A stretch of DNA of 64,000 nucleotides. It comes from an uncultured Verrucomicrobiae bacterium. GTDB lineage: Bacteria; Verrucomicrobiota; Verrucomicrobiia; Chthoniobacterales; UBA10450. Position numbers and translations under genes: made by a program. Where the stretch lies: the NCBI GenBank assembly GCA_963726745.1, contig CAVSDR010000003.1, positions 64,001 through 128,000 on the forward strand. Reading direction: 5' to 3'. Shown here one piece after another: positions 1 through 64,000 of the stretch (position 1 is the first letter of the stretch; each line of letters opens with the position of its first letter). The notes below the pieces were generated by a model. The model was given only the letters and a program-made list of their open reading frames with translations, ran no database searches and had not been told where the DNA came from.

Positions 1-680
1 TTACCGGCGCCTTCCCACCAGTTTCCGGAGGCCGCGGTGGAGTCGAAGACGTTGCCATCCGCTAGATGCAGCCGGACGACGAAGGTCTCCGGTTGCGCGA
101 GCGACGCCGGCATTTCGTCACCTGTCTTTTCCTCAAATAGGAGGTCGAAACGGAGCCGCGGCGCCTGGCCCGGGATGTCGGAGGTTCCGCCGGAAACAAG
201 GGCAGAGATCGTCCGGTGCTCGGCGCCGGGGATGGGAAAATGCGGATAGTAAATGCGGCTCCAGCGCGCTTCCGGGCGCACGGCTGGCGGCGGATTTTTA
301 GCCGACGGGTTCGCCTTTGCGGCGGGCGCGTTCTGGGCCACCGACGGCACGGTGACGACGGAATTCTCGCCGCCCCAGCCATCGGGCGCGGTCGCGGGAT
401 TGGCCAGGTCGCGCTCCCACTGCCCGTCGGCGACAAACTTGTATTGATACGTCCCCGGCGGGAGTGGCAACTCGGCGACCCAGGTCCCATCGCGCGCGCG
501 CTGCATGGGCGTGGCCGTGGCGCTCCAGTCGTTGAAATCCCCGGCAAGGAAAACGGCCTGCGCGTTCGCCCGCGTGAAGCGTGTGAGCGCGGCGCTGGGC
601 GGATCGCTCGATCCTTTGCCGCAACCAGAGAGGGCGAAGGCGCCCAGCAGCAGGAGCCAACATGCCGAGCGGCGGTTCAC
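1..680 (-). CDS. Lipoprotein with CBM48/AMPK-type glycogen-binding domain (partial, runs off left edge; absent from ORF track)
   Basis: Manual translation from GTG at 680: MNRRSACWLLLLGAFALSGC (lipobox LSGC) ... VFLAGDFNDWSATATPMQRARDGTWVAELPLPPGTYQYKFVADGQW, typical of CBM48. The frame stays open to position 1. Confidence 0.8.
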   Translation of the reverse strand, partial: MNRRSACWLLLLGAFALSGCGKGSSDPPSAALTRFTRANAQAVFLAGDFNDWSATATPMQRARDGTWVAELPLPPGTYQYKFVADGQWERDLANPATAPDGWGGENSVVTVPSVAQNAPAAKANPSAKNPPPAVRPEARWSRIYYPHFPIPGAEHRTISALVSGGTSDIPGQAPRLRFDLLFEEKTGDEMPASLAQPETFVVRLHLADGNVFDSTAASGNWWEGAG

Positions 681-905
681 GGTCGCAAGGCTAACGACAA
701 GACCGAGCGCGAGGAAGGCCAAATCCGGGGACGGCCACGCGCCGCGGCGGGGGCGAGATCGCGCGCGGTGCAGAACTCCGAGGCGCGGCCGTGGCCGGTT
801 TAATCCTGTAAAATCCTTTTCATCCTGTCCTTCCCTTCTCAGCGGGAGTCGCGCGCCGTGCATCCGTGGGCGAAGGTCCTGGCGATGCTGCCACCGGGCG
901 AAGTG

Positions 906-3467
906 ATGCCTAAAGCGCTCTATGCGCGCTTGCATCCGCGCTTGCGGAAGTGGTTCCGCGCGACTTTCCCCAGCTTTAGTCACGCGCAATTGCTCGCAGT
1001 GCCGGCGGTGCTTGACCGCGAATCGATCTTGCTGACTTCGCCGACCGGCAGCGGTAAAACGTTTGCCGGCTTTCTCGGCGTCTTCGATTTCCTTCTGCGC
1101 GAGCTCGACGCGGGGACGCTCCGCCGGGCGGTGCAATGCATCTACGTCTCGCCGTTGCGCGCGCTCACTTACGACATCGGGAAGAATCTGCGCGCGCCGA
1201 TCGAGGGCATGGGCCTGGAGAAGGAGATCATCCTGCACGCGCGCAGCGGCGACACCAAGCCGGCCGAGCGCGCGAAGTTTCGCCGGAGCGGCGCGCACCT
1301 GCTCGTGACCACGCCGGAGAGCCTGGCGGTGATGCTCGCGCAGGAAGGCTACGCGGCGCACTTCGCGGAGTGCCGCTTTGTGATCGTGGATGAGCTGCAC
1401 TCCTTTGCCGGGAACAAGCGCGGCGCCGACCTGACCCTGTCGCTCGAGCGGGTGCAACGCCTAACGAAACATGAGCTTTGCCGCATCGGCCTTTCGGCCA
1501 CGGCCGCGCCCCTCGAGTTGCTGGCTAAATTTCTCGTCGGCACTGATCGGCCCTGCCGGATCGCGGAGGCGAAAGTGGAGAAGCAATCGATCGTGGAAGT
1601 CTTCTCGCCCATCCGGCGCAATCCCTACCCGCCGGCGGGCTACACCGGCCAGCGGCTTTATGCCGAGCTCGCGGAGCTGATCCGCTCGCGGCGTTCGGTG
1701 ATTGTCTTCACGAACGTGCGCTCGGCCGCGGAGCAGCTCGGGCTGCGGCTGCGCGAGCTGCTCCCGGAATTTGCCGACCAGATCGAGACGCACCACGCGT
1801 CGCTGGACCGGAGTGTGCGCCTGGAAGTGGAAGACCGCTTGAAGGAAGGGGAGCTGCGCGCGGTTGTCTGCTCCACTTCGCTCGAGCTCGGGATCGACAT
1901 CGGCGCGGTCGATCTCGTGGTGATGGTGGCGACGCCGAAAGGTGTCTCGCGCGCGATCCAGCGGATTGGCCGCTCCGGGCATTCCTTGAACAAGAGCAGC
2001 CACGGCATCCTCGTGGCCACGAACATCAACGACTTGGTGGAAGCGACCGTGACCGCGCGGCGGGTGCGTGAGCGGGCGCTCGACCCGATCCGCATCCAGG
2101 AGCGGCCGGTCGATGTGGTCGCGCAGCACATCGTGGGGCTGGCGAGCTTGTCGCCTATTTCGGTGGAGGAAGTTTTTTCTCTCGTTAGGCGGGCATTTCC
2201 CTTCGCGGAAATGGAGCGCGCGGAGTTCGACGCGATCGTGCACTACCTCGAAGGCGGCGGCGTTTCCCTGGAGAAACAATACGCCGGGCTCTTCGGCAAA
2301 ATCCTCGTCGAGGATGGGGTGATCTCGCTGGCGCATCCACGGGTCGCGCGGGAGTTCCTGGTCAACATCGGGACGATCGTCTCGGAGAGTTTTGTCGACG
2401 TGATCCTGCGGCGCCGGCGGCTCGGCTCGGTCGAGGAAAACTTCATCAAGCAACTGCAGCCGGGCGATCTCTTCGTGCTCGGCGGACGGATCGTTAGGCT
2501 GATCGAGACGGAACTGAACGCGGCCTACGTGGAGCGGGCCGATGGCCACCTCCCGACGGTCCCGCGCTGGAACGCAGCGAAGATGCCCCTAACGAGTGGT
2601 CTGGCGGAAGGCGTGCGCAATTTGCGGCTGGAATTAGCCAACGAGCTGGCGGCGCACGAGCCGGCGGCGGTCTCGGATTGGCTGGTGGAGAACTACCAAA
2701 TCTCGACCGCCAATGCGCTGGCTATTTTGGAATTGTTTCGCGCGCAGCTGAGCATCTCGGAGCTCCCGGTAGGCGACAAGATGTTGCTCGAGGTCTATCG
2801 CGAGGGCGATTTCTCGCATTACTTTTTCCACGCGCTCATCGGCCGAAGCGCGAACGACGCGCTCTCCCGGATCGTCGCCTGGCGGGTGAAAAATCGCATC
2901 GGCGGAAACGCGCTGGTGACGATCGATGATTACGGATTTCTCCTGACGCTGCGGCCGTTCCAGGAACTGCCGCTGGAGGATTGGCGGCTCTGCTTTGAGC
3001 GCGAAGGTGCGGAGGAGGATTTGTATGCGGCGCTGCGCGGCTCGGAACTGGTGAAGTGGCAATTCCGCGGGGTGGCGCAAACGGGTCTCATGGTCCCGCG
3101 CAATTTGCCGGGAAAAGAACGCCGTCCAAAGCAGCTCACCTGGAGCAGCGAGGTGCTCTTCCGCGTGCTGGAGCAACATGAGCCGGATCACCCGTTGCTG
3201 CACGAAGCCTACCGCCAGGCGATGCACACTTTCCTCGATGCCGAGGAAGCGTTCGCCTACCTCGACCGGGTGCAGCGTTATCACTGGCGCATGCTCGAGC
3301 TGCCGGTGGTCTCGCCTTTTGGCTTCGGAATCTACGCGAGCAAGATCAAGGAAAGCATGATGCTGGAGGACCCGGGCGCGGCGATCGAGCGGATCTACGC
3401 GGACATGTATGCTCGGGTGGAGGCCGCCGCCGCGGCCCAGGCAGCGCAGGAGCCGGCGAGCACCTAG
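906..3467 (+). CDS. lhr: ATP-dependent SF2 helicase, Lhr-core type
   Basis: SPTGSGKT Walker A, SPLRAL, TTPESL, DELH, GLSAT, HHASL, STSLELGIDIG, QRIGRSGH. About 850 aa; ATG 906 preferred over GTG 858. Confidence 0.9.
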   Translation: MPKALYARLHPRLRKWFRATFPSFSHAQLLAVPAVLDRESILLTSPTGSGKTFAGFLGVFDFLLRELDAGTLRRAVQCIYVSPLRALTYDIGKNLRAPIEGMGLEKEIILHARSGDTKPAERAKFRRSGAHLLVTTPESLAVMLAQEGYAAHFAECRFVIVDELHSFAGNKRGADLTLSLERVQRLTKHELCRIGLSATAAPLELLAKFLVGTDRPCRIAEAKVEKQSIVEVFSPIRRNPYPPAGYTGQRLYAELAELIRSRRSVIVFTNVRSAAEQLGLRLRELLPEFADQIETHHASLDRSVRLEVEDRLKEGELRAVVCSTSLELGIDIGAVDLVVMVATPKGVSRAIQRIGRSGHSLNKSSHGILVATNINDLVEATVTARRVRERALDPIRIQERPVDVVAQHIVGLASLSPISVEEVFSLVRRAFPFAEMERAEFDAIVHYLEGGGVSLEKQYAGLFGKILVEDGVISLAHPRVAREFLVNIGTIVSESFVDVILRRRRLGSVEENFIKQLQPGDLFVLGGRIVRLIETELNAAYVERADGHLPTVPRWNAAKMPLTSGLAEGVRNLRLELANELAAHEPAAVSDWLVENYQISTANALAILELFRAQLSISELPVGDKMLLEVYREGDFSHYFFHALIGRSANDALSRIVAWRVKNRIGGNALVTIDDYGFLLTLRPFQELPLEDWRLCFEREGAEEDLYAALRGSELVKWQFRGVAQTGLMVPRNLPGKERRPKQLTWSSEVLFRVLEQHEPDHPLLHEAYRQAMHTFLDAEEAFAYLDRVQRYHWRMLELPVVSPFGFGIYASKIKESMMLEDPGAAIERIYADMYARVEAAAAAQAAQEPAST

Positions 3468-3476
3468 GGCAAACAA

Positions 3477-3506
3477 GAAGGGGCAGGTCTTGCGACCCAC
3501 CCCTTC
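3477..3506. terminator. Imperfect hairpin between convergent lhr and pilC
   Basis: GAAGGGGcaGGTC-ttgc-GACCcaCCCCTTC inverted repeat 10 nt after the lhr stop; no clear U-tract. Confidence 0.5.
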
Positions 3507-3529
3507 CAGCTACCGAGCTAGGCTTCTCC

Positions 3530-3577
3530 TTAGCTTTTGCTCTGCGAAATTTTCTAGCTCTTACTCTGCGAGACGAT
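3530..3577 (-). repeat. 24-bp in-frame tandem duplication of the pilC 3' end
   Basis: Minus strand reads atc gtc tcg cag agt aag agc TAG aaa att tcg cag agc aaa agc TAA (IVSQSKS* KISQSKS*). Confidence 0.75.
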
Positions 3578-4777
3578 CTCGTTGAGCTTGAAGATCGGCA
3601 GGAACATCGCGATCACGATGCCGCCGACGATGACCCCGAGAAAGACGATCAGGAGCGGCTCGATCAAGGACGTGAGCGCGTCGAGCAGCGCTTCGATTTC
3701 TTCGTCCCAGAAGTCGGCCATCTTCTCGAGCATGGTGTCGATTTTGCCGGTGGCTTCGCCGGCCGAGACCATGCGCAGGAGCATCGGGGGGAAGATCGCC
3801 TTCTTCGAGAGCGCGACCGAGAGGTTGTCGCCTCGTTCCACGTCCTCGGCCACGCCCTTGACGCTGGTTTCGATGACGTGATTGCCGGAGGCGCCGGCGA
3901 CAATGTCGAGCACTTCCAGGATCGGCACGCCCGAGCGGATGAGCTGGGCGAAGGTGCGCGAGAAGCGCGACATGCAGATCTTTTGGATGAGCGGGCCGAA
4001 GACCGGGAGCTTGAGCTTCCAGCGATCCCAGAGCTGCTTGCCGCGGGTCGAGCGGACGAAAGTGCGAATGCCGAAGAAGACCGCGAGCAGGCCGCCGACG
4101 AGGAAGTACCACTCGTTCCGCATGAAGTCGCTCAGGTCGATGAGGAATTGCGTGGGCGCCGGGAGCTTGGCCCCGAAGTCCTTGAAGATTTCGCCGAAGA
4201 TCGGCACCACTTTCACGATCAAGAACGTGGTAATGGCGAAGGCGATGCAGATGACGATGACCGGGTAGGTCATGGCCGACTTCACCTTCTTGCGCAGGCG
4301 GGCATTGGCCTCGAGGAAGCCCGCCAGCCGGTCGAGAATCTCCGCGAGCAATCCGCCGTGTTCGCCTGCTTTGACCATGCTGACAAAGAGTCGATCGAAC
4401 ACGCGCGGATGCTTTGCGAGAGACTCGTGGAAAGTTTCACCGCCTTGGACGCGGACGGTCAGATCGCTGATGACCTCGCGCAGGCCTTTCTGCTTTTTTA
4501 CGTCGCACTGATCGTAGAGGGCGGTCAACGCCTGGACCAGGGAGATGCCGGCCTCGATCATGGTCGAGAGCTGGCGGGTGCAGAGGACGAGGTCGGTTTC
4601 CTTGACCTTCCAATTCTTCTTTTTGGTTCGGCCCGCCGCGGCCTTTTGCTGCAGCGAGAGCACCATGAGCCCACGGCCCATGAGGGAACTGACGGCGTTA
4701 TCTTCATTCAACGCCTCCTGAATGCCGGAAACGATCTTTCCGGAGGTATCACGAGCTTGGTAGGAGAAGGAGATCAT
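3554..4777 (-). CDS. pilC: Type IV pilus / T2SS F-family inner-membrane platform protein
   Basis: RQLSTMIEAGISLVQAL, GEHGGLL, SAMTYP, GEATGKIDTML, LIEPLLIVFLG..AMFLPIF; duplicated T2SSF domains. Confidence 0.92.
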   Translation of the reverse strand: MISFSYQARDTSGKIVSGIQEALNEDNAVSSLMGRGLMVLSLQQKAAAGRTKKKNWKVKETDLVLCTRQLSTMIEAGISLVQALTALYDQCDVKKQKGLREVISDLTVRVQGGETFHESLAKHPRVFDRLFVSMVKAGEHGGLLAEILDRLAGFLEANARLRKKVKSAMTYPVIVICIAFAITTFLIVKVVPIFGEIFKDFGAKLPAPTQFLIDLSDFMRNEWYFLVGGLLAVFFGIRTFVRSTRGKQLWDRWKLKLPVFGPLIQKICMSRFSRTFAQLIRSGVPILEVLDIVAGASGNHVIETSVKGVAEDVERGDNLSVALSKKAIFPPMLLRMVSAGEATGKIDTMLEKMADFWDEEIEALLDALTSLIEPLLIVFLGVIVGGIVIAMFLPIFKLNEIVSQSKS

Positions 4778-4861
4778 AGTTTCTAGTAGTTATAGTTGGT
4801 ATAGCATCTGTAATGCCAGCCTCGGCACTTGTTCCTTGCCGCTCGCTCTCCCTCGCGCCAG

Positions 4862-5479
4862 ATGTTCCCCGTGCCCGACGCCCTGCCCGAAGTCTCCCGC
4901 CTCTCGCCTTGGGTGGCCGTGGCCCAATGGTTCGACCCCACGGTCAAGGCAGACCTTTACGCCAGCGCGCTCGGCACGGAGGCCGGGCTTTGCCTGGTCG
5001 ATCCTTTCGCGGCCAGCGATGATTTCCTGGAGGAATTCTGCCGCCGGGAGACCGTCGCCGCGGTGGTGATCACGAATGAAAACCACCACCGCGCCAGCGC
5101 CGCCTGCGCCGCCAAACTCCGGGCACCCCTCTTCGCGCATGCCGATGCGGGTGTGCCCGGGGCGCGGGCGGCCGGCGAACTGCCGGAAGTCATCGCCGGG
5201 CTGGACGTGCTCGAAATCCCGGGCGCGCCCGCCGGGGAGATCGCGCTCTGGTTCCCGCTCGACGGCGGGACCGTGGTCGTGGGCGATGCCTTGATTCACT
5301 TCGGCTCGCACGGCTTCGATTTGCTCCCGGCGAAATACTGCCGGAACGCGAAACTGATGCGCCGTTCGCTCCAGCGACTGCTCGGGTGGGACTGGAGCCA
5401 GCTTCTCTTTGCCCACGGCGTGCCCATTCGGGAAAAGGCGCGCGCGAAATTAGCCGGCCTGCTGGCAGGCGCGGCATGA
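4862..5479 (+). CDS. Degenerate metallo-beta-lactamase-fold protein
   Basis: LVDP..VVITNENHHR..VVGDAL..LLFAHG pattern; canonical HxHxDH is altered. Confidence 0.65.
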   Translation: MFPVPDALPEVSRLSPWVAVAQWFDPTVKADLYASALGTEAGLCLVDPFAASDDFLEEFCRRETVAAVVITNENHHRASAACAAKLRAPLFAHADAGVPGARAAGELPEVIAGLDVLEIPGAPAGEIALWFPLDGGTVVVGDALIHFGSHGFDLLPAKYCRNAKLMRRSLQRLLGWDWSQLLFAHGVPIREKARAKLAGLLAGAA

Positions 5480-6342
5480 ATGCACCGGGGCTAGGCAGCG
5501 CTTTCGGACGTTTCCTTACCTTCATCCGGTTCTCGCACACGATCTTCGCCCTGCCGTTCGCGCTCGCGGCGCTCTTGGTGGCGGCGCGCGGATGGCCTTC
5601 GGGGCGCATCTTGCTGCTTGTTTTGGTCTGCATGGTCCTGGCGCGGACGGTAGCCATGCTCTTCAATCGCCTGGCCGATTGGTCGCTCGACCAGCGCAAC
5701 CCTCGCACGGCCATGCGCCATCGATTGGTCCGTCGGCCGGTTGCGATCCTCTTCCTGGGGGTCGGCGCGCTGGCCTTCGTTCTTGCGGCGGCCGCGATCA
5801 ATCCTCTCGCCGGTTGGCTGGCGCCGGTCGCGCTGGTGATTGTCTGCTTTTACTCGTTAACCAAACGCTTTACCGACGTGACCCACTTCTTCCTCGGTCT
5901 GGCGCTCGCGGTGGCGCCGGCGGGGGCGTGGATCGCACAGACCGGAAGACTCGAGCTTCCGCCGCTCGTGCTTGGCCTGGGCGTCATCCTTTGGGTTGCC
6001 GGCTTCGACCTGATTTATGCCACGCAGGATTGGGAATTCGACCGTCGCGAAGGGTTGCACTCGCTCGTGGTGCGGCTCGGCATTCCCGCCAGCCTCCGGC
6101 TCGCGCAGGCGCTGCACCTGGCGATGTTCGCCGTGCTCCTTCTCTTCGGCGTGGTGGCGCACCTCGGCGCGGTTTACTTCGCGGCCATGCCGTTGATCGC
6201 GCTGGCTCTCTTCTATGAACACCGGGCCGCCCGCGGGCTCGACCTCGCGGCCATCAACCGCGCTTTCTTCCAGAGCAACGCTTTCGTGAGCGCCGTTTTC
6301 CTTGCAGCGGTTGCGCTCGATCTTTGGTGGCGCGGAAATTAG
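5476..6342 (+). CDS. UbiA-family prenyltransferase (MqnP/ubiA_other-like)
   Basis: FSHTIFALPFAL, FNRLAD..LDQRNPRT..R, YSLTKRFT, GFDLIYATQD..FD; multiple TM helices; ATGA overlap with upstream gene. Confidence 0.88.
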   Translation: MNAPGLGSAFGRFLTFIRFSHTIFALPFALAALLVAARGWPSGRILLLVLVCMVLARTVAMLFNRLADWSLDQRNPRTAMRHRLVRRPVAILFLGVGALAFVLAAAAINPLAGWLAPVALVIVCFYSLTKRFTDVTHFFLGLALAVAPAGAWIAQTGRLELPPLVLGLGVILWVAGFDLIYATQDWEFDRREGLHSLVVRLGIPASLRLAQALHLAMFAVLLLFGVVAHLGAVYFAAMPLIALALFYEHRAARGLDLAAINRAFFQSNAFVSAVFLAAVALDLWWRGN

Positions 6343-6776
6343 CCGGCCGCCTGGTCGAGCATGGCAATCCGCCGCGCGTGCCGCCCGCCCTCGAACTCCG
6401 TCGTTAACCAGACGCGCACCAACGCCAGCGCGGTCGCCTCCGGAATGACCCGTTCGCCTAACGAGAGCACGTTCGCGTCGTTGTGCTGCCGTGAGAGCCG
6501 CGCGACCTCTTCGGTCCAACAAAGCGCGCAGCGCACCCCGCGGACTTTATTCGCGGTCATGGCCTCGCCGTTTCCGGATCCGCCGAAAACGATCGCCCGC
6601 TCGCACTCGCCCTGCGCGACCGCTTCCGCCGCCGGCCGGACGAAGAGTGGATAGTCGACCGCCTCTTCGCTGAAGCAGCCGAAGTCCTGCACCTCGTGCC
6701 CGAGCTCCTCGAGCAGCGTCTTGACCTTCTCCTTCAGCCGATAGCCGGCGTGATCCGTCCCGAGCGCGATTTTCAT
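6339..6776 (-). CDS. rpiB: Ribose-5-phosphate isomerase B
   Basis: MKIALGTDHAG, VDYP, GGSGNGE, ANKVRGVRCAL, RQHNDANVL, FEGGRHARRI. Confidence 0.95.
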   Translation of the reverse strand: MKIALGTDHAGYRLKEKVKTLLEELGHEVQDFGCFSEEAVDYPLFVRPAAEAVAQGECERAIVFGGSGNGEAMTANKVRGVRCALCWTEEVARLSRQHNDANVLSLGERVIPEATALALVRVWLTTEFEGGRHARRIAMLDQAAG

Positions 6777-6786
6777 GGGACGATTC

Positions 6787-7791
6787 CTAAAGGCGCCCCG
6801 CCGCGGAGGCAAACCGCGAGCTCAACTCGTCGGCAAAGCTGCGAGCTGCTGCCAGAGTTCGCGCTCCCGCTCTGTGAGCGACTTCGGCACGCACAAGCGT
6901 CACCACCACGTAAAGGTCACCGCGATCGCCCCCGGCGTTCGGCAATCCGCGCCCGCGCAGGCGGAAGCGCTGTCCGGGCTGCGTGCCCGCGGGAATCTTC
7001 AGCCGGCGCGTTTCCTCGAGCGTGGATACGCTCAATTCGCTGCCTAAAACCGCCTGCCATGGCGCCACCTCGACTTCGTGGATCAGGTCGCTGCCTTCGA
7101 CCGAAAAATCCGGATGCCGCGCGAGTCGCACGCGCAGGAAGAGATCCCCGCTTTGGCCGCCGCGCGCGCCCGCTTCGCCCTGCCCGGCAAGCCGAATGCG
7201 CTGCCCTTCATGGACTCCGCGCGGGATTTTCACCTGGTAAGTCTCGACCTTCCCGCCGGAGCTGCGCCGCAGCGAAACCGTCCGCTTTGCGCCATGCAGT
7301 GCTTCTTCCAGCGGAACCATGATGTCCGCCTCCACGTCGCTCCCGCGGGCCGCGCCGGCCGCTTGCCGCGGAGGAAAGCCAGTCGCGCCGCCGCCGCCGA
7401 AAGCCGATTTCCCGCGGCCACCACCGAAGAACGCCTCGAAGAAATCGCTGAAGCCGGTGCCGCCAAACTCGAACTCCACGCCGCCATCGCCCGGGCTCCA
7501 GCGCTGGTAACCGCCGCCCGGCTGCCCGCCGCCCGGCGGTCGCGCAAAGCCACCGCCCGGCTGGTTCCAATCCGCCCCGAGCTGGTCGTATTTCTGGCGC
7601 TTTTCCTTGTCGCTCAGGACCTCGTAGGCCTCGTTGATCTGCTTGAACTTTTCCTCCGCGGTCTTCTTGTCCTTGGCTACGTCGGGATGGAATTTCCGCG
7701 CGAGCTTGCGGAAAGCCGACTTGATCTCGTCCTCGCTCGCGGTCTTGCTGACGCCAAGGGTTTCGTAGTAATCGCGGAACTGCACAGCCAT
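6787..7791 (-). CDS. DnaJ class B / CbpA-like chaperone (C-terminal frameshift near 6891)
   Basis: J-domain with HPD, G/F-rich region, no Zn finger. The expected ending [22 protein letters not shown] lies in another frame, with its stop at about 6822. Confidence 0.9.
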
Positions 7792-7871
7792 TTTGCGACG
7801 AAAGCTTGTCCGCAACGCCGCGCCCGTGCAACCGGGTTGCTTCCGCTGCGTGCTTCCAGAAAATTGCCGCC

Positions 7872-8081
7872 ATGCAAGATGTCGCGAAGCTGCTCGTAAT
7901 CGGCGGCCTGTTCATTGTCGGCCTTGGCTTGCTGCTTTGGTCGGGACTTGGCGGCTGGATCGGGAAATTACCCGGCGACCTTCGGATCGAGCGCGGCGGC
8001 GGGACCTTCTACTTCCCGATCGTCACCTGCATCGTTCTTTCCATCCTGCTGACTGTTTTGCTCGCGCTTTTCCGCCGTTGA
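7872..8081 (+). CDS. DUF2905 small membrane protein
   Basis: [31 protein letters not shown] signature. Confidence 0.88.
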
Positions 8082-8762
8082 ACGCGCTCGAGGAGCACGT
8101 GGCCGCGTTGCGGCAATGCCGGCGCTGCCCGCGAATGATTCCGCCGCCTGTCTCCGGCGGAGCGGTAGTCAGCCAGATCATGCTCGTGGGCCAGGCGCCC
8201 GGGGTGCGCGAGCCGGTGCTCGGGCGGCCCTTCGCGCACACCGCCGGGCGGACGCTTTTCCGCTGGTTCGAGGAGTTCTGCGGTAGCGAAGAAGCAGTCG
8301 TTAGGCAGCGAGTTTACTTTGCCGCGGTCTGCCGCTGTTTCCCGGGGAAAGCGCCCGGCGGGAGCGATCGCGTGCCCAGCCCGGAGGAAATCCGCAATTG
8401 CTCCGGCTGGATGCAGGCGGAGTTCGAGCTGCTCCGGCCGCGCTTGGTCATCGCGGTGGGAAAACTCGCGATCGCGCAGTTCCTCCCGGTGGCGAAGCTC
8501 GACCAGATCATTGGCCGGCAGTTTGCGCGTAGAGCGCTTCGACCTCATCCCGCTGCCGCATCCCAGCGGCGCTTCGCCCTGGCACAAGATCTCTCCTGGC
8601 CGTGAGCTTTTGGCCAAGGCCATGCGACTGATCGCCCGGCACCCGGCGTGGAGAGACGAATTTCAAATGGAGGAAGCCAGAGACAGGAGATTCCTGATCT
8701 TTCTGGTTTTCCCGTTTCCAAATCCATTCTCTCTTTCCGCATGCCTGAGAAACTCCGCGTGA
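8078..8762 (+). CDS. Uracil-DNA glycosylase superfamily protein (frameshift at about 8523)
   Basis: CRRC, LVGQAPG, RCFPGK..DRVP..EIRNC in one frame and [13 protein letters not shown] in the next; extra T in the ttt run at 8522-8524; true 3' end uncertain. Confidence 0.82.
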
Positions 8763-9520
8763 CCGTCTGGGGCGAAAACGTCCACGAGCGCAAGAATCCG
8801 GTGGTGCGCGAGATCTATCCCGAGGGCATGCACACCACGATCGCGGCCGCGATTGCAGAGGATGCCGGCTGCGACGTCGGCACGGCCACGCTGGAGCAGC
8901 CGGAGCATGGCCTAACGAAAGCTGTCCTCGAAGAAACTGACGTCCTGCTCTGGTGGGGCCACGCGGCCCACGGCGAAGTAGCCGACGAGATCGTGGAGCG
9001 GGTGCTCGAGCGCGTCTGGCAGGGAATGGGTTTTATCGCGCTCCATTCCGCGCACTATTCGAAACCGTTCAAGCGCCTGCTGGGCACGACGTGCTCGCTC
9101 ACCTGGCGCGAGGCAGGCGAGAAGGAGCGGCTCTGGGTTTGCCAGCCGGGCCATCCGATCGCGCGCGGGATCGAGCGCTACTTCGAGATTCCCAACGCCG
9201 AGATGTATGGCGAACCGTTCGCCATCCCTGCACCCGACGAGACGGTTTTCATCTCCTGGTTCGAGGGCGGCGAAGTCTTCCGCTCCGGCTGCACCTGGAA
9301 GCGCGGCAACGGAAAGATCTTTTACTTCCGGCCGGGCCACGAAGTTTACCCGATCTATCACCAGCCGATTGTCCGGCAGGTCTTGCGTAACGCCGTGCGC
9401 TGGGCCGCGCCGGAAGGCGAGCGTTGGATCGATCGCTGCCCGCGAATCGACGACCCGCCCGAACCCTTGACCGTCAAAGGCCCGCGGCTGCACCAGGTAG
9501 GCGAAGAAGGATTCCGATGA
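8741..9520 (+). CDS. thuA: ThuA-like trehalose utilisation protein
   Basis: [59 protein letters not shown]. Confidence 0.9.
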
Positions 9521-10308
9521 ACAACGATCAACGAACGGCAGAGATGGTCGCCAAAGTCCCGCAGGTCACGCTGCTGTTTTGGATCATCAAGATTCTTGCG
9601 ACCACGCTTGGCGAGACCGGCGGCGACGCGGTCACGATGTCGTGGTTGGGCGAGACCAGCGCGGAAGCCAACGGCTCCGGTTACCTGATCGGGACGGCTA
9701 TTTTTGGCGTCATTTTCATCGTCGCGGTCCTGGTGCAAATCCGCGCGGCGAAGTTTCATCCGCTGCTCTACTGGTTCACGATTGTGGCCACGACCACCGT
9801 CGGGACCACGCTGGCGGATTACTGCACGCGCTCGCTCGGGATCGGCTACACCGGCGGCTCAGCCATCCTGCTCTTTCTGGTGGTGGCCTCACTGGTTGTC
9901 TGGCGCTGGAGCACCGGGAGCATCTCGGTCGAGACGGTGGCCACGCCAAAGGTCGAGATCTTCTACTGGGTCACGATCATGTTCTCGCAAACCCTCGGCA
10001 CCGCGCTCGGCGATTGGGTCGCGGACACGAACGAAACCGGCTACCTCGGCGCGGCCGCGCTTTTCGGCGGGCTGCTCGTGGTCACCGCGCTGCTCTTTTA
10101 CTTCACCAAGATCTCGCGCGCAGTTTTGTTTTGGGCGGCCTTTATCCTCACGCGCCCGCTCGGCGCAGTCGTGGGCGACTTTCTCGACAAGCCGCACGCC
10201 CAAGGCGGACTCGCACTCAGCCGTTACTCCGCCTCCGTCGCGCTGCTGGTGGTGATCGTTGCGCTCATCCTTGTCTTCCGGCAAAAGCCGGCCGCACGCG
10301 CCCACTAG
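9517..10308 (+). CDS. COG4705/DUF347 repeat membrane protein
   Basis: [48 protein letters not shown]. Confidence 0.88.
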
Positions 10309-11069
10309 TAGACCAACTGCACCCCGCAGTAGCCCACGAGCGCGAGTGTCTCCTCCCGCGGCGCGCGGACTTCGTGGCCTAACGAGGCGATCCAGGTGGC
10401 GTGCGCGCCCAGGGCGTGCCGCAACCCGAAATTAGCCGTCAAGATGTCGCGCGAGAAATTCGTCCGCGCGCTTCCGTGCAGCTCGGCCATGACGGAAGTC
10501 GTCTTGCTGGCCTCAATGCCGGCGACGATTCCGTAAAGCCATTCACTCCGCCCGACACTGCCGGCGAGCGGACCGAATTCGCAATCGAGCCCGAACGGGC
10601 CCAGCTTCCGCGCCAGCTGCAGCGGGATCTGGAAGCGCGTCCCATCCTCGGCCAAGCCGCGCCGGACCGAGGAAGTTCGGAGATTGAAGATGACCCGCGG
10701 AAACATCGACAGGTCGAAGCCGCTGCGCTCCTCATCGAGGAAACGCCATTTAACGGCTGCTTCCGTCCCGCCCAATCCGCCGAGCCAGCCGTGGCCACTG
10801 CGCTTCCGCAAGGCCAGCGGCGTTTGCAGGGTGAGCTGGAGGTTCTTCCCCAGCCCGTAGTTTAGATCGACCGCCGGGGCGTCGAGCAACCACTCGTTAG
10901 GCCGATGCTCCCCGGCGATCGCGAGATTGATTTCCCAGCGCCGATCGCCCGGCGTGCCGGGGTCGTCGGTAATCATCGGCGGACCGCCCTGCCCGCGCAG
11001 GCTCCCGAGCGCGAGCCCGCCCACGAGCAGGGCCAGCGCCGCCTTACTTTTTCTCGTGCCGCTCCGCAC
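10305..11069 (-). CDS. Putative outer-membrane beta-barrel protein
   Basis: Signal peptide, GGPPMITDDPGTPG motif, alternating beta pattern, terminal aromatic (QLVY). Confidence 0.6.
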   Translation of the reverse strand: MRSGTRKSKAALALLVGGLALGSLRGQGGPPMITDDPGTPGDRRWEINLAIAGEHRPNEWLLDAPAVDLNYGLGKNLQLTLQTPLALRKRSGHGWLGGLGGTEAAVKWRFLDEERSGFDLSMFPRVIFNLRTSSVRRGLAEDGTRFQIPLQLARKLGPFGLDCEFGPLAGSVGRSEWLYGIVAGIEASKTTSVMAELHGSARTNFSRDILTANFGLRHALGAHATWIASLGHEVRAPREETLALVGYCGVQLVY

Positions 11070-11394
11070 GCGCCTCGGCTTTCTCCTGCGCCGGGCTTTC
11101 CCTTTTAACGGAGATCACCTTGGCCGTCTTGGCATCGAGCAAGACTTCGGTCACGCCAGAAGTGTTTGGCTTGGTGACATCGAACGACCAAACCAGCCGG
11201 CCTTTCTCGCGTTCGAGTTCACCGCTCTTGATCGTTCCCCCGTGCGTCGCCGCGAGCGCGATGCGCTCGGCATGCATCCGGTTGACCTTCGCCTCGCGGA
11301 GCAACTCCCGCTCCCCCGCGACCGCCGTTGTGCTCACCGCGAACAGGACCATCGCCGCGCTCGCCCACCCCGCCACGACATGCAGTTTCATCAT
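11044..11394 (-). CDS. PepSY-domain secreted protein
   Basis: Signal peptide; AERIALA..G.IKSGELEREKGRLVWSFDV..EVLLDAKTAKVI. Confidence 0.85.
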   Translation of the reverse strand: MMKLHVVAGWASAAMVLFAVSTTAVAGERELLREAKVNRMHAERIALAATHGGTIKSGELEREKGRLVWSFDVTKPNTSGVTEVLLDAKTAKVISVKRESPAQEKAEARAERHEKK

Positions 11395-11433
11395 GGTCGG
11401 AAAGCTGACGCAGATGCGGCGTCGTGTCACCGC

Positions 11434-12462
11434 TCAACTTTGGTGCGGGCCGTAGACCAGCAGCTTCATCGAGCCTGGCACCATCGCGGGCCGGCCCGGC
11501 GTGGCGCCGGGTGCAGGTGAAGTAGCTGGCTGATACTCCGCCGCCGGCAGGTAAATCCGGTGCGTCGCCGGATCAAGCGCGATGGTGCGCGCGCTTCGCT
11601 GGGTCGCGAGCGACTGGACCACCTTCAACTCGTTAGGCGAGGTTTCCTGCGCGATCGTGACCACGCCCTCGCCGCAGGAGGCGAAGGCAAGTTGCATCTC
11701 CTGGTCAAAGGCGCAGCCATCCACGCCCCGCGCGATCGGCACCGTGGCCACCACCTTGCCCGACGCCGTATCAAGCATGGTCATCATCTGGTTGTGACAG
11801 GTGGAAAAGAGCCGGTGATTCGTGGCGTCGAAGGCGATCCCGGTGGGCTCTTCGCCCGGAGCCAGCGGCCAGCGCGCGACCACCGCATGCGTCGCGGTGT
11901 CGATCACGGCGACCTCGCTCTTGTCCTCGAGATTAACGTAGACGCGGCCGGTCGACGCATCATAGGCGGCAAACTCCGGGCTGCCCTCGAGTGCGACTGT
12001 AGCGACCACTTTCGGATCTTTCGCGTCGATCACGGTCGCGGAGTTTCCGGAGTGGTTGAAGACGTAGACTTCGCCCCGCTGGTCGTCGTAAGCCATCGCG
12101 TCTGGGTTCTCCCCGGTCGCGAATTGCGCGATCGGTTTGAGCGTTTTCAAGTCGATCACGCTGCACTTGTTTTCCTTCCCGTTGGAAGTGAAGCCACGCT
12201 GCAGCTCCGGCACCGGGAGCAATTGATGCACTCCAGGTAGATTTTCGATCTCGCCCGCAACGGCGTTCTTCTCCAGATCGATCACGACCACCTTGGTCGC
12301 GTGCGAAAGGTAAAGGCAATGCGCCGCGGAATCGACGCTGAGGATATCCCACCCGCCTTCGCCGCCGATCGGGATTTGCGTGATCGCCTGGTAAGGTGCG
12401 TCGCTGGCCGCGGAAGCGGAGGAAAGCAGCGCCGCGCCGAGGAGGAGAGAGAGGATTCGCAT
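11434..12462 (-). CDS. YncE/YVTN-type beta-propeller secreted protein
   Basis: Signal peptide MRILSLLLGAA; IGGEGGWD, TGENPDAM, GEEPTGIAFD, ARTIALD repeats. Confidence 0.85.
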   Translation of the reverse strand: MRILSLLLGAALLSSASAASDAPYQAITQIPIGGEGGWDILSVDSAAHCLYLSHATKVVVIDLEKNAVAGEIENLPGVHQLLPVPELQRGFTSNGKENKCSVIDLKTLKPIAQFATGENPDAMAYDDQRGEVYVFNHSGNSATVIDAKDPKVVATVALEGSPEFAAYDASTGRVYVNLEDKSEVAVIDTATHAVVARWPLAPGEEPTGIAFDATNHRLFSTCHNQMMTMLDTASGKVVATVPIARGVDGCAFDQEMQLAFASCGEGVVTIAQETSPNELKVVQSLATQRSARTIALDPATHRIYLPAAEYQPATSPAPGATPGRPAMVPGSMKLLVYGPHQS

Positions 12463-12540
12463 GGCCACCTTTAGCGCAGATTTGGGGCGGCGCACCCCAT
12501 TGCAGGCAGCGGCGCGTCGTCGTATGACAGGCGCACATCC

Positions 12541-14340
12541 ATGAACGAACTCGAGACGCCGACGCGCGCGGACCTTCCGGAAAACGACAAGTGGGACCTG
12601 ACCCAGCTCTTTGAAAACGTCGGCAAATGGCAGGAGGACGTCGCCTGGATTACCGCGACTTATCCGCGGCTCGTGGAATGGAAAGGCCGCGTCGGCGAAT
12701 CCGCGGAGACGCTCGCAGGGTTGCTCCAATTCGAGACGGCGCTCGACCGAAAGATCGAGCGCGTTTACCACTTCGCCTCCCTCCAGCTCGCGGAAGACAG
12801 CGCGAATAACGACTACCTCTCGCGCATCGGGCAGCTGCAGAATTTAATGACGCAGATCGGCGAGCTCAGCGCCTTCATCGTCCCGGAAATTCAGGCGATC
12901 GACGACGCGCGCTGGGCAGAATTTTTAGCCGACGCTTCGTTAGCCGAATGGCGCATCAGCTTGCACAAGATCCGCCGGATGCGGCCGCACATTCTCAGCG
13001 AGCGCGAGGAGCGTTTGCTCGCCCTCGGGAGCGCTGCGCTCGACGGCTACGACACCGCTTTCTCGCAACTGACCGACGTGGACATGAAGTTCGGGGTGCT
13101 CATCGATGAGCAGGGCCGCGAGCGTCCTCTCACCCAAAGCTCCTACAGTTCTTTCCTGCTCAAGCGGGATCACGAATTGCGGAAGCGCGCCTTCCACCAG
13201 TTCTACGCCGAGTTCCAGGATCACCAATACACCCTCGCCACCGCGCTGGCGTATTCGGTCAAGGCGGACGTCTTTCGCGCTCGCGCGCGCAATCACTCGA
13301 GTGCGCTCGCGGCTTCGCTCTTCCACGATGACGTCCCGGTGGCGGTCTACGATGGCTTGATTGGCGCCGTCCGCGCCGGCGTGCCGGCCTTGTTGCGTTA
13401 CTACGCTTTGCGAAAGCGCGTGCTCGGGCTCGACGAGCTGCACGCTTACGACACCTACGTGCCGCTGGTCGCGGAGATCGAGACGCGCATTCCCTTCGAC
13501 GAAGCGATCGCGAAAGTGACCGACTCGTTAGCCCCGCTGGGCGAGGAATACGTGCGCACTTTAGCCAGCGGCTTGCGTGGGCGCTGGTGCGATCGTTACG
13601 AGTCGAAAGGCAAACGCAGCGGTGCTTTCTCCAGCGGGAGCTACGGCGCGCCGCCCTATATCCTGATGAACTACAAGGAGGACGTCTTCGCCGATGTCTA
13701 CACCCTGGCGCATGAGGCCGGGCACTCGATGCACACCTGGTTCTCGCAAAAGAGCCAGCCGTATCAGGACTACCACTACCCGATCTTCCTCGCGGAAGTA
13801 GCCAGCACTTTCAACGAAGAGCTGCTGACGCATCACCTGCTCGAGCTCACGACCGACCCGAAGATGCGGGCCTACATCATCAACCGGCAGATTGACGACA
13901 TTCGCGGGACCGTCTTCCGCCAGACGATGTTCGCCGAGTTCGAGAAAGTTATCCACGCGATCGAAGAAAGCGGCGAAGCGCTCACGCTCGACGTTTTCAA
14001 AGCGGAATACCGAAAGCTGCTCGAGGCTTACTTCGGCGACGCCGTCGTGCTCGATCCGGAGCTGGAATTGGAGTGCCTGCGCATCCCGCATTTTTACAGC
14101 GCCTTCTACGTCTACAAATACGCCACCGGCATTTCCGCCGCGGTCGCGCTCTCGCAGAAAGTGCTGACTAACGAGCCGGGCGCGGTCGAAGCCTATCTCG
14201 GATTCCTCCGGTCGGGCGGTGCAAAATTCCCGCTCGAAACCTTGCGCGCCGCCGGCGTCGACATGTCCAGCCCGGAGCCCATCGCGCGCACCATCGCGCT
14301 CTTCGAGCAGCGCGTGCGCGAGCTCGAAGGTCTGCTCTAG
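12541..14340 (+). CDS. pepF: Oligoendopeptidase F (M3B)
   Basis: KWDLT, GKRSGAFS, YILMNY, HEAGH zinc motif, AEVASTFNE, RIPHFY..YVYKYATG. Confidence 0.95.
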   Translation: MNELETPTRADLPENDKWDLTQLFENVGKWQEDVAWITATYPRLVEWKGRVGESAETLAGLLQFETALDRKIERVYHFASLQLAEDSANNDYLSRIGQLQNLMTQIGELSAFIVPEIQAIDDARWAEFLADASLAEWRISLHKIRRMRPHILSEREERLLALGSAALDGYDTAFSQLTDVDMKFGVLIDEQGRERPLTQSSYSSFLLKRDHELRKRAFHQFYAEFQDHQYTLATALAYSVKADVFRARARNHSSALAASLFHDDVPVAVYDGLIGAVRAGVPALLRYYALRKRVLGLDELHAYDTYVPLVAEIETRIPFDEAIAKVTDSLAPLGEEYVRTLASGLRGRWCDRYESKGKRSGAFSSGSYGAPPYILMNYKEDVFADVYTLAHEAGHSMHTWFSQKSQPYQDYHYPIFLAEVASTFNEELLTHHLLELTTDPKMRAYIINRQIDDIRGTVFRQTMFAEFEKVIHAIEESGEALTLDVFKAEYRKLLEAYFGDAVVLDPELELECLRIPHFYSAFYVYKYATGISAAVALSQKVLTNEPGAVEAYLGFLRSGGAKFPLETLRAAGVDMSSPEPIARTIALFEQRVRELEGLL

Positions 14341-14349
14341 CGAGCGGAG

Positions 14350-14847
14350 TTGGCCCACGGACTGCTAAAGCAGGAGAACGTGGAGTTTGAAAGACAAGTG
14401 CAGGCCGCCTGCGGCTATGCCGAGCTCGGGATGTTTCGCGAGTCGCTCGCCGAACTCGATGCCATCCCGGCGCGCTGGCAAAAACGCCCCGAGGTGCTGC
14501 ACCTCCGCCTCCACCACCAGATGCGTCGGCAACGTTGGGGGCACGCCCTGCGGATCAGCCAAATGCTTTGCCGCGCAGCGCCGGACTGCGGCACCGGCTT
14601 CCTCCACGCCGGCTTTTGCCTGCACCGCCTCGGCCGCACCGAGGAGGCAAAAAATCTTCTCGCGATGGGTCCGGTCGCGCTTCTGAAAGACCCGGTCTAC
14701 TACTACAACATGGGCTGCTACGACGCTCTCCTCGGCAACGTGGAGCAAGCCGCGAAGCATTTGAAGATCAGCTTCCGCATGGACTCGAGCTTTCGCGAAA
14801 TCGCGCGGCACGATCCCGACCTCGAAGTGCTCCACGGGATCATCTGA
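14350..14847 (+). CDS. Small TPR protein
   Basis: AACGYAELGM, YYYNMGCYDALLG..A, IARHDPDL TPR-like helices; start codon uncertain. Confidence 0.75.
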   Translation: MAHGLLKQENVEFERQVQAACGYAELGMFRESLAELDAIPARWQKRPEVLHLRLHHQMRRQRWGHALRISQMLCRAAPDCGTGFLHAGFCLHRLGRTEEAKNLLAMGPVALLKDPVYYYNMGCYDALLGNVEQAAKHLKISFRMDSSFREIARHDPDLEVLHGII

Positions 14848-14879
14848 CAAGTTTCGCGGCGCTGTTAGCGTCCGGTGCG

Positions 14880-16025
14880 ATGACTCTCGATCCCGAGCGC
14901 TTGCGCGCACGCCTGACGCCGCTTTTTGAGGAAAACTTCGAACGCCGTGGCGAGCTCGGAGCCGCGGTCTCGATCTGGCAGCACGGCCGGCCGTTGGTGG
15001 AATTACACGGCGGCTTCCGCGATGCGCGCCGCGAGCAGCCATGGACCGCGGAGACGCTCGTGCTCGTCTGGTCGGCGACCAAAGGCCTGGGCGCGGCCTG
15101 CGTGCTCCATCTCCTGGAGCGCGAAGGAATCGGGCTGGACCGACGGGTGGCAGAGTTTTGGCCGGAGTTTTCCGGCGGCGGCAAAGGGGAGGTCTCGTTA
15201 GGGCAATTGCTCTCGCACCAGGCGGGGCTGGCCGGGCTCGATGAGCGCGTGGAGGTGCAGGACTACGCCGCCGTGATCGCGGCGCTCGAACGCCAGGCGC
15301 CACTCTGGCCGCCGGGGACGGCGCATGGGTATCACGCGCGGACGTTTGGTTTCCTGCTTGATGAGCTCGTGCGGCGAATTAGCCAGCAACCTCTGGCGGG
15401 GTATTGGCGGGAAAATTTTGCCGACCCGATGGCGCTTGATCTTTGGATTGGTCTGCCCCCGGCCGAGCACGCGCGCGTGGCCACGATCTATGCGGCCAAG
15501 TCCGGCAAGCCACCGGAGCCGGCGCAATTCTACCGCGACCTGGCCACGCCCGGGACGCTCGCGCGCAAAGTCTTCACCTCGCCCGCGGGGCTGCACGCGG
15601 TCAGCGGAATGAACGCGCCGGAAGTGCGCGCGCTCCCGCTGGTCTCGTTTGGCGGGATCGGGAGCGCGAGCGCGCTGGCTAAATTCTATGCGATGCTGGC
15701 CCACGGCGGCGAACTCGACGGCCGCCGCTATTTCTCCGCGGAAACGCTCGCGCGCATGAGCACCACGCTGACCTCGGGGATTGATCGCGTCTTTCAAATC
15801 CCGACCGCTTTCTCTGCCGGCTTCATGCAAAACGTCCCGCCGCCGGCGCGCCCGATTTTCGGACCGTCACGGGGCGCATTTGGGCATCCCGGCGCAGGGG
15901 GGAGCCACGCCTTCGCCGATCCGGAGAACGGGCTTAGCTTCGCCTACGTAATGAACCAGATGGAGCAATCGCTTTTGCCTAACGAGAAATCGCTCCGGCT
16001 GGTCGAGGCGCTCTACGCGCGCTGA
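14880..16025 (+). CDS. Serine hydrolase (beta-lactamase/EstA-like)
   Basis: WSATK (SxxK), LLSHQAGL, GYHARTFG, FGHPGAGGS. Confidence 0.9.
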   Translation: MTLDPERLRARLTPLFEENFERRGELGAAVSIWQHGRPLVELHGGFRDARREQPWTAETLVLVWSATKGLGAACVLHLLEREGIGLDRRVAEFWPEFSGGGKGEVSLGQLLSHQAGLAGLDERVEVQDYAAVIAALERQAPLWPPGTAHGYHARTFGFLLDELVRRISQQPLAGYWRENFADPMALDLWIGLPPAEHARVATIYAAKSGKPPEPAQFYRDLATPGTLARKVFTSPAGLHAVSGMNAPEVRALPLVSFGGIGSASALAKFYAMLAHGGELDGRRYFSAETLARMSTTLTSGIDRVFQIPTAFSAGFMQNVPPPARPIFGPSRGAFGHPGAGGSHAFADPENGLSFAYVMNQMEQSLLPNEKSLRLVEALYAR

Positions 16026-16035
16026 AAGTGCCGGC

Positions 16036-16072
16036 TAAAAAAAAGAGCGCCCGGATTTTTCACCCGGGCGCC
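16036..16072 (-). terminator. Rho-independent terminator for the small lipoprotein gene (possibly bidirectional)
   Basis: GCGCCCGG-atttttcac-CCGGGCGC stem preceded on + by an A8 run (U-tract on the minus strand), between convergent genes. Confidence 0.7.
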
Positions 16073-16096
16073 CTTCGTGATTGCTCGCCTCGCGGC

Positions 16097-16276
16097 TTAG
16101 TAGCCGGTGGTGCGCGTCGTCGTGGTCTGTGTGCTCGCCGGTGCGGTCACCACGGAAGATTCGCGATGAACCGTGGTCGAAGTGGTCGACGGCGTCGGGT
16201 CGACCACGGTGGTGCAGGAGCTGAGGGCGACAACGGTGAGAAGAGGCAGGATCGTGAGTGTAAGCAGTTTTTTCAT
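16097..16276 (-). CDS. Small Thr-rich lipoprotein (59 aa)
   Basis: MKKLLTLTILPLLTVVALSSC lipobox followed by a Thr/Ser-rich tail; has its own terminator. Confidence 0.75.
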   Translation of the reverse strand: MKKLLTLTILPLLTVVALSSCTTVVDPTPSTTSTTVHRESSVVTAPASTQTTTTRTTGY

Positions 16277-16384
16277 AATATGTTGGTCTAACGAAGATTC
16301 GGAGCGCGCTGCGCCGGTGATCGTATGAATTTTTCGGAAAGGCCAACGGTTGCGGGCGCGAGGCGCGCGCGCTAGCGGAAAGGG

Positions 16385-16807
16385 ATGATGCGAGCGCATG
16401 CGACCAGCTTTGCCGTGTCGACCCAGGGCAAGGGGACCTACGAGATCACGGAGGAAGTCGCGCAGGCCGTCGGCGCGAGCGGCGTGCAGACCGGAAGTGC
16501 AACCGTTTTCCTGCAGCACACGAGCGCGAGCCTGGTCATCTTTGAGAACGCCGACCGCTCCGCGCGGGTCGATCTGCACGAATTTTTCGAGCGCCTCGTG
16601 CCCGAAGATGCCGGCTATTTCTCCCACACTTCCGAAGGCGCAGACGACTCCACCTCGCACCTGCGCATGGTGCTGACGCGCTCGAGCGAAACCATCCCGA
16701 TCGTCGAGGGCCGGCTGGCGCTCGGGACCTGGCAGGGGATTTATCTTTTCGAACATCGGCGCGCGCCGCATCGGCGGCGGCTGGTCGTGACCATCCTCGG
16801 CGAATGA
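16385..16807 (+). CDS. yjbQ: YjbQ/UPF0047 family protein
   Basis: QHTSASL..ENAD, H..EGADD..SHLR, LGTWQGIYLFEHR. Confidence 0.92.
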   Translation: MMRAHATSFAVSTQGKGTYEITEEVAQAVGASGVQTGSATVFLQHTSASLVIFENADRSARVDLHEFFERLVPEDAGYFSHTSEGADDSTSHLRMVLTRSSETIPIVEGRLALGTWQGIYLFEHRRAPHRRRLVVTILGE

Positions 16808-17274
16808 AGACCACTCTGGTTCTGACCCTCCTCCTGTTGCAGAGCGCGCTGGCTCTTTCCTCGCCGGCATCGCTCGAGATCAACCAGCTTTATCGCCGCG
16901 GTCTCGCGGGCGATGCGGCTGCGGTGAACGAATGCATCGCGCGCCTCGAGGCCGTTCTGCAAAAGGAGCCGGCGAACCAATTGGCGCGAGTCTATCTCGG
17001 CAGTGCCTACACCTTGCGCAGCCGCGACCTTGGCTTCGGTCCGCAAAAATTATCCGCGCTGCGCCATGGCCTCGCCCTGATGGATGAAGCGGTCGCCGCC
17101 GCGCCCGCAGATGGCAAAATTCTCCTGGCGCGCGCGCTCACCACCGAGGCGCTCCCGGGCTTCTTCGGACGCGGCGCACAAAGCCGACGCGACTTCGCCT
17201 GGCTGGCGGAGCACGCGGCGAAGCTCGACCCGGATGACCGGCGCACGGTGGCGGAACACGTGCGCGCCAAGTGA
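16804..17274 (+). CDS. Secreted TPR-like hypothetical protein
   Basis: Signal peptide; YLGSAY, MDEAV..AP, LPGFFGR helical repeats; 4-nt overlaps with both neighbours. Confidence 0.65.
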   Translation: MKTTLVLTLLLLQSALALSSPASLEINQLYRRGLAGDAAAVNECIARLEAVLQKEPANQLARVYLGSAYTLRSRDLGFGPQKLSALRHGLALMDEAVAAAPADGKILLARALTTEALPGFFGRGAQSRRDFAWLAEHAAKLDPDDRRTVAEHVRAK

Positions 17275-17852
17275 GCGCTCGCCCGCCTGCGAAACTTCGG
17301 GATACTGCACGCATGCAGGACGATCTCGCGCGCGTGCTTTACAACGAGTCGACGATTCTGGCGCGGCTCGATGAAATTGCCGCGCAGATCACCGACGACT
17401 ATCGCAACCAGGAGCTGACCGTGATCGCGGTGTTGAACGGCAGCCTGATCTTCATGGCCGATCTCCTGCGCCGCATTCCCCTGCCCCTGAAACTCGATTG
17501 CCTGAGCGTCGCCAGCTACCACGGCGGGACGAAATCCACCGGCGAAATTGTCTTCAAGCAAATCGCCCTGCCGGACGTGGCCGGGCGGCACATCCTCTTG
17601 TTAGACGACATTCTCGACAGCGGCCTGACGTTGCACACCATCCGCCGGAAGCTCGAGGAAGCGAAGCCGCTGAGCGTGCGGCTGTGCGTTCTCCTGGAGA
17701 AGAAAATCGAGCGCGCGGTCGAGGTGAAGGCGGACTACGTGGCCTTCCAGATCGCGAATGAATTCGTCGTCGGCTACGGGCTCGATTACATGGAGCGCTA
17801 CCGCAATCTCCCGTGCATCGGCGTGCTCCGGCCGGACATGATCGGGCGATGA
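17271..17852 (+). CDS. hpt: Hypoxanthine phosphoribosyltransferase
   Basis: VLNGSLIFMADL, LLLDDILDSGLTL PRPP loop, FVVGYGLDY..YRNLP; start may be ATG 17313. Confidence 0.95.
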   Translation: MSARPPAKLRDTARMQDDLARVLYNESTILARLDEIAAQITDDYRNQELTVIAVLNGSLIFMADLLRRIPLPLKLDCLSVASYHGGTKSTGEIVFKQIALPDVAGRHILLLDDILDSGLTLHTIRRKLEEAKPLSVRLCVLLEKKIERAVEVKADYVAFQIANEFVVGYGLDYMERYRNLPCIGVLRPDMIGR

Positions 17853-18085
17853 AAATCCTCTTCTTCTCGCACCTGCGCGACGCCGTGGGCACGGGTGAAA
17901 TCGAGCACGCCCCGCGCGGGACGACCGTTGCCGATTTACTCGACGAGCTTTACGCGCAATACCCGAAGCTGCGCGCGTGGGACGCGAGCCTGCTCATCGG
18001 CGCCGGGGTGGAATTCGTCGGCCGCGACTACATCCTGCTGCCTAACGAAGAGATCGCACTCATGCCGCCGGTGCAGGGCGGCTAG
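17849..18085 (+). CDS. moaD: MoaD/ThiS sulfur-carrier protein
   Basis: MKILFFSHLRDAVG..TVADLL..EIALMPPVQGG with C-terminal GG. Confidence 0.85.
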   Translation: MKILFFSHLRDAVGTGEIEHAPRGTTVADLLDELYAQYPKLRAWDASLLIGAGVEFVGRDYILLPNEEIALMPPVQGG

Positions 18086-21000
18086 TCGAGCGTGTAGATC
18101 TCCACCGTGGCCACGCCGCTGGTGTTATTTTTCCCGCGCACGATCGCGGTGTAGGCCGCGCGTTCGGCCGGGAGCGTGGCGATCAAAGCTGCTTCGCGAT
18201 CATCCGGCGGCGGGACCGTGCTGGCGATGATCTCGGCTTCCTGATCGCTCCGCCAGTTGTCGTTCGCGCCCAGGAGCGCGCCGTTTTGATCGATCAATTC
18301 CAACGTCGTGTCGGCTAATTTTCCCGCGACCGTGAGCGACGGCCCGAGCGAGCGCACGAGGACGCGCTTGCTTCCGGTGCCGCTGACGATGAAGCCGCCG
18401 ATCAAGACGTTGTTGCCCGTCTGGACAAAGCCGCGGCTGGAGATGTTGGCCAGCTTCGCATCGCCGGTGACGTCGAGCTCATAGATCTCGACCGTAGCAA
18501 TACCGCTGGTGCCGCCGGCTCCGCGCACGATGGCAGTGTAGCCCGCGCGATTTGACGGCAGCGTCACGAGGATCGCAGGCTCGGCGTCATTCGGAGGCGC
18601 GACCGTGCTGTCGATGATTTCCTGGCGATTGGGCGCGTCCTGCCAGTTGTCGTTGGTGGCGATCGATCCGCCGGGGCCGATCAATTCCAGCGTGGGATCG
18701 GCCAGATTCCCGGCGAGGCCGAGCGACGGTCCGCGCGCGCGGATGAGGAAGCGCTTCGGATCGGTGCCGGTGACGATGAAGCCGCCGATAAGGACGTTGT
18801 CACCCGTCTGCACAGAAAGACGGGTGGAAATGTTGCCGAAGACCGCCGGACGCGGCGTCGCGGTCGCGCGTCGGGCGAGTCGGCGTCGGCGTCGGCGTCG
18901 GCGTTGGCGTTGGCGTTGGCGTTGGCGTTGGCGTTGGCGTTGGCGTTGGCGTTGGCGTTGGCGTTGGCGTTGGCGTTGGCGTTGGCGTTGGCGTTGGCGT
19001 TGGCGTTGGCGTTGGCGTTGGCGTTGGCGTTGGCGTTGGCGTTGGCGTTGGCGTTGGCGTTGGCGTTGGCTGCACTTCGAAGGCGCCGAGGTCGGCGCCG
19101 TCGCCGGTGCCAGGGTTAGGAATCGGGAGATCCACTGGACGCGGGAGGCCGCGTTGGTCGTCGCGTGTGATTCCCGGCGAAGTGACGGCATCGAGGGCGG
19201 GGCTGTCGGCTTGCAGCGCATGCGTGCGGCTGCGCCCGCCGTTGTCCTGCAAGGCCCCGAGTTTCGGGTCGACCGGGGCCGCGCTCGTGCCGACGAGCGC
19301 GCTCGGCGGGAAAGCGCTCTCGGCGCTCTCGTTAGTCCCGATTAAATTATTCCCCACCGGCTCGAGCGTCCCGGCGTAGCGGAAAATATCCTGCGGGCCG
19401 GAGGTGTTGAAGTTGCCGGCTAAAATGCTGTTCTCGACCCGCGTGACCGAGGTGCCCTCGAGGGCCAGGCCGCCGCGTCGAGTGTTGCCGGTGATGGTGT
19501 TGTGCAGCAGCTCGAGCGCACCCGAGCTGACGTAGATCCCGCCACCAAGGTTGCCGGAGACGGTGCAATTCGTGAGGTGGACTTCCGAGAAAGTCGCGCG
19601 CAGGGCGGCATCGTCGATCACGTTTCCAGCGAGGGTGCAGCGGTAGAAATCGACCACGCCCACGCGCACGAAAATGGCGGCATCGGCGGCGTTGTCGCGG
19701 AAAGAGCAATCGACTGCGAGGAGCGCGTTGTTGTTCAGGAAAAGGCCCGCGCCGAGCAGGCCCGTCTTCCCATCGCGGAGGGTCAGGCCGCGAAGGCTGA
19801 GACTCATCGCGCCGGCAGTGCTGAAGATGCGTGACTGGTTTCCGCCGCTCAAACTGACGCCGGCCGGAAGCGCGCTGGCATCGATCTCCTGGCTGCTCCC
19901 GGCGACCAAGGTGAGCTGGCCGGTCTGCAGGACGATGACCGCGCCATTGAGCGCCGGGTCGAAGACAACCCGCGTATCCGGCGCGCTCACCGCCGCGAGC
20001 GTCCCACGGAGAGAGCCGGGCCCGGCATCGTTCGCGTTCGTGACCACGACCACCGGCCCGCGCTCGACCGCGCCGAGATCGGGCGCGCTGCCGCTGCGCG
20101 GGAAACCGCGTTGATCGCCCGCGAGCGCGGAGCCGCCGGCGGCATCGAGCGCCGGACTGTCCGGACGGGGCGCGAGGGTGCGCGTACGTCCGCCGGTATT
20201 GCCCAGCGGGCCAAGGCGCGGATTTGCTGGCGCGGTCGAAGTGCCGACGAGCGGCGGCGCAGCCGGAAACTCCGCGGCGACCGTTTGGTTGCTCCCGATA
20301 AGGCTCGGGCCGACGGCGGTGACGCTGCCACCAGCCTTCAAGATATCGGGCGGCGTGGCGTTACTGGAGAAATTTGCCGCCAGGATGCAGCGCTCGACCG
20401 AGAGTTGCATCCCGGTGTAAATGCCGCCGCCGCCGAGATAGCCGGCATTCTCCGAAATGGTGGTGTGCCGCAAGGTGAGCAAGCCGCCCAAGCCGGTGAT
20501 CGCGCCGGTGCTTCCGGGATCGGTCGCGCGGTTTTGCGTGAGGGTGCAGTTTTCCAAGGTGGCGGTGCGCGCGCCTTGGATCCAAAAAGCGGAGTCGGCC
20601 TGGATGTTGCCGGAAAGAGTGCAGCGCTGGAGCAAAATGTGGCCCGTGCCTTCGCCGTAGATCGCGCCTCCGTAGCGCCCGGTGTTGTTGCCTAACGAGC
20701 AATCTTGCAGGACGAGCTGGGCGCCGCCGGCGACGAAGATCGCGCCGCCATCGTCGTCCAGGCCGGAGTTCCCGCGGGTGAGCTGCACGGCCTGGAGAGT
20801 GAAGGTGCCGGCATTCACCTGGAAGATACGGCTGGCGCCATTACCGCTCAGGCGGATGCCGCCCGGCAGAGTGCTGGCATTGATCGTGAGGTCGGTCGCG
20901 CTGACGATCTGGCCGCTGGTCAGGACGATCGTGAGACCGTTGAGCGACGAGGAAAATTGCACCTCGGAGCCGGGCGCGGCCGCGGCCTCCGCTACGGTCT

Positions 21001-21139
21001 GCCGGAGCGAGCCGGTCCCGGTGTCGTTCGCATTGGTCACCGTGAAAACGGCCGCCCTCGCGGCCTGTTCCCCGAGCACCAAAGTGCTGGCTAAAAATGA
21101 AAGGAGCGACAGGCGGCGAAAGCGAAAGAGCGACATCAT
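18082..21139 (-). CDS. Large secreted protein: two beta-helix (CSLREA/choice-of-anchor Q-like) modules, PT linker, two NIS[ST]R domains; split by a frameshift at about 18870
   Basis: Signal peptide; two copies each of VTNAND.G.GSLR and LG.L..(N/T)GG..RT.A...DSPALDA..DQRG.PR..DLGA.E; ORF 18800-21226 joins ORF 18082-19221 after the PT run. Confidence 0.82.
18881..19070 (-). repeat. Hexamer microsatellite (CCAACG)x28 plus a few CCGACG units encoding a Pro-Thr linker
   Basis: Perfect gcgttg x28 on + at 18901-19068, flanked by gcgtcg units. Confidence 0.95.
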
Positions 21140-21253
21140 AGAAGGGCCGAAGGCCGCACAAGGTGCGTCCCCCAGCCCCTGCTGTCGAGCGCTTGCCGTG
21201 CCACGGGCAAGGGCGCGCGGCGCCAAGCGACACCGCGGCCCCGCCGGGGGGTG

Positions 21254-24200
21254 TTACTCGAGCAGGTAACCTTCCACCAAGGCCACGCCGATGGTGTCAT
21301 CCCGGCCGCGGACGATGGCGGTGTAGTTGCCAGGGACAAACGTCGCCACGATGGCGGATTCGCGGTCGTCGCTCGGCGGCACGGTGCTGGCGATCACTTC
21401 CGCTTCCTGGGTCTCGCGCCAGTTGTCGTTCCGGATGGAGTTCCCATTCGAGTCGAACAATTCCAACGTCGTGTCTTGGAGCGCGCCCGTCACCCCGCGG
21501 GCTGCGAGCGACGGCCCGATCGCGCGGATGATCAGTTTTGCTGGATACATTCCACCAACGATGAAGCCACCGATCATGACGTCGTCCCCCGTCCGGACGA
21601 AGCCGCGGCTGGAGATATTAGCCAGGCGAATGGGTGTGCCAGGTTCGAGATCATAAACCTCCACCAAGCCCACTCCGGTCCCGCCATTTTTCCCCTCCAG
21701 GATGGCGGTGTGCCCGCCGGGGCTCAGCGTGGCTACGATGGCCGACTCGCGGTCGTTCGAGGGCGGAACGGTGGTCTCGATGATCTCGCTCTCCTGGCTG
21801 CTGCGCCAGTCATCGTTCACGATCGCGCCGCCGTCGACGCGCAGGACGGGATCGGCCAGCGCGCCGCTCAACGGGAGCGACGGGCCAATTCCACGGATGA
21901 GCACCTTTTTCGGCTGAGCGCCGGTGACGATGAACCCGGCGATGAGCACGTTAGCGCCCGTTTCCACGCGCATGCGGGTGGCAATGTTGAGTGCCTTGGG
22001 CAGGGGTGGATTGGCGCCGTTCACTTGGAGCGACATGCCTGCGGGCCCGAAACTGACCTGCGCATTGGAGGTCACGCTCGCGAAAGTGCCGTTCGCCGCG
22101 CCGTAGGTGAGAGGGTTAAAAATGTCGCCCGCTTGCGGGACGAAGTCGTTGAGCGTGCGCACGACCAGGCGTCCCCCGAGGTTGGCGGTGCCGCTGATTT
22201 GGAGTTGATCGAATTGCGACGGGCCGGCGCCTCCCACTTCGAGAACCAGAGTGCCGTTTGCGCTTTGGGTGAAATTGCCATCCACGAAGATGCGACCGAG
22301 CGGAGTGCCCGGATCAATAAACGCGCCTTGATTTAGGACGGCTCCGCGCAGGTCGCCAATGCCGCTGATGGTTCCGCCAGTCAGCAAGATTTCGCCAGCG
22401 GCGGGGGCAGCGGCGGAACCGGCGCGCGCAGGTTGAATGGTGCTGCCGTCATTGCCGATAAGAGTGCTGCCATCATTCCCGATAAGCGGCGCGCCATCCG
22501 GACCGAGCAAGGTCGAGCCATCGTTGCCGATCAGGGTGCTGCTATCGAGGCCGATCAAGGTGCCGCCATCCAAGCCGACGAACCCGGTGCCGTTGGGATT
22601 CATCTGCCCGGGAGCCAACTGAAGAGCGCCGCCTCCGATGGTCGCACCGCCAGGCGCTCGGAGAATAGTGTTGGGCCCGAGCGTGGTCAGGCCCCCCAGC
22701 TGATTAAAGGAAACGGCGGGAACTTGGAGTGGCCCCTGCGAGATCTGTGAAGGCCCGGCCTGAATGGAGCCACGGTTTTCAATCACGACGTTTTCCCCAT
22801 TGAAGGAGTCAGCCGTGATCACGCAGGTGCTCTGGTTAATCAGATTTACCGACCGCAAGATCGGGCTTTGTCCGAGGATCAGGAACTTTCCAGCCGGGCC
22901 GTTGATATAGAGGTCGAGGTGGTCGATCTGGCCCGTGGCATGCAGGGTTCCGTAAACGTCCAGCGACGGTTGCACCGTGGCACTGGAGCTGGCGCCTACT
23001 CTCCCATTGACGGTCAGGTGCCGGACTTGAATGCCGAAATCGAGCGAGACGTTGTGGCCGGGTTGGATGATCACGTGATCCCATCGGCCCGGGGCGAGGG
23101 TACTCCCCCAGGTCGAAGGATTGTGCCATGAGCCGCTGCCGGCACTGCGAAAGAGCAAGCCGGGAGGGCTGGCCGCCGCGGCCTCGCTCGCAGCGCTGCC
23201 TTTCCTTGCCGGCTGCGATGCGGCCGACGGCGCGACGATGACGACAATTTGCGGCGATTCCGCTTTCGCTCCATCGGCGCCCGTGGCCACGGCGGTGATC
23301 TTGTGGTATCCAGGCTGGAGCCGGGCCGTGAGGGAGAAGGGCGCGCTCAGATCGGTCGCGACGTTCGCTGCCTCGTCCACCGTCAGCCGGACTTTCGTGC
23401 CGGGCTGCGTATCGTCTAACTCCACGTTAAAGGTGACATCCTGTGCGCCCGTAAATTCCGTGCTGGGCGCGGGCAAGGTGATCAATACCTGCGGGATCCG
23501 GCGCACGGCGGCGTTAAACGCGGTGGCGTCGAAGGTGTGCTCGCCATTCGATCCCACCACGAAATCAAGCGTGTCGCCGCTGGCGAGCGTGAGATCTCGC
23601 GAACGCATCCAGGCTCGGCCAGTCCTCGCGACGGTCGATTCGAAACTTTGGGAGAAGAGCTCCTGGCCATTCTTGATCACGTAAGCGGTCGCACCGTTGC
23701 CGCCGTGGTTGTCGAGATCGACCCAGCGCGCCATGACGCGGTAAACGCCCGTGGCCGGAGCGGTAAAGCGCGCGACGAGGAAGTCATTAGCGCTGCCTGG
23801 GCTGAGATACATTTGCGTTGGCAAAAGCGGCAGGTAATCGCCCGATCCGGTATTGAAGATGATCGGCGTAGTCTTCGTGTTCACGCCGAGGGTTGCCTGG
23901 CCCGACGCGATCCAACCATCGAGGCCGCTGGCCGCATTGACGTGTTGCGCCGGCGTGAACAGGGTGAGCGCGGTGCCCGCTGCCGTCGCGCGAGAACCGT
24001 ACTTCCATTGCGGCACCTTGGCGTTCACCGGGTTTGTTTCGTTCGAATTATTCGGTTTCTCGTGGCTTAATAAATCCCGGCCCGCTCCCCAAAGCACCGG
24101 AATCGGGATGGGATTCGGAGGCTCTGCGCCGAATTCATACGCCCCGATATCGACCGGGTTGGCAGCGGTGCCCGCGCGCGGAGCGCTTCGTTGATCGATG

Positions 24201-25591
24201 GATACTACCGGCACCGTGCCCAGATCGGAGCAGGTCGCCGCGAAGACGCAATTATCACCCATGTTGACCGCCGGAGAATTCGCCTCGAGAGCGTGCGTGG
24301 CGGTCGGCCCACCGTTGGCACCTAAGGAGCCGATTTGCGGTGCGACGTTAATCTTATCGCTCGCGGCCCACGTGATCGTCGTCCCACTGGTATTGCCGAT
24401 CAGGTTATAGCCAAGTGTGATAAACCCGGTCCCGCCGTTTGTCGCTAGATCCGGCCCGTTGCCGTTGCCAGCGATGTTCCCCGCAATGAGCGAATTTTTC
24501 GACCGAACCTCGCTCCCAGTTTCGAAGGTCACCGAGATACCGCCGCCGCCGCCGAAGGAAGTGTTCGTCGAAACCGTTTCGTTGCCGGTGACGGTACAAT
24601 TCAAGAGAAGGACACTGCTTCGGCCTTGATTGAAAAGCCCGCCTCCCCCGCGGCCCGCCTTGTTTCCGCTGATGGTGGAATTTATCATGGTCAGGGACGC
24701 AGATTGGTTACCTGATTGCGCACTCACGATGCCGCCACCTGCAGTGAAGACCGCAGGGTTGGTATTGCTCACCATATTTCCCGAAATGGTGGAGCGACGG
24801 ATGGTCATCACTCCTGCCAGATTTTGCACGCCGCCCGCGCCAAAGACCGCGCTGTTGCCACTAATGGTCGTGTCCTCGATCGTCACGCTGCCCTGATTGT
24901 TGGTCACGCCACCGCCCTCGGAGCTGCTATTCGGACTGGGAGGAACTGCGGTGTTGTCGCTGATCACGGAATTCGAAATCACGACGTTTCCTCGCAGCGT
25001 GTAGAAACCGGCGCCTCCACTCGCCACGTTGCCGGTCACTCTCGAGTTGCTGATCGTCATCGAAGTCTGACCACAGAGAATCCCCCCACCGATATTGGCG
25101 GTGTTGCCGGTGACGATGGAGTTCGTCAGGGTCATCGCCTCGCCGCTGTGATTAATTCCGCCGCCGAAGCTTTCGCTCGCCTTTCCCCCGGTGATGGTCA
25201 CGCCGTTGAGCGTCAACTTGCCGCCGTTGGTGAGGACACGGCTCGCGTTGTTGCCCGAGATCCGGAGTTCTTCTGGGTTCGGATGCGTGATCGTCAGCGC
25301 GCCTCCGGTCGCCTTTTCGACCACGAGCAACTCGCCCGTGGTCAGCGTGATGGTGCAGACCCCGTCCAGGCATCCGGGATCGCTCGCGGGAATGGCGAAA
25401 TTGATCGTGTCATCGGCCGGCGTGGCATTTGCATCCGACACCGCTTGCCGAAGACTTCCGGGTCCACTGTCCGCGGTCTTGGTCACCGTATACGTCGCCG
25501 CCGACGCGCTGGAATGAAACAGCGCACTGAAGAACAGCGCGAAGCCGCCAAAGATGCTCAGAGTGTGAAGTCGTGGCGTCGTTTTTTTCAT
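21254..25591 (-). CDS. Very large secreted protein (about 1445 aa): beta-helix, Ig-like, G8-like, IGNDGST repeats, passenger-like segment, two NI[AS][ST]R domains
   Basis: Signal peptide MKKTT..ASA; VTKTADSGPGSLRQA; LGANGGPTATHAL..SPA; SAGSGSWHNPSTW; ALNIATRMRVETG and LANISSRGFVRTG C-terminal repeats. Confidence 0.85.
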   Translation of the reverse strand: MKKTTPRLHTLSIFGGFALFFSALFHSSASAATYTVTKTADSGPGSLRQAVSDANATPADDTINFAIPASDPGCLDGVCTITLTTGELLVVEKATGGALTITHPNPEELRISGNNASRVLTNGGKLTLNGVTITGGKASESFGGGINHSGEAMTLTNSIVTGNTANIGGGILCGQTSMTISNSRVTGNVASGGAGFYTLRGNVVISNSVISDNTAVPPSPNSSSEGGGVTNNQGSVTIEDTTISGNSAVFGAGGVQNLAGVMTIRRSTISGNMVSNTNPAVFTAGGGIVSAQSGNQSASLTMINSTISGNKAGRGGGGLFNQGRSSVLLLNCTVTGNETVSTNTSFGGGGGISVTFETGSEVRSKNSLIAGNIAGNGNGPDLATNGGTGFITLGYNLIGNTSGTTITWAASDKINVAPQIGSLGANGGPTATHALEANSPAVNMGDNCVFAATCSDLGTVPVVSIDQRSAPRAGTAANPVDIGAYEFGAEPPNPIPIPVLWGAGRDLLSHEKPNNSNETNPVNAKVPQWKYGSRATAAGTALTLFTPAQHVNAASGLDGWIASGQATLGVNTKTTPIIFNTGSGDYLPLLPTQMYLSPGSANDFLVARFTAPATGVYRVMARWVDLDNHGGNGATAYVIKNGQELFSQSFESTVARTGRAWMRSRDLTLASGDTLDFVVGSNGEHTFDATAFNAAVRRIPQVLITLPAPSTEFTGAQDVTFNVELDDTQPGTKVRLTVDEAANVATDLSAPFSLTARLQPGYHKITAVATGADGAKAESPQIVVIVAPSAASQPARKGSAASEAAAASPPGLLFRSAGSGSWHNPSTWGSTLAPGRWDHVIIQPGHNVSLDFGIQVRHLTVNGRVGASSSATVQPSLDVYGTLHATGQIDHLDLYINGPAGKFLILGQSPILRSVNLINQSTCVITADSFNGENVVIENRGSIQAGPSQISQGPLQVPAVSFNQLGGLTTLGPNTILRAPGGATIGGGALQLAPGQMNPNGTGFVGLDGGTLIGLDSSTLIGNDGSTLLGPDGAPLIGNDGSTLIGNDGSTIQPARAGSAAAPAAGEILLTGGTISGIGDLRGAVLNQGAFIDPGTPLGRIFVDGNFTQSANGTLVLEVGGAGPSQFDQLQISGTANLGGRLVVRTLNDFVPQAGDIFNPLTYGAANGTFASVTSNAQVSFGPAGMSLQVNGANPPLPKALNIATRMRVETGANVLIAGFIVTGAQPKKVLIRGIGPSLPLSGALADPVLRVDGGAIVNDDWRSSQESEIIETTVPPSNDRESAIVATLSPGGHTAILEGKNGGTGVGLVEVYDLEPGTPIRLANISSRGFVRTGDDVMIGGFIVGGMYPAKLIIRAIGPSLAARGVTGALQDTTLELFDSNGNSIRNDNWRETQEAEVIASTVPPSDDRESAIVATFVPGNYTAIVRGRDDTIGVALVEGYLLE

Positions 25592-25820
25592 AGGTGTTCT
25601 GATCAAAAATGTCCGGCTCATAGAAGTTCCCTTTGCCCATTACGCCGGAAACGGCGCGAAAAGAGCTCACGCGCCGCGCAAAAAAAATCGTGGGGACGAG
25701 CGCGACCGCGCGAAGGGCGACGCCTTGGTGGCCGCTAAGCATGATTGGACGCCGCCGCGCGCAAGATCCTCGCCCGCGCTGGCGAGGGACAAGCCGCTGT
25801 CTAAAGTCGAGCCCGCTCCC

Positions 25821-26306
25821 CTAGTCGCGGAAATTCTTGAAGTTGGTCGCGACGCCGAAGTCTTTGCTCCGGACAAACGCGATCACTTCCTGGAGTTCGT
25901 CGCGCTTTTTCCCGGTCACACGAATCTGGCGCTCCTGGAGCGCGTTCTGGGTCTTGAAGCCGCCGGCCTTGATCGCGGCGATGATTTCCTTCGCCTTCTC
26001 ACCTTCCATTCCCTGGATGATTTTCAGCTCCTGGCGCGCGTGGCCCATGGAGGAAATTGCCGGGTCTTCCTGCTTGATGTTGCGCAGGTCCACGCTCCGG
26101 CGGGAGAGCTTGTTGATCACGATTTCGCGGAGGCCGTGCAGGCGGTTCGCATCCTCCGCGGTGAGTACGATCTTGTCTTTCTCGTGCACGATTTCGGCGG
26201 TGCTTCCCTTGAAATCGAAGCGGGTCGCGAGTTCCTTGCGCGCCTGGTTGAGCGCGTTGTCGATTTCCTGCTGGTCCACTTCCGAGACGATGTCGAACGA
26301 AGGCAT
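25821..26306 (-). CDS. yajQ: YajQ family nucleotide/c-di-GMP-binding protein
   Basis: MPSFDIVSEVD..E..NA..QA.KE...RFDFKGS, RVTGKKRDELQ, NFRD. Confidence 0.95.
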   Translation of the reverse strand: MPSFDIVSEVDQQEIDNALNQARKELATRFDFKGSTAEIVHEKDKIVLTAEDANRLHGLREIVINKLSRRSVDLRNIKQEDPAISSMGHARQELKIIQGMEGEKAKEIIAAIKAGGFKTQNALQERQIRVTGKKRDELQEVIAFVRSKDFGVATNFKNFRD

Positions 26307-26318
26307 GGGGCGAATTTG

Positions 26319-26346
26319 CGATTGCTGATTTTCGATTGTCGATTGT
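26319..26346. repeat. Degenerate 7-bp tandem repeat in the divergent yajQ/TPR intergenic gap
   Basis: cgattgc tgatttt cgattgt cgattgt. Confidence 0.5.
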
Positions 26347-26353
26347 TTTTCTG

Positions 26354-27730
26354 ATGTTTCTCTTTCGCGGCGTGCGGGCCCGTCCATTTTTCCAGGGACT
26401 GCTCTGCGCGCTACTCCTGGCCGGCTGCCACCGAATGAGCAGCGAGCAACGCCAGCTCCGCGCGGAGTTGCGGAAAAATCTGCGGGAAGGCCACTACGAA
26501 AAGGCGACCGAGCTGGCCCTGCGCAACCTCGAGTTTTCGCCGAATGAAGACGGCGCCTGGTCGCACCTGGTGCGCGCGCAGATCGGCGCGGGCGACTTTG
26601 AGCATGCGCACCAGTCGCTGGTCGATTGGCGCACCCGCGTGGCCAAAGTGTCGGCTAAATATGGGGAGCTCGCCGGCGATCTCGCCCTGGCCGAGAACCA
26701 GCCGGCGCGCGCGCTCGAGGAATGGAGCCGCCTGCTCGAGCAGGACCCGAAAAACGTGCGCCTGCTCACAAAGGTGGCCGGGCTCTATCGCAGGCGCAGC
26801 GCCGCTGGGAAGAGACCGAGGCGACCTGGAGCAGAATCCTCGCGGTGGAAACGACCGGCCCGGCGCTTGATGGAACGCGCCCTCGCCCGCCGTCAATTGC
26901 ACCGCTGGCCCGAAGCGGTGGCCGACGCGCAGCGCGCGCAGAAAATCGCGCCGGATGAGCCGACGGTTTATCGCGGCGCGCGGCTCTTTAATCGGCTGGC
27001 TAAATTTCTCGCGGAGATCCGCGAGCTCGACGCGCGGCTCGCGCTCGCGCCGGAGGATGACCAGACGCTGGCCGATCGCGCCCTGCTTTTTCTCCGGAGC
27101 GAAGACGCCGAGATGGCGCTCTCCGATAGCTTGCTCGCGCAGCGCATGGCGCCCTGGGCGGTGCGCCCAAAATTATTCGGCGCGCTCGCTGCGCTGGAAC
27201 TCGGGCGACCGGCGGAAGCCGAGATTTTCAGGGTGGAGCCGCACCTGCAAATCGAGAATCTGACGCCGGAAATCCTGCAAACCATCAGCCGACTGGACGC
27301 GGAGCTTTCGGTCGAGCGCGGGAACGCGGAATTACTCGTTAGCCGGGCCTGGCAGCTGAATGAAATCGACCAGCCGCGACTCGCGCTGGCGGATGCGGAA
27401 GAGGCGCTCAAAACCGCGCCAGAGATGACGAGCGCATTGGCGGAACGCGCCTTCGCGCTCGCGAAGCTCAGCCGCGGCGAGGAAGCGCTGGCCGATCTCC
27501 GCCGCGCGACCGAGCTCGAACCCAATCTCGCCAGCGCCTGGCAATACCGCGGCGACTTGGAGTTTGCTCACGGCGACTTTCCCGCGGCCGCGGAGTCGCT
27601 CAGCCATGCGCTCACGCTCAGCCCAAACGTGGCCGCGCTCGAGAAACGCGAGCAGGCCTACCGCCGACTCGGGTTGACCGAAAAGGCCGATGAGGACCGC
27701 CGCGCGCTCGACGCGCTCAAGGGGCCGTAA
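26354..27730 (+). CDS. TPR-repeat lipoprotein (probable pair of compensating frameshifts at about 26790-26868)
   Basis: LLAGC lipobox and many TPRs; the alternative frame QAQRRWEETEATWSRILAVE fits a TPR helix better than the in-frame RRRSAAGKRPRRPG. Confidence 0.78.
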   Translation: MFLFRGVRARPFFQGLLCALLLAGCHRMSSEQRQLRAELRKNLREGHYEKATELALRNLEFSPNEDGAWSHLVRAQIGAGDFEHAHQSLVDWRTRVAKVSAKYGELAGDLALAENQPARALEEWSRLLEQDPKNVRLLTKVAGLYRRRSAAGKRPRRPGAESSRWKRPARRLMERALARRQLHRWPEAVADAQRAQKIAPDEPTVYRGARLFNRLAKFLAEIRELDARLALAPEDDQTLADRALLFLRSEDAEMALSDSLLAQRMAPWAVRPKLFGALAALELGRPAEAEIFRVEPHLQIENLTPEILQTISRLDAELSVERGNAELLVSRAWQLNEIDQPRLALADAEEALKTAPEMTSALAERAFALAKLSRGEEALADLRRATELEPNLASAWQYRGDLEFAHGDFPAAAESLSHALTLSPNVAALEKREQAYRRLGLTEKADEDRRALDALKGP

Positions 27731-27736
27731 GGCGAC

Positions 27737-28501
27737 TCAGGGCATCTCCCAAATGCGGATGCTGCCCTCTTCCGCGCGCAGCCGGAAAGATGCGCCCGCC
27801 CCAGAACCGGTCGTTAGGCGAACCGCGCCCGCGCCTTCCAGGCCCGGGATGTTACCCAGGATGGCACCGCGAGTCGTGGCCAGGTCCAGGACCACCGCCG
27901 CGCCGTGCGGCAGGGAGACATTGAGGTCGCCGTTTTTGACCGCCGCAGAAACCTCGAATCGCCGCGGATCGCCCCAGCCGTAGAAAAGGTCGGCTACCCC
28001 GCGGCCGATCTCCAGCTCGGTAGGCGCGAAGCAATTCTCCACTGAGAGCTTCCCGTTCCCCAACCGCACTTTGACCAGCTCGCCGCGCAGGCCATTCACG
28101 ATGATCTCGCCGTCTTCCACCTCCAGCCCGGTGAGCGTGGCCGTGGCTGGCACGAGCAGAAAATAATCGACCGTGCCGGAGCGATCGGCGGTTGTGAGGC
28201 CCACCGGTTTCGCGGGGAAAACCGTGTCGATCGTGACGACGTCGCCGCTGCGCTGCACCTGCACCTGAATCGCGTCGAGCCGCGCTTGGGTGAAGGCTTT
28301 TTTGATCGCCGTCAGGCGCACGCCTGGCTCGTCGGAGGCGTAAATGTGGACCGTGCCTTCGGCGTTGCGCACGCTCAGGCGGACGTGGTCGCCCACGGCA
28401 TAACTTTCCTGCACGATCGCTTCCAAGGCCGGGCGCGCGCGCGCAGGAAGACCGGCGCCCAGCAAGAGAGCAGCGACGAGCAGAGCGCGAACGTGATGCA
28501 T
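27737..28501 (-). CDS. DUF4097/adhesin-like beta-repeat secreted protein
   Basis: Signal peptide; LSVRNAEGTVHI, VDYFLLVP, repeated NG.L.V / G.I motifs. Confidence 0.7.
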   Translation of the reverse strand: MHHVRALLVAALLLGAGLPARARPALEAIVQESYAVGDHVRLSVRNAEGTVHIYASDEPGVRLTAIKKAFTQARLDAIQVQVQRSGDVVTIDTVFPAKPVGLTTADRSGTVDYFLLVPATATLTGLEVEDGEIIVNGLRGELVKVRLGNGKLSVENCFAPTELEIGRGVADLFYGWGDPRRFEVSAAVKNGDLNVSLPHGAAVVLDLATTRGAILGNIPGLEGAGAVRLTTGSGAGASFRLRAEEGSIRIWEMP

Positions 28502-28595
28502 GCGGCACGCTAGCATAGGATCGATTCGCGTCGCCCAACGGCCGGTGAGATAGCCGGCGAAAGGCACGACCCGGTAGGGGCCTGGAGCCCGAGTT

Positions 28596-31010
28596 TTACT
28601 CGTAGCGCAGCGCGATCATCGGATCGACTTTCATCGCCCGGCGCGCCGGCACATAGCTGGCGAGCAACGCGGCCAGCGCGAGCAGCGAAAGGACGAGCGC
28701 GTAGATCGAAAGATCATTCGCGCTCACGCCGTAAAGCAGGCTGGCCATGAGGCGCGTCAGCGCGAAGGCGCCGAGCAACCCGACCGCGAGCCCGACGGCC
28801 ACGATGCTCAGGCTTTGTCGCAAAATCATTTGCAGCATTTCCCCGCGCTGCGCGCCCAGGGCCATGCGGATGCCGATCTCTTTCGTGCGCTGGGCGACGC
28901 TGTAAGCGATGACGCCGTAGATGCCGATCGCGGCCAGGATCATGGCCACGCCGGCGAACGCGCCGAGCAGGAGCATGTGGAACCGCGGCTGCGCCAGCGT
29001 ACTCCCGATGGCTTCCGGCAGCGGCACCAGTTTCGCGACGTAAACGTCCGGATCGATTTCGTGAATCGCGTTGCGGACCGCGTGGTCCAGGCCGCTGAGC
29101 TGATCGGAAGCGGTGCGCAGGACAAGGTTGATCCGGCGATCGGGATCCTGTTCGAAAGGAATGTAAAACTCCGGCTGCGGCACCTGCGCGAGCGATTCGT
29201 GTCGCGTGTTGCCGACCACGCCGATGATCTCACGCGCCGGCGGGTTGGGTTCGTCCTGATCGACCAACACTCGTTCGCCGACGGGAGATTTTTTGTCCGG
29301 GAAAAATTTCCGCGCAAACTCTTCGTTCACCATGATGACGGGCGCTGCGTCTTTGCCATCGCGCGTCTCGAAAGTCCGGCCCGCGAGCAACGGGATGCGC
29401 ATGGCGCGAAAGTAGTCGCCCTTGATCGTGAGATGCGACGCGCCCGGATGATTGCCCGGACCGGGATCGGGGCGGCCGGCGATCCAAAAGGACGAGCCGC
29501 GATCGTTTCCCGAGAACGGCATCGGCATCGCGCCGCCGGCCGCTTCCACTCCGGGCAGAATCTTGAGCCGCGCTTGCAGCTGTTCCATGAACGCCTGCTG
29601 CCGCACGGGGTCGGCGTAATTCACGCGTGGCAGGGCGAGGTCAAGCGTGACCGCGCGTTGCGGATCGAAGCCGGGATTGGAATGGCTTAGGTTGCTGAAG
29701 CTTTTGATTAACAATCCCGCGCCCGCGAGCAGCAACATCGAGAGCGCGACCTGCACGATCACGAGCAGGGCGCGCACGCGATGCGATTCCGGGCCGACCG
29801 CGCCGCGATTTCCTTCCTGGAGCGCGGCGCTCACATTCGGTTTCGAGACCTGCAGGGCCGGGATGATGGCGAAGAGCAGCGTACTGAAAATCGCCGTGAT
29901 GAAAGTGAAGAGCACGACCGCCCCGTTGATCCGGATTTCATCGAGGCGCGGGACATCTTTCGGTCCGAAAAGCCGCAGCAAATCCACGCCCCACGAAGCC
30001 AGGAGAAGCCCGGCGAGCCCGCCGAAGAAGGCGAGCAAAAATCCCTCGGCGAGCAGTTGCCGCATGACCCGCAGACGACTCGCGCCGAGTGCCGTGCGGA
30101 TGGCAATCTCACGGCGACGAGCGGTCGCGCGCGCGAGCAGGAGATTGGCGACATTGGCGCAGGCGATCAAGAGAACTACCACGACCGCCGCCAGGACCGT
30201 GAGCAAGGCGAGACGCACGTCACCCACCAGATCCTGTTTCAAGGGGAGCGCGAAAAAGGAGCGGCCGGTGTTTGAATCGGGATACTCTTGCGCCAGGCGC
30301 GCGCCGAGCGCGGCGACCTCCGCGGTGGCCTGTTGCACATTGTAGCCGGGCTTGAGCCGGCCGACGACGCGGAGGAAATGGCCGCCGCGCATCTTCAGTT
30401 GCTTCGCAACCACCGGCGGCAGCGGTTCGTAAAAATCGCGCGAGGCGCCGACCGGATAACGAAAGCCCGCCGGCATGACTCCGACGATGGTGAAGGGCCG
30501 CAGCGACATCATCAGGTCGCGCCCGATGATGTTGCGATCGCCGTTGAACATCTGCTGCCAGAGTTCATAAGAGATCACGACCACGCGTTTTTCTTCGACC
30601 TCCTCCGTTCGGGTGTAGGCGCGCCCGAGGAGCGGTTGCACGCCAAGGACGGCGAAAAGATCCGAGGTGACGGCGAGCCCGCGCACTTCGCGCGCCTCAC
30701 CGCCATTCCCGGCGACGCCGCCCGCCTCGGTATAGGCCGCGAGATGTTCGATCGATTGCGCTTGGTCGCGCAGGTCGGCGTAATCCGGAAAGGAACTCGT
30801 CTCGCGCTCCGACTCGCCTTTCACCTTGCTCCAGACGGAGATTAATTGCTCCGGCTGTGCGAAGGGCAGCGGCCGCAGCAGGACGGTATCGATCACGCTG
30901 AAGATCGCGCTGTTCGCGCCAATGCCGAGCGCGAGGGTCACGACCGCAATGACGGTGAAAGCGGGCGCTTTCAGCAGCATGCGCAAGGCGAATCGAACGT
31001 CCGAGATCAT
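28596..31010 (-). CDS. ABC transporter permease, duplicated MacB/FtsX (ADOP-type)
   Basis: DVRFALRML.KAPAFT..LALGIGANSAIFS, LLIACANVANLLLAR, REIAIRTALGA, EIGIRMALGA, PARRAMKVDPMIALRYE. Confidence 0.93.
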   Translation of the reverse strand: MISDVRFALRMLLKAPAFTVIAVVTLALGIGANSAIFSVIDTVLLRPLPFAQPEQLISVWSKVKGESERETSSFPDYADLRDQAQSIEHLAAYTEAGGVAGNGGEAREVRGLAVTSDLFAVLGVQPLLGRAYTRTEEVEEKRVVVISYELWQQMFNGDRNIIGRDLMMSLRPFTIVGVMPAGFRYPVGASRDFYEPLPPVVAKQLKMRGGHFLRVVGRLKPGYNVQQATAEVAALGARLAQEYPDSNTGRSFFALPLKQDLVGDVRLALLTVLAAVVVVLLIACANVANLLLARATARRREIAIRTALGASRLRVMRQLLAEGFLLAFFGGLAGLLLASWGVDLLRLFGPKDVPRLDEIRINGAVVLFTFITAIFSTLLFAIIPALQVSKPNVSAALQEGNRGAVGPESHRVRALLVIVQVALSMLLLAGAGLLIKSFSNLSHSNPGFDPQRAVTLDLALPRVNYADPVRQQAFMEQLQARLKILPGVEAAGGAMPMPFSGNDRGSSFWIAGRPDPGPGNHPGASHLTIKGDYFRAMRIPLLAGRTFETRDGKDAAPVIMVNEEFARKFFPDKKSPVGERVLVDQDEPNPPAREIIGVVGNTRHESLAQVPQPEFYIPFEQDPDRRINLVLRTASDQLSGLDHAVRNAIHEIDPDVYVAKLVPLPEAIGSTLAQPRFHMLLLGAFAGVAMILAAIGIYGVIAYSVAQRTKEIGIRMALGAQRGEMLQMILRQSLSIVAVGLAVGLLGAFALTRLMASLLYGVSANDLSIYALVLSLLALAALLASYVPARRAMKVDPMIALRYE

Positions 31011-31684
31011 CAGACGATGAAGCCATCGCGCAGCTGGACGACGCGGTTTCCGTAGCCGGCGTTCTTCTCCGAATGCGTGACCTGCACGATCGTGGTCCCC
31101 TCGGCGTTGAGCCGGCGGAAAAGCTCCATGATTTCCTCACCTTGCGACGAGTGCAGGTTGCCGGTGGGCTCGTCCGCGAGCAGGAGCTTGGGGCTGGAGA
31201 TGATCGCGCGGGCCACGCCTACGAGCTGTTGCTGGCCCCCGGAAAGCTGGCGCGGGTAAAGGTCTTTTTTGCCGACGATTTGGAAGCGATCCAGCACATC
31301 GGCTACGAGCGCGGCCCGCTCGGATTTGCCGACCTGCCGATAGGACAAAGGGATGTCTAAATTCTCGTAAACCGTGAGGTCGTCGAGCAGGTGATATTGC
31401 TGGAAAACGAAACCGATCTGCTCGTTGCGCAACTGCGCGCGGGCGTTCGGCTTCATCTGGTGGATCGCATTTTCCTCGAAGAAATACTCCCCGCTCCAGG
31501 CATGGTCGTGCATCCCGAGGACATGGAGGAGCGATGATTTCCCGGCACCGCTCGGGCCCATGATGGAGACGAAATCGCCCTGCTCGATGCGCAGGTTCAC
31601 GTCACGCAGAACGTAGAAGAACTGGCCTTTCGCCAACGGGTAGAAACGCTCGAGGTGTCGGAGTTCGATCAGTGGATTAGGCAT
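31010..31684 (-). CDS. ABC transporter ATP-binding protein (LolD/MacB type)
   Basis: GPSGAGKS, LSGGQQQ, LLADEPTGNL, VTH. Confidence 0.93.
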   Translation of the reverse strand: MPNPLIELRHLERFYPLAKGQFFYVLRDVNLRIEQGDFVSIMGPSGAGKSSLLHVLGMHDHAWSGEYFFEENAIHQMKPNARAQLRNEQIGFVFQQYHLLDDLTVYENLDIPLSYRQVGKSERAALVADVLDRFQIVGKKDLYPRQLSGGQQQLVGVARAIISSPKLLLADEPTGNLHSSQGEEIMELFRRLNAEGTTIVQVTHSEKNAGYGNRVVQLRDGFIV

Positions 31685-31691
31685 GGGAAAA

Positions 31692-33122
31692 TCACGGCAA
31701 CCGCTGGCTGAGGTACTCCGCCGCATCCTGCGCGATCATCGGATCGCGATTCGCCAAAACGATCACGGCGTAGCCTTCGTCCCAGAGGATGGTGAGCATT
31801 CCGTTCATCCCCGGTGCGCCGCCGCCGTGCCCGACGAAGCGCCGTCCGTCCTTCATCTGCTCCTCGATCCCGTAGGCATAGCGGTCGCCTTCGCGTGGCG
31901 TCGCCACCCGGCCGGTGACGAGGCGGTCGGTCATGTCCGGCGAGAGGAGTCGGTGGGTGCGCAAGGCGTGCGCAAAACGCATGAGATCGCCCGCGGTCGA
32001 TTCGCCGCCGCCAGCTGACATCCCGCGATAAGACAAAGTCTCTGAGTTGGGCACGAGCGCGCCCGAAGGATCGCGGGTGTAGCCGATCGCAAGATTCTCC
32101 GATGGCTCGGTGATCGGCGTGCTGCCACTGGCCGTCATTCCGGCCGGTCGAAAGACATGCTCGGCGATGTAGTCGTGATAATTCTCGCCCGAGATTTTCT
32201 CGATGATGAGGCCAAGGACGATGAAGCCGGCATTACTGTAGGACCATTGCGCGCCCGGTTCGAAGGCGAGCGGTTGATCGACGAAAAGCGGGAGGTAATC
32301 CCGCAGCTCCCGAAGCCTTTCCCGGGTCTCGAAAAACTTCGGGCCAAAGAAATCGCCCAGCCCGGAAGTGTGCGTGAGCAATTGCTCGATCGTGATCTTC
32401 TGCGCGATTTCGCGGTTCGGATAATCGGGCAGCACGCTCGCCAAAGTGTCGGCAAAACCGAGCTTGCCGGCCTCGACCAGCTGCGCGATCGCGACCGCGG
32501 TAAACATCTTGTTGATCGAGCCGATGCGGAAACGCGTCTCCAGATTCACCGGGATTTTTCGCGCGCGATCCTGCAGGCCAAACGCCTTTTGCCAAAGCGG
32601 CTCGCCCTCCTTCGCGATCAGGGCCACGCCGGAAAACTCGTCCTTTTTAGCCAGCGCCTCGAGCTTCGCCGCCACCTCCTGGCCGAGCTGCGCGACGGGC
32701 TTCCGCTCTGCGCGCGCACCCGCCGGGGCGCTCGCGGGCCCGGCCCGGCGCTGCGCGAGTTTCCCCGCCTCGTCGGCCACGAAGGTGAAGCGCGCGTAGC
32801 TCGGGAAAGTCCCCCGCGTTTTCAGCAGGACGGTCAGCTCGCGCGGAGTCGATTGCTCGACCTCGATCAACTCCCAGCCGCCGTTCGAACGGCGGTCGCC
32901 CAGTTGCCCCGTTGCAATTTCCTCTGGCGAACGACCGCGGCGCGCCTCCGGGCTGTAGCGCGTCTCGGCAAACTGGCGCAACGCGGCGAGGTCGGCGGCG
33001 TTGAAAGCCGCCAGCCAATCGTGGCAGAGCCGGCCCGGCGCGGTCGCCGGCAACGTCACCTTGCCCGAGCCCAGGATCGCGTTCGCGAGCAGGAGGAGCA
33101 GGACGACGGTCAGGCGTTTCAT
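31692..33122 (-). CDS. Secreted serine hydrolase (beta-lactamase family)
   Basis: Signal peptide; GSINK (SxxK), LLTHTSGL, YSN, GHGGGAPG. Confidence 0.9.
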   Translation of the reverse strand: MKRLTVVLLLLLANAILGSGKVTLPATAPGRLCHDWLAAFNAADLAALRQFAETRYSPEARRGRSPEEIATGQLGDRRSNGGWELIEVEQSTPRELTVLLKTRGTFPSYARFTFVADEAGKLAQRRAGPASAPAGARAERKPVAQLGQEVAAKLEALAKKDEFSGVALIAKEGEPLWQKAFGLQDRARKIPVNLETRFRIGSINKMFTAVAIAQLVEAGKLGFADTLASVLPDYPNREIAQKITIEQLLTHTSGLGDFFGPKFFETRERLRELRDYLPLFVDQPLAFEPGAQWSYSNAGFIVLGLIIEKISGENYHDYIAEHVFRPAGMTASGSTPITEPSENLAIGYTRDPSGALVPNSETLSYRGMSAGGGESTAGDLMRFAHALRTHRLLSPDMTDRLVTGRVATPREGDRYAYGIEEQMKDGRRFVGHGGGAPGMNGMLTILWDEGYAVIVLANRDPMIAQDAAEYLSQRLP

Positions 33123-33157
33123 CGGCGCGACATCTTGCCGGCTATTTCTTCGTCTCG

Positions 33158-33898
33158 TTAGGCCGCCATGCTGTGGTCTTCCACCACCCGGCCATCGAAG
33201 ACGTGCACCGTGCGATCGGCGTGCTGCGCGAAACGCGCGTCGTGCGTGACCATGCAAATGGTCGCGCCGTTGCTGTGCAATTCCTTGAGCAAATCCATGA
33301 CCGCCTCGCCGTTGCGCGAGTCGAGGTTTCCGGTCGGTTCATCCGCCAGAAGGATGGCGGGCTTGCCGGCGAGCGCACGGGCCACGGCCACGCGTTGCTG
33401 CTGGCCGCCGGAAAGCTGGCTCGGGAGATGTTTCGCGCGATGCCCCATGCCAACGCGCTCGAGCGCTTCCTGCACGTGCGTTTTGCGTTCGCTCGCCCCC
33501 ATCCCGCGATAGGTCAGCGGCAGCTCCACGTTCTCGTAGACCGTCAGGTCGCCGATGAGGTTGAAGCTTTGGAAGATGAAACCGATCTCGCGGTTCCGGA
33601 TGCGTGCGCGTTCCGGGAACGAGAGGTTCGCCACCTCCGTGCCCTTGAGCGTGTAGCTCCCGCCGCTGGGCGTATCGAGCAGGCCGAGAATCGAGAGCAG
33701 GGTGGATTTCCCGCAGCCCGAGGGTCCGGCGATGGAGACGTATTCGCCTTCGCGGATGTCGAGATGGATGCCGGAAAGCGCATGCGTCTCGACCTCGTCG
33801 GTCAGGAAGACTTTGGTTACGTCTTCGAGTTTGATCAGGGTGCCGTTGGCGCCGTTTTTGCGCTTCGGTGGTTCGATGGTGGTTTCAGTGTTGGTCAT
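33158..33898 (-). CDS. ABC transporter ATP-binding protein
   Basis: VETHAL, GPSGCGKS, LSGGQQQR, LADEPTGNLD, VTHD. Confidence 0.93.
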   Translation of the reverse strand: MTNTETTIEPPKRKNGANGTLIKLEDVTKVFLTDEVETHALSGIHLDIREGEYVSIAGPSGCGKSTLLSILGLLDTPSGGSYTLKGTEVANLSFPERARIRNREIGFIFQSFNLIGDLTVYENVELPLTYRGMGASERKTHVQEALERVGMGHRAKHLPSQLSGGQQQRVAVARALAGKPAILLADEPTGNLDSRNGEAVMDLLKELHSNGATICMVTHDARFAQHADRTVHVFDGRVVEDHSMAA

Positions 33899-33919
33899 GG
33901 GGTTGGGTTCGTTAGGCAG

Positions 33920-35248
33920 CTAGTTCAGCCGGATGCGGTCGTGCGCGTCCATCGCGCTGGTGTCGGAAAGGATGACCTGGTCGCCAGGTTCGAGACCGTT
34001 CAGGATCTCGATCGTGTTCACCGAGCTGCGGCCGAGCTTTACGGGAGTGCGCACCGCCTCGGAAGTGCCGGGGACCAGCTTGAAAATGCCGACGCTGCTG
34101 CCTTCCTGCCCGAAGGCCGGCCGCCCGACATAAACGGCGTTTTCCAAGCGCTCCAGCTCGACCGTGCCGTCAACGCTCAGGTCCGGGCGCGCGCCTCGTG
34201 GGAGATCGCCATCGATCGCGACGTCTACCTTGACCGTGCCCTGCTCGACGGCCGGATCGACCCGCACGACGTGGCCGGCGACGACGCCGTTGCGGGTATC
34301 GATCGAGGCCGGAAGGTTGATCTGGATATCCTTCGCCTGGGTCTCGGCGATCTTGATCTCGGCTTTGAGTTTCGTCGGGTCGGCGACGCGCGCGAGATTG
34401 GTCCCGGGCGTAACGCGCTGGCCGATTTCCACCGGCAATTGCTGGAGGACGCCGGCAAAACCGGCGCGCACCTTGAGCTGCTCGAGTTGTTGCTGGCGCA
34501 AAAGAGCCAGCGCTTTCACCTGGTCGACCGCCGCCTGTTTGGCGGCGAGTTGCGGCTCGATATTTTGGCGGGCAAAATCGAGGCGCTTCTGCTCGATCTG
34601 GTCGCGGGCGGCGAGGTCGTCGGCCTTGATCTTGGAAGTCTTATGAACGAGCGCCGCGACCAGGCCGTTCTTTGCCAGGGTGTCGTTCGTCTCGTTCTCC
34701 ATTTTCGCCTGCTGAAACTCGGAGTGCACCCGCGCGGCGTTCGATTCCTGCTCCAGGAGTTCGCGCTGCAAGCTGGCCTTCAAAGTGGTCAGCTCGGCTT
34801 CCGCGGCTTTGAATTGTAACTCGGCATCGCGCGCGGTGTTCTCGACTTCGGCGCTGGTCAGCTCGAGCAGGACGGTGTCCGGCTGGACGTGCGCGCCTGG
34901 CCGGACAAGGATTTTCTCCACGCGCCCTTCGGTCACGGCCGCGATCCAGCGAATCTCTTCCGGCACCAGCGTGCCCAGGCCCCGCACCTGGCGGATCATC
35001 GACCCGCGCTTGACCGTATCGACCCAGACGGTCGAGCGATCGATGCTCGGCACGGCTGGCTTCAAACGCGAAAGCCCAAAGGTCATCGCGACCACGGCGA
35101 GCACGATGCCGCCGATCAGAAGAATGCGGCGTTGCCGTTTCTTCCGGGCCACGCCCGCGCGCGGGACATCCATGGCCGAGGTGGGCTGGGTAAAACCGCT
35201 CGGGCGCACGATGGTGGATTCTTCTTTCGGCTGGAGATTCGGTTGCAT
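33920..35248 (-). CDS. HlyD/MFP periplasmic adaptor
   Basis: N-terminal TM, VKRG.MIRQVRGLGTLVP, EGRVEKILVRPG, coiled coil, RPDLSVDG, GLEPGDQVILSD; start at 35248 or 35173. Confidence 0.88.
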   Translation of the reverse strand: MQPNLQPKEESTIVRPSGFTQPTSAMDVPRAGVARKKRQRRILLIGGIVLAVVAMTFGLSRLKPAVPSIDRSTVWVDTVKRGSMIRQVRGLGTLVPEEIRWIAAVTEGRVEKILVRPGAHVQPDTVLLELTSAEVENTARDAELQFKAAEAELTTLKASLQRELLEQESNAARVHSEFQQAKMENETNDTLAKNGLVAALVHKTSKIKADDLAARDQIEQKRLDFARQNIEPQLAAKQAAVDQVKALALLRQQQLEQLKVRAGFAGVLQQLPVEIGQRVTPGTNLARVADPTKLKAEIKIAETQAKDIQINLPASIDTRNGVVAGHVVRVDPAVEQGTVKVDVAIDGDLPRGARPDLSVDGTVELERLENAVYVGRPAFGQEGSSVGIFKLVPGTSEAVRTPVKLGRSSVNTIEILNGLEPGDQVILSDTSAMDAHDRIRLN

Positions 35249-35268
35249 CACGGGGAGGGCAACTGCGC

Positions 35269-35545
35269 TCAGAGCACCCAGTGCATCAATCCGCTGATCC
35301 CCTCCACCACGGGCACGGCTGCGGTCACGAAGATGAGCGCAAAGAAGACCGCCTCCGCGACGAAATGCCGGTGCGCTTCCTCTGCGAAATAGGCGTCGGT
35401 AATTCCGCGCAGGGAAACACTTCGCGGAGCGCCACCACCGCCACTGGAAAACTTGGGAAAGCGCTCCGCTTGGAAGGAATAATCCGTGGCCGGGAAGATG
35501 CGCTCCGCCGCGGCGAAGGCAAGTGCTGGGAGAAGTTGGTTTCAT
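35269..35545 (-). CDS. Small membrane protein (about 91 aa) hidden by a +1 frameshift near 35529; first gene of the sigma54 operon
   Basis: Removing one C gives MKPTSPALAFAAAERIFPATDYSFQAERFPKFSSGGGGAPRSVSLRGITDAYFAEEAHRHFVAEAVFFALIFVTAAVPVVEGISGLMHWVL*, with a C-terminal TM helix; span is 277 nt = 3n+1. Confidence 0.62.
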
Positions 35546-35618
35546 TCGGGGATGCAAGGTTGAGATGCCGCGCGGCCGGGTTTTGGATTCAGATTTCCGC
35601 GCGAGTCGCGTCCCCTAT

Positions 35619-35634
35619 TGCAATGCCCGTGCCA
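35619..35634 (-). promoter_or_regulatory. Sigma54 -24/-12 promoter
   Basis: Minus strand TGGCAC-GGGCA-TTGCA is an exact TGGCAC-N5-TTGCW match, about 75 nt upstream of ATG 35545 and next to an NtrC-family activator. Confidence 0.85.
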
Positions 35635-35762
35635 GCAGCCGTTGCGAAGTCGCAAAGCTCTAGCTGTTAGTTGTTTAGCATCCCTCAGCTTTAGCCGGCA
35701 CTTTCACCATCCGGCCGCTTGTGGGATTTCGTCGTCCCGGCCGTGGGACGCCGAATGGCCGC

Positions 35763-37092
35763 CTATTTCGGCAAGCGCAAGACTGCCGCGGCGCCGCGTC
35801 CACCCGCGCGATTGGCCAGCGAAAGCGAGCCGCCATGCGCCTCCGCAATCTGCCGGCTAAGCGTGAGGCCGATGCCGGAGCCGCCGGGTTTGGTGGTGAA
35901 GAAGGGCACGAACAAATTCGCCGGGTTCAGGATTCCCTGCCCTTCATCCTGCACGGAAATCTCCACGCAATCCGAGACCTCGCGCCAGCTCACAGCGACG
36001 CCACCGCTCGGTTTCAAGGGAAGCGTCGACCGCGTTATGCAGCAGATTGATGAGCAATTGTTCGAGCTGCGCGGCATCCGCGCGGACGCGCAAGTCCGGC
36101 CCGCCGGCAACACGCACTTCCAGCCGGGTCTCGAGGCTGCTCACGCGCCGCACGAGTTCGCCGAGATCGAACGGCTCCTTCTGCGGCTGCGGCAACCGCG
36201 CCAGCCGCGCGTATGCCTGCATGAAACGGCTGAGCGACTCCGCGCGTGTGGCGATCACATTTAAGCCGCTGCGCGCGTCATCCTGCCAATCCGCCGGCGG
36301 CGGATCGCGCCGCAGGAGCGTCTCGAGGCTGCCGGCGATCGACTTGATCGGGGCTAACGAGTTGTTCAATTCATGACCGAGGACGCGGACGATTCGCTGC
36401 CAGGCGTTGCGCTCCTCTTCCCGCAGCGTCTTGCTCAAATCCGTGAGCACGACCAGCTCGTGCGGCAAGCCGCGTTCGCGAAACTCGCTCCGGCGAACGC
36501 CCCAGCGGCCGCTCCCGCCAGGAAAAGCCAGGGTGAGTGGCGTGTCCTGGTCCGCCTCGAGCACGACCTCCAGGCCGAGGTCGCGTGCGCGCCGGCCTAA
36601 CAACTTATCCATCGGTTGGCGCAGGAGGTTTTCGCCCGCGCGATTGACCAGGCGCAACCGGCGGTCGGTATCGAAGGTGAACACGGAGACATCGATCTCG
36701 GCCATGATCGTGCGCAAGAGCGCGGTCGCCTCAAACGCGCCCAGGCGCTGCATGCGCAAGGTCTCGCCGAGGGCGTTGATCTCGAGCAGCACTTCGCCCA
36801 AAGCGTCGTCTGTTTTCGCGCCGCGCGCGCGAATCGAGTAATCGCCCTCGCGCAGGGCGGCGAGCAGATTGGTCATCGTCTGAAGCGGGCGGACCAGATG
36901 TTCACGCGCGCTTGCGAGAAATCCGAAAGCGCAGCCAGCGATCAAGAGCGTGAGCGTCCATTGGACCTTGGGCGTGTAGTCGCCCAGCCAAAGGAGCAGA
37001 AGCGCCACGATCGCTGCCGGCGCCGCCGCCCAAATCACCAGCCAGGTGATGCGTGCTTCGTGGGTCAGCCGCGACTTCGCGCGCGCTTTCAT
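35763..37092 (-). CDS. Sensor histidine kinase (NtrY/NtrB-like), frameshift at about 36010
   Basis: 2 TM, HAMP-like, PAS, HELNNSL H-box and NLLHNA N-box; D/F/G boxes (DEGQG, PFFTTK, GSGIGL) continue in the next frame. Confidence 0.88.
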
Positions 37093-37122
37093 TCGAGATT
37101 CGACGGGCGAAACTCAGACGCG

Positions 37123-38469
37123 CTAGAGCCCATAATGCTGCAGGCGCCGGTAGAAAGCGCTCCGGCTCAGGCCGAGCGCTTCGGCGGCTTTGCGGGCATT
37201 CCCGTCGAAGCGCTGGAGCGCCTTCTTGATCAGGAAACCCTCGACCTCTTCGAGGCTCATCTCCTCAAGGCGCGCACCGTCGCCCGGACCACTCGTTAGG
37301 CCAAGATCGTTCGCTTTGAGCAACTGCCCCTGACTCATGAGCACCGCGCGCTCGATCACGTGGTCGAGCTCCCGCACATTCCCCGGCCACTGGTGGCGCA
37401 GGAGCTGTTCGCGCGCGTTTTCCTCGAAGCCGGTGAGCGCCTTGCGATAGCGCAACGCATGCGCGGCGAGAAAGGAATTAGCCAGCGGCATGATGTCCTC
37501 GCGGCGCTCGCGCAACGGCGGGAGCGCAATCTCAATTGTGTTCAAGCGGAAGAGCAAATCCTGGCGAAAACGCCCGGCCGCGACTTCATCATGCAGGTTG
37601 GCGTTGGTCGCGGAAACGATCCGCACGTTCGCATGCAAGGTCTTCGAGGAGCCGACGCGCTCGAACTCGCCGGTTTCGATCATGCGGAGCAATTTTGCCT
37701 GCTGATTCATCGGGATGTTTGCGATCTCATCCATGAAGAGCGTGCTCTCGTCGGCCAGTTCGAAACGGCCGGCGCGATCCGTCTTCGCGTCGGTGAAGGC
37801 CCCTTTCACATGTCCGAAGAGTTCGCTTTCAAAAACCCCTTCCGAGAGGCCGCCCATGTTCACCGTGATCATGCTGTGCGCCGCGCGGCCGGAAAGCGCA
37901 TGGAGCGCTCGCGCGACCAAACCTTTGCCGGTGCCGTTCTCGCCGGTGATGAGAACGTTCGCGTCCGACGGCGCAACGCGCGAGATCAACTCCAGGACCG
38001 GACGCATCCGCGGCGACTCGGCGATAATCTTGGGCGCGTTCCCGCGCAGGAGTTGGTTTGCGGCCTCCAGCCGACGGCCTTTGCGCAAGGCCGCGGAAAG
38101 CTCGAGTTGCGTGCGCACGATCGCGAGCAGCCGCTCGTTATCCCACGGCTTCGGGATGAAATCGCGCGCGCCGCGTTTCATTGCCTCGACCGCGAGATCG
38201 ATCGTGGCCCATGCGGTCATGACCACGATCGGCAGTGTGTTGTCGATCGCCTGAATCTTCGGGATGACCTCCAGCCCTTCCTGCCCGGAGGTGGTGTCGC
38301 GTGTGTAATTCAGATCCATCAGGAGCAGCGCATAATCGCGCTTCTCCAGCGCCTGCATCACGCCTGCGAGCGACGTCACCGCGTCGGTCTGGTGCCCCTC
38401 GCCTTTCAGCAGAATGCGGAGCGCCTCAAGCACATCCGTCTGGTCATCGGCGATCAGGATTCGGCTCAT
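37123..38469 (-). CDS. Sigma54-dependent response regulator (REC-AAA+-Fis HTH)
   Basis: ILIADD, GENGTGK, ESELFGHVKGAFTDA, FRQDLLFRLN, WPGNVREL, AAEALGLSRSAFYRRL. Confidence 0.95.
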   Translation of the reverse strand: MSRILIADDQTDVLEALRILLKGEGHQTDAVTSLAGVMQALEKRDYALLLMDLNYTRDTTSGQEGLEVIPKIQAIDNTLPIVVMTAWATIDLAVEAMKRGARDFIPKPWDNERLLAIVRTQLELSAALRKGRRLEAANQLLRGNAPKIIAESPRMRPVLELISRVAPSDANVLITGENGTGKGLVARALHALSGRAAHSMITVNMGGLSEGVFESELFGHVKGAFTDAKTDRAGRFELADESTLFMDEIANIPMNQQAKLLRMIETGEFERVGSSKTLHANVRIVSATNANLHDEVAAGRFRQDLLFRLNTIEIALPPLRERREDIMPLANSFLAAHALRYRKALTGFEENAREQLLRHQWPGNVRELDHVIERAVLMSQGQLLKANDLGLTSGPGDGARLEEMSLEEVEGFLIKKALQRFDGNARKAAEALGLSRSAFYRRLQHYGL

Positions 38470-38686
38470 CGCCTAACTCTCAACCGCGTTTCCGCGACAG
38501 TGTCAATCGTCACCCGCGCGCCCGTGGCCACCCGTTAGGCGGATTCAGCCGCGACCGTTGCCGCGATGCCGGGCACGCGGGAACCGCTCAGATTTTTCGA
38601 AGCGCGAGCGCAAATTTGTCGAGGCCGAGACTCTGGCCAGACGGAAGTTGAGCGTCGATCGATTGCCGGAGCGTACGTCGACGGCT

Positions 38687-39855
38687 TCAGTCGTAGCACT
38701 CGAGATACTTGATGCCGGACCCGGTGTTGAAGATCACGACCTGCTCCTGCGGTTTGATGCGCCCAGCGCTAAGCAGCATCTTCAGCGCAGCAAAGCAGGC
38801 AGCGCCTTCCGGGGCCACGAAAAGCCCTTCGGCTGCACCGACAGCGCGCGTCATTCGGATCATCTCGGCGTCGTCCACCGCGACGCGCCGCCGCCGGACT
38901 CGCGCAGGATTCGCAGCATCAGGAAATCGCCCACCGCCTTCGGCACCCGCAGACCGGAGGCAACGGTGTGCGCGTCGGGAAATTCGGTTGCAAATTCCTC
39001 GCCGTGCTCAAAAGCGCGCACAATCGGCGCGCAGCCGCTCGCCTGGACGGAAAACATCCGCGGACGCTTCGATCCGATCCAGCCTAACGACTCCATCTCG
39101 TCGAACGCTTTCCACATGCCGATCAAGCCGGTCCCGCCGCCGGTCGGGTAAAGCACCACATCGGGCAGCTCCCAGCCGAGCTGTTCCGCGAGTTCGTAGC
39201 CGAGCGTTTTCTTCCCTTCGACGCGATACGGCTCCTTCAGCGTCGACAGGTCGAACCAACCTTCAGCAGCCTTCCGCCGCGCAATCTCGGCGCCGCAATC
39301 GGTGATCAGGCCGTCAATCAAAGTGACGTGAGCCCCGGTTTCGCGGCACTCGATGATGTTGGCGCGGGGGGTATCGCGCGGCATGAAGATGTGCGCCTCG
39401 AGACCGGCCCGAGCGGCATAGGCAGCAAGCGCGCCACCCGCATTGCCTGCACTGGGGACGGCGAGCTTTTTTGCTCCTAAAAATTTTGCCATCGAGATGG
39501 CGGTGGTCATCCCGCGAGCTTTAAAGCTCTGCGTGGGATTAAGGGACTCATCTTTGATGCGAAGATCAGCCAGACCGAGCTGCGCACCGAAGCGTCGCGC
39601 CTGGAGCAACGGTGTGCCTCCTTCACCAAGCGTGACCGGTTCCTGGTCTAGCGGCAAAGGCAGCACTTCGCGGAAACGCCAGAGTGAGCTCCCGCGGGTG
39701 GCCAGTGCGGCCCGAGTGAGCGTTTTCCCCGCCGCCGCCAGATCGTAGCGCGGGAAGAGCGGCTTCTGGCATAACGGGCAAAGATTCTGCAACGCCTGCC
39801 AATCGCAGGTGTGGTGACAGGCGGTGCACTCAAGATGCGTCAGAAAGGTTTTCAT
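38687..39855 (-). CDS. thrC: Threonine synthase, frameshift at about 38884
   Basis: [23 protein letters not shown] (PLP Lys), SAGNAG, PTGGGTG; C-terminus [14 protein letters not shown] lies in another frame. Confidence 0.88.
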
Positions 39856-40145
39856 GGATTTGCTCCGGCAGGCGATGGTCGGGACGTGTTTGCGACGGGG
39901 GAACTTCCCATGCCTGGCCCGCTTCGGCAGAGCGAAAATTGCCGAGAGAAGGAAAATTGCCGGCCGCACAACCTCCGCGCTGCGCATCTGCGAATCTCAA
40001 TTTCAGTCAAAGGTGCGGGACAGCGCGCTGCTCGGACTTTTGGTTTGACCTGGAAACGAAAGATTAACAAAAGAGGTCTGAATTTGACTTGCCATCCTCC
40101 GGCCTCTCCATAAGCATTTAACAAACGCGGATACGTTTACCCCCC

Positions 40146-40391
40146 ATGAAAAAGCTTCTCAGCACCCCCGCTCGGAAGAAATCTGCAGGCTTCATCGCCT
40201 TCGGTGCTCTTGCCACAGCCTTTTGGTTTACCAGCACTCCGGCTAGTCTCGCGCAGGACGCGGATTGCACGCTCTGCCATAAACGGACGCAGACAATTAC
40301 GACGGTCTGCGGCAGCTTGGACAATCGGCGCCATCTCGACCACGGCGATACGATGGGCCCGTGCGCCGTTACGCCAGTGACGAACCAGTAA
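40146..40391 (+). CDS. Small secreted Cys4/His3 peptide (CxxCH..C..HxxHGD..GxC), copy 1
   Basis: Signal peptide then DCTLCHKRTQTITTVCGSLDNRRHLDHGDTMGPC; conserved paralog at 44340. Confidence 0.85.
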   Translation: MKKLLSTPARKKSAGFIAFGALATAFWFTSTPASLAQDADCTLCHKRTQTITTVCGSLDNRRHLDHGDTMGPCAVTPVTNQ

Positions 40392-40440
40392 AGCAATCGC
40401 CAGGGCCTTCCAAGCCCAATGGCGGGCTCGGGCAACGCCT

Positions 40441-42240
40441 GTGCAGATGACGATTGCCCCCAAGCGCGCGGCCCAGCTCGTCTCGGCGACTCTGCTTGTC
40501 GCCGGCGTCGTCGTGCTCCAGACGCTGATCGGTGGGCGCGGTCTCTTGTTTTCGCTACCGGGCTTTGTCCTGATCGGTTTGGCCGCATTGGTCGCGGTAG
40601 TGGCAGCCAACCGTTCCCGGATTCTTTCGAATCCGGCGGCACTGAGCGTGTCGGCTATTTTCTTCGGCTACATCCTGGCGCGGGCGCTGGCTTCGCCGGC
40701 CTACTTCGCGCGGCCGGACTTGTTTTCCGTTGTCGCCGCGCTGGTGGTTTACGGTTTGGTCGCGACGGTTCTGACATCCTCCTCGGTGCGCGCGCTTATT
40801 TTCGCGGCGCTGATTCTTTTTGCCGTCGCGCATGTGCTCGTCGGCATCATGCAATTCACCCGCGCGGATAACTTCATGCCCATTCCCTTTCTTCAGCGGG
40901 TGGATTATGGCCAGCGCGCGAGCGGTCTCTACATCTGCCCAAATCACCTCGCAGGGTTGTTGGAAGTCCTCGGGATCTTCGGCCTTAGCCTCACCTGTTG
41001 GAGCCGATGGCGCGTCTGGCAAAAGCTGGTCGTCGCCTACGCCACTGGTGCCTGCTACGTGGGTCTGGCACTCACTGGCAGCCGCGGAGGTTATTTGAGC
41101 GCGGTTACCAGCCTGGTCGTTTTTGGGATCCTTAGCCTGGTTGTTATTCGCGCGGCCAGGCCGGGTGACTGGAAACGCTTTGCCGTCATTGGATTGCTCG
41201 CGCTCACTCTGCTGGTCACAGCGGCAGGTCTCCTGATCGGACGGAATTGGTTCCTAGGCGAACGCGCGGGGAGACTCACCACCCCAGACCAGGTGCGACC
41301 CGACCTTTGGCATGCCGCTGTGCAACAGTGGAAGCTGGCCCCGGTATTCGGCACCGGAAGCGGCACATACCGGTTCTACGGTCGGGAGTTTCGCACGGAA
41401 AGGATGCAGAACGACCCGATCGACGTGCACAACGATTACCTTCATCTCCTGTGCGAGTATGGCCTTATCGGGGGCGCCGGCTTCTTGCTCTTTTTCGCTC
41501 TCCATACGCGGCACGCTTGGCGAAGCTTGCGCTGGATGGCGGAGCGCAGCCCGCCTGCCTTTGGAGCGATGTCGAGCAACCGTCTCGGTCTGCTGCTTGG
41601 AGCGCTCGCCGCCACCGCCGCGTATGTGGTCCACTCCGCGGTCGATTTTAACCTTCACATTCCCGCCAACGCGATCCTCATGGCCTTGGTTTTCGGCATT
41701 CTCGCGAACCCCGGGATCGCTGCCGAGAAAAGCGAGCCGCGGGCGTTTTCTCTGATGGTCCCCAGGTGGGCCATCGGCGTGTTGGCTGTGGCCCTCATCG
41801 CTCAGAGCCTTCGCTTTTACCGGGGCGAATACTACACGGAGACGGCGCGGGCGGCATTACGAGATGAGAATCCGCAGGAGGCTTTCCAGCTCACAGAAAA
41901 AGCGCGGATCTATGAGCAGCGGAATCCGGAACTTTTCTTCTATCAAGGCCGCGCTGCGCTGGCCCTCGCGCACGCGGCCAAAAGCGAGAGTGAAAAGAAA
42001 GAACGCTACCAGCAGGCGGTCGCAGCTTTCCAAATGGCGCGACACCTTGCTCCACTGGATGGAACTTATGCTCTCAACTTGGCTTACACGTTCGACGAGA
42101 TGGGCTTGTTCCCGCAGGCGGAACAAATGTTCACTGAAGCTCGGGAGAGAGACCCGCGCTCGATGGCGGTCGCGGAACTCTACCGCGCCCACCAACGCCA
42201 GCAGGCTGCCAGCGAATCGGATGCCGGCTCGGCCTTGTGA
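40441..42240 (+). CDS. O-antigen ligase/O-oligosaccharyltransferase (Wzy_C) membrane protein with C-terminal TPR, copy 1
   Basis: About 12 TM; PNHLAGLLE, TGSRGG, P.FGTGSGTY, HNDYLHLL.EYG, HSAVDFNLHIPAN; TPR tail. Confidence 0.88.
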   Translation: MQMTIAPKRAAQLVSATLLVAGVVVLQTLIGGRGLLFSLPGFVLIGLAALVAVVAANRSRILSNPAALSVSAIFFGYILARALASPAYFARPDLFSVVAALVVYGLVATVLTSSSVRALIFAALILFAVAHVLVGIMQFTRADNFMPIPFLQRVDYGQRASGLYICPNHLAGLLEVLGIFGLSLTCWSRWRVWQKLVVAYATGACYVGLALTGSRGGYLSAVTSLVVFGILSLVVIRAARPGDWKRFAVIGLLALTLLVTAAGLLIGRNWFLGERAGRLTTPDQVRPDLWHAAVQQWKLAPVFGTGSGTYRFYGREFRTERMQNDPIDVHNDYLHLLCEYGLIGGAGFLLFFALHTRHAWRSLRWMAERSPPAFGAMSSNRLGLLLGALAATAAYVVHSAVDFNLHIPANAILMALVFGILANPGIAAEKSEPRAFSLMVPRWAIGVLAVALIAQSLRFYRGEYYTETARAALRDENPQEAFQLTEKARIYEQRNPELFFYQGRAALALAHAAKSESEKKERYQQAVAAFQMARHLAPLDGTYALNLAYTFDEMGLFPQAEQMFTEARERDPRSMAVAELYRAHQRQQAASESDAGSAL

Positions 42241-42470
42241 GTTTCTGATAACGCCGCAATCTCTGTTAAGAATATCCTCGCTGCCAGAACGAGCATCTCG
42301 TCGGAAACCTTTACAATAATCGCGCTGGCGCAAGCTTTCCGGAAAGTATTTCTTTATGCTAAACATTTAGCTTCGAGGCACTTACGCTTATCATAGCTTT
42401 TATGGCATCTTGCGTGCTATCACTTCCAAACTGTTCATATAACCTCAGCTCCACCCTCACCCCACTTCGC

Positions 42471-43133
42471 ATGAATTCGTTGTCCAAATTCCGCCATTCC
42501 CTTCTCGCCGTTGTCCTCGCTACCGCTTCCAGCACGACCTTGTTCGCCCAAAATTTGGTGCAAGATCCCGGCTTCGAAGCAAGTGCAGATGGCACCGGGG
42601 CCCATCCATTCTCCGCTTCTTGGACGGTGAATGACCCCAGCGCCTTTTCTAACGTAGGGGGCGATAGTGCCTTTGCTCACAGTGGGAACAACTACGCGAA
42701 TTTGGGCTACGATCCGAGCAAAGCCGGCCCGATGCCCCCAGCATTCGCTAGCCTTTCCCAGACCTTGGCGACCACGATTGGGACCACCTACACTCTTTCC
42801 TTCTGGCTGGCTAACAACACCAGCTTGCCGACGAATTTCTTCCAAGCGTTCTTCAACGGGGTAATGGTTTCCTCGACCATCACCAGCCCTCCATTCCCTT
42901 CGAACGGGACCTACCAGCAGATCGTCCTGACCGGGCTGGTGGCGACTTCGACCTCAACCTCGCTCCAGTTCCGCTATCGCAACGACGATGATTTTTGGAA
43001 CCTCGACGATGTCAGCGTAACCGGTCCGGCCGCTGCTCCGGAAGGTGGGGCAACTCTCTGGATCCTCCTGCCGGTCTTCGGGGGAGTCTGCCTGCTGCAT
43101 CGCCGCCTACGTGTGGCCCGCCAGGTGGGATAG
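42471..43133 (+). CDS. PEP-CTERM/VPDSG-like sorted surface protein with CBM4/DUF642-like domain
   Basis: Signal peptide, QNLVQDPGFE, LSQTLAT..G.TYTLSFWL, LDDVSV; tail APEGGATL + TM + HRRLR. Confidence 0.78.
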   Translation: MNSLSKFRHSLLAVVLATASSTTLFAQNLVQDPGFEASADGTGAHPFSASWTVNDPSAFSNVGGDSAFAHSGNNYANLGYDPSKAGPMPPAFASLSQTLATTIGTTYTLSFWLANNTSLPTNFFQAFFNGVMVSSTITSPPFPSNGTYQQIVLTGLVATSTSTSLQFRYRNDDDFWNLDDVSVTGPAAAPEGGATLWILLPVFGGVCLLHRRLRVARQVG

Positions 43134-43375
43134 GCTACTCTTAAAAGAGCTTGCGGTTTTACGCGGGCGCGAAGGCGGGAATCTCCGGAATCCCGAATTC
43201 GCGCCCGCCAGTTTTTCGGTCGAGGCTAGCCGCTTTAGGTGCTGAGGGTGCATTATTAGGTCGTAAAAGGGCTCATCTCCATGGCGCAAAATCTGCAATC
43301 GAAGTCAGGTAGACCAACTCGATTGACACTTTTACGCATTGTGCGAACATTCGCGCCGGTCCACCCCCACAGTCT

Positions 43376-44212
43376 ATGCATCGCTCACCCTTTCTCTGCG
43401 CCCTCCTCTGTTGCGCCTTAGGCGCCATGATCGCACTTGCCGCGCCAGTTCACGCGGATCCTCTTTTCGACAACGGCACTCCCGATCATGCAGATGGATT
43501 CGAGATGACGGTGTGGATCCAAGCGGACGATTTTACCCTGAATGAGGGCGGTCGGCTGAGTGGAGTGAAATTCTGGACCGGAGAACTCGTCGGCTATTTC
43601 CAGGGCACAGTCACGTGGCAGATCTACGCGAACAGCCCCCAAAACAAGCCTGGTACCTTGCTTTACAGCGGCTCCTCTCCGACCTCGCATGCGGCCACCG
43701 GGCTCACGGTCTACGGACCTTTCAAGGAATATGTATCCGACTTCGAGGTTCCTTCCATCGATCTTCCAGCTGGCACGTATTGGCTGGGCTTGCACAATGG
43801 CCCCTTGAGCAATGTCGGATCGCAAAACGTCTTTTGGGTTAGCACCCTGGGCGGTCGCGGTAATCCCGGACAGGAACAGCCCCTAGTCCCGCCATTACAA
43901 TACTGGGACAGCCACCTGTGTCCGAATTGCACCCGCCAACTCCCACCCGATCTGGCTTTCCAACTCAGCGGTGTTAGCGCTCCTCGAATCGTCTCCATGG
44001 CTGTCACCAACCGAATCCCTCGTCTTGGCTTCACGACCTCGGCTGGGCAGAGCTACCGTGTCGAATTCAAAAGCAATTTGAGTGATCCCAGCTGGACAAC
44101 TCTCTCGGGTTCGGAATCTGTTGCTGGCACTGGCGGTGTGCTCGAAATCACGGATCCCGGAGCAACCGCCGGTCCCGGAGCGAAGCGCTTTTACCGTGTG
44201 GTGCTTCTTTGA
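43376..44212 (+). CDS. Secreted protein with Verrucomicrobia-type C-terminal domain
   Basis: Signal peptide; QADDFTL, LPAGTYWLGL; C-terminus GQSYRVEFKSNL..W...GTGG...ITDP...RFYRV. Confidence 0.75.
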   Translation: MHRSPFLCALLCCALGAMIALAAPVHADPLFDNGTPDHADGFEMTVWIQADDFTLNEGGRLSGVKFWTGELVGYFQGTVTWQIYANSPQNKPGTLLYSGSSPTSHAATGLTVYGPFKEYVSDFEVPSIDLPAGTYWLGLHNGPLSNVGSQNVFWVSTLGGRGNPGQEQPLVPPLQYWDSHLCPNCTRQLPPDLAFQLSGVSAPRIVSMAVTNRIPRLGFTTSAGQSYRVEFKSNLSDPSWTTLSGSESVAGTGGVLEITDPGATAGPGAKRFYRVVLL

Positions 44213-44339
44213 ACGCGAATTTCGCCGCGCGCATTCCTCTCTCTGCAACGCTTTTACGGTTTTTCTGAATTAAACTGCAACTTTACCTTGTCTCTCAGCT
44301 CATTTTTGGCTTAAAAAGGCTCCTGCAATCACACTCCCC

Positions 44340-44603
44340 ATGAAGACCCTCTTCCGCTTCCTCCCTTCTGCGTCTCGTTCGGCTTCCACGTCCGCCATTT
44401 TGCTCGCCGCCACTGTCCTCGGCACGGGCTTCTGGGTGGCTACTAGCAGCACCGCACTGGCAGCCGATTGCGTTCTCTGTCACAAACGCACGACCCAGAT
44501 CACCGTCGTTTGCAGCAGTTTGGATTACCGCCGCCACGTGGATCACGGGGATACCACCGGTATGTGTCCGGCCAGCCGTTCCGAGACCGAAAGCCGCTTC
44601 TAG
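44340..44603 (+). CDS. Small secreted Cys4/His3 peptide, copy 2
   Basis: Signal peptide ending ALA then DCVLCHKRTTQITVVCSSLDYRRHVDHGDTTGMC. Confidence 0.85.
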   Translation: MKTLFRFLPSASRSASTSAILLAATVLGTGFWVATSSTALAADCVLCHKRTTQITVVCSSLDYRRHVDHGDTTGMCPASRSETESRF

Positions 44604-44679
44604 CACTCGTTTTCGAGGTCCCGGGCAAACTTTTGCGCCCGACCGATCGCTCCTCTGAGAATCTCTGATACGTCAGCGG

Positions 44680-46470
44680 GTGGCTGAGCGAAGGTCTTAC
44701 TGGTCTCTGGGGGCCGGACTCTCCGTCTTTCTAACGGCGGTTGCGCTTGCTTCGATGCAGGTGCTCCTGTCAGAGCGAAGCCTGTTTCCCGTTCTTCCGG
44801 GCTACGCTTTGCTCGCCCTCGGCGGCGGCTTTGCCTTCGCGTTTCGCCGTGACCTCTCCACCGGCGATGCTGCATGCCTGGGCACCACCCTCCTTTTTGG
44901 CGGCTACATCATCGCTCGGGCGCTAACTTCCCCGGATGGCTACGCCGCGCGGATCGATCTCTACCTGGCGGTCGCAGCGATCTCGTTTTACGGACTGATA
45001 ACCTCCGTTCTTCGCTCACCCGCCAGCCGGATGGGGTTGATCGGCCTCCTTCTCGGCTTCGCCTCCGTCCACGTGCTTGTGGGCGTGGTCCAGGCAGGCT
45101 TGGGGAAAAATTACGCGATGCTTTTCTCCTGGCTGGAGCACGTGGCACCGGACGAGCGCGCAACCGGCTTCTTTGTCAATCCTGACCATCTCGCCGGATT
45201 GCTGGAGGTGCTGGGAATTTTCGGGCTATGCCTTGCCTGCTGGAGCCGACGCGCAGGTTGGCTGCGGGTTCTCATCGCATATCTCGCAGGGCTTTGTTAC
45301 GTGGGGCTTTCCCTAACCGGGAGCCGCGGAGGCTACTTAAGCGCGGCCATTGGCTTGATCTTGCTGGCTAGTTTTAGCTTGGTCGTCTTGTGGCGGGCCG
45401 GAGCTGGGACGGCGCTGCGCCTCGCCGGCGGGATGCTTCTTTTAATCAGCATCCTGGGCGCCGGCGGGTGGTTCTTCGTCCGGGCACACGTCCCGTTGCG
45501 CGAGGTCAGCATCGAGGTCTTCACGACGGATGAAGGACGATTGGGGCTTTGGCAAGCGGCCCTGGACCAATGGAAGCTGCAGCCGCTGGTCGGCACTGGC
45601 AGCGGCACCTACCGCTTCTACGGCCGCGAATTCCGGGCGCCGAAAATGCAGATGGATCCCGGCGATGCCCACAATGACTACCTGCAACTCCTCGCCGAAT
45701 ACGGCCTCGTCGGCGCGGCCATCTTTCTTCTTTTTCTCGCGAGCCATCTTCGCGCCGGCTGGCGCAGTTTCCGGATGCTCGGCCCGCAACGCATCGCCAG
45801 CGGCGGGCACCTCTTGAGCGATCGCCTCGCGCTCAACCTCGGCGCGCTCTGCGCGCTCGCGACCTGCGCCGCCCACTCCGTGGTCGACTACAACATGCAT
45901 CTCCCGGCGAATGCCCTCCTCTTGGTCTTCGCCACCGCGCTCCTCGCTGATTCCGGCCTGAACCTCCCCGCGGCCGCAAGGGCCCCGCGTTTTCGTCTTG
46001 CCTTCACTCTTATCGCCGCCCTTGGCGCCGTGGTTTTGTTCGTGCAATCAGCCCGCCTCTATCCGGGCGAACACTTCACGGAAAAGGCGCGCCTTGCCCT
46101 CCGCGACGAAAACCCTGCCGGCGCCATCGAGCAGGCCGAGGAGGCGTTGCGGTATGAGCAGAAAAATCCCCGGACGTACTTCATCCTCGGACGCGCCTTG
46201 TCTGCGCTCGGCAATCAGCCAGAGCAGGCAGCGAATCGGTCGGCCCTCTATGCCAAGGCGCTGTCTGCTTTCGCCCGGGCCGAAGCGCTCGCTCCGCTCG
46301 ATGGCAGCTACCCCTTGGAGATTGCCTTTCTACACGATGAATCGGGCGACTTCGCCGCAGCTGAGCCGTTCTATCAACGGGCCCTGGCCCGCGACCCGCA
46401 CTCGATCTCGATGCGAAATCTATACCAGTCCCACCTCGAGCGCTGGCACGGCGAACCTTCCCCTCGTTAG
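44680..46470 (+). CDS. O-antigen ligase/O-oligosaccharyltransferase (Wzy_C) + TPR, copy 2
   Basis: [63 protein letters not shown]; colinear with copy 1. Confidence 0.88.
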
Positions 46471-48002
46471 ACCCAGAGCGCGCGGTCAAACGTCCGATAC
46501 TGGATCGCCTCGCTCACGTGCTCAGACGTGATCGCCTCGCAGCCGGCGAGATCAGCCACCGTCCGCGAGACCTTCAGGATCCGGTCGTAGGCGCGTGCGC
46601 TCAGGTTGAGCTCGGTCATGGCGATGCGGATCAACTCCTGCGCGTCGTCGCCTAACGAGCAGTGCTGTTTAATCTGTCGCGGGCCCATGCGCGCGTTGCA
46701 ATTAATCTTCGTCCCGCCGGCGAAGCGCCCGCGTTGCCGCTCCCGCGCCCCTTCCACGCGCCCGCGGATTGCCGCCGAGGACTCTTCCACGCGCGTGCTC
46801 GCGATGTCGCGATACTCCACCGCAGGCACCTCGATGTGCAGGTCAATGCGGTCGAGCAAGGGTCCTGAGATGCGCTGCCGGTAACGTTGCACCTGTAGCG
46901 GCCCACAGCGGCATTCGCGCTTCAGGTCGCCGAAGAAACCGCAGGGGCACGGATTCATCGCCGCCACGAGCATGAACTCCGAGGGAAAGGTCACGCTTCC
47001 GGAAGCGCGCGAGACCGTCACCTTGCCATCCTCCAGCGGCTGCCGCATCACCTCGAGCGTCGAACGTTTGAACTCCGGCAGCTCATCGAGGAAAAGCACG
47101 CCGTGATGCGCCAGGCTCACCTCCCCTGGCGTGGGAATGGCCGAGCCGCCGAGCAGGCCGACATCCGAGATCGTGTGATGCGGCGAACGAAATGGCCGCA
47201 CGCTCACGAAGGCCTGTTCCGCCGTGAGCATGCCGCTAATGCTGTGAATCTTGGTGCTCTCGATCGCCTCCTCCAGCGAGAGCGGCGGGATGATCGTGGG
47301 AATGCGCTTCGAAAGCATCGATTTCCCCGAGCCCGGCGGCCCGATCATGAGCAGGTTGTGCCCCCCGGCCACCGCCACCTCGATCGCGCGTTTCACGTGC
47401 GCCTGGCCCTTCACGTCGGCGAAGTCGACTTCGTAGTCCTGATGTCGCGCGAAAAACTCCGAGAGATCGCCCCGCGTCGGCTCGAGCTGGCATTCGCCGC
47501 GGAGAAAACTGAAGGCCTCGCGCAGATTGCGCACGCCGTAGATGTCGATCCCTTTCACCATCGCGGCTTCGCGCGCGTTCCCTTGCGGGACAAAGAGCGC
47601 GCGTTTCCCGCTTCGGCGCGCCTCCAGCGCCACCGGCAAGACACCTTTTACCGGGCGCACCGCGCCGCTCAGCGCCAGCTCGCCGACAAAACTGTAGCTG
47701 GCCAGGGATTCATCAGTCCATTCTTCGGCAGCCGCGATCATCCCGAGCGCGATCGGCAGGTCAAAGCTCGGGCCCTCCTTCTTCGTGTCGGCCGGCGCGA
47801 GGTTGATCGTCGTCCGCCCGCGCGGCCAATGGTAGCCGCTGTTGGCGATTGCGGTGGTCACGCGATCGCGGCTCTCTTTCACCGCTGCATCCGGCAGGCC
47901 CACGATGATGATGTGCGATTCGCCGTGCCCGGCGTTGACCTCGATCTCGATCTCATAGGCATCCACTCCATAGACCGCGGCGGAGTAGATCTTGGCCAGC
48001 AT
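46467..48002 (-). CDS. comM: ComM/YifB Mg-chelatase-like AAA+ helicase
   Basis: [80 protein letters not shown]. Confidence 0.95.
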
Positions 48003-48049
48003 CGCGCGGCCCAAGCTGGCAGAGAAGGCCGCGCAGGAAAATGGAAAAC

Positions 48050-50344
48050 TCAGCCGCGAGGCGTCCGGCCCGCGAGGTTGGCCACCGCCGTGATGAGCTC
48101 CGAGCTCTCGACCGGCTTCGCCAGGTGCAACTGAAAGCCGCATCCGAGCGCGCGTTTCCGATCCTCCACCCGCGCAAAGGCCGTGAGCGCGATCGCCGGG
48201 ATTGCCCCGCCCTCCTCCGCGCTCAACGCTCGCACGCGCTGCAGGAGGGAATAGCCATCCTCACCCGGCATGCCGACATCAGAGACGAGCACGTCCGGCT
48301 TCATGGTCTGGAGCGCCTGCAAGGCCTCGCGCGCTGAGCTCGCAAGTTCCACCACGGCCCCGCATTCGCTCAGGACCCGGCGGAGTAACTCCCGCGCGTC
48401 CACGTCGTCATCCACCGCGAGGATCTTCACCCCGCGCAGATCTTGCCGTCTAAATCCCGCCCCTTCTTCGAGCACTCCGCCCCTCGGCCGCGCCCGTTCC
48501 TCCGGCTCGAGCTGCACCGCGCTCAGAGGAAATCTGACCGTAAAGGTCGCGCCGCGGTTCCGTCCGCCGCTTTCCGCCGTCACACCGCCGCCGTGCAATT
48601 CCACCAAATTCTTCACGATCGCGAGCCCCAGCCCCAGGCCCCCATGCTGCCGCGTGGTCGACGCGTCGGCCTGCCGGAAGCGATCGAAAACATTCGGCAA
48701 AAACTCCGGCGTAATCCCCTCGCCGCTGTCGCGCACGCGGATCGCCACCTTGCTTTCCACCTGCTCCAGGAGCACTTCCACCGTTCCGCCCTTGGGCGTA
48801 AATTTGATCGCGTTCGTGAGCAAATTCCAAAGCACCTGCTGGATCCGCGCCGGATCTCCGCGAATCGCGCCAGCTTCCGGGTCGAGCGTGGTGCTGAGTG
48901 CGACTTGCCGCGCCGTGGCCATCGGGTTGACCGATTCAACCGCGGAACGAATCAGCTGCAAGAGATCGACCTGCTGCACCTCCAGCCGCACCTTGCCGGA
49001 AATGATCCGGCTCATGTCGAGCAGGTCCTCGATGATCTGCGCCTGCGCGCGTGCGTTTCGCTCGATCACCGACACGCCCTCGGCCACGTCCTCCGGCCGA
49101 TCGGTCGCGCCCAGGAGATTGGCCCAACCGAGGATCGCGTTTAACGGCGTGCGCAGCTCGTGTGAAAGCGTCGCCAAAAACTCATCCTTCATCCGCGTCT
49201 CGCGCTCGGCCCGCGCGCGCGCTTCCTTCTCGCTCACGAGTAATTTCTCCCGCTCCGCTTCCGCGCGTTTCCGCTGCTCGATCTCGCGCTGCGCGGCTTC
49301 GTAAAGACGCGCATTATCGATCGCGATCGCCGCCTGCGCGGCCACCCCCACGATGATTCGTTCCGCCCGCTCGGTGAAAACGCCTATTTCCGGGTGGCCG
49401 AAAAAAAGCCCACCGATCACTTCGCCGGAGCTCGAAATCACCGGCATCGCGAGGTAACTCCGCACCGGAAGATGCCCCTGTGGCATTCCATGGTGCGGGG
49501 AGAATTGCCCGTAGCGCGCGTCTTGCAGGATGTTATCCGACCGGATCGGCCCTTCGCCCTGGAAGGTCGGGCCGAAGAGCGCGGTCGCGCGTGGGTGACC
49601 AAATTTCTCGAAGGCCTCACGCGGTGCGCCGGACAGAGTGAACAGCGTCAGCGCCTCGCCGTTTTCATCCGTCTTTGTATAGAAAAAAGCGCCAAACTTC
49701 GCCCCGGTGAGTTCGGTTCCCGCGTCGGTTACGATCTGCACGATGTTCCGCAGATCGAGCTGCGCGGCGATCGCGGTGCCGGTCTTGTTCAACAACTCCA
49801 GGATCCGCGCCTCGTCGCGCAGCGTCTCTTCCGCCCGCACCTGCTCGCTGATGTCGCGGTAACTCCAGACGCGGCCGACCACGCGGTCGCCGATCTTTTG
49901 CAGCCGCGAACAGCGTTCATAAACGCGTCCATCCTGGAAGCACACCCGGTCGGTCGTCTCCGGCAGGCATTCTTCGTAAATCATGTTTGTGCGCTCGAGG
50001 AATTCCTCGGGATCCACCAACTGCTGCGCCAAATTAGCCAGCAAATTGACCCGCTCTTTTCCCAGCAAGACCTCTCCCGGCACCCGCCAGACGTCCAGAA
50101 ATTGCTGGTTAAAATCCGTGATCTCGCCGGCGTCGCTCACCACCAGGATGCCATCGGTCGTCGCCTCCAAGGTCGCGCGCAGGACGGAGAGCGAGTGCGC
50201 CAGTTCCTCCGTGCGCAATTCCAGCGCCCGCAAGGCTTGCGCCAGCTCGAGGTCCGCCCGGTGGCGCAGATGGGCGATGCTTTGCGAGGTTTGCATGGCC
50301 GAGGAGCGCAGCAGCTCGCTCTCGTCGTCGGGCGCTTCTTTCAT
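48050..50344 (-). CDS. Cytoplasmic hybrid histidine kinase (PAS-GAF-HisKA-HATPase-REC)
   Basis: No [29 protein letters not shown] domain VDDD..SDVGMP..KP. Confidence 0.93.
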
Positions 50345-51403
50345 TTAGCGGCCCCCGATCACGGCTGCGGCCATTTCCGTTCCCAGCACGCGGGCGCGGA
50401 TTTTCCGGAAAGCGGTCTCGCGGCTCGTGGAAGTGTCGTCGCTGAAAGGAGAAAACCCGCAGTCATCCGTCGAGCCTAGCATTTCCACCGGGATGAATCT
50501 TGCCGCCTCGAGCAGGCGATCGCGCACTTCCTCCGGGGTCTCGATCCGGGGATCGATCGGGTTGATCACCCCCACGAAAATCCGCTGCCAGCGCTGCCGG
50601 CGATCGCGGATGATCTCGAGCACGCGTTTCCGGTCCGGCTCCGCCGCCAGCGCGATGTAGAAATTGCCCGCCTGCAATTCGAAGAGATGCGGCAGCAACT
50701 CGGCGTAGTCCACCTCCGCGCTGTGGGTGGAATCGCGGTCCGCACCCGGGCAGGTGTGGACGCCCAGGCGATCTCGGTCCGCCTCGGTAAAGCGCATCAG
50801 CGCGAGATTATTCAGGTCGATGAAACTCTCCAGCAATTGCCCCTGTGGATCGATCTTCAACGCCAGCCGGCCCTCGGTGAAATCGATCTGCACCCGGTGT
50901 GCTCCCTTGTCCAGGCATCGGCTCACCTCTTGTTTGTGTTCGTTCAGCAGGTCCTCGAGGAAGCGCTCACGCGGGTAGCCCTCCAGCCCTTCCGCGGGAT
51001 ACATCAAGCTCAAGGCCGAGGGCGCGATCACTGCCTGCTTCACCGGGAGATCGGTGTGGCGCTGGGCAAACTCGAGGAAACTGTCGGCATAGCGCTTGTA
51101 GCGAAATGGACCGCTCGTTAGGCGCGGCCAGCGCCGCGTGTGGGTGATAAACGGCAACTTGAAGCCATCCGGCGCGATGTTTGGCAGGCCGTCGACTGCG
51201 TAGGTTGCGAAGTTGTGGAACTTCCGCTGCTCGCCATCGGTGATCACCGGCGATCCGGTCTCTTCAAAGGAGCGCAGCGTGTCCACGATCGCCGCCTCGT
51301 AAAGCGGCTCGAGCGCCGGATCATCCGCATCGAACTTCCCGAAACCATCGATCAACTCGAGCGGTCGCGGGATGCTGCCGATGGGTTCCGTGGGGATGAT
51401 CAT
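50345..51403 (-). CDS. Cobalamin-independent methionine synthase II (single-barrel MetE-like) family protein
   Basis: IGSIPRP, TDGEQRK, VQID, VHTC Zn ligands, ETPEEV..R, DDCGF. Confidence 0.85.
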   Translation of the reverse strand: MIIPTEPIGSIPRPLELIDGFGKFDADDPALEPLYEAAIVDTLRSFEETGSPVITDGEQRKFHNFATYAVDGLPNIAPDGFKLPFITHTRRWPRLTSGPFRYKRYADSFLEFAQRHTDLPVKQAVIAPSALSLMYPAEGLEGYPRERFLEDLLNEHKQEVSRCLDKGAHRVQIDFTEGRLALKIDPQGQLLESFIDLNNLALMRFTEADRDRLGVHTCPGADRDSTHSAEVDYAELLPHLFELQAGNFYIALAAEPDRKRVLEIIRDRRQRWQRIFVGVINPIDPRIETPEEVRDRLLEAARFIPVEMLGSTDDCGFSPFSDDTSTSRETAFRKIRARVLGTEMAAAVIGGR

Positions 51404-51555
51404 ATTGCGAAAACGCTTCTCCCGGCCGCCTCAGCCGTTTCCGGCCAGGTCATTCCGAACGGGAGCCGCTCCTCAGGCAATGCGCTCCCCGGGTGCGCTT
51501 TGTCCAGCTCGATTCCGCGCGCAGAGGCGCGGTTTTTTTGCTACATCAAAGAGAG

Positions 51556-52155
51556 ATGCCGCGCCCGCTCCTGCTCTTCGCTCCCGGCGCCGGCGCCCCC
51601 TCCTCGCATCCGTGGATGGAGCACTGGGCGGAATTGCTCGCGCGTCTCGGCCCGGTCCGGCGTTTCGATTACGACTACCTGCGCGCGGGCTCGCGCCGCC
51701 CGGATCGTCCGCCGCAGCTCCTGGCGGCGCATCGCGCTGCCCTCGCCGAAGCGCGCGCCGGGCACGACGGCCCAGTGGTGCTCGCCGGCAAAAGCATGGG
51801 CGGCCGCATCGGCTGCCACCTCGCGCTCGAGGAAACAGTCAGCGCGCTCATCTGCTTCGGCTATCCGCTTTGCGGCGGTGGTGATCCCGCGAAGCTGCGC
51901 GACCAGGTCCTGCGCGACCTGCGCACGCCGGTGCTTTTCCTCCAGGGCACACGCGACCCGCTCTGCCCGCTCGCGCTGCTCGCGGAAGTGCGGGCGCAAA
52001 TGACCGCGCCTAACGAACTCCACGAGGTCGAGGGCGGCGATCATTCCCTCCTCGTGCGGAAGCGCGACCTGGCCGCGCGCGCGGAGACGCAAGCCACGGT
52101 CGACGCGCGTATCCTCCAGGCGATCGAGCAATTCCTCGCCCGCCACCTCGCATGA
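51556..52155 (+). CDS. Alpha/beta hydrolase (KANL3/Tex30-like)
   Basis: GAGA, GKSMGGR nucleophile elbow, GYPL, QGTRD, GGDHS. Confidence 0.88.
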   Translation: MPRPLLLFAPGAGAPSSHPWMEHWAELLARLGPVRRFDYDYLRAGSRRPDRPPQLLAAHRAALAEARAGHDGPVVLAGKSMGGRIGCHLALEETVSALICFGYPLCGGGDPAKLRDQVLRDLRTPVLFLQGTRDPLCPLALLAEVRAQMTAPNELHEVEGGDHSLLVRKRDLAARAETQATVDARILQAIEQFLARHLA

Positions 52156-54743
52156 AGAAGCAGCTGGTTAAAGTCGACGGGCACGAATTCCAAGTCTCGA
52201 ATCTCGACAAGGTTTTCTTCCCTGGCAGCGGCTTCACCAAGGGCGAGACGCTCGCCTTCTACACGGAAATAGCCGACACCATCCTGCCGCACCTGCGCGA
52301 CCGGCCGCTGACGATGAAACGTTTCCCGGAGGGCGTCGCGGGCGAACCGTTCTACGAGAAGAACGCGCCCAAGCACACGCCCGCGTGGGTCACGACCTTC
52401 GCGGTGCCGCGGAGCGAAGGCGGCGACGACATCAACTACATCCTCTGCAACGACCGGGCCACGCTTACCTGGGTGACGAACCTGGGCGACATCGAGAAGC
52501 ACGTCCTGCTCGCAAAAGTGCCGCAGACCAATGTCCCCACCTCGATGGTCTTCGACCTCGACCCGGGCGCGCCGGCGGGGATGCTCGCATGCGCCGAGGT
52601 CGCGTTGCATTTGCGGACGCTTTTCGCGGCCTGGGGGCTCGAAGCCTTTGCAAAAGTTTCCGGCTCAAAAGGCATCCACTTGAGCGTGCCGCTGAACGGC
52701 GACGCGCCCTACGAAGTGACGCAGCCTTTCGCCAAGACGGTCGCGGAATTGGTCGCGCACCAACTGCCCAAAGGTGTCGTCTCCGACATGGCCAAGAGCC
52801 TGCGCACCGGGAAAGTGTTGATCGATTGGAGCCAAAATTCCGACTTCAAGACCACCGTGGCGGTCTATGCCATGCGGGCCAAGGGCGACGAGCCGTTCAT
52901 CTCCATGCCGGTCGAGTGGGCCGAACTCGAACGCGCGGTGAAAAAGCAAGACGCCAGCAAACTCACCTTCACCCCTAACGAGTCGATCAAGCGCATCGCC
53001 AAACTTGGCGACCTCTTCGCCCCGGTGCTGAAGCTGCAGCAGGAATTACCCAGCGCTTTCACCAAGGCCCTGGCCGCTGGGCCCGCGCCCAAACTCAGCC
53101 GCTGGCCGCGCAACGACAAGAAAGGCCGCCGCAGTTCCCGGGTCGCCGAAAAACCGCCGAAAGGCGATCACAGCCTGCAAACCTATGCGGCCAAGCGCGA
53201 CCACTCGCGCACTCCGGAACCGGCCGCGAAGCCAGCGGCAAAGAAAGGGAAGCGCACCGGCCCGCATCGTTTCGTCATTCAGAAACATCAAGCCAGCCAT
53301 CTGCATTACGATTGGCGGCTCGAGATGGAGGGCGTGCTCCGCTCCTGGGCCGTGCCGAAAGGGCCGCCCTTTGAATTAAAGGAAACGCGCCTGGCGATGC
53401 ACGTGGAAGATCATCCGTTGGAATATGAGCACTTCGAGGGAACGATCCCGCCGGGAAACTACGGCGCGGGCACCGTCATGGTTTGGGATTATGGCGTCTA
53501 CGAAGACCTGACCGAGAATGCCGCGGCCGCTTTTCACGCGGGCAAAATGCACCTGGTGATGCAAGGCGAGAAGCTCCAAGGCGAATGGATCCTGGTGAAG
53601 GACAAGCGCGAGCCGGAAAGCAATCGCTGGCTCCTGATCAAAGCCGGGAAGGCGATGAAAGCGCTGTCTAAAAAGGCGGACGACCAATCGGCTCTCACTG
53701 GGCGCTCGATGGCGGAGATTGCGAAAGAGAACGACGCCCAGTGGCACAGCAACCGCCCGGCAGCCTCGGCGAAAACGATCGCGCCGAAACGCGCCAAAGT
53801 GCCGGCTAAATTCTTCGAGCCGATGAAGTGCAAGGCGGTGACGCAACTGCCGGAGGAAGGGAACTGGACCTACGAAGTAAAGTTCGACGGCTACCGCTGC
53901 CAGGCGGTGAAGAATGGCGCCAAAGTCCAGCTCCTCTCGCGGAACAAAAAAAGCCTCAACGCTCGTTTTCCGAACGTGGTCGAGGCGCTGAAAAAGCTGC
54001 CTAACGACTGCACGCTCGATGGCGAAATCGTGGCGCTCGATGAGCAGGGCAAGCCCTCCTTCCAGCTCCTGCAGAACAACCTCTCCCGCCCGCTCGCGGT
54101 CTACTTCTACGCCTTCGACTTGTTGAGTATCGACGGCCGGGAGCTGGTCGATGCCCCGATCGAGGAGCGCCGGGCAGAGCTCGATCAGCTTCCGCTGCAG
54201 GAACCGCTCCGCCGCTCGGCCTTGCTCGACGCGCCGGCCGATCAAGTGCTCGACGCGGTGCGCTCGTTAGGCCTCGAGGGTGTGGTCGGGAAACGAGACG
54301 GCTCGACCTACGAGGCCGGGGAACGCTCGGGCGCGTGGATCAAGCAGCGGACCGGCGCGGAGCAGGAGTTCGTCATTGGCGGTTACACGCCAGGGACGCG
54401 CGGCTTCGACGCGCTTCTCGTAGGCGTTTATGAAAAGCGGAAACTGCAGTTCGTCGCCCGGGTGAAGGATGGCTTCGTCCCGCGGCTGCGCGAGGAAATC
54501 TTCGCGAAGTTCAAAGGCCTGGAAACGGACGAATGTCCCTTCACGAATCTCCCGGAGAAGAAAGGCGCGCGCCGCGGCGAGGCTCTCACCGCCGAGAAGA
54601 TGAAGGAGTGTCGCTGGCTCAAGCCAAAGCTGATCATGCGCGTGGCCTTCGTGAATTGGACCGATGCCGGCAATCTCCGGCACCCGACTTACGTCGCCCT
54701 CGTGACCGACAAGAAGCCCGCCGCCGTGGTCCGCGAGACCTAG
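52152..54743 (+). CDS. ligD: NHEJ DNA ligase D (POL-PE-LIG order)
   Basis: POL: SNLDKVFFP, FDLDPG, SGSKGIH; PE: FVIQKH.ASHLHYDWRLE, SWAVPKGP; LIG: EVKFDGYR, EGVVGK, LRHP. Confidence 0.95.
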   Translation: MKKQLVKVDGHEFQVSNLDKVFFPGSGFTKGETLAFYTEIADTILPHLRDRPLTMKRFPEGVAGEPFYEKNAPKHTPAWVTTFAVPRSEGGDDINYILCNDRATLTWVTNLGDIEKHVLLAKVPQTNVPTSMVFDLDPGAPAGMLACAEVALHLRTLFAAWGLEAFAKVSGSKGIHLSVPLNGDAPYEVTQPFAKTVAELVAHQLPKGVVSDMAKSLRTGKVLIDWSQNSDFKTTVAVYAMRAKGDEPFISMPVEWAELERAVKKQDASKLTFTPNESIKRIAKLGDLFAPVLKLQQELPSAFTKALAAGPAPKLSRWPRNDKKGRRSSRVAEKPPKGDHSLQTYAAKRDHSRTPEPAAKPAAKKGKRTGPHRFVIQKHQASHLHYDWRLEMEGVLRSWAVPKGPPFELKETRLAMHVEDHPLEYEHFEGTIPPGNYGAGTVMVWDYGVYEDLTENAAAAFHAGKMHLVMQGEKLQGEWILVKDKREPESNRWLLIKAGKAMKALSKKADDQSALTGRSMAEIAKENDAQWHSNRPAASAKTIAPKRAKVPAKFFEPMKCKAVTQLPEEGNWTYEVKFDGYRCQAVKNGAKVQLLSRNKKSLNARFPNVVEALKKLPNDCTLDGEIVALDEQGKPSFQLLQNNLSRPLAVYFYAFDLLSIDGRELVDAPIEERRAELDQLPLQEPLRRSALLDAPADQVLDAVRSLGLEGVVGKRDGSTYEAGERSGAWIKQRTGAEQEFVIGGYTPGTRGFDALLVGVYEKRKLQFVARVKDGFVPRLREEIFAKFKGLETDECPFTNLPEKKGARRGEALTAEKMKECRWLKPKLIMRVAFVNWTDAGNLRHPTYVALVTDKKPAAVVRET

Positions 54744-54753
54744 AGCTTGCCGG

Positions 54754-56754
54754 CTATTTCAGGAGGTAGTCGCGGATGAACTGCACCGTGGCGTAGAACT
54801 GGAAGTCGGCGTTCTTCTTCTTTTGGAAGCCGTGCCCTTCGTCCTTCCCGACGAGGTACCAAACCGGCGTGTTCTGTTTTTTCAGCGCGGCCACGATCTG
54901 GTCGGCTTCGGATTTCGGGACGCGCGGATCGTTCGCTCCCTGGACTACGAAAAGCGGCTTGGTGATTTTGGCGACATTGTTCAAGGCCGCGATCCGCTCC
55001 ATGAATTTCGCTGTCTCCGGGTCGCGCTCGTCGCCGTATTCCGCGCGGCGCAGATCGCGCCGGTAGCTCTCGGTGTTCTTCAGGAAAGTCGAGAGGCTCG
55101 ACATGCCGACCACGTCGAGCGCGCAGCGGATGCGGTCCGCGTAATTCGTCGCCACCTGCAGGGTCATGAAGCCACCGTAGGAGCCGCCCGTGACCATGAT
55201 CCGGTCGGCTGCGAGCCGCGGCTGCGTGCCGATCCAGTCGAAGAGCGCGGAGATGTCCTTGTAGGAATCCTCACGCTTCACCCCGTTGTCTAATTGCACG
55301 AAAGTCTTCCCGTAGCCGGCCGAACCGCGCACGTTCGGAAACAGGAGCGCGACGCCGAGCTCGTTCAGCAGGTAGTTGTTCCGCCCGATAAAACCGGGGC
55401 GATACTGCGATTCCGGACCGCCGTGGATGTTCACGATCACGGGACGTTTGCCAGGAAATTTCTTCTCGTCCGGCAGATAGAGGAAGCCGCTGATTTCGCG
55501 GCCATCGAAGGATTTCCACTGGACCAGCTCCGGCTGGACGAAACGGGCCGCGGGAATGCCGCCGGTCTCGCTCATCGTCCAGCGGGTGGTCGTGACCTTG
55601 CGGTCGGCCACGGCTAACGAGTAGATGTCCGAGGGCGACTTCGCGCCCGCGACATTAAAGGCGAGCAGCGGCTGCCGATGCTGCCAATGCAAGCCTGAGA
55701 TGACCACCGGGCCGAGCGGCGGGTTGAATTCCGGATCGGGGAGCGGCCGCGCGGTCAGCGACTTTTCCGCCGCGACCACGTCGAGCAGATGGAGCGTGCT
55801 CACGCCGTTTTCATTCAGGGTGTAGGCGATCATCTTGCCGTCTCCGCTCAGGTCCCAATCGTCGACGTCGAACTTCGGATTCGGCAGGAGGTAGCTGTGC
55901 TTCCCGGAGTCGAGATCGAGGTAGGCCAGCCGCTGGAATTCCGATTCGCGATCGGTGGTGACGAAGAGACCGTGGCCGCTTTTCGCAAAGAGCGCTTTCC
56001 CGTAGGCCACCTTCTCCGCGCCTTCCGCCGGCCGCGGGGTGAGCTCCTTGCGGGCGCCGCCCTCGACCGCGAAGAGCCAGAGATAGCTCTCGTTGATCGA
56101 GACATATTCCAGCACCAGAAGCTGCTGGTCATCCGGCGACCAATCGAGCACCTGCCAGCCGCCGCCTTTCACTTCTGCGACCAGTTTGTCGCTCGCCGGA
56201 TTGCGCGGATCCTGCACGTAGATGTCGGTGTCGGCGCCGTTGCGACGGGTCGAGGTGTAGGCGATGCGGTCGCCCTTCGCGCTCCAGGTCGGCTCGCTGT
56301 TGCGGGCTTTGCCGTCGGTCAACAGCGTGACCTCGCCGCTCGCGAAATCGTAACGGTAGTTTTGATTAAACTCGTTCCCGCCGGCGCTCTTGGTGAGGAT
56401 AAAGAATTCGCCCTTCGCTGGATCGGCGGTGGCATTGGTTACCCGGTCGGGGAAAAACGTCAGCTGGATGCGCGCGCCGCCGGGTTGCCCCACCAGGTGC
56501 ACCTGATTGGTATCGGCAAAGCGCGTCAAGACGAGCATCTCCGGGCGGAGCGGATTCCAATCCGCAAACGTGGCCGCGCGCGACTCGGTGTAGCGGCCGA
56601 CGTTTTCCGCGATCTCCGCGGGCAGCGGCGGCACGCCATCAACCAGCAAACTCTCCGGCGCGGGAATCGTCTTCTCCGGTTCCGGCCCGGCGGCGCGCAG
56701 TGGAAGGTTAAGGCAAAGCGTGAGCGCGAGGGTGGAAAGAAGGCGGCGATTCAT
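54754..56754 (-). CDS. S9 family peptidase (prolyl oligopeptidase/acylaminoacyl peptidase)
   Basis: Signal peptide, beta-propeller, IHGGPE, GGSYGG, QGANDPRVP, DEGHGF. Confidence 0.93.
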   Translation of the reverse strand: MNRRLLSTLALTLCLNLPLRAAGPEPEKTIPAPESLLVDGVPPLPAEIAENVGRYTESRAATFADWNPLRPEMLVLTRFADTNQVHLVGQPGGARIQLTFFPDRVTNATADPAKGEFFILTKSAGGNEFNQNYRYDFASGEVTLLTDGKARNSEPTWSAKGDRIAYTSTRRNGADTDIYVQDPRNPASDKLVAEVKGGGWQVLDWSPDDQQLLVLEYVSINESYLWLFAVEGGARKELTPRPAEGAEKVAYGKALFAKSGHGLFVTTDRESEFQRLAYLDLDSGKHSYLLPNPKFDVDDWDLSGDGKMIAYTLNENGVSTLHLLDVVAAEKSLTARPLPDPEFNPPLGPVVISGLHWQHRQPLLAFNVAGAKSPSDIYSLAVADRKVTTTRWTMSETGGIPAARFVQPELVQWKSFDGREISGFLYLPDEKKFPGKRPVIVNIHGGPESQYRPGFIGRNNYLLNELGVALLFPNVRGSAGYGKTFVQLDNGVKREDSYKDISALFDWIGTQPRLAADRIMVTGGSYGGFMTLQVATNYADRIRCALDVVGMSSLSTFLKNTESYRRDLRRAEYGDERDPETAKFMERIAALNNVAKITKPLFVVQGANDPRVPKSEADQIVAALKKQNTPVWYLVGKDEGHGFQKKKNADFQFYATVQFIRDYLLK

Positions 56755-56793
56755 GGCAATGAATTCATTGCCAGCGATCCGCTGCGGGCGCAA

Positions 56794-57585
56794 TCAGCGC
56801 AGGTAGTCGTTGGCCTCCACCAGCGCGTAGCCTGGCGTGTTCTCGACGAAATGCCGCAGCCAGAAAAGATGACCCGCTCCGTAGACCACGAGCACGCGAT
56901 CCCCCGGCTGCGCCACGTGCGTGAGGCGCGCGAAGATCTTCGCATTGCGCTCATACCAACCGGTGTTGAGCGCCGCGCCGGGCTCGTCCTTTCCGTCCCC
57001 CAGCGGGAGGACGGCATAGTAAAATTGTGTGTGCTCCGCGCGCAGTCGCGCCGGTTCGTTCAGCCGCGCGAGTTGGAGTCGCAGGGGCAGGTTCTTCTGC
57101 GCGGCCTCGGCCTCGGCGATGTTCCTTTCGACGTCGTCGCTGAGCCGCGCGAGCAGCGCCTCCTGCCCGTGCGCCTGGGCGAATTCCTGCACGGGGCCGT
57201 AGGGAAAATTGCCATCGAGATCAATTCCGTGGATTGCCTGCAGCCGGAGCTTTTGCGCGAGGCGAAAGGCGATCTGCACCCGCTCATCCGGATTCTGCGC
57301 AAGCGCCTCACTCGTTAGGCTGGAGTACTTGGCGGAGACAAATTTCGGCGCCTCGGCCCGCGCCTCGACCATGATCTTGGTCGGCCGGAATTTTGCCAGC
57401 CGATCGGCCAAGTCTTCCAGCTCGGCCTGCTTCTCGGGCACGAGCACGTTGTCGACTTTCATGTTGTGCCGGTCGAGGCCCGGATTCGCGAGGTGGAAGG
57501 TCCCCAGCACCATCACCTCCACCGGATCGGTGGCGAAGGTGGTGCTGACGGCCAACGAAAGCGTGAGCGCGGCGAGAAGTTTCAT
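56794..57585 (-). CDS. DUF5694-like secreted protein
   Basis: Signal peptide; VMVLGTFHLANPG, FRPTKI.VE, E.VQIAFRLA, WYERN.KIF, VYGAGH. Confidence 0.72.
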   Translation of the reverse strand: MKLLAALTLSLAVSTTFATDPVEVMVLGTFHLANPGLDRHNMKVDNVLVPEKQAELEDLADRLAKFRPTKIMVEARAEAPKFVSAKYSSLTSEALAQNPDERVQIAFRLAQKLRLQAIHGIDLDGNFPYGPVQEFAQAHGQEALLARLSDDVERNIAEAEAAQKNLPLRLQLARLNEPARLRAEHTQFYYAVLPLGDGKDEPGAALNTGWYERNAKIFARLTHVAQPGDRVLVVYGAGHLFWLRHFVENTPGYALVEANDYLR

Positions 57586-57641
57586 CGCTCGTTGGGATGC
57601 GGCCGGCCGGCGCGCCGGATTCAAAAAAAACGCCGGCGCCG

Positions 57642-59463
57642 CTAGGGCGTGACGCTGTCGCCGGAATGATTCCGCACCAGGAGGGTGTCCGCGCCATTAA
57701 CCGTGCCGTCGAGGTTCACATCGAACGCGAAGTTGCCGGCGCCGGCGCTTTCGCCGGAATGGTTGCGCGTTTGCAGCGCATCGCCGCCGTTCACCTGGCC
57801 GTCGCGGCTCGTGTCGCCCAAAAGCACGCTCACCGATGCCGCCACGGTGGGGCTTTCATTGCCTATCGTGTCGGCCACGTTGCTTAAGGTCACATTGACG
57901 GTGCGCGCGTTCGGCACGTTTGCCAGCGAGACGACATACTGGTGCGCATCGGCGCCGATCGCCTGCTGCGAAATCGTGCCGACAGAAGCGCTCGCGCTGC
58001 CGACGCGCGCCAGCGGTTGCGCGAAGGTGAAGACAAGTTGCAAGGCCCCGCCACGCGGTTCCACCCCGGGCAGTGCGAGGTCGAAGTTCCCCGCCGCGCC
58101 GTGCGTTTTCCGCGAAACCACACTTTGCAAAACCACCGGCGGAATAATCGACGACGGCCCGAGGACATTCCAATGCAGCGGCAAAGTCTGGCGCATGTGC
58201 TCATCCGCCGTGCTCCAATGGTGCCCGCCCGCGAGGACTGCGGTGATGCCGTTGGTCACGCCTTTCTCGGAAAGTTTGCCGACGAGATGGTCGCCACGGA
58301 AATAATTCGAATCGAGCGGCTCGCCCGTGAGCGGGCCGTATTGGATGAACCAGGCGATGCTCTGCATCTGCGCCGCGGTGCTGTTGCAGACGAGATTTGG
58401 GCCGTTGTTGAGCGCGGCATACGCGGCGTCGCGCGGTTTCCCGAAAACCGGATCGAACATCGCGTTGCCGAACGTGGTGTCGCGAATGGTGTCGACGTTG
58501 GCGCAGGTCAGGTCGGCGTAGAAATGCGTCCCGTCGAAGGCGCCGACGGTGCGGAAAAGATCCGGCCGCTTGGCCCCGATCTTTCACGCTCATGAAGCCG
58601 CCTAACGAGAAGCCATCCACCCCGCGGCCGGCGCGGTTCGCGACCGTGCGGAAGTTTGCGTCCACGTAGGGAATGACTTCCGAGAGGAGATAATCCTCGA
58701 AGCGCCCGGTGCCGATGCCGGAGGAGCTGGTTAACTCCGGCGACTTGAAGTTGGTCACCATCCCGGAAACGGAGTTGTCCGCGCTCGAACTGCCGGGCGA
58801 GACCAGGATCATCGGCCCGACCTGGCCAGCGGCGAGAAGCGCTTCGTAGACGTCGATCACGTTCTTGCCGCCGCGGGTGTCATCCTGCCGCTTGTTGATC
58901 CACTCGCTCTCGTGCCCGCGGAAAAGATAGAGCACCGGATAGCGCCGCCCGGCCGCGAGCGCGTAGCCCGGCGGCGTGTAGACGTAGAATTCCTTGGCCA
59001 CCCCGAGCACCTGGCTCTGGAGTTGCACCTTCTGCACGCGGGTGTCGTAAATCGGAACGCAGCGATCGGCCCAGGACTCGACCGTGACGAAGATGGTCTG
59101 GTCGGCCGTGGCCGTGGCGGTGCGATTCGCGATATCCACGCAGTCCGCCGTGCGCTCGACCCGCGCCCAACTTCCGCGAGTGATCTTGAATTCGAGCGCG
59201 GCGCCTTCGGTCGAGGAAATGGTGATCCGCGCATGCGTGGCGCTGTCGCGCGTCATCGGGGTCGCGCCCGGGTCCCAGTTTTGGAAGTTGCCGGCTAAAT
59301 AGACGGCATCCTCTGCGGGCGTGTCCGCCGGCAGGGTGACGTCGAAGGTGACGTTCACGGGCACGACTTGCGCGCGGAGCGTGAGCACCGCGAAGCCGAG
59401 CATGAGCAGAAGTGAGAGAGTGGCGAGGAGGAGGATGCGCGGGAAGCTAGCGGGTCGGGTCAT
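57642..59463 (-). CDS. Secreted CBM20-esterase-dockerin-like protein; +1 frameshift at about 58583
   Basis: VYLAGNFQNWDP (CBM20), YTPPGY..YPVLYL, GFSLGG. Removing one A joins ORF 58201-59547 to ORF 57642-58460, which ends SVVSRKTHG..LLGDTSRDGQVNGGD..DVNLDGTVNGAD. Confidence 0.8.
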
Positions 59464-59558
59464 AGAAAGGCAATCGGAACTGCGCACCGTCGCGAATGTC
59501 CCGCGGGGAGGCAAATCGCACTCGCAAAAGGCCTCCGCCGATTCCAAGCTCTCCGGGA

Positions 59559-62054
59559 ATGGCCGAAACGCTCACGCCGATGATGCAGCAATACCAGCGG
59601 CTGCGCGCGAGCGTCCCGCCGGACACGCTCCTGCTCTTCCGCCTGGGCGATTTCTACGAGCTTTTCTTCGAGGACGCGAAAGACGCCTCCGCCTTGCTAA
59701 ACGTCGCGCTGACCAAGCGGAACGGCGTCCCCATGTGCGGCGTCCCGTATCACGCGGCGCAAAATTACCTCGCGAAGCTGATCAAGGCCGGCCGGCGCGT
59801 GGCCATTTGCGACCAGACAAGCGCACCGCAGGCAGGGAAGATCGTCGATCGCGAGATCACGCAGATCATCACCGCCGGCACGGTGAGCGAGCTTGATCTC
59901 CTGGAATCGAAGCGCGCGAATTATCTCGGCGCGATCTACGCGGGCGGCGCGAAGTTTGGCTTCGCCTACGCCGACCTGACCACGGGCGAGTTCCGGCTCA
60001 CGGAAGCGGCGAGCGTGAACGCGTTACGCGATGAACTCGCGCGCGTGAGCCCGGCGGAGTTGCTGGTGAGCGACGAGCAGCAAGCGACCTTTGCGGAAAT
60101 AGACGGCACTTTGCCGCACGACAGCTACGCCTTCCTCCCGGAGCAGGCGGTCTTCCTTCTTTGCGAGCACTTCGGGGTGAAATCGCTCGATGGGTTCGGC
60201 TGCGGCGAAATGCCGGCGGCGGTCGGAGCGGCCGGCGCCTTGGTGCATTACCTGAAGCATCACCTCCGGCGAAAGATCGAGCATCTCACTTCGCTACGGT
60301 GCGATTCGCCGGCGGAACACGTGGTCCTCGACCTCGCGACGCAGAGCAACCTCGAGCTCGTCGCTTCGCGCGGAGCGCGCGACATGAGCCTGCTCGCGGC
60401 GCTCGACCGCACGACCACGCCGATGGGCGGGCGGAAGTTGCGCAGCTGGATTCTGCAACCTCTGCGCGACCTCACGGAGCTGGAGCGCCGGCAGGAAACG
60501 ATCGCGGAATTGCTCGCGGAGTCCGACCTGCTCGCGAGCCTGCGTGATGCGCTCAAGGGCGTGCGCGACCTTGAGCGCGCGATCGGCCGGCTAAACCAGG
60601 TCTCGGGCAACGCGCGCGACCTGGTGGCCTTGCGCAGCTCGCTCGAGCAGGTCCCGGCGCTTAAGCGCGAGCTCGGGAAATTGATCGAGCGCGTGACCTA
60701 CGGCTCGAGCGCGGCGCCACGCTCGCATGCGCTCCGCTTGCAGGAGGAGCTGCGGGAACTGCCGGAATTGCTCGAGCTGCTCGCCCGCGCAGTCACCGAC
60801 GATCCGCCCTTCACGCTCAAGGATGGCGGCATTTTCAAGGATGGCTACGCGGAGGATCTGGACGAGCTCCGGCGGGCGTCGCGTGAAGGGAAAAACTGGA
60901 TCAACGAACTGCAGGAACGCGAGATTGCCGCCACCGGAATCAAGTCGCTCAAGGTCCGCTTCACCTCGGTTTTTGGTTACTTCATCGAGATCACAAAATC
61001 GAATCTCGCGGGCGTCCCGGCGCATTACACCCGCAAGCAAACCACCGTCGGCGGCGAGCGTTTCATTACGCCCGAGCTGAAGGAAATCGAGGCGCAGATT
61101 CTGGGCGCGGACGAACGCGCGCGGCAGCTCGAGCTCCAGCTTTTCGGCAAACTGCGCGAGGAAACCCTGCAGCATCTCCCGGCGATCCAGGCGATCGCGG
61201 CCGCGATTGCGACGCTCGATGTCCTTTGCGGGCTCGCGGAGACGGCGCGGCTTTTCAATTACTGCCGGCCGAAATTAGACGACACTCTCCGGCTGGTGAT
61301 CAAGGACGGGCGGCACCCGGTGTTGGACCAAAACCTGGCGGAGGAAAAGTTCGTCCCGAACGACACCACGCTCGATGGAAACGGCGCGCGCCTGGCGATC
61401 ATCACCGGGCCGAACATGGCCGGGAAGTCGACCTACATTCGGCAGGTGGCGCTGCTTACTTTGATGGCGCAGATCGGGAGTTTCGTCCCCGCGGCGAGCG
61501 CGGAGATTGGCCTGGTCGATCGGATTTTCACGCGGGTGGGCGCAAACGACGACCTCTCGCGCGGGCAATCGACCTTCATGGTCGAGATGAACGAGACCGC
61601 CAACATCATGAACAACGCGAGCGCGCGCAGCCTGGTCATCCTGGACGAGATCGGGCGCGGCACCTCGACCTTCGACGGGCTCTCGATCGCCTGGAGCGTG
61701 GCCGAGTTTCTCCACGACACGCTCAAGGCGCGGACGCTTTTCGCGACGCACTACCACGAGCTGACCAAGCTGGCCGAGGAGCGGAAGGGCGTGTGCAATT
61801 TCAACGTGGCCGTGCGCGAATGGAACGAGCAGATCATTTTCCTGCGCAAGATCGTGCCCGGCGGCGCCGACCGCTCCTACGGCATCCAGGTCGCGCGGCT
61901 CGCCGGGTTGCCCCGGGAAATTCTCGAGCGGGCCAAGGAAATCCTGGCGCACCTGGAGCATCCGCAGGCCGCGGCCGCGGAAGCGTCGCCGAAGACGAAA
62001 CGCCGGAAAGCGGCCATGCCGACGGCCCAGAAACCACAGATGGAATTGCTTTGA
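59559..62054 (+). CDS. mutS: DNA mismatch repair protein MutS
   Basis: TPMMQQY, FRLGDFYELF, TGPNMAGKSTY, GQSTFMVEM, DEIGRGTST, ATHYHEL, SYGIQVA. Confidence 0.97.
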   Translation: MAETLTPMMQQYQRLRASVPPDTLLLFRLGDFYELFFEDAKDASALLNVALTKRNGVPMCGVPYHAAQNYLAKLIKAGRRVAICDQTSAPQAGKIVDREITQIITAGTVSELDLLESKRANYLGAIYAGGAKFGFAYADLTTGEFRLTEAASVNALRDELARVSPAELLVSDEQQATFAEIDGTLPHDSYAFLPEQAVFLLCEHFGVKSLDGFGCGEMPAAVGAAGALVHYLKHHLRRKIEHLTSLRCDSPAEHVVLDLATQSNLELVASRGARDMSLLAALDRTTTPMGGRKLRSWILQPLRDLTELERRQETIAELLAESDLLASLRDALKGVRDLERAIGRLNQVSGNARDLVALRSSLEQVPALKRELGKLIERVTYGSSAAPRSHALRLQEELRELPELLELLARAVTDDPPFTLKDGGIFKDGYAEDLDELRRASREGKNWINELQEREIAATGIKSLKVRFTSVFGYFIEITKSNLAGVPAHYTRKQTTVGGERFITPELKEIEAQILGADERARQLELQLFGKLREETLQHLPAIQAIAAAIATLDVLCGLAETARLFNYCRPKLDDTLRLVIKDGRHPVLDQNLAEEKFVPNDTTLDGNGARLAIITGPNMAGKSTYIRQVALLTLMAQIGSFVPAASAEIGLVDRIFTRVGANDDLSRGQSTFMVEMNETANIMNNASARSLVILDEIGRGTSTFDGLSIAWSVAEFLHDTLKARTLFATHYHELTKLAEERKGVCNFNVAVREWNEQIIFLRKIVPGGADRSYGIQVARLAGLPREILERAKEILAHLEHPQAAAAEASPKTKRRKAAMPTAQKPQMELL

Positions 62055-62095
62055 TTCTCGACTTCGCGCGCGGCAACAGATGAGGGTGAAAACAC

Positions 62096-63508
62096 ATGGC
62101 GGTTAAGACAGAAAAAGAACTGAGCGAAGCGCAGCGGAGCCATTGGCTGAAGGCGGTGGCCGCGGTGGAAATGCGGAATTTTGGCTACGCCATCTCGCTT
62201 CTGCAGGGAATCCTGAAACACGAGCCGGAATTCCTCACCGGCCGGCAGCTCCTCCGGCGCACCGAAGTGACGAAGCTGCGCGCGGAAAAGAAGAGCTTCT
62301 TCAGCATGTCGACCTCCTCGATCGGGGTGATGAAGGCGAAGAACGAGCTGAAGAAAGATCCGCGCAAGGCGATGGAATTGATCGAGAAAGTGCTCGAGGA
62401 CGAGCCTTACAATCGGCCGGCTAATTTACTCCTGAAAGAAGCGGCGGTCGCCGCCGGTATGCCGGAGATCGGTGTGCTCGCGATGCAGACTTTGCTCGAG
62501 GAAAAGCCGAAGGACACCAAGCTGCTGCACGAGCTCGGCCGGCTGTATCACCAGCTTGAGCAGAGCGACAAGGAAGTCGAAATCTACAACCGCATCACCG
62601 AGGTCGACCCGCTCGACTCCGAAGCGCTGCGGCTCGGGAAGGATGCCTCCGCCCGTGCCTCGATGAAGAGCGGCGGCTGGACCGAAGCCGAGAGCTATCG
62701 CGATTTAATCAAGGACAAGGAGACGGCGGTTTCGCTGGAGCAGCAAAACCGCATGGTCCTGACCGGCGAGTCGCTCGACCAGCAAATCGCCGAGACCTAC
62801 GAGCGCCATCAGGCGGAGCCGGAGAGCGTCGATCACGCGCGCAAGCTGGCGATGCTCAGCGAGCAGAAGGAAGACTACGAAAGCGCGATCGCCTGGTATC
62901 AATACGCGGCCGACCTGACCGGCGGCGCGGACAGCGCGCTCGTGCGCAAGGTTTCCGATCTCGGGTTCAAGCGCGCCGAGCGCGAGATTGCCGAGAACGA
63001 ACGCTGGCTCGCGGAACATGGCCCGGACGACGAAGGCTACGCCGAGCGCGCGGCGGCCCTGGACGCGGCCCGCCGGGCGCGCGCCGAAAGCTCAATCGAG
63101 GAAGCGCGGAAGCGTTCCGAAAGAAATCCGACCGATCTTCAGCTGCGCTTTGAGCTGGGCGAGCATTTGCTCGATGCCGGGCATTATCGCGAGGCGCTCC
63201 CAGAGCTGCAGCGCGCCCGGCAGCACCCAAACGCCCGGCTGCGAGCGATGAACCTGTTAGGCCGCTGTTACCAGCAACTCGGGATGCTCGACCTGGCGGT
63301 GAAGCAATTGGAGGAAGCCTCGCGCGAAATCTTGGTGATGGACGCGCAGAAGAAGGAGATCGTTTATAACCTCGGCCTGGTCTACGAGGAAATGGGGGAA
63401 GCGGAGAAGTCGATCGCGGCGATGAAGGAAATCTACGAGGTCGATTACGGCTACAAGGACGTGGCGACGCGGGTGGAAAGCTCCTACCAGAGCAGCCCGC
63501 AAAGCTAA
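62096..63508 (+). CDS. TPR-repeat protein
   Basis: Helical repeats, NPTDLQLRFELG, YNLGLVYE.MG, YEVDYGYKDV. Confidence 0.8.
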   Translation: MAVKTEKELSEAQRSHWLKAVAAVEMRNFGYAISLLQGILKHEPEFLTGRQLLRRTEVTKLRAEKKSFFSMSTSSIGVMKAKNELKKDPRKAMELIEKVLEDEPYNRPANLLLKEAAVAAGMPEIGVLAMQTLLEEKPKDTKLLHELGRLYHQLEQSDKEVEIYNRITEVDPLDSEALRLGKDASARASMKSGGWTEAESYRDLIKDKETAVSLEQQNRMVLTGESLDQQIAETYERHQAEPESVDHARKLAMLSEQKEDYESAIAWYQYAADLTGGADSALVRKVSDLGFKRAEREIAENERWLAEHGPDDEGYAERAAALDAARRARAESSIEEARKRSERNPTDLQLRFELGEHLLDAGHYREALPELQRARQHPNARLRAMNLLGRCYQQLGMLDLAVKQLEEASREILVMDAQKKEIVYNLGLVYEEMGEAEKSIAAMKEIYEVDYGYKDVATRVESSYQSSPQS

Positions 63509-63614
63509 CGACCGCTGCAGACCTTGGAAATGGGCACGTCCAAGAGAGCGGTGCCTAGCGAAATGAAAGTGCCGGCAATCCGGCAAACCAACCAACCATT
63601 CAGTTAGCAACCTT

Positions 63615-64000
63615 ATGAAATCATTGAAAATTACCACGCGTTACGGCGCGGTCGCAGTCGCCCTCGGCACCTTCTGTTGTGCCAATCTCGCCTTTGCCGC
63701 CGAGCCCAGCGCTTCGCCCGCCACCGGCGCGGCCGAAAAGAAGTCGGACATGAAAATGACGGACAAGCACAAGTCCGACACGAAAATGGACGACAAAAAA
63801 CACGCCGAGATGAAGTCCGACGCGAAGCTCGACGACAAGGACAAGAGCTTCATGATGGAAGCAGCCAAAGGCGGCTTGATGGAAGTCGAGATGGGCAAGA
63901 TGGCGGCCAAGAAAGCCACTAACGCCGACGTCAAGGCTTTCGGCCAGCACATGGTCACCGACCACAGCAAGGCCAACGCCGAGCTGATGGCCCTCGCAAA
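63615..64000 (+). CDS. DUF4142 secreted protein (partial, runs off right edge; absent from ORF track)
   Basis: MKSLKITTRYGAVAVALG.. signal, K/D/M-rich linker, DKSFMMEAAKGGLMEVEMGKMA..VKAFGQHMVTDHSKANAEL. Confidence 0.85.
   Translation, partial: MKSLKITTRYGAVAVALGTFCCANLAFAAEPSASPATGAAEKKSDMKMTDKHKSDTKMDDKKHAEMKSDAKLDDKDKSFMMEAAKGGLMEVEMGKMAAKKATNADVKAFGQHMVTDHSKANAELMALA

Follow-up and report, generated by a model that had tools for sequence, protein, structure and literature searches.

The window, a 64,000-nt stretch of a soil bacterium genome (order Chthoniobacterales), holds genes for an Lhr-like helicase, rpiB, pepF, ligD, threonine synthase, an NtrC-type regulator and a histidine-kinase-like protein, and the non-palindromic word GCCTAACGA is dispersed within and between them (Table 1). 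The original prediction had listed 24 copies, 12 on each strand, and every coordinate was exact on recount; dinucleotide-preserving shuffles of the window (n = 100) contained 0.20 copies on average and 2 at most. The count given for the core CTAACGA (38 copies, 20 on + and 18 on -) was likewise reproduced; the shuffles average 3.17 and never exceed 8. The rare-codon readings were also right: CTA ACG and GTT AGG in the helicase gene, and TCG TTA GGC in rpiB. The 90-aa gene 17813-18085(+), previously called moaD, had no NCBIfam match at 1e-10. Regarding the three proposed overlaps with stop codons, those at 46464 and 63505 stand, while the TAA at 33155 does end ORF 33158-33898(-), yet our own gene caller places it inside an overlapping ORF.

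Table 1. Copies of GCCTAACGA and of its core in the window (own gene calls).
Word	Position	Strand	Context
GCCTAACGA	1459..1467	+	Lhr-like helicase gene 858-3467(+), xGC CTA ACG Axx
GCCTAACGA	2182..2190	-	helicase gene 858-3467(+), antisense, GTT AGG
GCCTAACGA	2491..2499	-	helicase gene 858-3467(+), antisense, GTT AGG
GCCTAACGA	6456..6464	+	rpiB 6339-6812(-), TCG TTA GGC (Ser-Leu-Gly)
GCCTAACGA	8298..8306	-	intergenic
GCCTAACGA	8910..8918	+	intergenic
GCCTAACGA	10377..10385	+	gene 10305-11069(-), TCG TTA GGC
GCCTAACGA	10894..10902	-	gene 10305-11069(-), sense, CCT AAC GAG
GCCTAACGA	11630..11638	-	intergenic
GCCTAACGA	15977..15985	+	intergenic
GCCTAACGA	18040..18048	+	90-aa gene 17813-18085(+), CCT AAC GAA
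GCCTAACGA	20690..20698	+	gene 18800-21226(-), TCG TTA GGC
GCCTAACGA	27811..27819	-	gene 27737-28567(-), CTA ACG
GCCTAACGA	33155..33163	-	TAA = stop of ORF 33158-33898(-); within overlapping ORF 31692-33257(-)
GCCTAACGA	33909..33917	-	intergenic
GCCTAACGA	37293..37301	-	NtrC-type regulator gene 37123-38469(-), CTA ACG AGT
GCCTAACGA	39082..39090	+	threonine synthase gene 38860-39987(-), TCG TTA GGC
GCCTAACGA	46650..46658	+	intergenic
GCCTAACGA	51115..51123	-	gene 50345-51403(-), CTA ACG AGC
GCCTAACGA	52008..52016	+	gene 51493-52155(+), CCT AAC GAA
GCCTAACGA	53999..54007	+	ligD 52152-54743(+), CCT AAC GAC
GCCTAACGA	54264..54272	-	ligD 52152-54743(+), antisense, TCG TTA GGC
GCCTAACGA	57312..57320	-	gene 56794-57624(-), CTA ACG AGT
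GCCTAACGA	58600..58608	+	intergenic
CTAACGA only	691..697	+	intergenic
CTAACGA only	2589..2595	+	helicase gene 858-3467(+)
CTAACGA only	12937..12943	-	pepF 12541-14340(+), TCG TTA GCC
CTAACGA only	13525..13531	-	pepF 12541-14340(+), TCG TTA GCC
CTAACGA only	14168..14174	+	pepF 12541-14340(+), ACT AAC GAG
CTAACGA only	15195..15201	-	intergenic
CTAACGA only	16288..16294	+	intergenic
CTAACGA only	19329..19335	-	gene 18800-21226(-)
CTAACGA only	27336..27342	-	gene 26336-27730(+)
CTAACGA only	36354..36360	+	histidine-kinase-like gene 35944-37092(-)
CTAACGA only	46464..46470	-	TAG = stop codon of gene 44680-46470(+)
CTAACGA only	52975..52981	+	ligD 52152-54743(+)
CTAACGA only	55614..55620	+	gene 54754-56793(-)
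CTAACGA only	63505..63511	+	TAA (63506-63508) = stop codon of gene 62096-63508(+)

Genome-wide, GCCTAACGA occurs 1312 times (681 on +, 631 on -) in 3.41 Mb, about once per 2.6 kb, against 19.7 copies expected from an order-3 Markov model, and the excess is present on all 7 contigs (0.32-0.53 copies/kb). Coding DNA holds 925 copies, compared with 7-24 (mean 14.4) in 20 synonymous-codon shuffles of our own gene calls; the enrichment thus survives both Markov and codon-shuffled nulls. According to a crude ORF caller of our own, the source of all genic, intergenic and stop-codon counts, about 70% of the copies lie within unrelated genes, and 20-30% fall between genes or across a gene end. Copies occur in each of the four frames free of stops (418, 84, 218, and 201). 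Of note, 419 of the 727 Ser-Leu-Gly tripeptides are written TCG-TTA-GGC, though TTA makes up 2.9% of Leu codons, and the tripeptides SLG and PNE reach 1.58 and 2.40 times expectation (reversed control GLS, 0.88). Read in either orientation, the word has one frame with a stop triplet, and 152 of the 2581 called genes end on a stop codon that it provides, stops being a favoured place. The four reading frames, the rare codons, and the 64-fold excess over the codon-shuffle null support a constraint on the DNA rather than on the protein, as originally proposed; this DNA-level action has an effect on the encoded proteins. The available part of PMC2817400 describes such DNA-level action, affecting proteins, for USS and DUS.

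The word is sharply defined. For six of the seven core positions (CTAAC-A), the one-letter variants are found 0-28 times, no more than the composition-matched background, and the G to A variant at the seventh, with 93 copies, is the commonest core variant. The flanks are almost without information beyond 4 bases, with weak downstream preferences for G/T at +1/+2 and A/T at +5. Spacing is more even than chance: neighbours less than 200 bp apart are depleted to 0.16-0.58 of expectation, and distances of 400-1600 bp are 1.2-1.36 times as frequent as expected. Gaps longer than 10 kb number 15 versus 5 expected, the longest of them being polysaccharide gene clusters of low GC. Density climbs with local GC, from 0.088 per kb at the lowest to 0.583 per kb at the highest, and the low-GC islands thin in GCCTAACGA are probably foreign DNA.

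Comparison with relatives shows that the word is written by in-place substitution using rare codons. Orthologous positions align without insertions, and sites unique to the source genome were created by synonymous changes to rare codons. Among 17 aligned species, the site at 2491..2499 occurs only in the source genome (GTT AGG, where relatives have GTG CGG), as does the core site at 2589..2595 (CTA ACG AGT, where relatives mostly have CTS ACY TCN), and the site at 2182..2190 is also found in 4 further species, genome G001 being one change away. Some new sites are several bases different from the homologous sequence, and sites turn over quickly between species. In word-rich G043 (73% identity), 20 of 30 sites match letter for letter versus 11.2% of other 9-mers, with a motif identity of 0.865 and flanks at 0.72-0.74. 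In word-poor G002, 6 of 61 are identical versus 12.2%, and the word positions differ more than their flanks (0.648 against 0.69). The word is, that is to say, about 6-fold better conserved than other 9-mers versus the word-rich relative, and not versus the word-poor one, a pattern in line with the available part of PMC2397512, which describes DUS conservation inside permissive regions.

Across the family, 121 genomes from 36 genera were sampled; GCCTAACGA exceeds its reversed-word control by a factor of 1.5 or more in 113 of them and of 10 or more in 35, with 0.44-0.58 of copies on the forward strand. Density ranges from 0.004 to 1.36 per kb, more than 300-fold, and 16-fold inside one genus. 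Twelve other families of Chthoniobacterales showed no enrichment, the 10-mer form having 0-14 copies there. A second word, GYYGGCTAAW, species-specific and unrelated to GCCTAACGA, has about 1400 copies in the source genome and 28 in the window. Another, neighbouring family of the order is enriched in a related word, CTAACATCG, whose relation to GCCTAACGA resembles that of DUS dialects. Both words are new here, and CTAA lies at the centre of all three. The family-wide spread, the second word in the window and the preference for gene stop codons were absent from the original prediction; a literature search found no paper describing GCCTAACGA.

GCCTAACGA looks most like the "self" tags by which Neisseria and Haemophilus choose DNA for uptake. 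By this analogy, the chances are about even that it is a signal of the DNA-uptake-sequence type, maintained by biased uptake together with recombination. A component of the uptake machinery in this family would prefer to bind double-stranded DNA bearing the word; through this preferred binding, such fragments would be taken into cells more often and would recombine in place of homologous alleles. By this molecular drive, to which selection for conspecific DNA may add, substitutions creating or repairing the word would spread, and those destroying it would be lost. The word would gradually be written in place wherever the sequence tolerates it (four frames, stop codons, spacers), and would be missing from DNA too recent or too strain-specific for exchange. 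The two functions originally proposed, uptake or self-recognition on the one hand and binding of an abundant protein on the other, fit every in silico hallmark examined, and uptake is the putative process reading the word.

The source genome encodes a three-domain ComEC, DprA, three secretins, and PilT-family ATPases. Each of the 5 genomes contrasted has ComEC, DprA, secretin, and PilT, and these 5 include G068, G078, and G083, where the word is at background; within the genus, 33 of 34 genomes have ComEC, word-poor G002 among them. General uptake genes fail to separate word-rich from word-poor genomes, and their presence in background-level genomes counts against the uptake reading. So do the lack of inverted terminator pairs, unlike DUS, and of a full ComEA, which was not found in the source genome (94.7% complete; TIGR00426 without match, and the sole PF12836 match a 29-bit half-domain in a 95-aa ORF). 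A single uptake receptor also leaves GYYGGCTAAW unexplained, and this second word would suit a more general word-writing process equally well.

Site conservation, thin islands, and even spacing are also expected under selection on the sites of a DNA-binding protein. The word could be the binding site of an abundant family-specific protein (a nucleoid organiser or self-marking factor), selected site by site with uptake uninvolved, which we regard as unlikely but as the leading alternative. The 6-fold conservation versus the word-rich relative, sharp specificity, symmetric strands, short-range mutual avoidance, and few copies in low-GC islands all agree with it, and the three CTAA-centred words of the order could reflect a diversifying family of readers. 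Nevertheless, the density ranges within the family and within one genus sit poorly with an indispensable structural role, site turnover is quick, and the avoidance extends to about 200 bp, well past a protein footprint; a Myb-type domain was found in 0 of 5 genomes, and no candidate protein was found.

More doubtful still is intracellular biased repair or gene conversion tied to a sequence-specific enzyme, by which near-matches would be corrected towards the word, a link of the sort suggested for cyanobacterial HIP1 and methyltransferases. One-letter variants at or below background at most core positions look as if near-matches were converted, the commonest variant is the G to A change at CpG that deamination of a methylated opposite-strand C would give, copies arise by in-place substitution, and the species-specific second word fits a fast turnover of modification specificities. 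Known short-patch repair, however, fixes one position, not nine, with mild biases, and GCCTAACGA is non-palindromic. Full-length relatives of the only C5-methyltransferase in the source genome occur in just 6 of the 120 other genomes of the family, word-rich G043, G037, and G044 having yielded none, and PF01555 methyltransferases occur in word-rich and word-poor genomes alike.

That the word is a polar signal for recombination or segregation, akin to Chi, KOPS, or AIMS, is highly improbable. Chi and KOPS are asymmetric 8-mers, and GCCTAACGA, a non-palindromic 8-10-mer, shares their asymmetry and kilobase spacing, with a density near that of Chi in E. coli. While these signals are strongly skewed relative to replication, no polarity of GCCTAACGA by strand or replichore was seen genome-wide. 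Permutation shows no orientation domains, the cumulative orientation on 5 of 6 contigs lying inside the range of permuted values (p 0.03-0.86); the sign of the GC skew has no bearing on orientation (181:167 against 500:464); and in the four contigs whose mean GC skew is negative, 551 copies lie on + and 504 on -. This strand symmetry already contradicts the polar reading, and bears out the early decision to set Chi and KOPS aside. RecC was not found in the source genome, and since the sole PDDEXK_1 match is a 470-aa ORF, an AddAB-sized nuclease was not found with these queries. Remnants of a MITE/REP-like mobile element, or by-products of a repeated protein motif, which copy number alone would suggest, have a negligible probability and are contradicted by the nearly information-free flanks without hairpin partner, the spread over four frames of unrelated genes, and the insertion-free alignments.

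Among known systems, HIP1 (GCGATCGC) of cyanobacteria is a hyper-abundant, lineage-specific palindrome written into genes by substitution, whose function is debated and for which a link to methyltransferases has been proposed. GCCTAACGA is likewise short, hyper-abundant, lineage-specific, and written into genes by substitution, but it is asymmetric, and the original prediction was right to set HIP1 aside as palindromic; moreover, the sole C5-methyltransferase of the source genome does not track it. The DUS of Neisseriaceae has 10-12 bases, exists as dialects, and is read by the minor pilin ComP. Like DUS, GCCTAACGA is family-conserved, with the related variant CTAACATCG in a neighbouring family, and some new sites lie several bases off the homologous sequence. 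Its sites are conserved amid average-diverging surroundings and few in variable islands, as for DUS in the available part of PMC2397512. Unlike DUS, it lacks inverted-repeat terminator pairs, an absence noted for the window that holds genome-wide (25 neighbouring cores at most 60 bp apart, 10 of them inverted), and just 20-30% of copies are intergenic or across a gene end. The Pasteurellaceae USS has a 9-base core with weaker AT-rich flanking positions. GCCTAACGA differs from it in phylum and sequence and in the stop triplet that ends 152 called genes, the coexisting second word, and the full ComEA not found. Like USS, it is a 9-base non-palindromic core in a thousand copies on both strands, conserved family-wide at varying density, with weak downstream flank preferences and no need of inverted pairs, and, as in the available part of PMC2817400, it is mostly genic and frame-biased, with its encoded tripeptides enriched.

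The 24 copies of GCCTAACGA originally counted in the window, 12 per strand, were all recovered at their positions, against a shuffle mean of 0.20 and a shuffle maximum of 2. The core CTAACGA occurs 38 times (20 forward, 18 reverse), as had also been claimed, for a shuffle mean of 3.17. The window spans positions 64001–128000 of contig C3. Across the assembly of the genome studied (G000; 3.41 Mb, seven contigs, 63.7% G+C), the word is found 1312 times (681 forward, 631 reverse), and the commonest 10-mer of the genome, GCCTAACGAG, has 820 copies. The density of GCCTAACGA ranges from 0.32 to 0.53 per kb across all seven contigs, which excludes the confinement of the enrichment to one of them. The expected number is 24 by base composition, 16 by Markov models of orders 1–2, and 19.7 by order 3; it rises to 84 (order 4), then 702 and 1213 (orders 5–6), because models of order 4 and above increasingly absorb the word itself. 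Genes were called with a rough procedure of our own, in which long ORFs receive a codon-model score; it yields 2581 genes and 83% coding DNA, and all genic, intergenic, and stop-codon counts of the word rest on it. Synonymous-codon shuffles across the called genes (n = 20) gave 7–24 copies, with a mean of 14.4, versus 925 observed in coding DNA. As the order-3 and codon-shuffled expectations are both far below the observed counts, the enrichment survives the two null models named by the original prediction as possible refutations.

The specificity of the word is sharp. Its logo confines information to the nine letters, with only weak preferences in the flanks (G directly downstream in 62% of copies, then T in 43%, and A/T in 70% four bases further). 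Of the seven core positions, six (CTAAC-A) have one-letter variants with 0–28 copies, at or below the composition-matched background. The seventh position, changed from G to A in a CpG, accounts for 93 copies, and changes are also tolerated at the first two letters and at the tenth. An equally sharp logo of the same nine letters is obtained for G093, from another genus of the family (614 copies in a 400-kb sample), with a tenth letter that is mostly A. G093 is the genome richest in the word (1.36 copies per kb), and in its sample GCCTGACGA, which differs from the word by one letter, is 9-fold enriched; with G as tenth letter, this variant has only 2 copies in G000.

According to our gene calls, 921 copies lie inside genes, 258 are intergenic, and 133 extend across a gene end, with densities of 0.33 per kb in genes and 0.43–0.55 per kb between them. 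The density is flat along the gene length, and convergent spacers are not strongly preferred. Carriers in the window are unrelated housekeeping genes (Lhr-like helicase, rpiB, pepF, threonine synthase, NtrC-type regulator, and ligD, among others). All four stop-free frames are occupied, on the same gene calls: TCG TTA GGC (418 copies), xGC CTA ACG Axx (218), xxG CCT AAC GAx (201), and xTC GTT AGG Cxx (84). The codons used are rare, TTA and CTA making up 2.9% and 1.5% of Leu codons, and AGG 1.8% of Arg codons. As for the encoded proteins, 419 of the 727 Ser-Leu-Gly tripeptides are written TCG-TTA-GGC, and the SLG and PNE tripeptides reach 1.58 and 2.40 times their expectation, versus 0.88 for the reversed control GLS. 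Findlay and Redfield (PMC2817400) describe such a tripeptide and proteome effect for the uptake signal sequence (USS) of Pasteurellaceae and the DNA uptake sequence (DUS) of Neisseriaceae. Stop triplets within the word (TAA, or TAG on the other strand) end 152 of the 2581 called genes, for about one expected from random placement by our own arithmetic; this can be read as pre-existing stop codons offering the word three rare letters at a tolerant place. From these crude gene calls, the three stop codons are used almost equally often (TAG 907, TGA 863, TAA 810), considering a G+C content of 64%. The genome also contains perfect tandem arrays of the GCCAAC hexamer (17–39 units), often beside CCGACT arrays of 4–14 units. 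These probably represent low-complexity linkers within surface proteins, since the array in the window lies inside a choice-of-anchor Q protein.

Coordinates of the loci, arrays, and example sites discussed in the text (C1–C7, contigs of G000; G005, word-poor congener; G022, genome from another family of the order)
Feature	Location	Strand	Remarks
ComEA-like ORF	G000:C2, about 230.1 kb	+	
C5 cytosine methyltransferase	G000:C5:212447-214066	+	
Split ComEC match	G005:C12:409293-409950		
GCCAAC array	window 18903-19070		Within gene 18800-21226 (-), large protein with choice-of-anchor Q domains
GCCAAC array	C1:5127-5258		
GCCAAC array	C3:731719-731832		
GCCAAC array	C4:146754-146855		
GCCAAC array	C6:313696-313929		
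GCCAAC array	C6:1027519-1027668		
Second word	window 1520-1529	+	
Second word	window 15378-15387	-	
Second word	window 26995-27004	+	
Second word	window 53801-53810	+	
Region with CTAACATCG	G022:C2:100001-300000		

Distances between neighbouring copies are near exponential overall, with two departures. Those below 200 bp reach 0.16–0.58 of expectation (0.16–0.37 below 50 bp), with an excess at 400–1600 bp, so copies are spread more evenly than by chance. Long word-free gaps are in excess, 15 of them exceeding 10 kb (5 expected) and 4 exceeding 15 kb (0.25 expected). The longest correspond to two low-GC polysaccharide clusters, one on C7 (58% GC; glycosyltransferases, DegT aminotransferases, a Wzy-like protein, an ABC transporter) and one on C3 (WecG-type transferases, an exosortase). 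Density is 6.6-fold higher in the highest-GC than in the lowest-GC 5-kb windows, even though the word itself has a lower G+C content than the genome. DNA that is strain-variable or was acquired recently, judged foreign from its composition and gene content, thus appears to carry few copies; recently acquired genes are described as devoid of DUS by Treangen et al. (PMC2397512). Because such islands are poor in copies, the word could serve as a mark of self DNA, for metagenome binning and for the detection of horizontal transfer.

All 18 further genomes sampled from the genus are enriched in the 10-mer, to widely varying extents (51–1404 copies); it has 0–14 copies in 12 other families of the order, represented by one genome each. 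In 121 sampled members of the family, belonging to 36 genera, with the reversed word as control, GCCTAACGA exceeds this control at least 1.5-fold in 113 genomes, at least 3-fold in 89, at least 10-fold in 35, and at least 20-fold in 22. Its density varies from 0.004 to 1.36 per kb, always with about equal strands; where a genome of the family has 200 copies or more (n = 85), the forward-strand share is 0.44–0.58. Eight genomes are at background level (G051, G058, G068, G078, G083, G086, G099, and G152). Six of the genomes compared are unpublished (G001, G008, G034, G047, G051, and G058), and no conclusion rests on these alone. A different dialect was sought in the word-poor congener G002 and not found, GCCTAACGA remaining its top dispersed 9-mer, with 19 copies in 340 kb. 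In a search of public reads for population variation, only three soil runs, all from one study, contained 6–7% of the sampled words, as contigs.

Alignments of orthologous DNA bear on how copies arise and persist. In a 2.5-kb helicase segment aligned for 17 species of the genus (70–80% nucleotide identity; one row being G001), one word site is present in 11 species yet missing from G000, while sites 2182 and 1461 are common to five and four species, respectively. Helicase sites restricted to G000 come from several synonymous changes, such as GTG CGG to GTT AGG, and CTS ACY TCN to CTA ACG AGT. In the comparison with G002 (204 kb aligned), identity is 0.648 under the word and 0.69 in its flanks, and alignment gaps touch 12 of 64 sites; with letters less conserved than their surroundings, the word is thus written by substitution, not insertion. 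Only 6 of 61 sites are identical in G002, for a background of 12.2%. By contrast, 20 of 30 sites are identical in the word-rich G043 (73.4% identity, 79 kb aligned), versus 11.2% of other 9-mers, and identity is 0.865 under the word, versus 0.72–0.74 around it. A sequence-specific force thus operates in certain lineages, and in others it is weak or has been lost.

For GCCTAACGA, the most likely process would be the biased uptake of DNA carrying the word, followed by homologous replacement. We give it about an even chance, on the basis of a pattern that agrees in each point with the hallmarks published for uptake sequences. Uptake proteins encoded by G000 include a ComEC with three domains, DprA, three secretins, and several ATPases of the PilT family. 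No complete ComEA was found in this genome, which is 94.7% complete. ComEA-like sequence is limited to one 95-aa ORF bearing a single helix-hairpin-helix, possibly a remnant, because it overlaps an opposite-strand transglycosylase-like gene and has a copy of the word at its end. Uptake genes were rejected as the difference between word-rich and word-poor genomes, ComEC, DprA, secretin, and PilT being equally present in the latter. Both the failure to find a complete ComEA and the sharing of uptake genes with word-poor genomes weigh against the uptake reading. In word-poor G005, two separate ORFs share the ComEC match, reflecting either a pseudogene or a long-read indel or assembly error.

The conservation of sites in G043 could also be expected if selection on the binding sites of an abundant protein kept the word in place, as alternatively proposed in the original prediction; we regard this as unlikely. 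A Myb-type reader, suggested by the TAACG core, was rejected, as PF00249 has no match in any of five genomes.

A second dispersed word, approximately SAWNKYGYYGKCTAAWTY (core GYYGGCTAAW), has about 1421 copies genome-wide with a loose pattern, and 28 in the window, for 2.1 expected. It arises through in-place substitution and is placed independently of GCCTAACGA. Genes contain about 76% of its copies, which occupy several frames and both orientations, and those between genes are not aimed at gene starts, on which grounds a promoter role was rejected. The two words were also rejected as halves of one element. No preferred spacing exists outside 128 places where the loose pattern matched GCCTAACGA variants, which explains their apparent closeness. 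The commonest form of the second word, GCTGGCTAA, has 479 copies in G000, 3–36 (below control) in 32 congeners, 127 in G015, and at most 22 in G093, G068, and G078; the word is essentially specific to the species of G000. Together, the two words hold 57% of all genomic CTAA tetranucleotides. Genus g5, from another family of the order, has its own strand-symmetric word, CTAACATCG, which shares CTAAC with GCCTAACGA. This word, seen in a 200-kb region of G022 and in the whole genomes of G022, G162, G175, and G196, has 143–205 copies in four g5 genomes (control 14–19), 37–40 in two more, and near-control numbers elsewhere. The search for an own word in G024, from another family, yielded only modest words resembling parts of a longer repeat. 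Word specificity thus differs between lineages, with the CTAA core retained.

A single uptake receptor does not explain the second word, which counts against biased uptake. The Chthoniobacterales might instead hold diversifying word-writing systems with CTAA-centred readers, performing an undescribed sequence-directed conversion or self-marking rather than uptake, a doubtful reading in our judgement. Its words would be the family-wide GCCTAACGA, the CTAACATCG of one genus in a second family, and GYYGGCTAAW in the species of G000 alone. If it were true, a new word of more than 1000 copies could be installed within the life of a single species.

Still less probable is that an enzyme-linked conversion bias inside the cell makes GCCTAACGA. 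The genome has one C5 cytosine methyltransferase (540 aa, about 150 of which form a C-terminal extension), encoded immediately downstream of ahcY, the gene for S-adenosylhomocysteine hydrolase, and no restriction gene was recognised beside it at the locus. This enzyme does not track the word: full-length relatives exist in 6 of 120 family genomes and in none of several word-rich ones, and it was rejected as the reader because of this patchy distribution. Among other methyltransferases, the PF01555 family was compared and occurs in both word-rich and word-poor genomes. The ahcY gene itself reads as two ORFs, owing to a frameshift or an assembly error.

Polar signals of the Chi, KOPS, or AIMS type feature a strong orientation skew along replichores, which GCCTAACGA does not have. 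Cumulative orientation on six contigs, compared with permuted labels (p = 0.86, 0.57, 0.03, 0.62, 0.21, and 0.47), reveals no orientation domains. Orientation is independent of the local GC-skew sign (181:167 versus 500:464), and the four contigs with negative mean GC skew carry 551 forward and 504 reverse copies. RecC (PF04257) has no match in the genome, and a search with RecC and PDDEXK_1 queries found no AddAB-sized PDDEXK protein, PDDEXK_1 matching only a 470-aa ORF. Given this strand symmetry, GC-skew independence, and lack of a RecC or AddAB-sized match, such signals were rejected. REP or MITE elements, which are extended hairpin units, mostly intergenic and inserted, are dismissed by the weak flank information, the roughly 70% of copies that are genic, and orthologous alignments without insertions, for a word that appears substituted.

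New in this work are the family-wide counts, the contrast between maintenance and decay, the spacing of copies, their use as stop codons, and two further words, one in the same genome and one, related, in another family. Literature on Verrucomicrobia, uptake sequences, natural transformation, and comEC yielded no such word described for the phylum; an exact-word full-text search for GCCTAACGA returned only primers and unrelated uses, and no transformation study of the family was found. We know of no cultured or assayed member of this family. Sequence-specific DNA uptake is, in the wording of a 2025 preprint (bioRxiv 10.1101/2025.10.24.684340), described for Neisseriaceae and Pasteurellaceae only. 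If biased uptake holds, GCCTAACGA would be a third, independent case, in a different phylum and in 36 or more genera of soil bacteria that are abundant and for the most part uncultured, and self-preferring transformation would be no quirk of host-associated Proteobacteria. It would also point to natural transformation as a main recombination route in soil Verrucomicrobia; competence is argued to probably underlie recombination in abundant soil bacteria (PMC7305173). Adding the word to constructs might ease the transformation of these organisms. The 300-fold density spread within one family and the one-species second word constitute natural contrasts for finding the reader protein, those within the genus being sharpest between the word-poor G002, G003, and G005 and the word-rich G013, G037, G043, and G044. 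To our knowledge, this protein is still unknown even for the USS.

Among known systems, HIP1-like words of cyanobacteria are palindromic and have been linked to methyltransferases, whereas GCCTAACGA is no palindrome, its reverse complement being TCGTTAGGC, and shows no match in distribution with the C5-methyltransferase of G000. The DUS of Neisseriaceae frequently forms inverted pairs acting as terminators. Here, neighbouring cores come within 60 bp of each other at just 25 places genome-wide, 10 of them inverted, and the lack of such pairs first noted in the window thus extends to the genome. Competent cells of USS/DUS-bearing species prefer DNA with the word in uptake. Neisseria has a dedicated receptor for DUS, ComP, and the USS/DUS machinery comprises a type IV pilus secretin, a retraction ATPase, ComEA, ComEC, and DprA, for which G000 offers only the single-HhH ORF as ComEA. 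Conservation of orthologous sites above their surroundings, a USS/DUS hallmark, is seen with G043 and not with G002, and rarity in recently acquired or strain-specific DNA is shared insofar as foreignness is correctly deduced. Other hallmarks found alike are copy numbers far above composition, Markov, and codon nulls, about equal orientations without replication polarity, use of several coding frames with raised encoded tripeptides, and a word common to the genera of one family and missing from neighbouring families.

Follow-up and report, generated by a model that had tools for sequence, protein, structure and literature searches.

The window, i.e., the whole stretch of 64,000 nucleotides analyzed here, contains two copies of the same gene pair, in which a gene for a Cys/His peptide of 81 or 87 residues precedes a gene for an enzyme of about 600 residues with Wzy_C and TPR regions, all four open reading frames (ORFs) lying on the forward strand. 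These pairs are probably substrate-dedicated O-oligosaccharyltransferase (O-OTase) modules and would represent a new, TPR-bearing class. The peptide would be secreted and folded by disulfides, the neighboring membrane enzyme would hold its Cys/His domain through the TPR, and a lipid-linked glycan, presumably donated by undecaprenyl-PP, would be moved onto the Ser or Thr located three positions after the last cysteine (Thr76 in peptide 1 and Ser79 in peptide 2). If true, bacterial protein glycosylation would include a class not described so far, in which TPR-bearing O-OTases act on acceptors other than pilins, through a defined tag of seven residues and at a predicted site. Our literature search, covering mostly the main texts of non-subscription papers, retrieved no relevant paper on this system and no description of such an enzyme in Verrucomicrobiota.

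Genomic organization of the locus

The first-pass annotation had reported this duplicated pair in a single orientation, and its ORF coordinates and gaps proved exact. The peptide 1 gene (class A, 81 aa; 40146..40391, + strand) encodes a predicted signal peptide (residues 1-36), a domain (residues 41-73) and the tail AVTPVTNQ. The domain, at 40266..40364 (+), contains C41, C44, C55 and C73 together with H45, H63 and H66, and is predicted to dock on the TPR. It is followed by the C-terminal tag (40365..40388, +), in which the proposed acceptor Thr76 (codon 40371-40373, +) occupies position Cys+3, sixth from the C-terminal end of the peptide, and Asn80 is the penultimate residue. After a gap of 49 nt, enzyme 1 (599 aa; 40441..42240, +) presents Wzy_C followed by a C-terminal TPR, with the conserved residues R215, R286 and H330 (codon of the latter at 41428-41430, +). 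The second pair is composed of the peptide 2 gene (class B, 87 aa; 44340..44603, +), with the same domain at 44469-44567 and Ser79 at Cys+3 (44574-44576, +) within a longer tail that lacks the terminal Asn register, and, after 76 nt, of enzyme 2 (596 aa; 44680..46470, +), also with Wzy_C and TPR, in which the Arg/Arg/His residues are kept (H331 at 45670-45672).

Two genes for secreted-type proteins are located between the pairs. The first (42402..43133, +) is syntenic in relatives and has a VPDSG/PEP-CTERM-like tail, for which the family model did not match the window copy and matched an ortholog below the cut-off. The second (43376..44212, +) ends RFYRVVLL, belongs to no known family and has one or two syntenic copies in relatives. 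The two-pair block is bordered by threonine synthase and YifB genes. In a promoter and terminator scan, the counts stayed within about 2 standard deviations of those of shuffled sequences.

The two-pair tandem is conserved in five other genomes of the genus (Chthoniobacterales). Within the genus, we recovered 47 distinct enzyme loci from 34 genomes (50 rows, reduced by merging fragments by hand), and at all 45 assessable ones, i.e., those with upstream DNA on the contig, a gene ending in the domain lies directly upstream of the enzyme. Therefore, the pairing of peptide and enzyme is not due to chance. The partner of the enzyme may instead be a secreted protein of 230-430 aa, and the system thus extends beyond the two peptides noted earlier. 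As a point against the O-OTase interpretation, many loci lack a tagged neighbor: none was found at the six loci of family f5, the three of f7 or the four of f12.

The peptides and their Cys/His domain

Peptides 1 and 2 share 57% identity over 58 aa. Their signal peptides, noted earlier as differing, are not unrelated: these regions are homologous, with L22, F26, W27 and A36 invariant in 9/9 sequences. The domain is predicted to adopt a 4-Cys/3-His beta-beta-alpha fold with two disulfides. The CxxCH motif is present in both window peptides and, together with H-x-x-H-G-D, is conserved in classes A, B and E. The first Cys covaries with the third: in a lineage-confounded comparison, 98 copies had both the first Cys and its partner further on, 232 had neither, three had the partner only and none had the first Cys only. 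As the first Cys never occurs without the later one, this points to a disulfide. The first Cys is missing in most class C copies, and many class C partners have lost it together with all three His while keeping the tail.

The peptides matched no Pfam or NCBIfam model. Foldseek gave no match at E<=0.001, the best VIA Z was 3.0, and there was no usable Atlas match; these results do not demonstrate a new fold. The core motif corresponds to an unnamed and widespread repeat, VTICH...HL.HGD..G.C, present in up to 19 copies in large secreted proteins and without a Pfam family in the 39 proteins scanned. In the window peptides, by comparison, the motif occurs once and is supplemented by another Cys pair and by the Ser/Thr tail. 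The first-pass annotation had pointed to the retained Cys/His core; the core is, however, dispensable in other families, and the key element is the tail, which stays with the enzyme.

The C-terminal tail and its Ser/Thr

Ser or Thr occupies the third position after the last Cys in 61/61 enzyme-adjacent copies of the domain across all fetched loci (59 identified by script and two counted from an extra terminal Cys), and in 9/25 non-adjacent copies, which are fused to large proteins (five further copies were unassignable). Among metagenome proteins, the same position holds Ser/Thr in 35 of the 39 small signal-bearing peptides and 27 of the 38 other short ones, and in 9 of 22 long fusions and, within the broad 2-Cys family, 50 of the 228 repeats. 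Downstream of this position, classes A and C have five further residues and class B has 1 to 41.

The tail V-T-x-x-x-N-x-stop also ends unrelated proteins neighboring the enzyme in other families. Indeed, a 430-aa protein adjoining the enzyme in family f8, unrelated to the peptides, ends VTPVTNQ, identical to the tail of peptide 1, an ice-binding-like protein has the tail VSPSTNP, and [ST]xxxNx ends 10 of the 12 upstream proteins of family f6. In a distant class, one Thr near the end is kept in all 11 carriers aligned, with no detectable relationship between these carriers and those of class C. Since class B lacks the Asn, the Asn was set aside as the acceptor. A general sorting tag in the genome itself was rejected, as the tag was seen 7 times against 9.2 expected (among 3489 crude ORFs, with a filter that missed peptide 1).

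The enzymes and the predicted complex

Enzymes 1 and 2 are 45% identical, and both match Wzy_C (PF04932) with 65-67 bits (cut-off 31.7), while their TPR matches are below the Pfam cut-offs. Enzyme 1 has about 13 membrane helices (12 hydropathy peaks and one more inferred). R215 and R286 are kept in 91/91 enzymes and H330 in 90/91; judging from hydropathy, these residues and the TPR probably face the periplasm. PDB sequence searches with the enzyme listed TPR-type matches only (in one search, among the best 60 of 251) or nothing, the membrane domain having no PDB sequence match, and the Atlas matches were unnamed Wzy_C/TPR clusters only. Folding the enzyme from its single sequence, with no alignment, gave a mean pLDDT of 54.6.

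In the FastTree phylogeny, enzyme 2 branches within a clade of 11 enzymes (support 100), which pairs with partners lacking the terminal tail register; tail type and enzyme clade thus co-diverge, among relatives that are non-independent and for which linkage alone also makes neighboring genes co-diverge. In the subclade of enzyme 2, periplasmic loop residues conserved elsewhere are changed.

When enzyme 1 was modeled together with mature peptide 1, the predicted complex scored 0.72, against 0.01 for the best control, in two of three runs, the third giving 0.01. A score of 0.72 is reached by 116 of 157 solved pairs and 2 of 215 mismatched pairs, a mark that is rough here as our own alignments were used. 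At least 19% of the contacts agreed between runs, and the pLDDT of the partner was at least 53. The interface comprises TPR residues 467-586 and loops 30-37, 150-155, 165-169 and 322-330, including H330. In this model, the TPR is predicted to grip the Cys/His domain, with the periplasmic loops around His330 touching the tail, the exact tail residue being left unspecified. Six of the 27 residues altered in the enzyme 2 clade fall in the interface, compared with 17 of 171 conserved positions (p=0.03, post hoc). Comparison and this one model support the TPR as docking site and the tail Ser/Thr as candidate acceptor, both proposed in the first-pass annotation, as well as its cognate pairing; the glycosylation of the peptide that it also proposed is our inference.

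The third paralogue and the export cluster

A third paralogue of the enzyme in the same genome heads an export cluster composed of a BBP2_2 beta-barrel, Wzc and a short OPX protein of 193 aa. Enzyme and export genes stay linked across Verrucomicrobiota: outside the order, 15 loci were retrieved, and the enzyme, barrel, Wzc and OPX occur together in 12 of them. Three Chthoniobacterales loci present the order enzyme-barrel-Wzc-OPX with no carrier gene in the cluster, and three carrier paralogues ending [IV][IV]SPER are each immediately followed by a beta-barrel gene (one of these barrels being confirmed by Pfam), the fetched stretch containing no enzyme. The window pairs adjoin no LPS or polysaccharide genes, nor were any found among the 17 other long ORFs scanned in the window. 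The earlier observation that no LPS/O-antigen genes are adjacent holds for the window copies, but the third paralogue adjoins polysaccharide-export genes, and this ancestral paralogue resides in a beta-barrel/Wzc/OPX locus across the phylum. Such a location is in part what the first-pass annotation had named as evidence against its own reading, namely enzymes grouping with true WaaL or Wzy in polysaccharide loci. Wzy_C proteins in Wzc/OPX/barrel loci are commonly polymerases, as with prmJ (PMC11340318).

The window enzymes are duplicates of an enzyme encoded between a tagged secreted protein and the beta-barrel/Wzc/short-OPX cluster. We tentatively raise a wider scenario, possible rather than expected, in which Verrucomicrobiota would end Wzc-controlled polysaccharide chains by transferring them to a secreted carrier protein, at the short Thr tag of its C-terminus, and export the protein-linked polymer via the short-OPX/beta-barrel channel, so that a Gram-negative capsule would be anchored covalently through a protein. 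Both window pairs would then be daughter modules whose carrier has been reduced to a disulfide peptide of 45 residues, recognized by the TPR and serving as a portable glycosylation tag. If the ancestral copy does load such chains onto protein, capsules would be attached in a way additional to the three routes (lectin, lipid and LPS) given in the available portion of one account (PMC12220298). Moreover, OTase/tag pairs are working parts of bioconjugate glycoengineering, and the putative natural acceptor here has 45 residues.

Alternative explanations

The location of the ancestral paralogue in a beta-barrel/Wzc/OPX locus keeps alive the idea that these enzymes act as Wzy-type polymerases, or release chains, in that pathway, with the tagged proteins as non-glycosylated activators, plugs or adaptors. 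The linkage to export genes, in this genome and outside the order, and the three clusters without a carrier gene favor it; the Wzy role in an EPS cluster has been assigned to an “O-antigen ligase family” gene (PMC11340318), and a bound regulator would fit the complex model equally well. We nevertheless consider it unlikely, if far from negligible, since the window copies were duplicated with the peptide only, without export genes, what is strictly kept is a residue with a hydroxyl group, Ser or Thr, at the spacing known from OTases, and Wzy_C is matched four more times in the genome (two over the cut-off), at least two of these matches being inside glycosyltransferase clusters. Alternatively, the beta-barrel or the Wzc/OPX machine, rather than the enzyme, could be what recognizes the tail, as a recognition or export signal and not as a substrate; the three [IV][IV]SPER carriers next to a barrel gene would favor this. 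It is quite improbable, as the Ser/Thr is retained in the window pairs although no barrel gene is close, and as the tail contacts the enzyme in the model.

Two other explanations separate the peptide from the enzyme. The conserved CxxCH and H-x-x-H-G-D motifs, three cytochrome c assembly matches in the genome and the many repetitions of the His motif in large proteins of the broad family would suit a small metal-binding (His3/Asp) or c-type heme protein with a merely co-regulated enzyme. This is improbable: the constant, lineage-confounded company of the first Cys and its partner points to a disulfide and weakens heme c, many class C partners retain the tail without that Cys and the three His, and in other families the tail occurs without any domain. 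Metal binding is possible as a side role of the peptide. The enzymes might also be additional O-antigen ligases of the WaaL type, with lipid A-core as substrate and the peptides as unrelated passengers, in line with the Wzy_C domain shared with WaaL (PMC12645811, in its available part). A WaaL of Myxococcus has a C-terminal TPR. However, no LPS genes adjoin any of the three paralogues, and the 45/45 linkage and the tail would be left unexplained, which makes this very improbable; the lack of an hhalign match between E. coli WaaL and the enzymes is weak evidence because WaaL proteins are diverse. Dedicated O-OTase modules remain our preferred interpretation of the window pairs.

Comparison with known systems

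The available part of PMC12645811 names three classes of substrate-specific O-OTases, all acting on pilin-like proteins of Proteobacteria. According to the portions available of this and another account (PMC9829042), the sequence glycosylated by TfpM is FLPANC-R-G-T, which follows a disulfide loop, and the pilin is encoded immediately before the enzyme (PMC9829042), and the TfpO tag has the same spacing from Cys to acceptor (PMC12645811). As in TfpM, TfpO and PilO, the Wzy_C enzyme gene here directly follows that of the putative acceptor and, as in TfpM and TfpO, a Ser/Thr is located three residues past the Cys closing a near-C-terminal disulfide loop (predicted here) and a His is conserved in Wzy_C (PMC9829042; PMC12645811). 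H330 falls within the stretch aligned to positions 245-306 of the TfpM profile, the catalytic His of TfpM being H286, although the match does not resolve the exact column. In contrast to TfpM and TfpO, the enzymes have 596-608 aa with a TPR instead of 420-470 aa, the partner is no pilin (no Pfam/NCBIfam match and a different predicted fold), and the Ser/Thr, rather than being the last residue, occupies the sixth position from the end or an internal one; the TfpM model NF058641 gives the window enzymes 19-21 bits (cut-off 600).

In size (520-600 aa) and in the internal acceptor site, the pairs resemble PglS and PglL, and they share with PglS a single dedicated neighboring substrate with flanking Cys. 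However, PglL_A and Wzy_C_2, which define the PglL/PglS O-OTases (PMC12645811, available part), did not match at E<=0.1, a TPR is present, and the sequon follows the disulfides, unlike in PglS and PglL. The best-scoring named models were both below their cut-offs: the IctB family TIGR00947 (54-70 vs. 366) and TIGR03097 (22-33 vs. 188), a putative O-glycosylation ligase of exosortase A systems. By its name, the latter is a predicted protein-glycosylating ligase of the exosortase system, and the genome has four exosortases, but the partner here is not a PEP-CTERM protein.

Finally, the cluster of the third paralogue resembles the short-OPX/beta-barrel systems EpsY/EpsX and VpsN/VpsM, for which the available portion of the published description mentions neither a tagged carrier nor an “O-antigen ligase” (bioRxiv 2022.04.04.486985). 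Unlike these systems, the window copies are located outside an export cluster.

The paired modules and their surroundings

The first-pass annotation had described two pairs of a small peptide gene and a Wzy_C/TPR gene, and all four ORFs are present as described; the paired-module observation is real. Peptide 1 (40146-40391, +, 81 aa) precedes enzyme 1 (40441-42240, +, 599 aa), and peptide 2 (44340-44603, +, 87 aa) precedes enzyme 2 (44680-46470, +, 596 aa). Both enzymes match Wzy_C above the cut-off and TPR weakly; neither peptide has any family match in Pfam or NCBIfam. The enzymes are 45% identical and the peptides 57% across 58 residues. Similar tandems, 4-5.5 kb apart, occur in five further genomes (G007, G028, G031, G032, G033).

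Two secreted-type proteins, both conserved, are encoded between the modules, a VPDSG/PEP-CTERM-like protein (42402-43133) and one ending in RFYRVVLL (43376-44212), which could be further substrates; the genome encodes four exosortases. The block is bordered by threonine synthase and YifB. Elsewhere in the window, LigD (52152-54743, +), arranged Pol-PE-ligase, is ordinary, as are two ORFs encoding domains of the beta-lactamase family (14535-16025, +; 31692-33257, -). A 1455-aa ORF (21254-25621, -), for which Pfam gave nothing at E<=1e-8, lies directly upstream of the gene for an 808-aa beta-helix protein (18800-21226, -).

The predicted fold of the Cys/His core has two strands and one helix, at pLDDT 87-90 for residues 41-70 of the structure model. 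The core is part of a widespread and unnamed repeat family, VTICH...HL.HGD..G.C, with up to 19 copies per protein and no Pfam family describing it in the 39 proteins scanned; the broad two-Cys form is common in large secreted proteins (P0009, P0018, P0020, P0029, P0037 and others). The two additional Cys of this lineage come and go together (both in 98 cases, neither in 232, one alone in 3 and 0, a lineage-confounded count), and are therefore read as a putative second disulfide rather than a haem site, although this genome does encode cytochrome c assembly proteins.

Genomic contexts and linkage

Among 34 genomes of the genus, the domain is found in 25, the enzyme in 25 and both in 24. A domain gene lies upstream in 45/45 enzyme loci with upstream DNA (47 distinct loci). 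Class A peptides are small, end in C-x-x-T-x-x-x-N-x-stop and precede enzyme-1 orthologues, while the small class B peptides, with C-x-x-S/T and a variable tail, precede enzyme-2 orthologues. One class B peptide (L222:2878-3162) has lost its enzyme, and at L168:1323-1993 class B and class A peptides stand in tandem ahead of a single frameshifted enzyme. In class C, the domain, in which the His residues are often missing, forms the end of a 230-aa helical secreted protein with a class A tail; next come the gene for a third enzyme paralogue and then those for a BBP2_2 barrel, Wzc and a 193-aa OPX. The source genome holds such a module (C6:860192-867045, corresponding to L001:5193-12043), comprising carrier, enzyme, BBP2_2 barrel, Wzc and short OPX, with neither glycosyltransferase nor flippase seen in its vicinity; its 231-aa carrier ends in a His-less domain and the VTPVTNQ tail of peptide 1.

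The remaining contexts have no adjoining enzyme. Class D consists of FecR fusions with a class A tail, a CHASE2 cyclase gene coming next in all three loci listed (L050:2744-6166, L051 and L053, upstream of adenylate/guanylate cyclases). In class E, the domain is the C-terminal module of large secreted proteins, often behind a Thr-Pro linker. Two are encoded in the source genome (L002:5438-5548 on C3 and L003:4513-4638 on C4), capping long Thr-Pro linkers, both with frame shifts inside the repeat (assembly error or slippage). FG-GAP, Kelch and Ig-like proteins are capped in a similar way, so the Cys/His cap may be a C-terminal binding module in its own right.

Ser/Thr occupies the third position after the last Cys in 61/61 enzyme-adjacent copies (all loci fetched) and in 9/25 non-adjacent ones (seven of class D, two others), the other 16 being class E or fragments of it; five copies of unassignable context are left out of these counts. 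Four of the adjacent copies, three of the non-adjacent and three of the unassigned come from two unpublished genomes (G001, G030), and leaving these genomes out gives 57/57 vs 8/22. They are also part of the 34-genome and 47-locus totals, of alignment A2 and of the tree (one row); none of the conclusions depends on them. Among metagenome proteins, which lack context, Ser/Thr is found at this position in 35/39 small signal-bearing peptides, 27/38 other short proteins, 9/22 long fusions and 50/228 broad-family repeats. These counts are given without a statistical test because relatives are not independent.

Enzyme divergence and the predicted complex

The hydropathy profile of the enzyme has 12 peaks; if a probable extra helix near 195-212 is added, the conserved loops and the TPR would be periplasmic. 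Across 91 sequences, R215 and R286 are invariant (91/91 each) and H330 nearly so (90/91). In our reconstruction (FastTree, midpoint root, 91 full-length rows, fragments excluded), the two window enzymes share a 21-row clade (support 100) whose sister group is formed by the operon enzymes of the family. Enzyme 2 belongs to an 11-row subclade (support 100), all of whose partners have lost the terminal register of the tail. This subclade is altered at G31, G32, R34, F37, Y156, C166, N168, R275 and R474, positions 80-100% conserved among the other enzymes of families f1 and f6 of the Chthoniobacterales.

Enzyme 1 and mature peptide 1 gave a complex score of 0.72 (runs 0.72, 0.01 and 0.78; best control 0.01), a mark reached by 116/157 solved vs 2/215 mismatched pairs, a calibration roughly applicable here, where our own alignments were used. 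Contact agreement between runs was at least 19% and partner pLDDT at least 53. In the model, the L-D-H-G segment contacts TPR residues 473-549 and P72-V75 contact residues 324-325, the interface taking in the entire tail and enzyme loops 30-37, 150-155, 165-169 and 322-330. Thus, the docking on the TPR proposed in the first-pass annotation is recovered for this pair, as predicted binding. Six interface residues are among the 27 altered in the enzyme-2 subclade, a list drawn up ahead of the model (p=0.03, post hoc). No comparable complex was among the matches listed by sequence searches of the PDB. The prediction supports binding of peptide 1 by enzyme 1, and is proof of neither that binding nor catalysis.

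The tail beyond the genus

The enzyme family is present in 90/121 genomes sampled across the order. In nine other f1 genomes, the upstream gene product has Ser/Thr sixth from the end in 9/9 and a penultimate Asn in 8/9; these products include an unrelated protein of ice-binding-like type, with the end VSPSTNP. In family f6, the upstream gene encodes a helical carrier without the Cys/His domain (12/12), with an [ST]xxxNx end in 10/12 and also on 13 unlinked carrier paralogues. This f6 carrier is multi-copy (L136-L147, L151-L153), most unlinked copies ending in [VIL]T-x-x-x-N-x; a second carrier group ends in [IV][IV]SPER, 3/4 ahead of a barrel-like gene. In family f8, a tagged secreted protein lies downstream in 3/7 loci, once with a VTPVTNQ end identical to that of peptide 1. 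The tail thus persists where the Cys/His domain is lost. Counting against this reading of the tail, no tagged neighbour was seen in families f5 (0/6 loci), f7 (0/3) and f12 (0/4), and three loci have enzyme, barrel, Wzc and OPX with the carrier absent; two f5 genomes encode an unlinked carrier with a TTPVN end.

In a phylum-wide sample, 18/120 genomes besides the source match the enzyme, two of them inside the order. The distant loci follow the order barrel-Wzc-OPX-enzyme in 12/15 fetched, and in 11 of these a carrier gene is listed ahead of the run. These 11 carriers, for which no relatedness to the class C carrier was detected, have one invariant Thr near a variable C-terminus and Thr-Pro in 10/11. 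In two further loci of distant genomes (L208, L209), the enzyme heads an enzyme-FecR-CHASE2 cyclase run, an arrangement that echoes class D; the association is possibly glycosylation-linked signalling.

Proposed function and relation to known systems

Peptide and enzyme are linked and have diverged together, with conserved Ser/Thr in the one and conserved residues in the other. We favour, with some reserve, the interpretation that the window pairs are dedicated O-glycosylation modules that transfer glycan. From knowledge of the family, the peptide would be exported by Sec and its disulfides formed; the TPR would dock it with the tail near the His330 loop, as modelled; and a glycan would pass from an Und-PP-glycan donor, again by family knowledge, to Thr76 of peptide 1 or Ser79 of peptide 2. 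The main alternative, a Wzy-type enzyme that binds its partner and leaves it unmodified, is based on the export-cluster context and on PMC11340318, and we regard it as rather unlikely. The neighbouring secreted-type genes alone suggest a surface role for the putative glycopeptides.

No description of a peptide-Wzy_C/TPR system was found in the literature covered, at the level of listings and abstract openings. The operon (third) copy is located in a composite short-OPX/barrel system of the kind outlined in bioRxiv 2022.04.04.486985. Dedicated OTases generally adjoin their substrates, according to PMC12645811. The Thr that TfpM glycosylates in FLPANCRGT is the third residue past the Cys that closes the loop; TfpM requires H286, and its gene comes after its pilin gene (PMC9829042). 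The window enzymes lack the domains of PglL and PglS, and their modules stand apart from TfpO, TfpM and PglS in the type of acceptor, the position of the site, the size and the score against the family model; by analogy, nevertheless, they would work alike.
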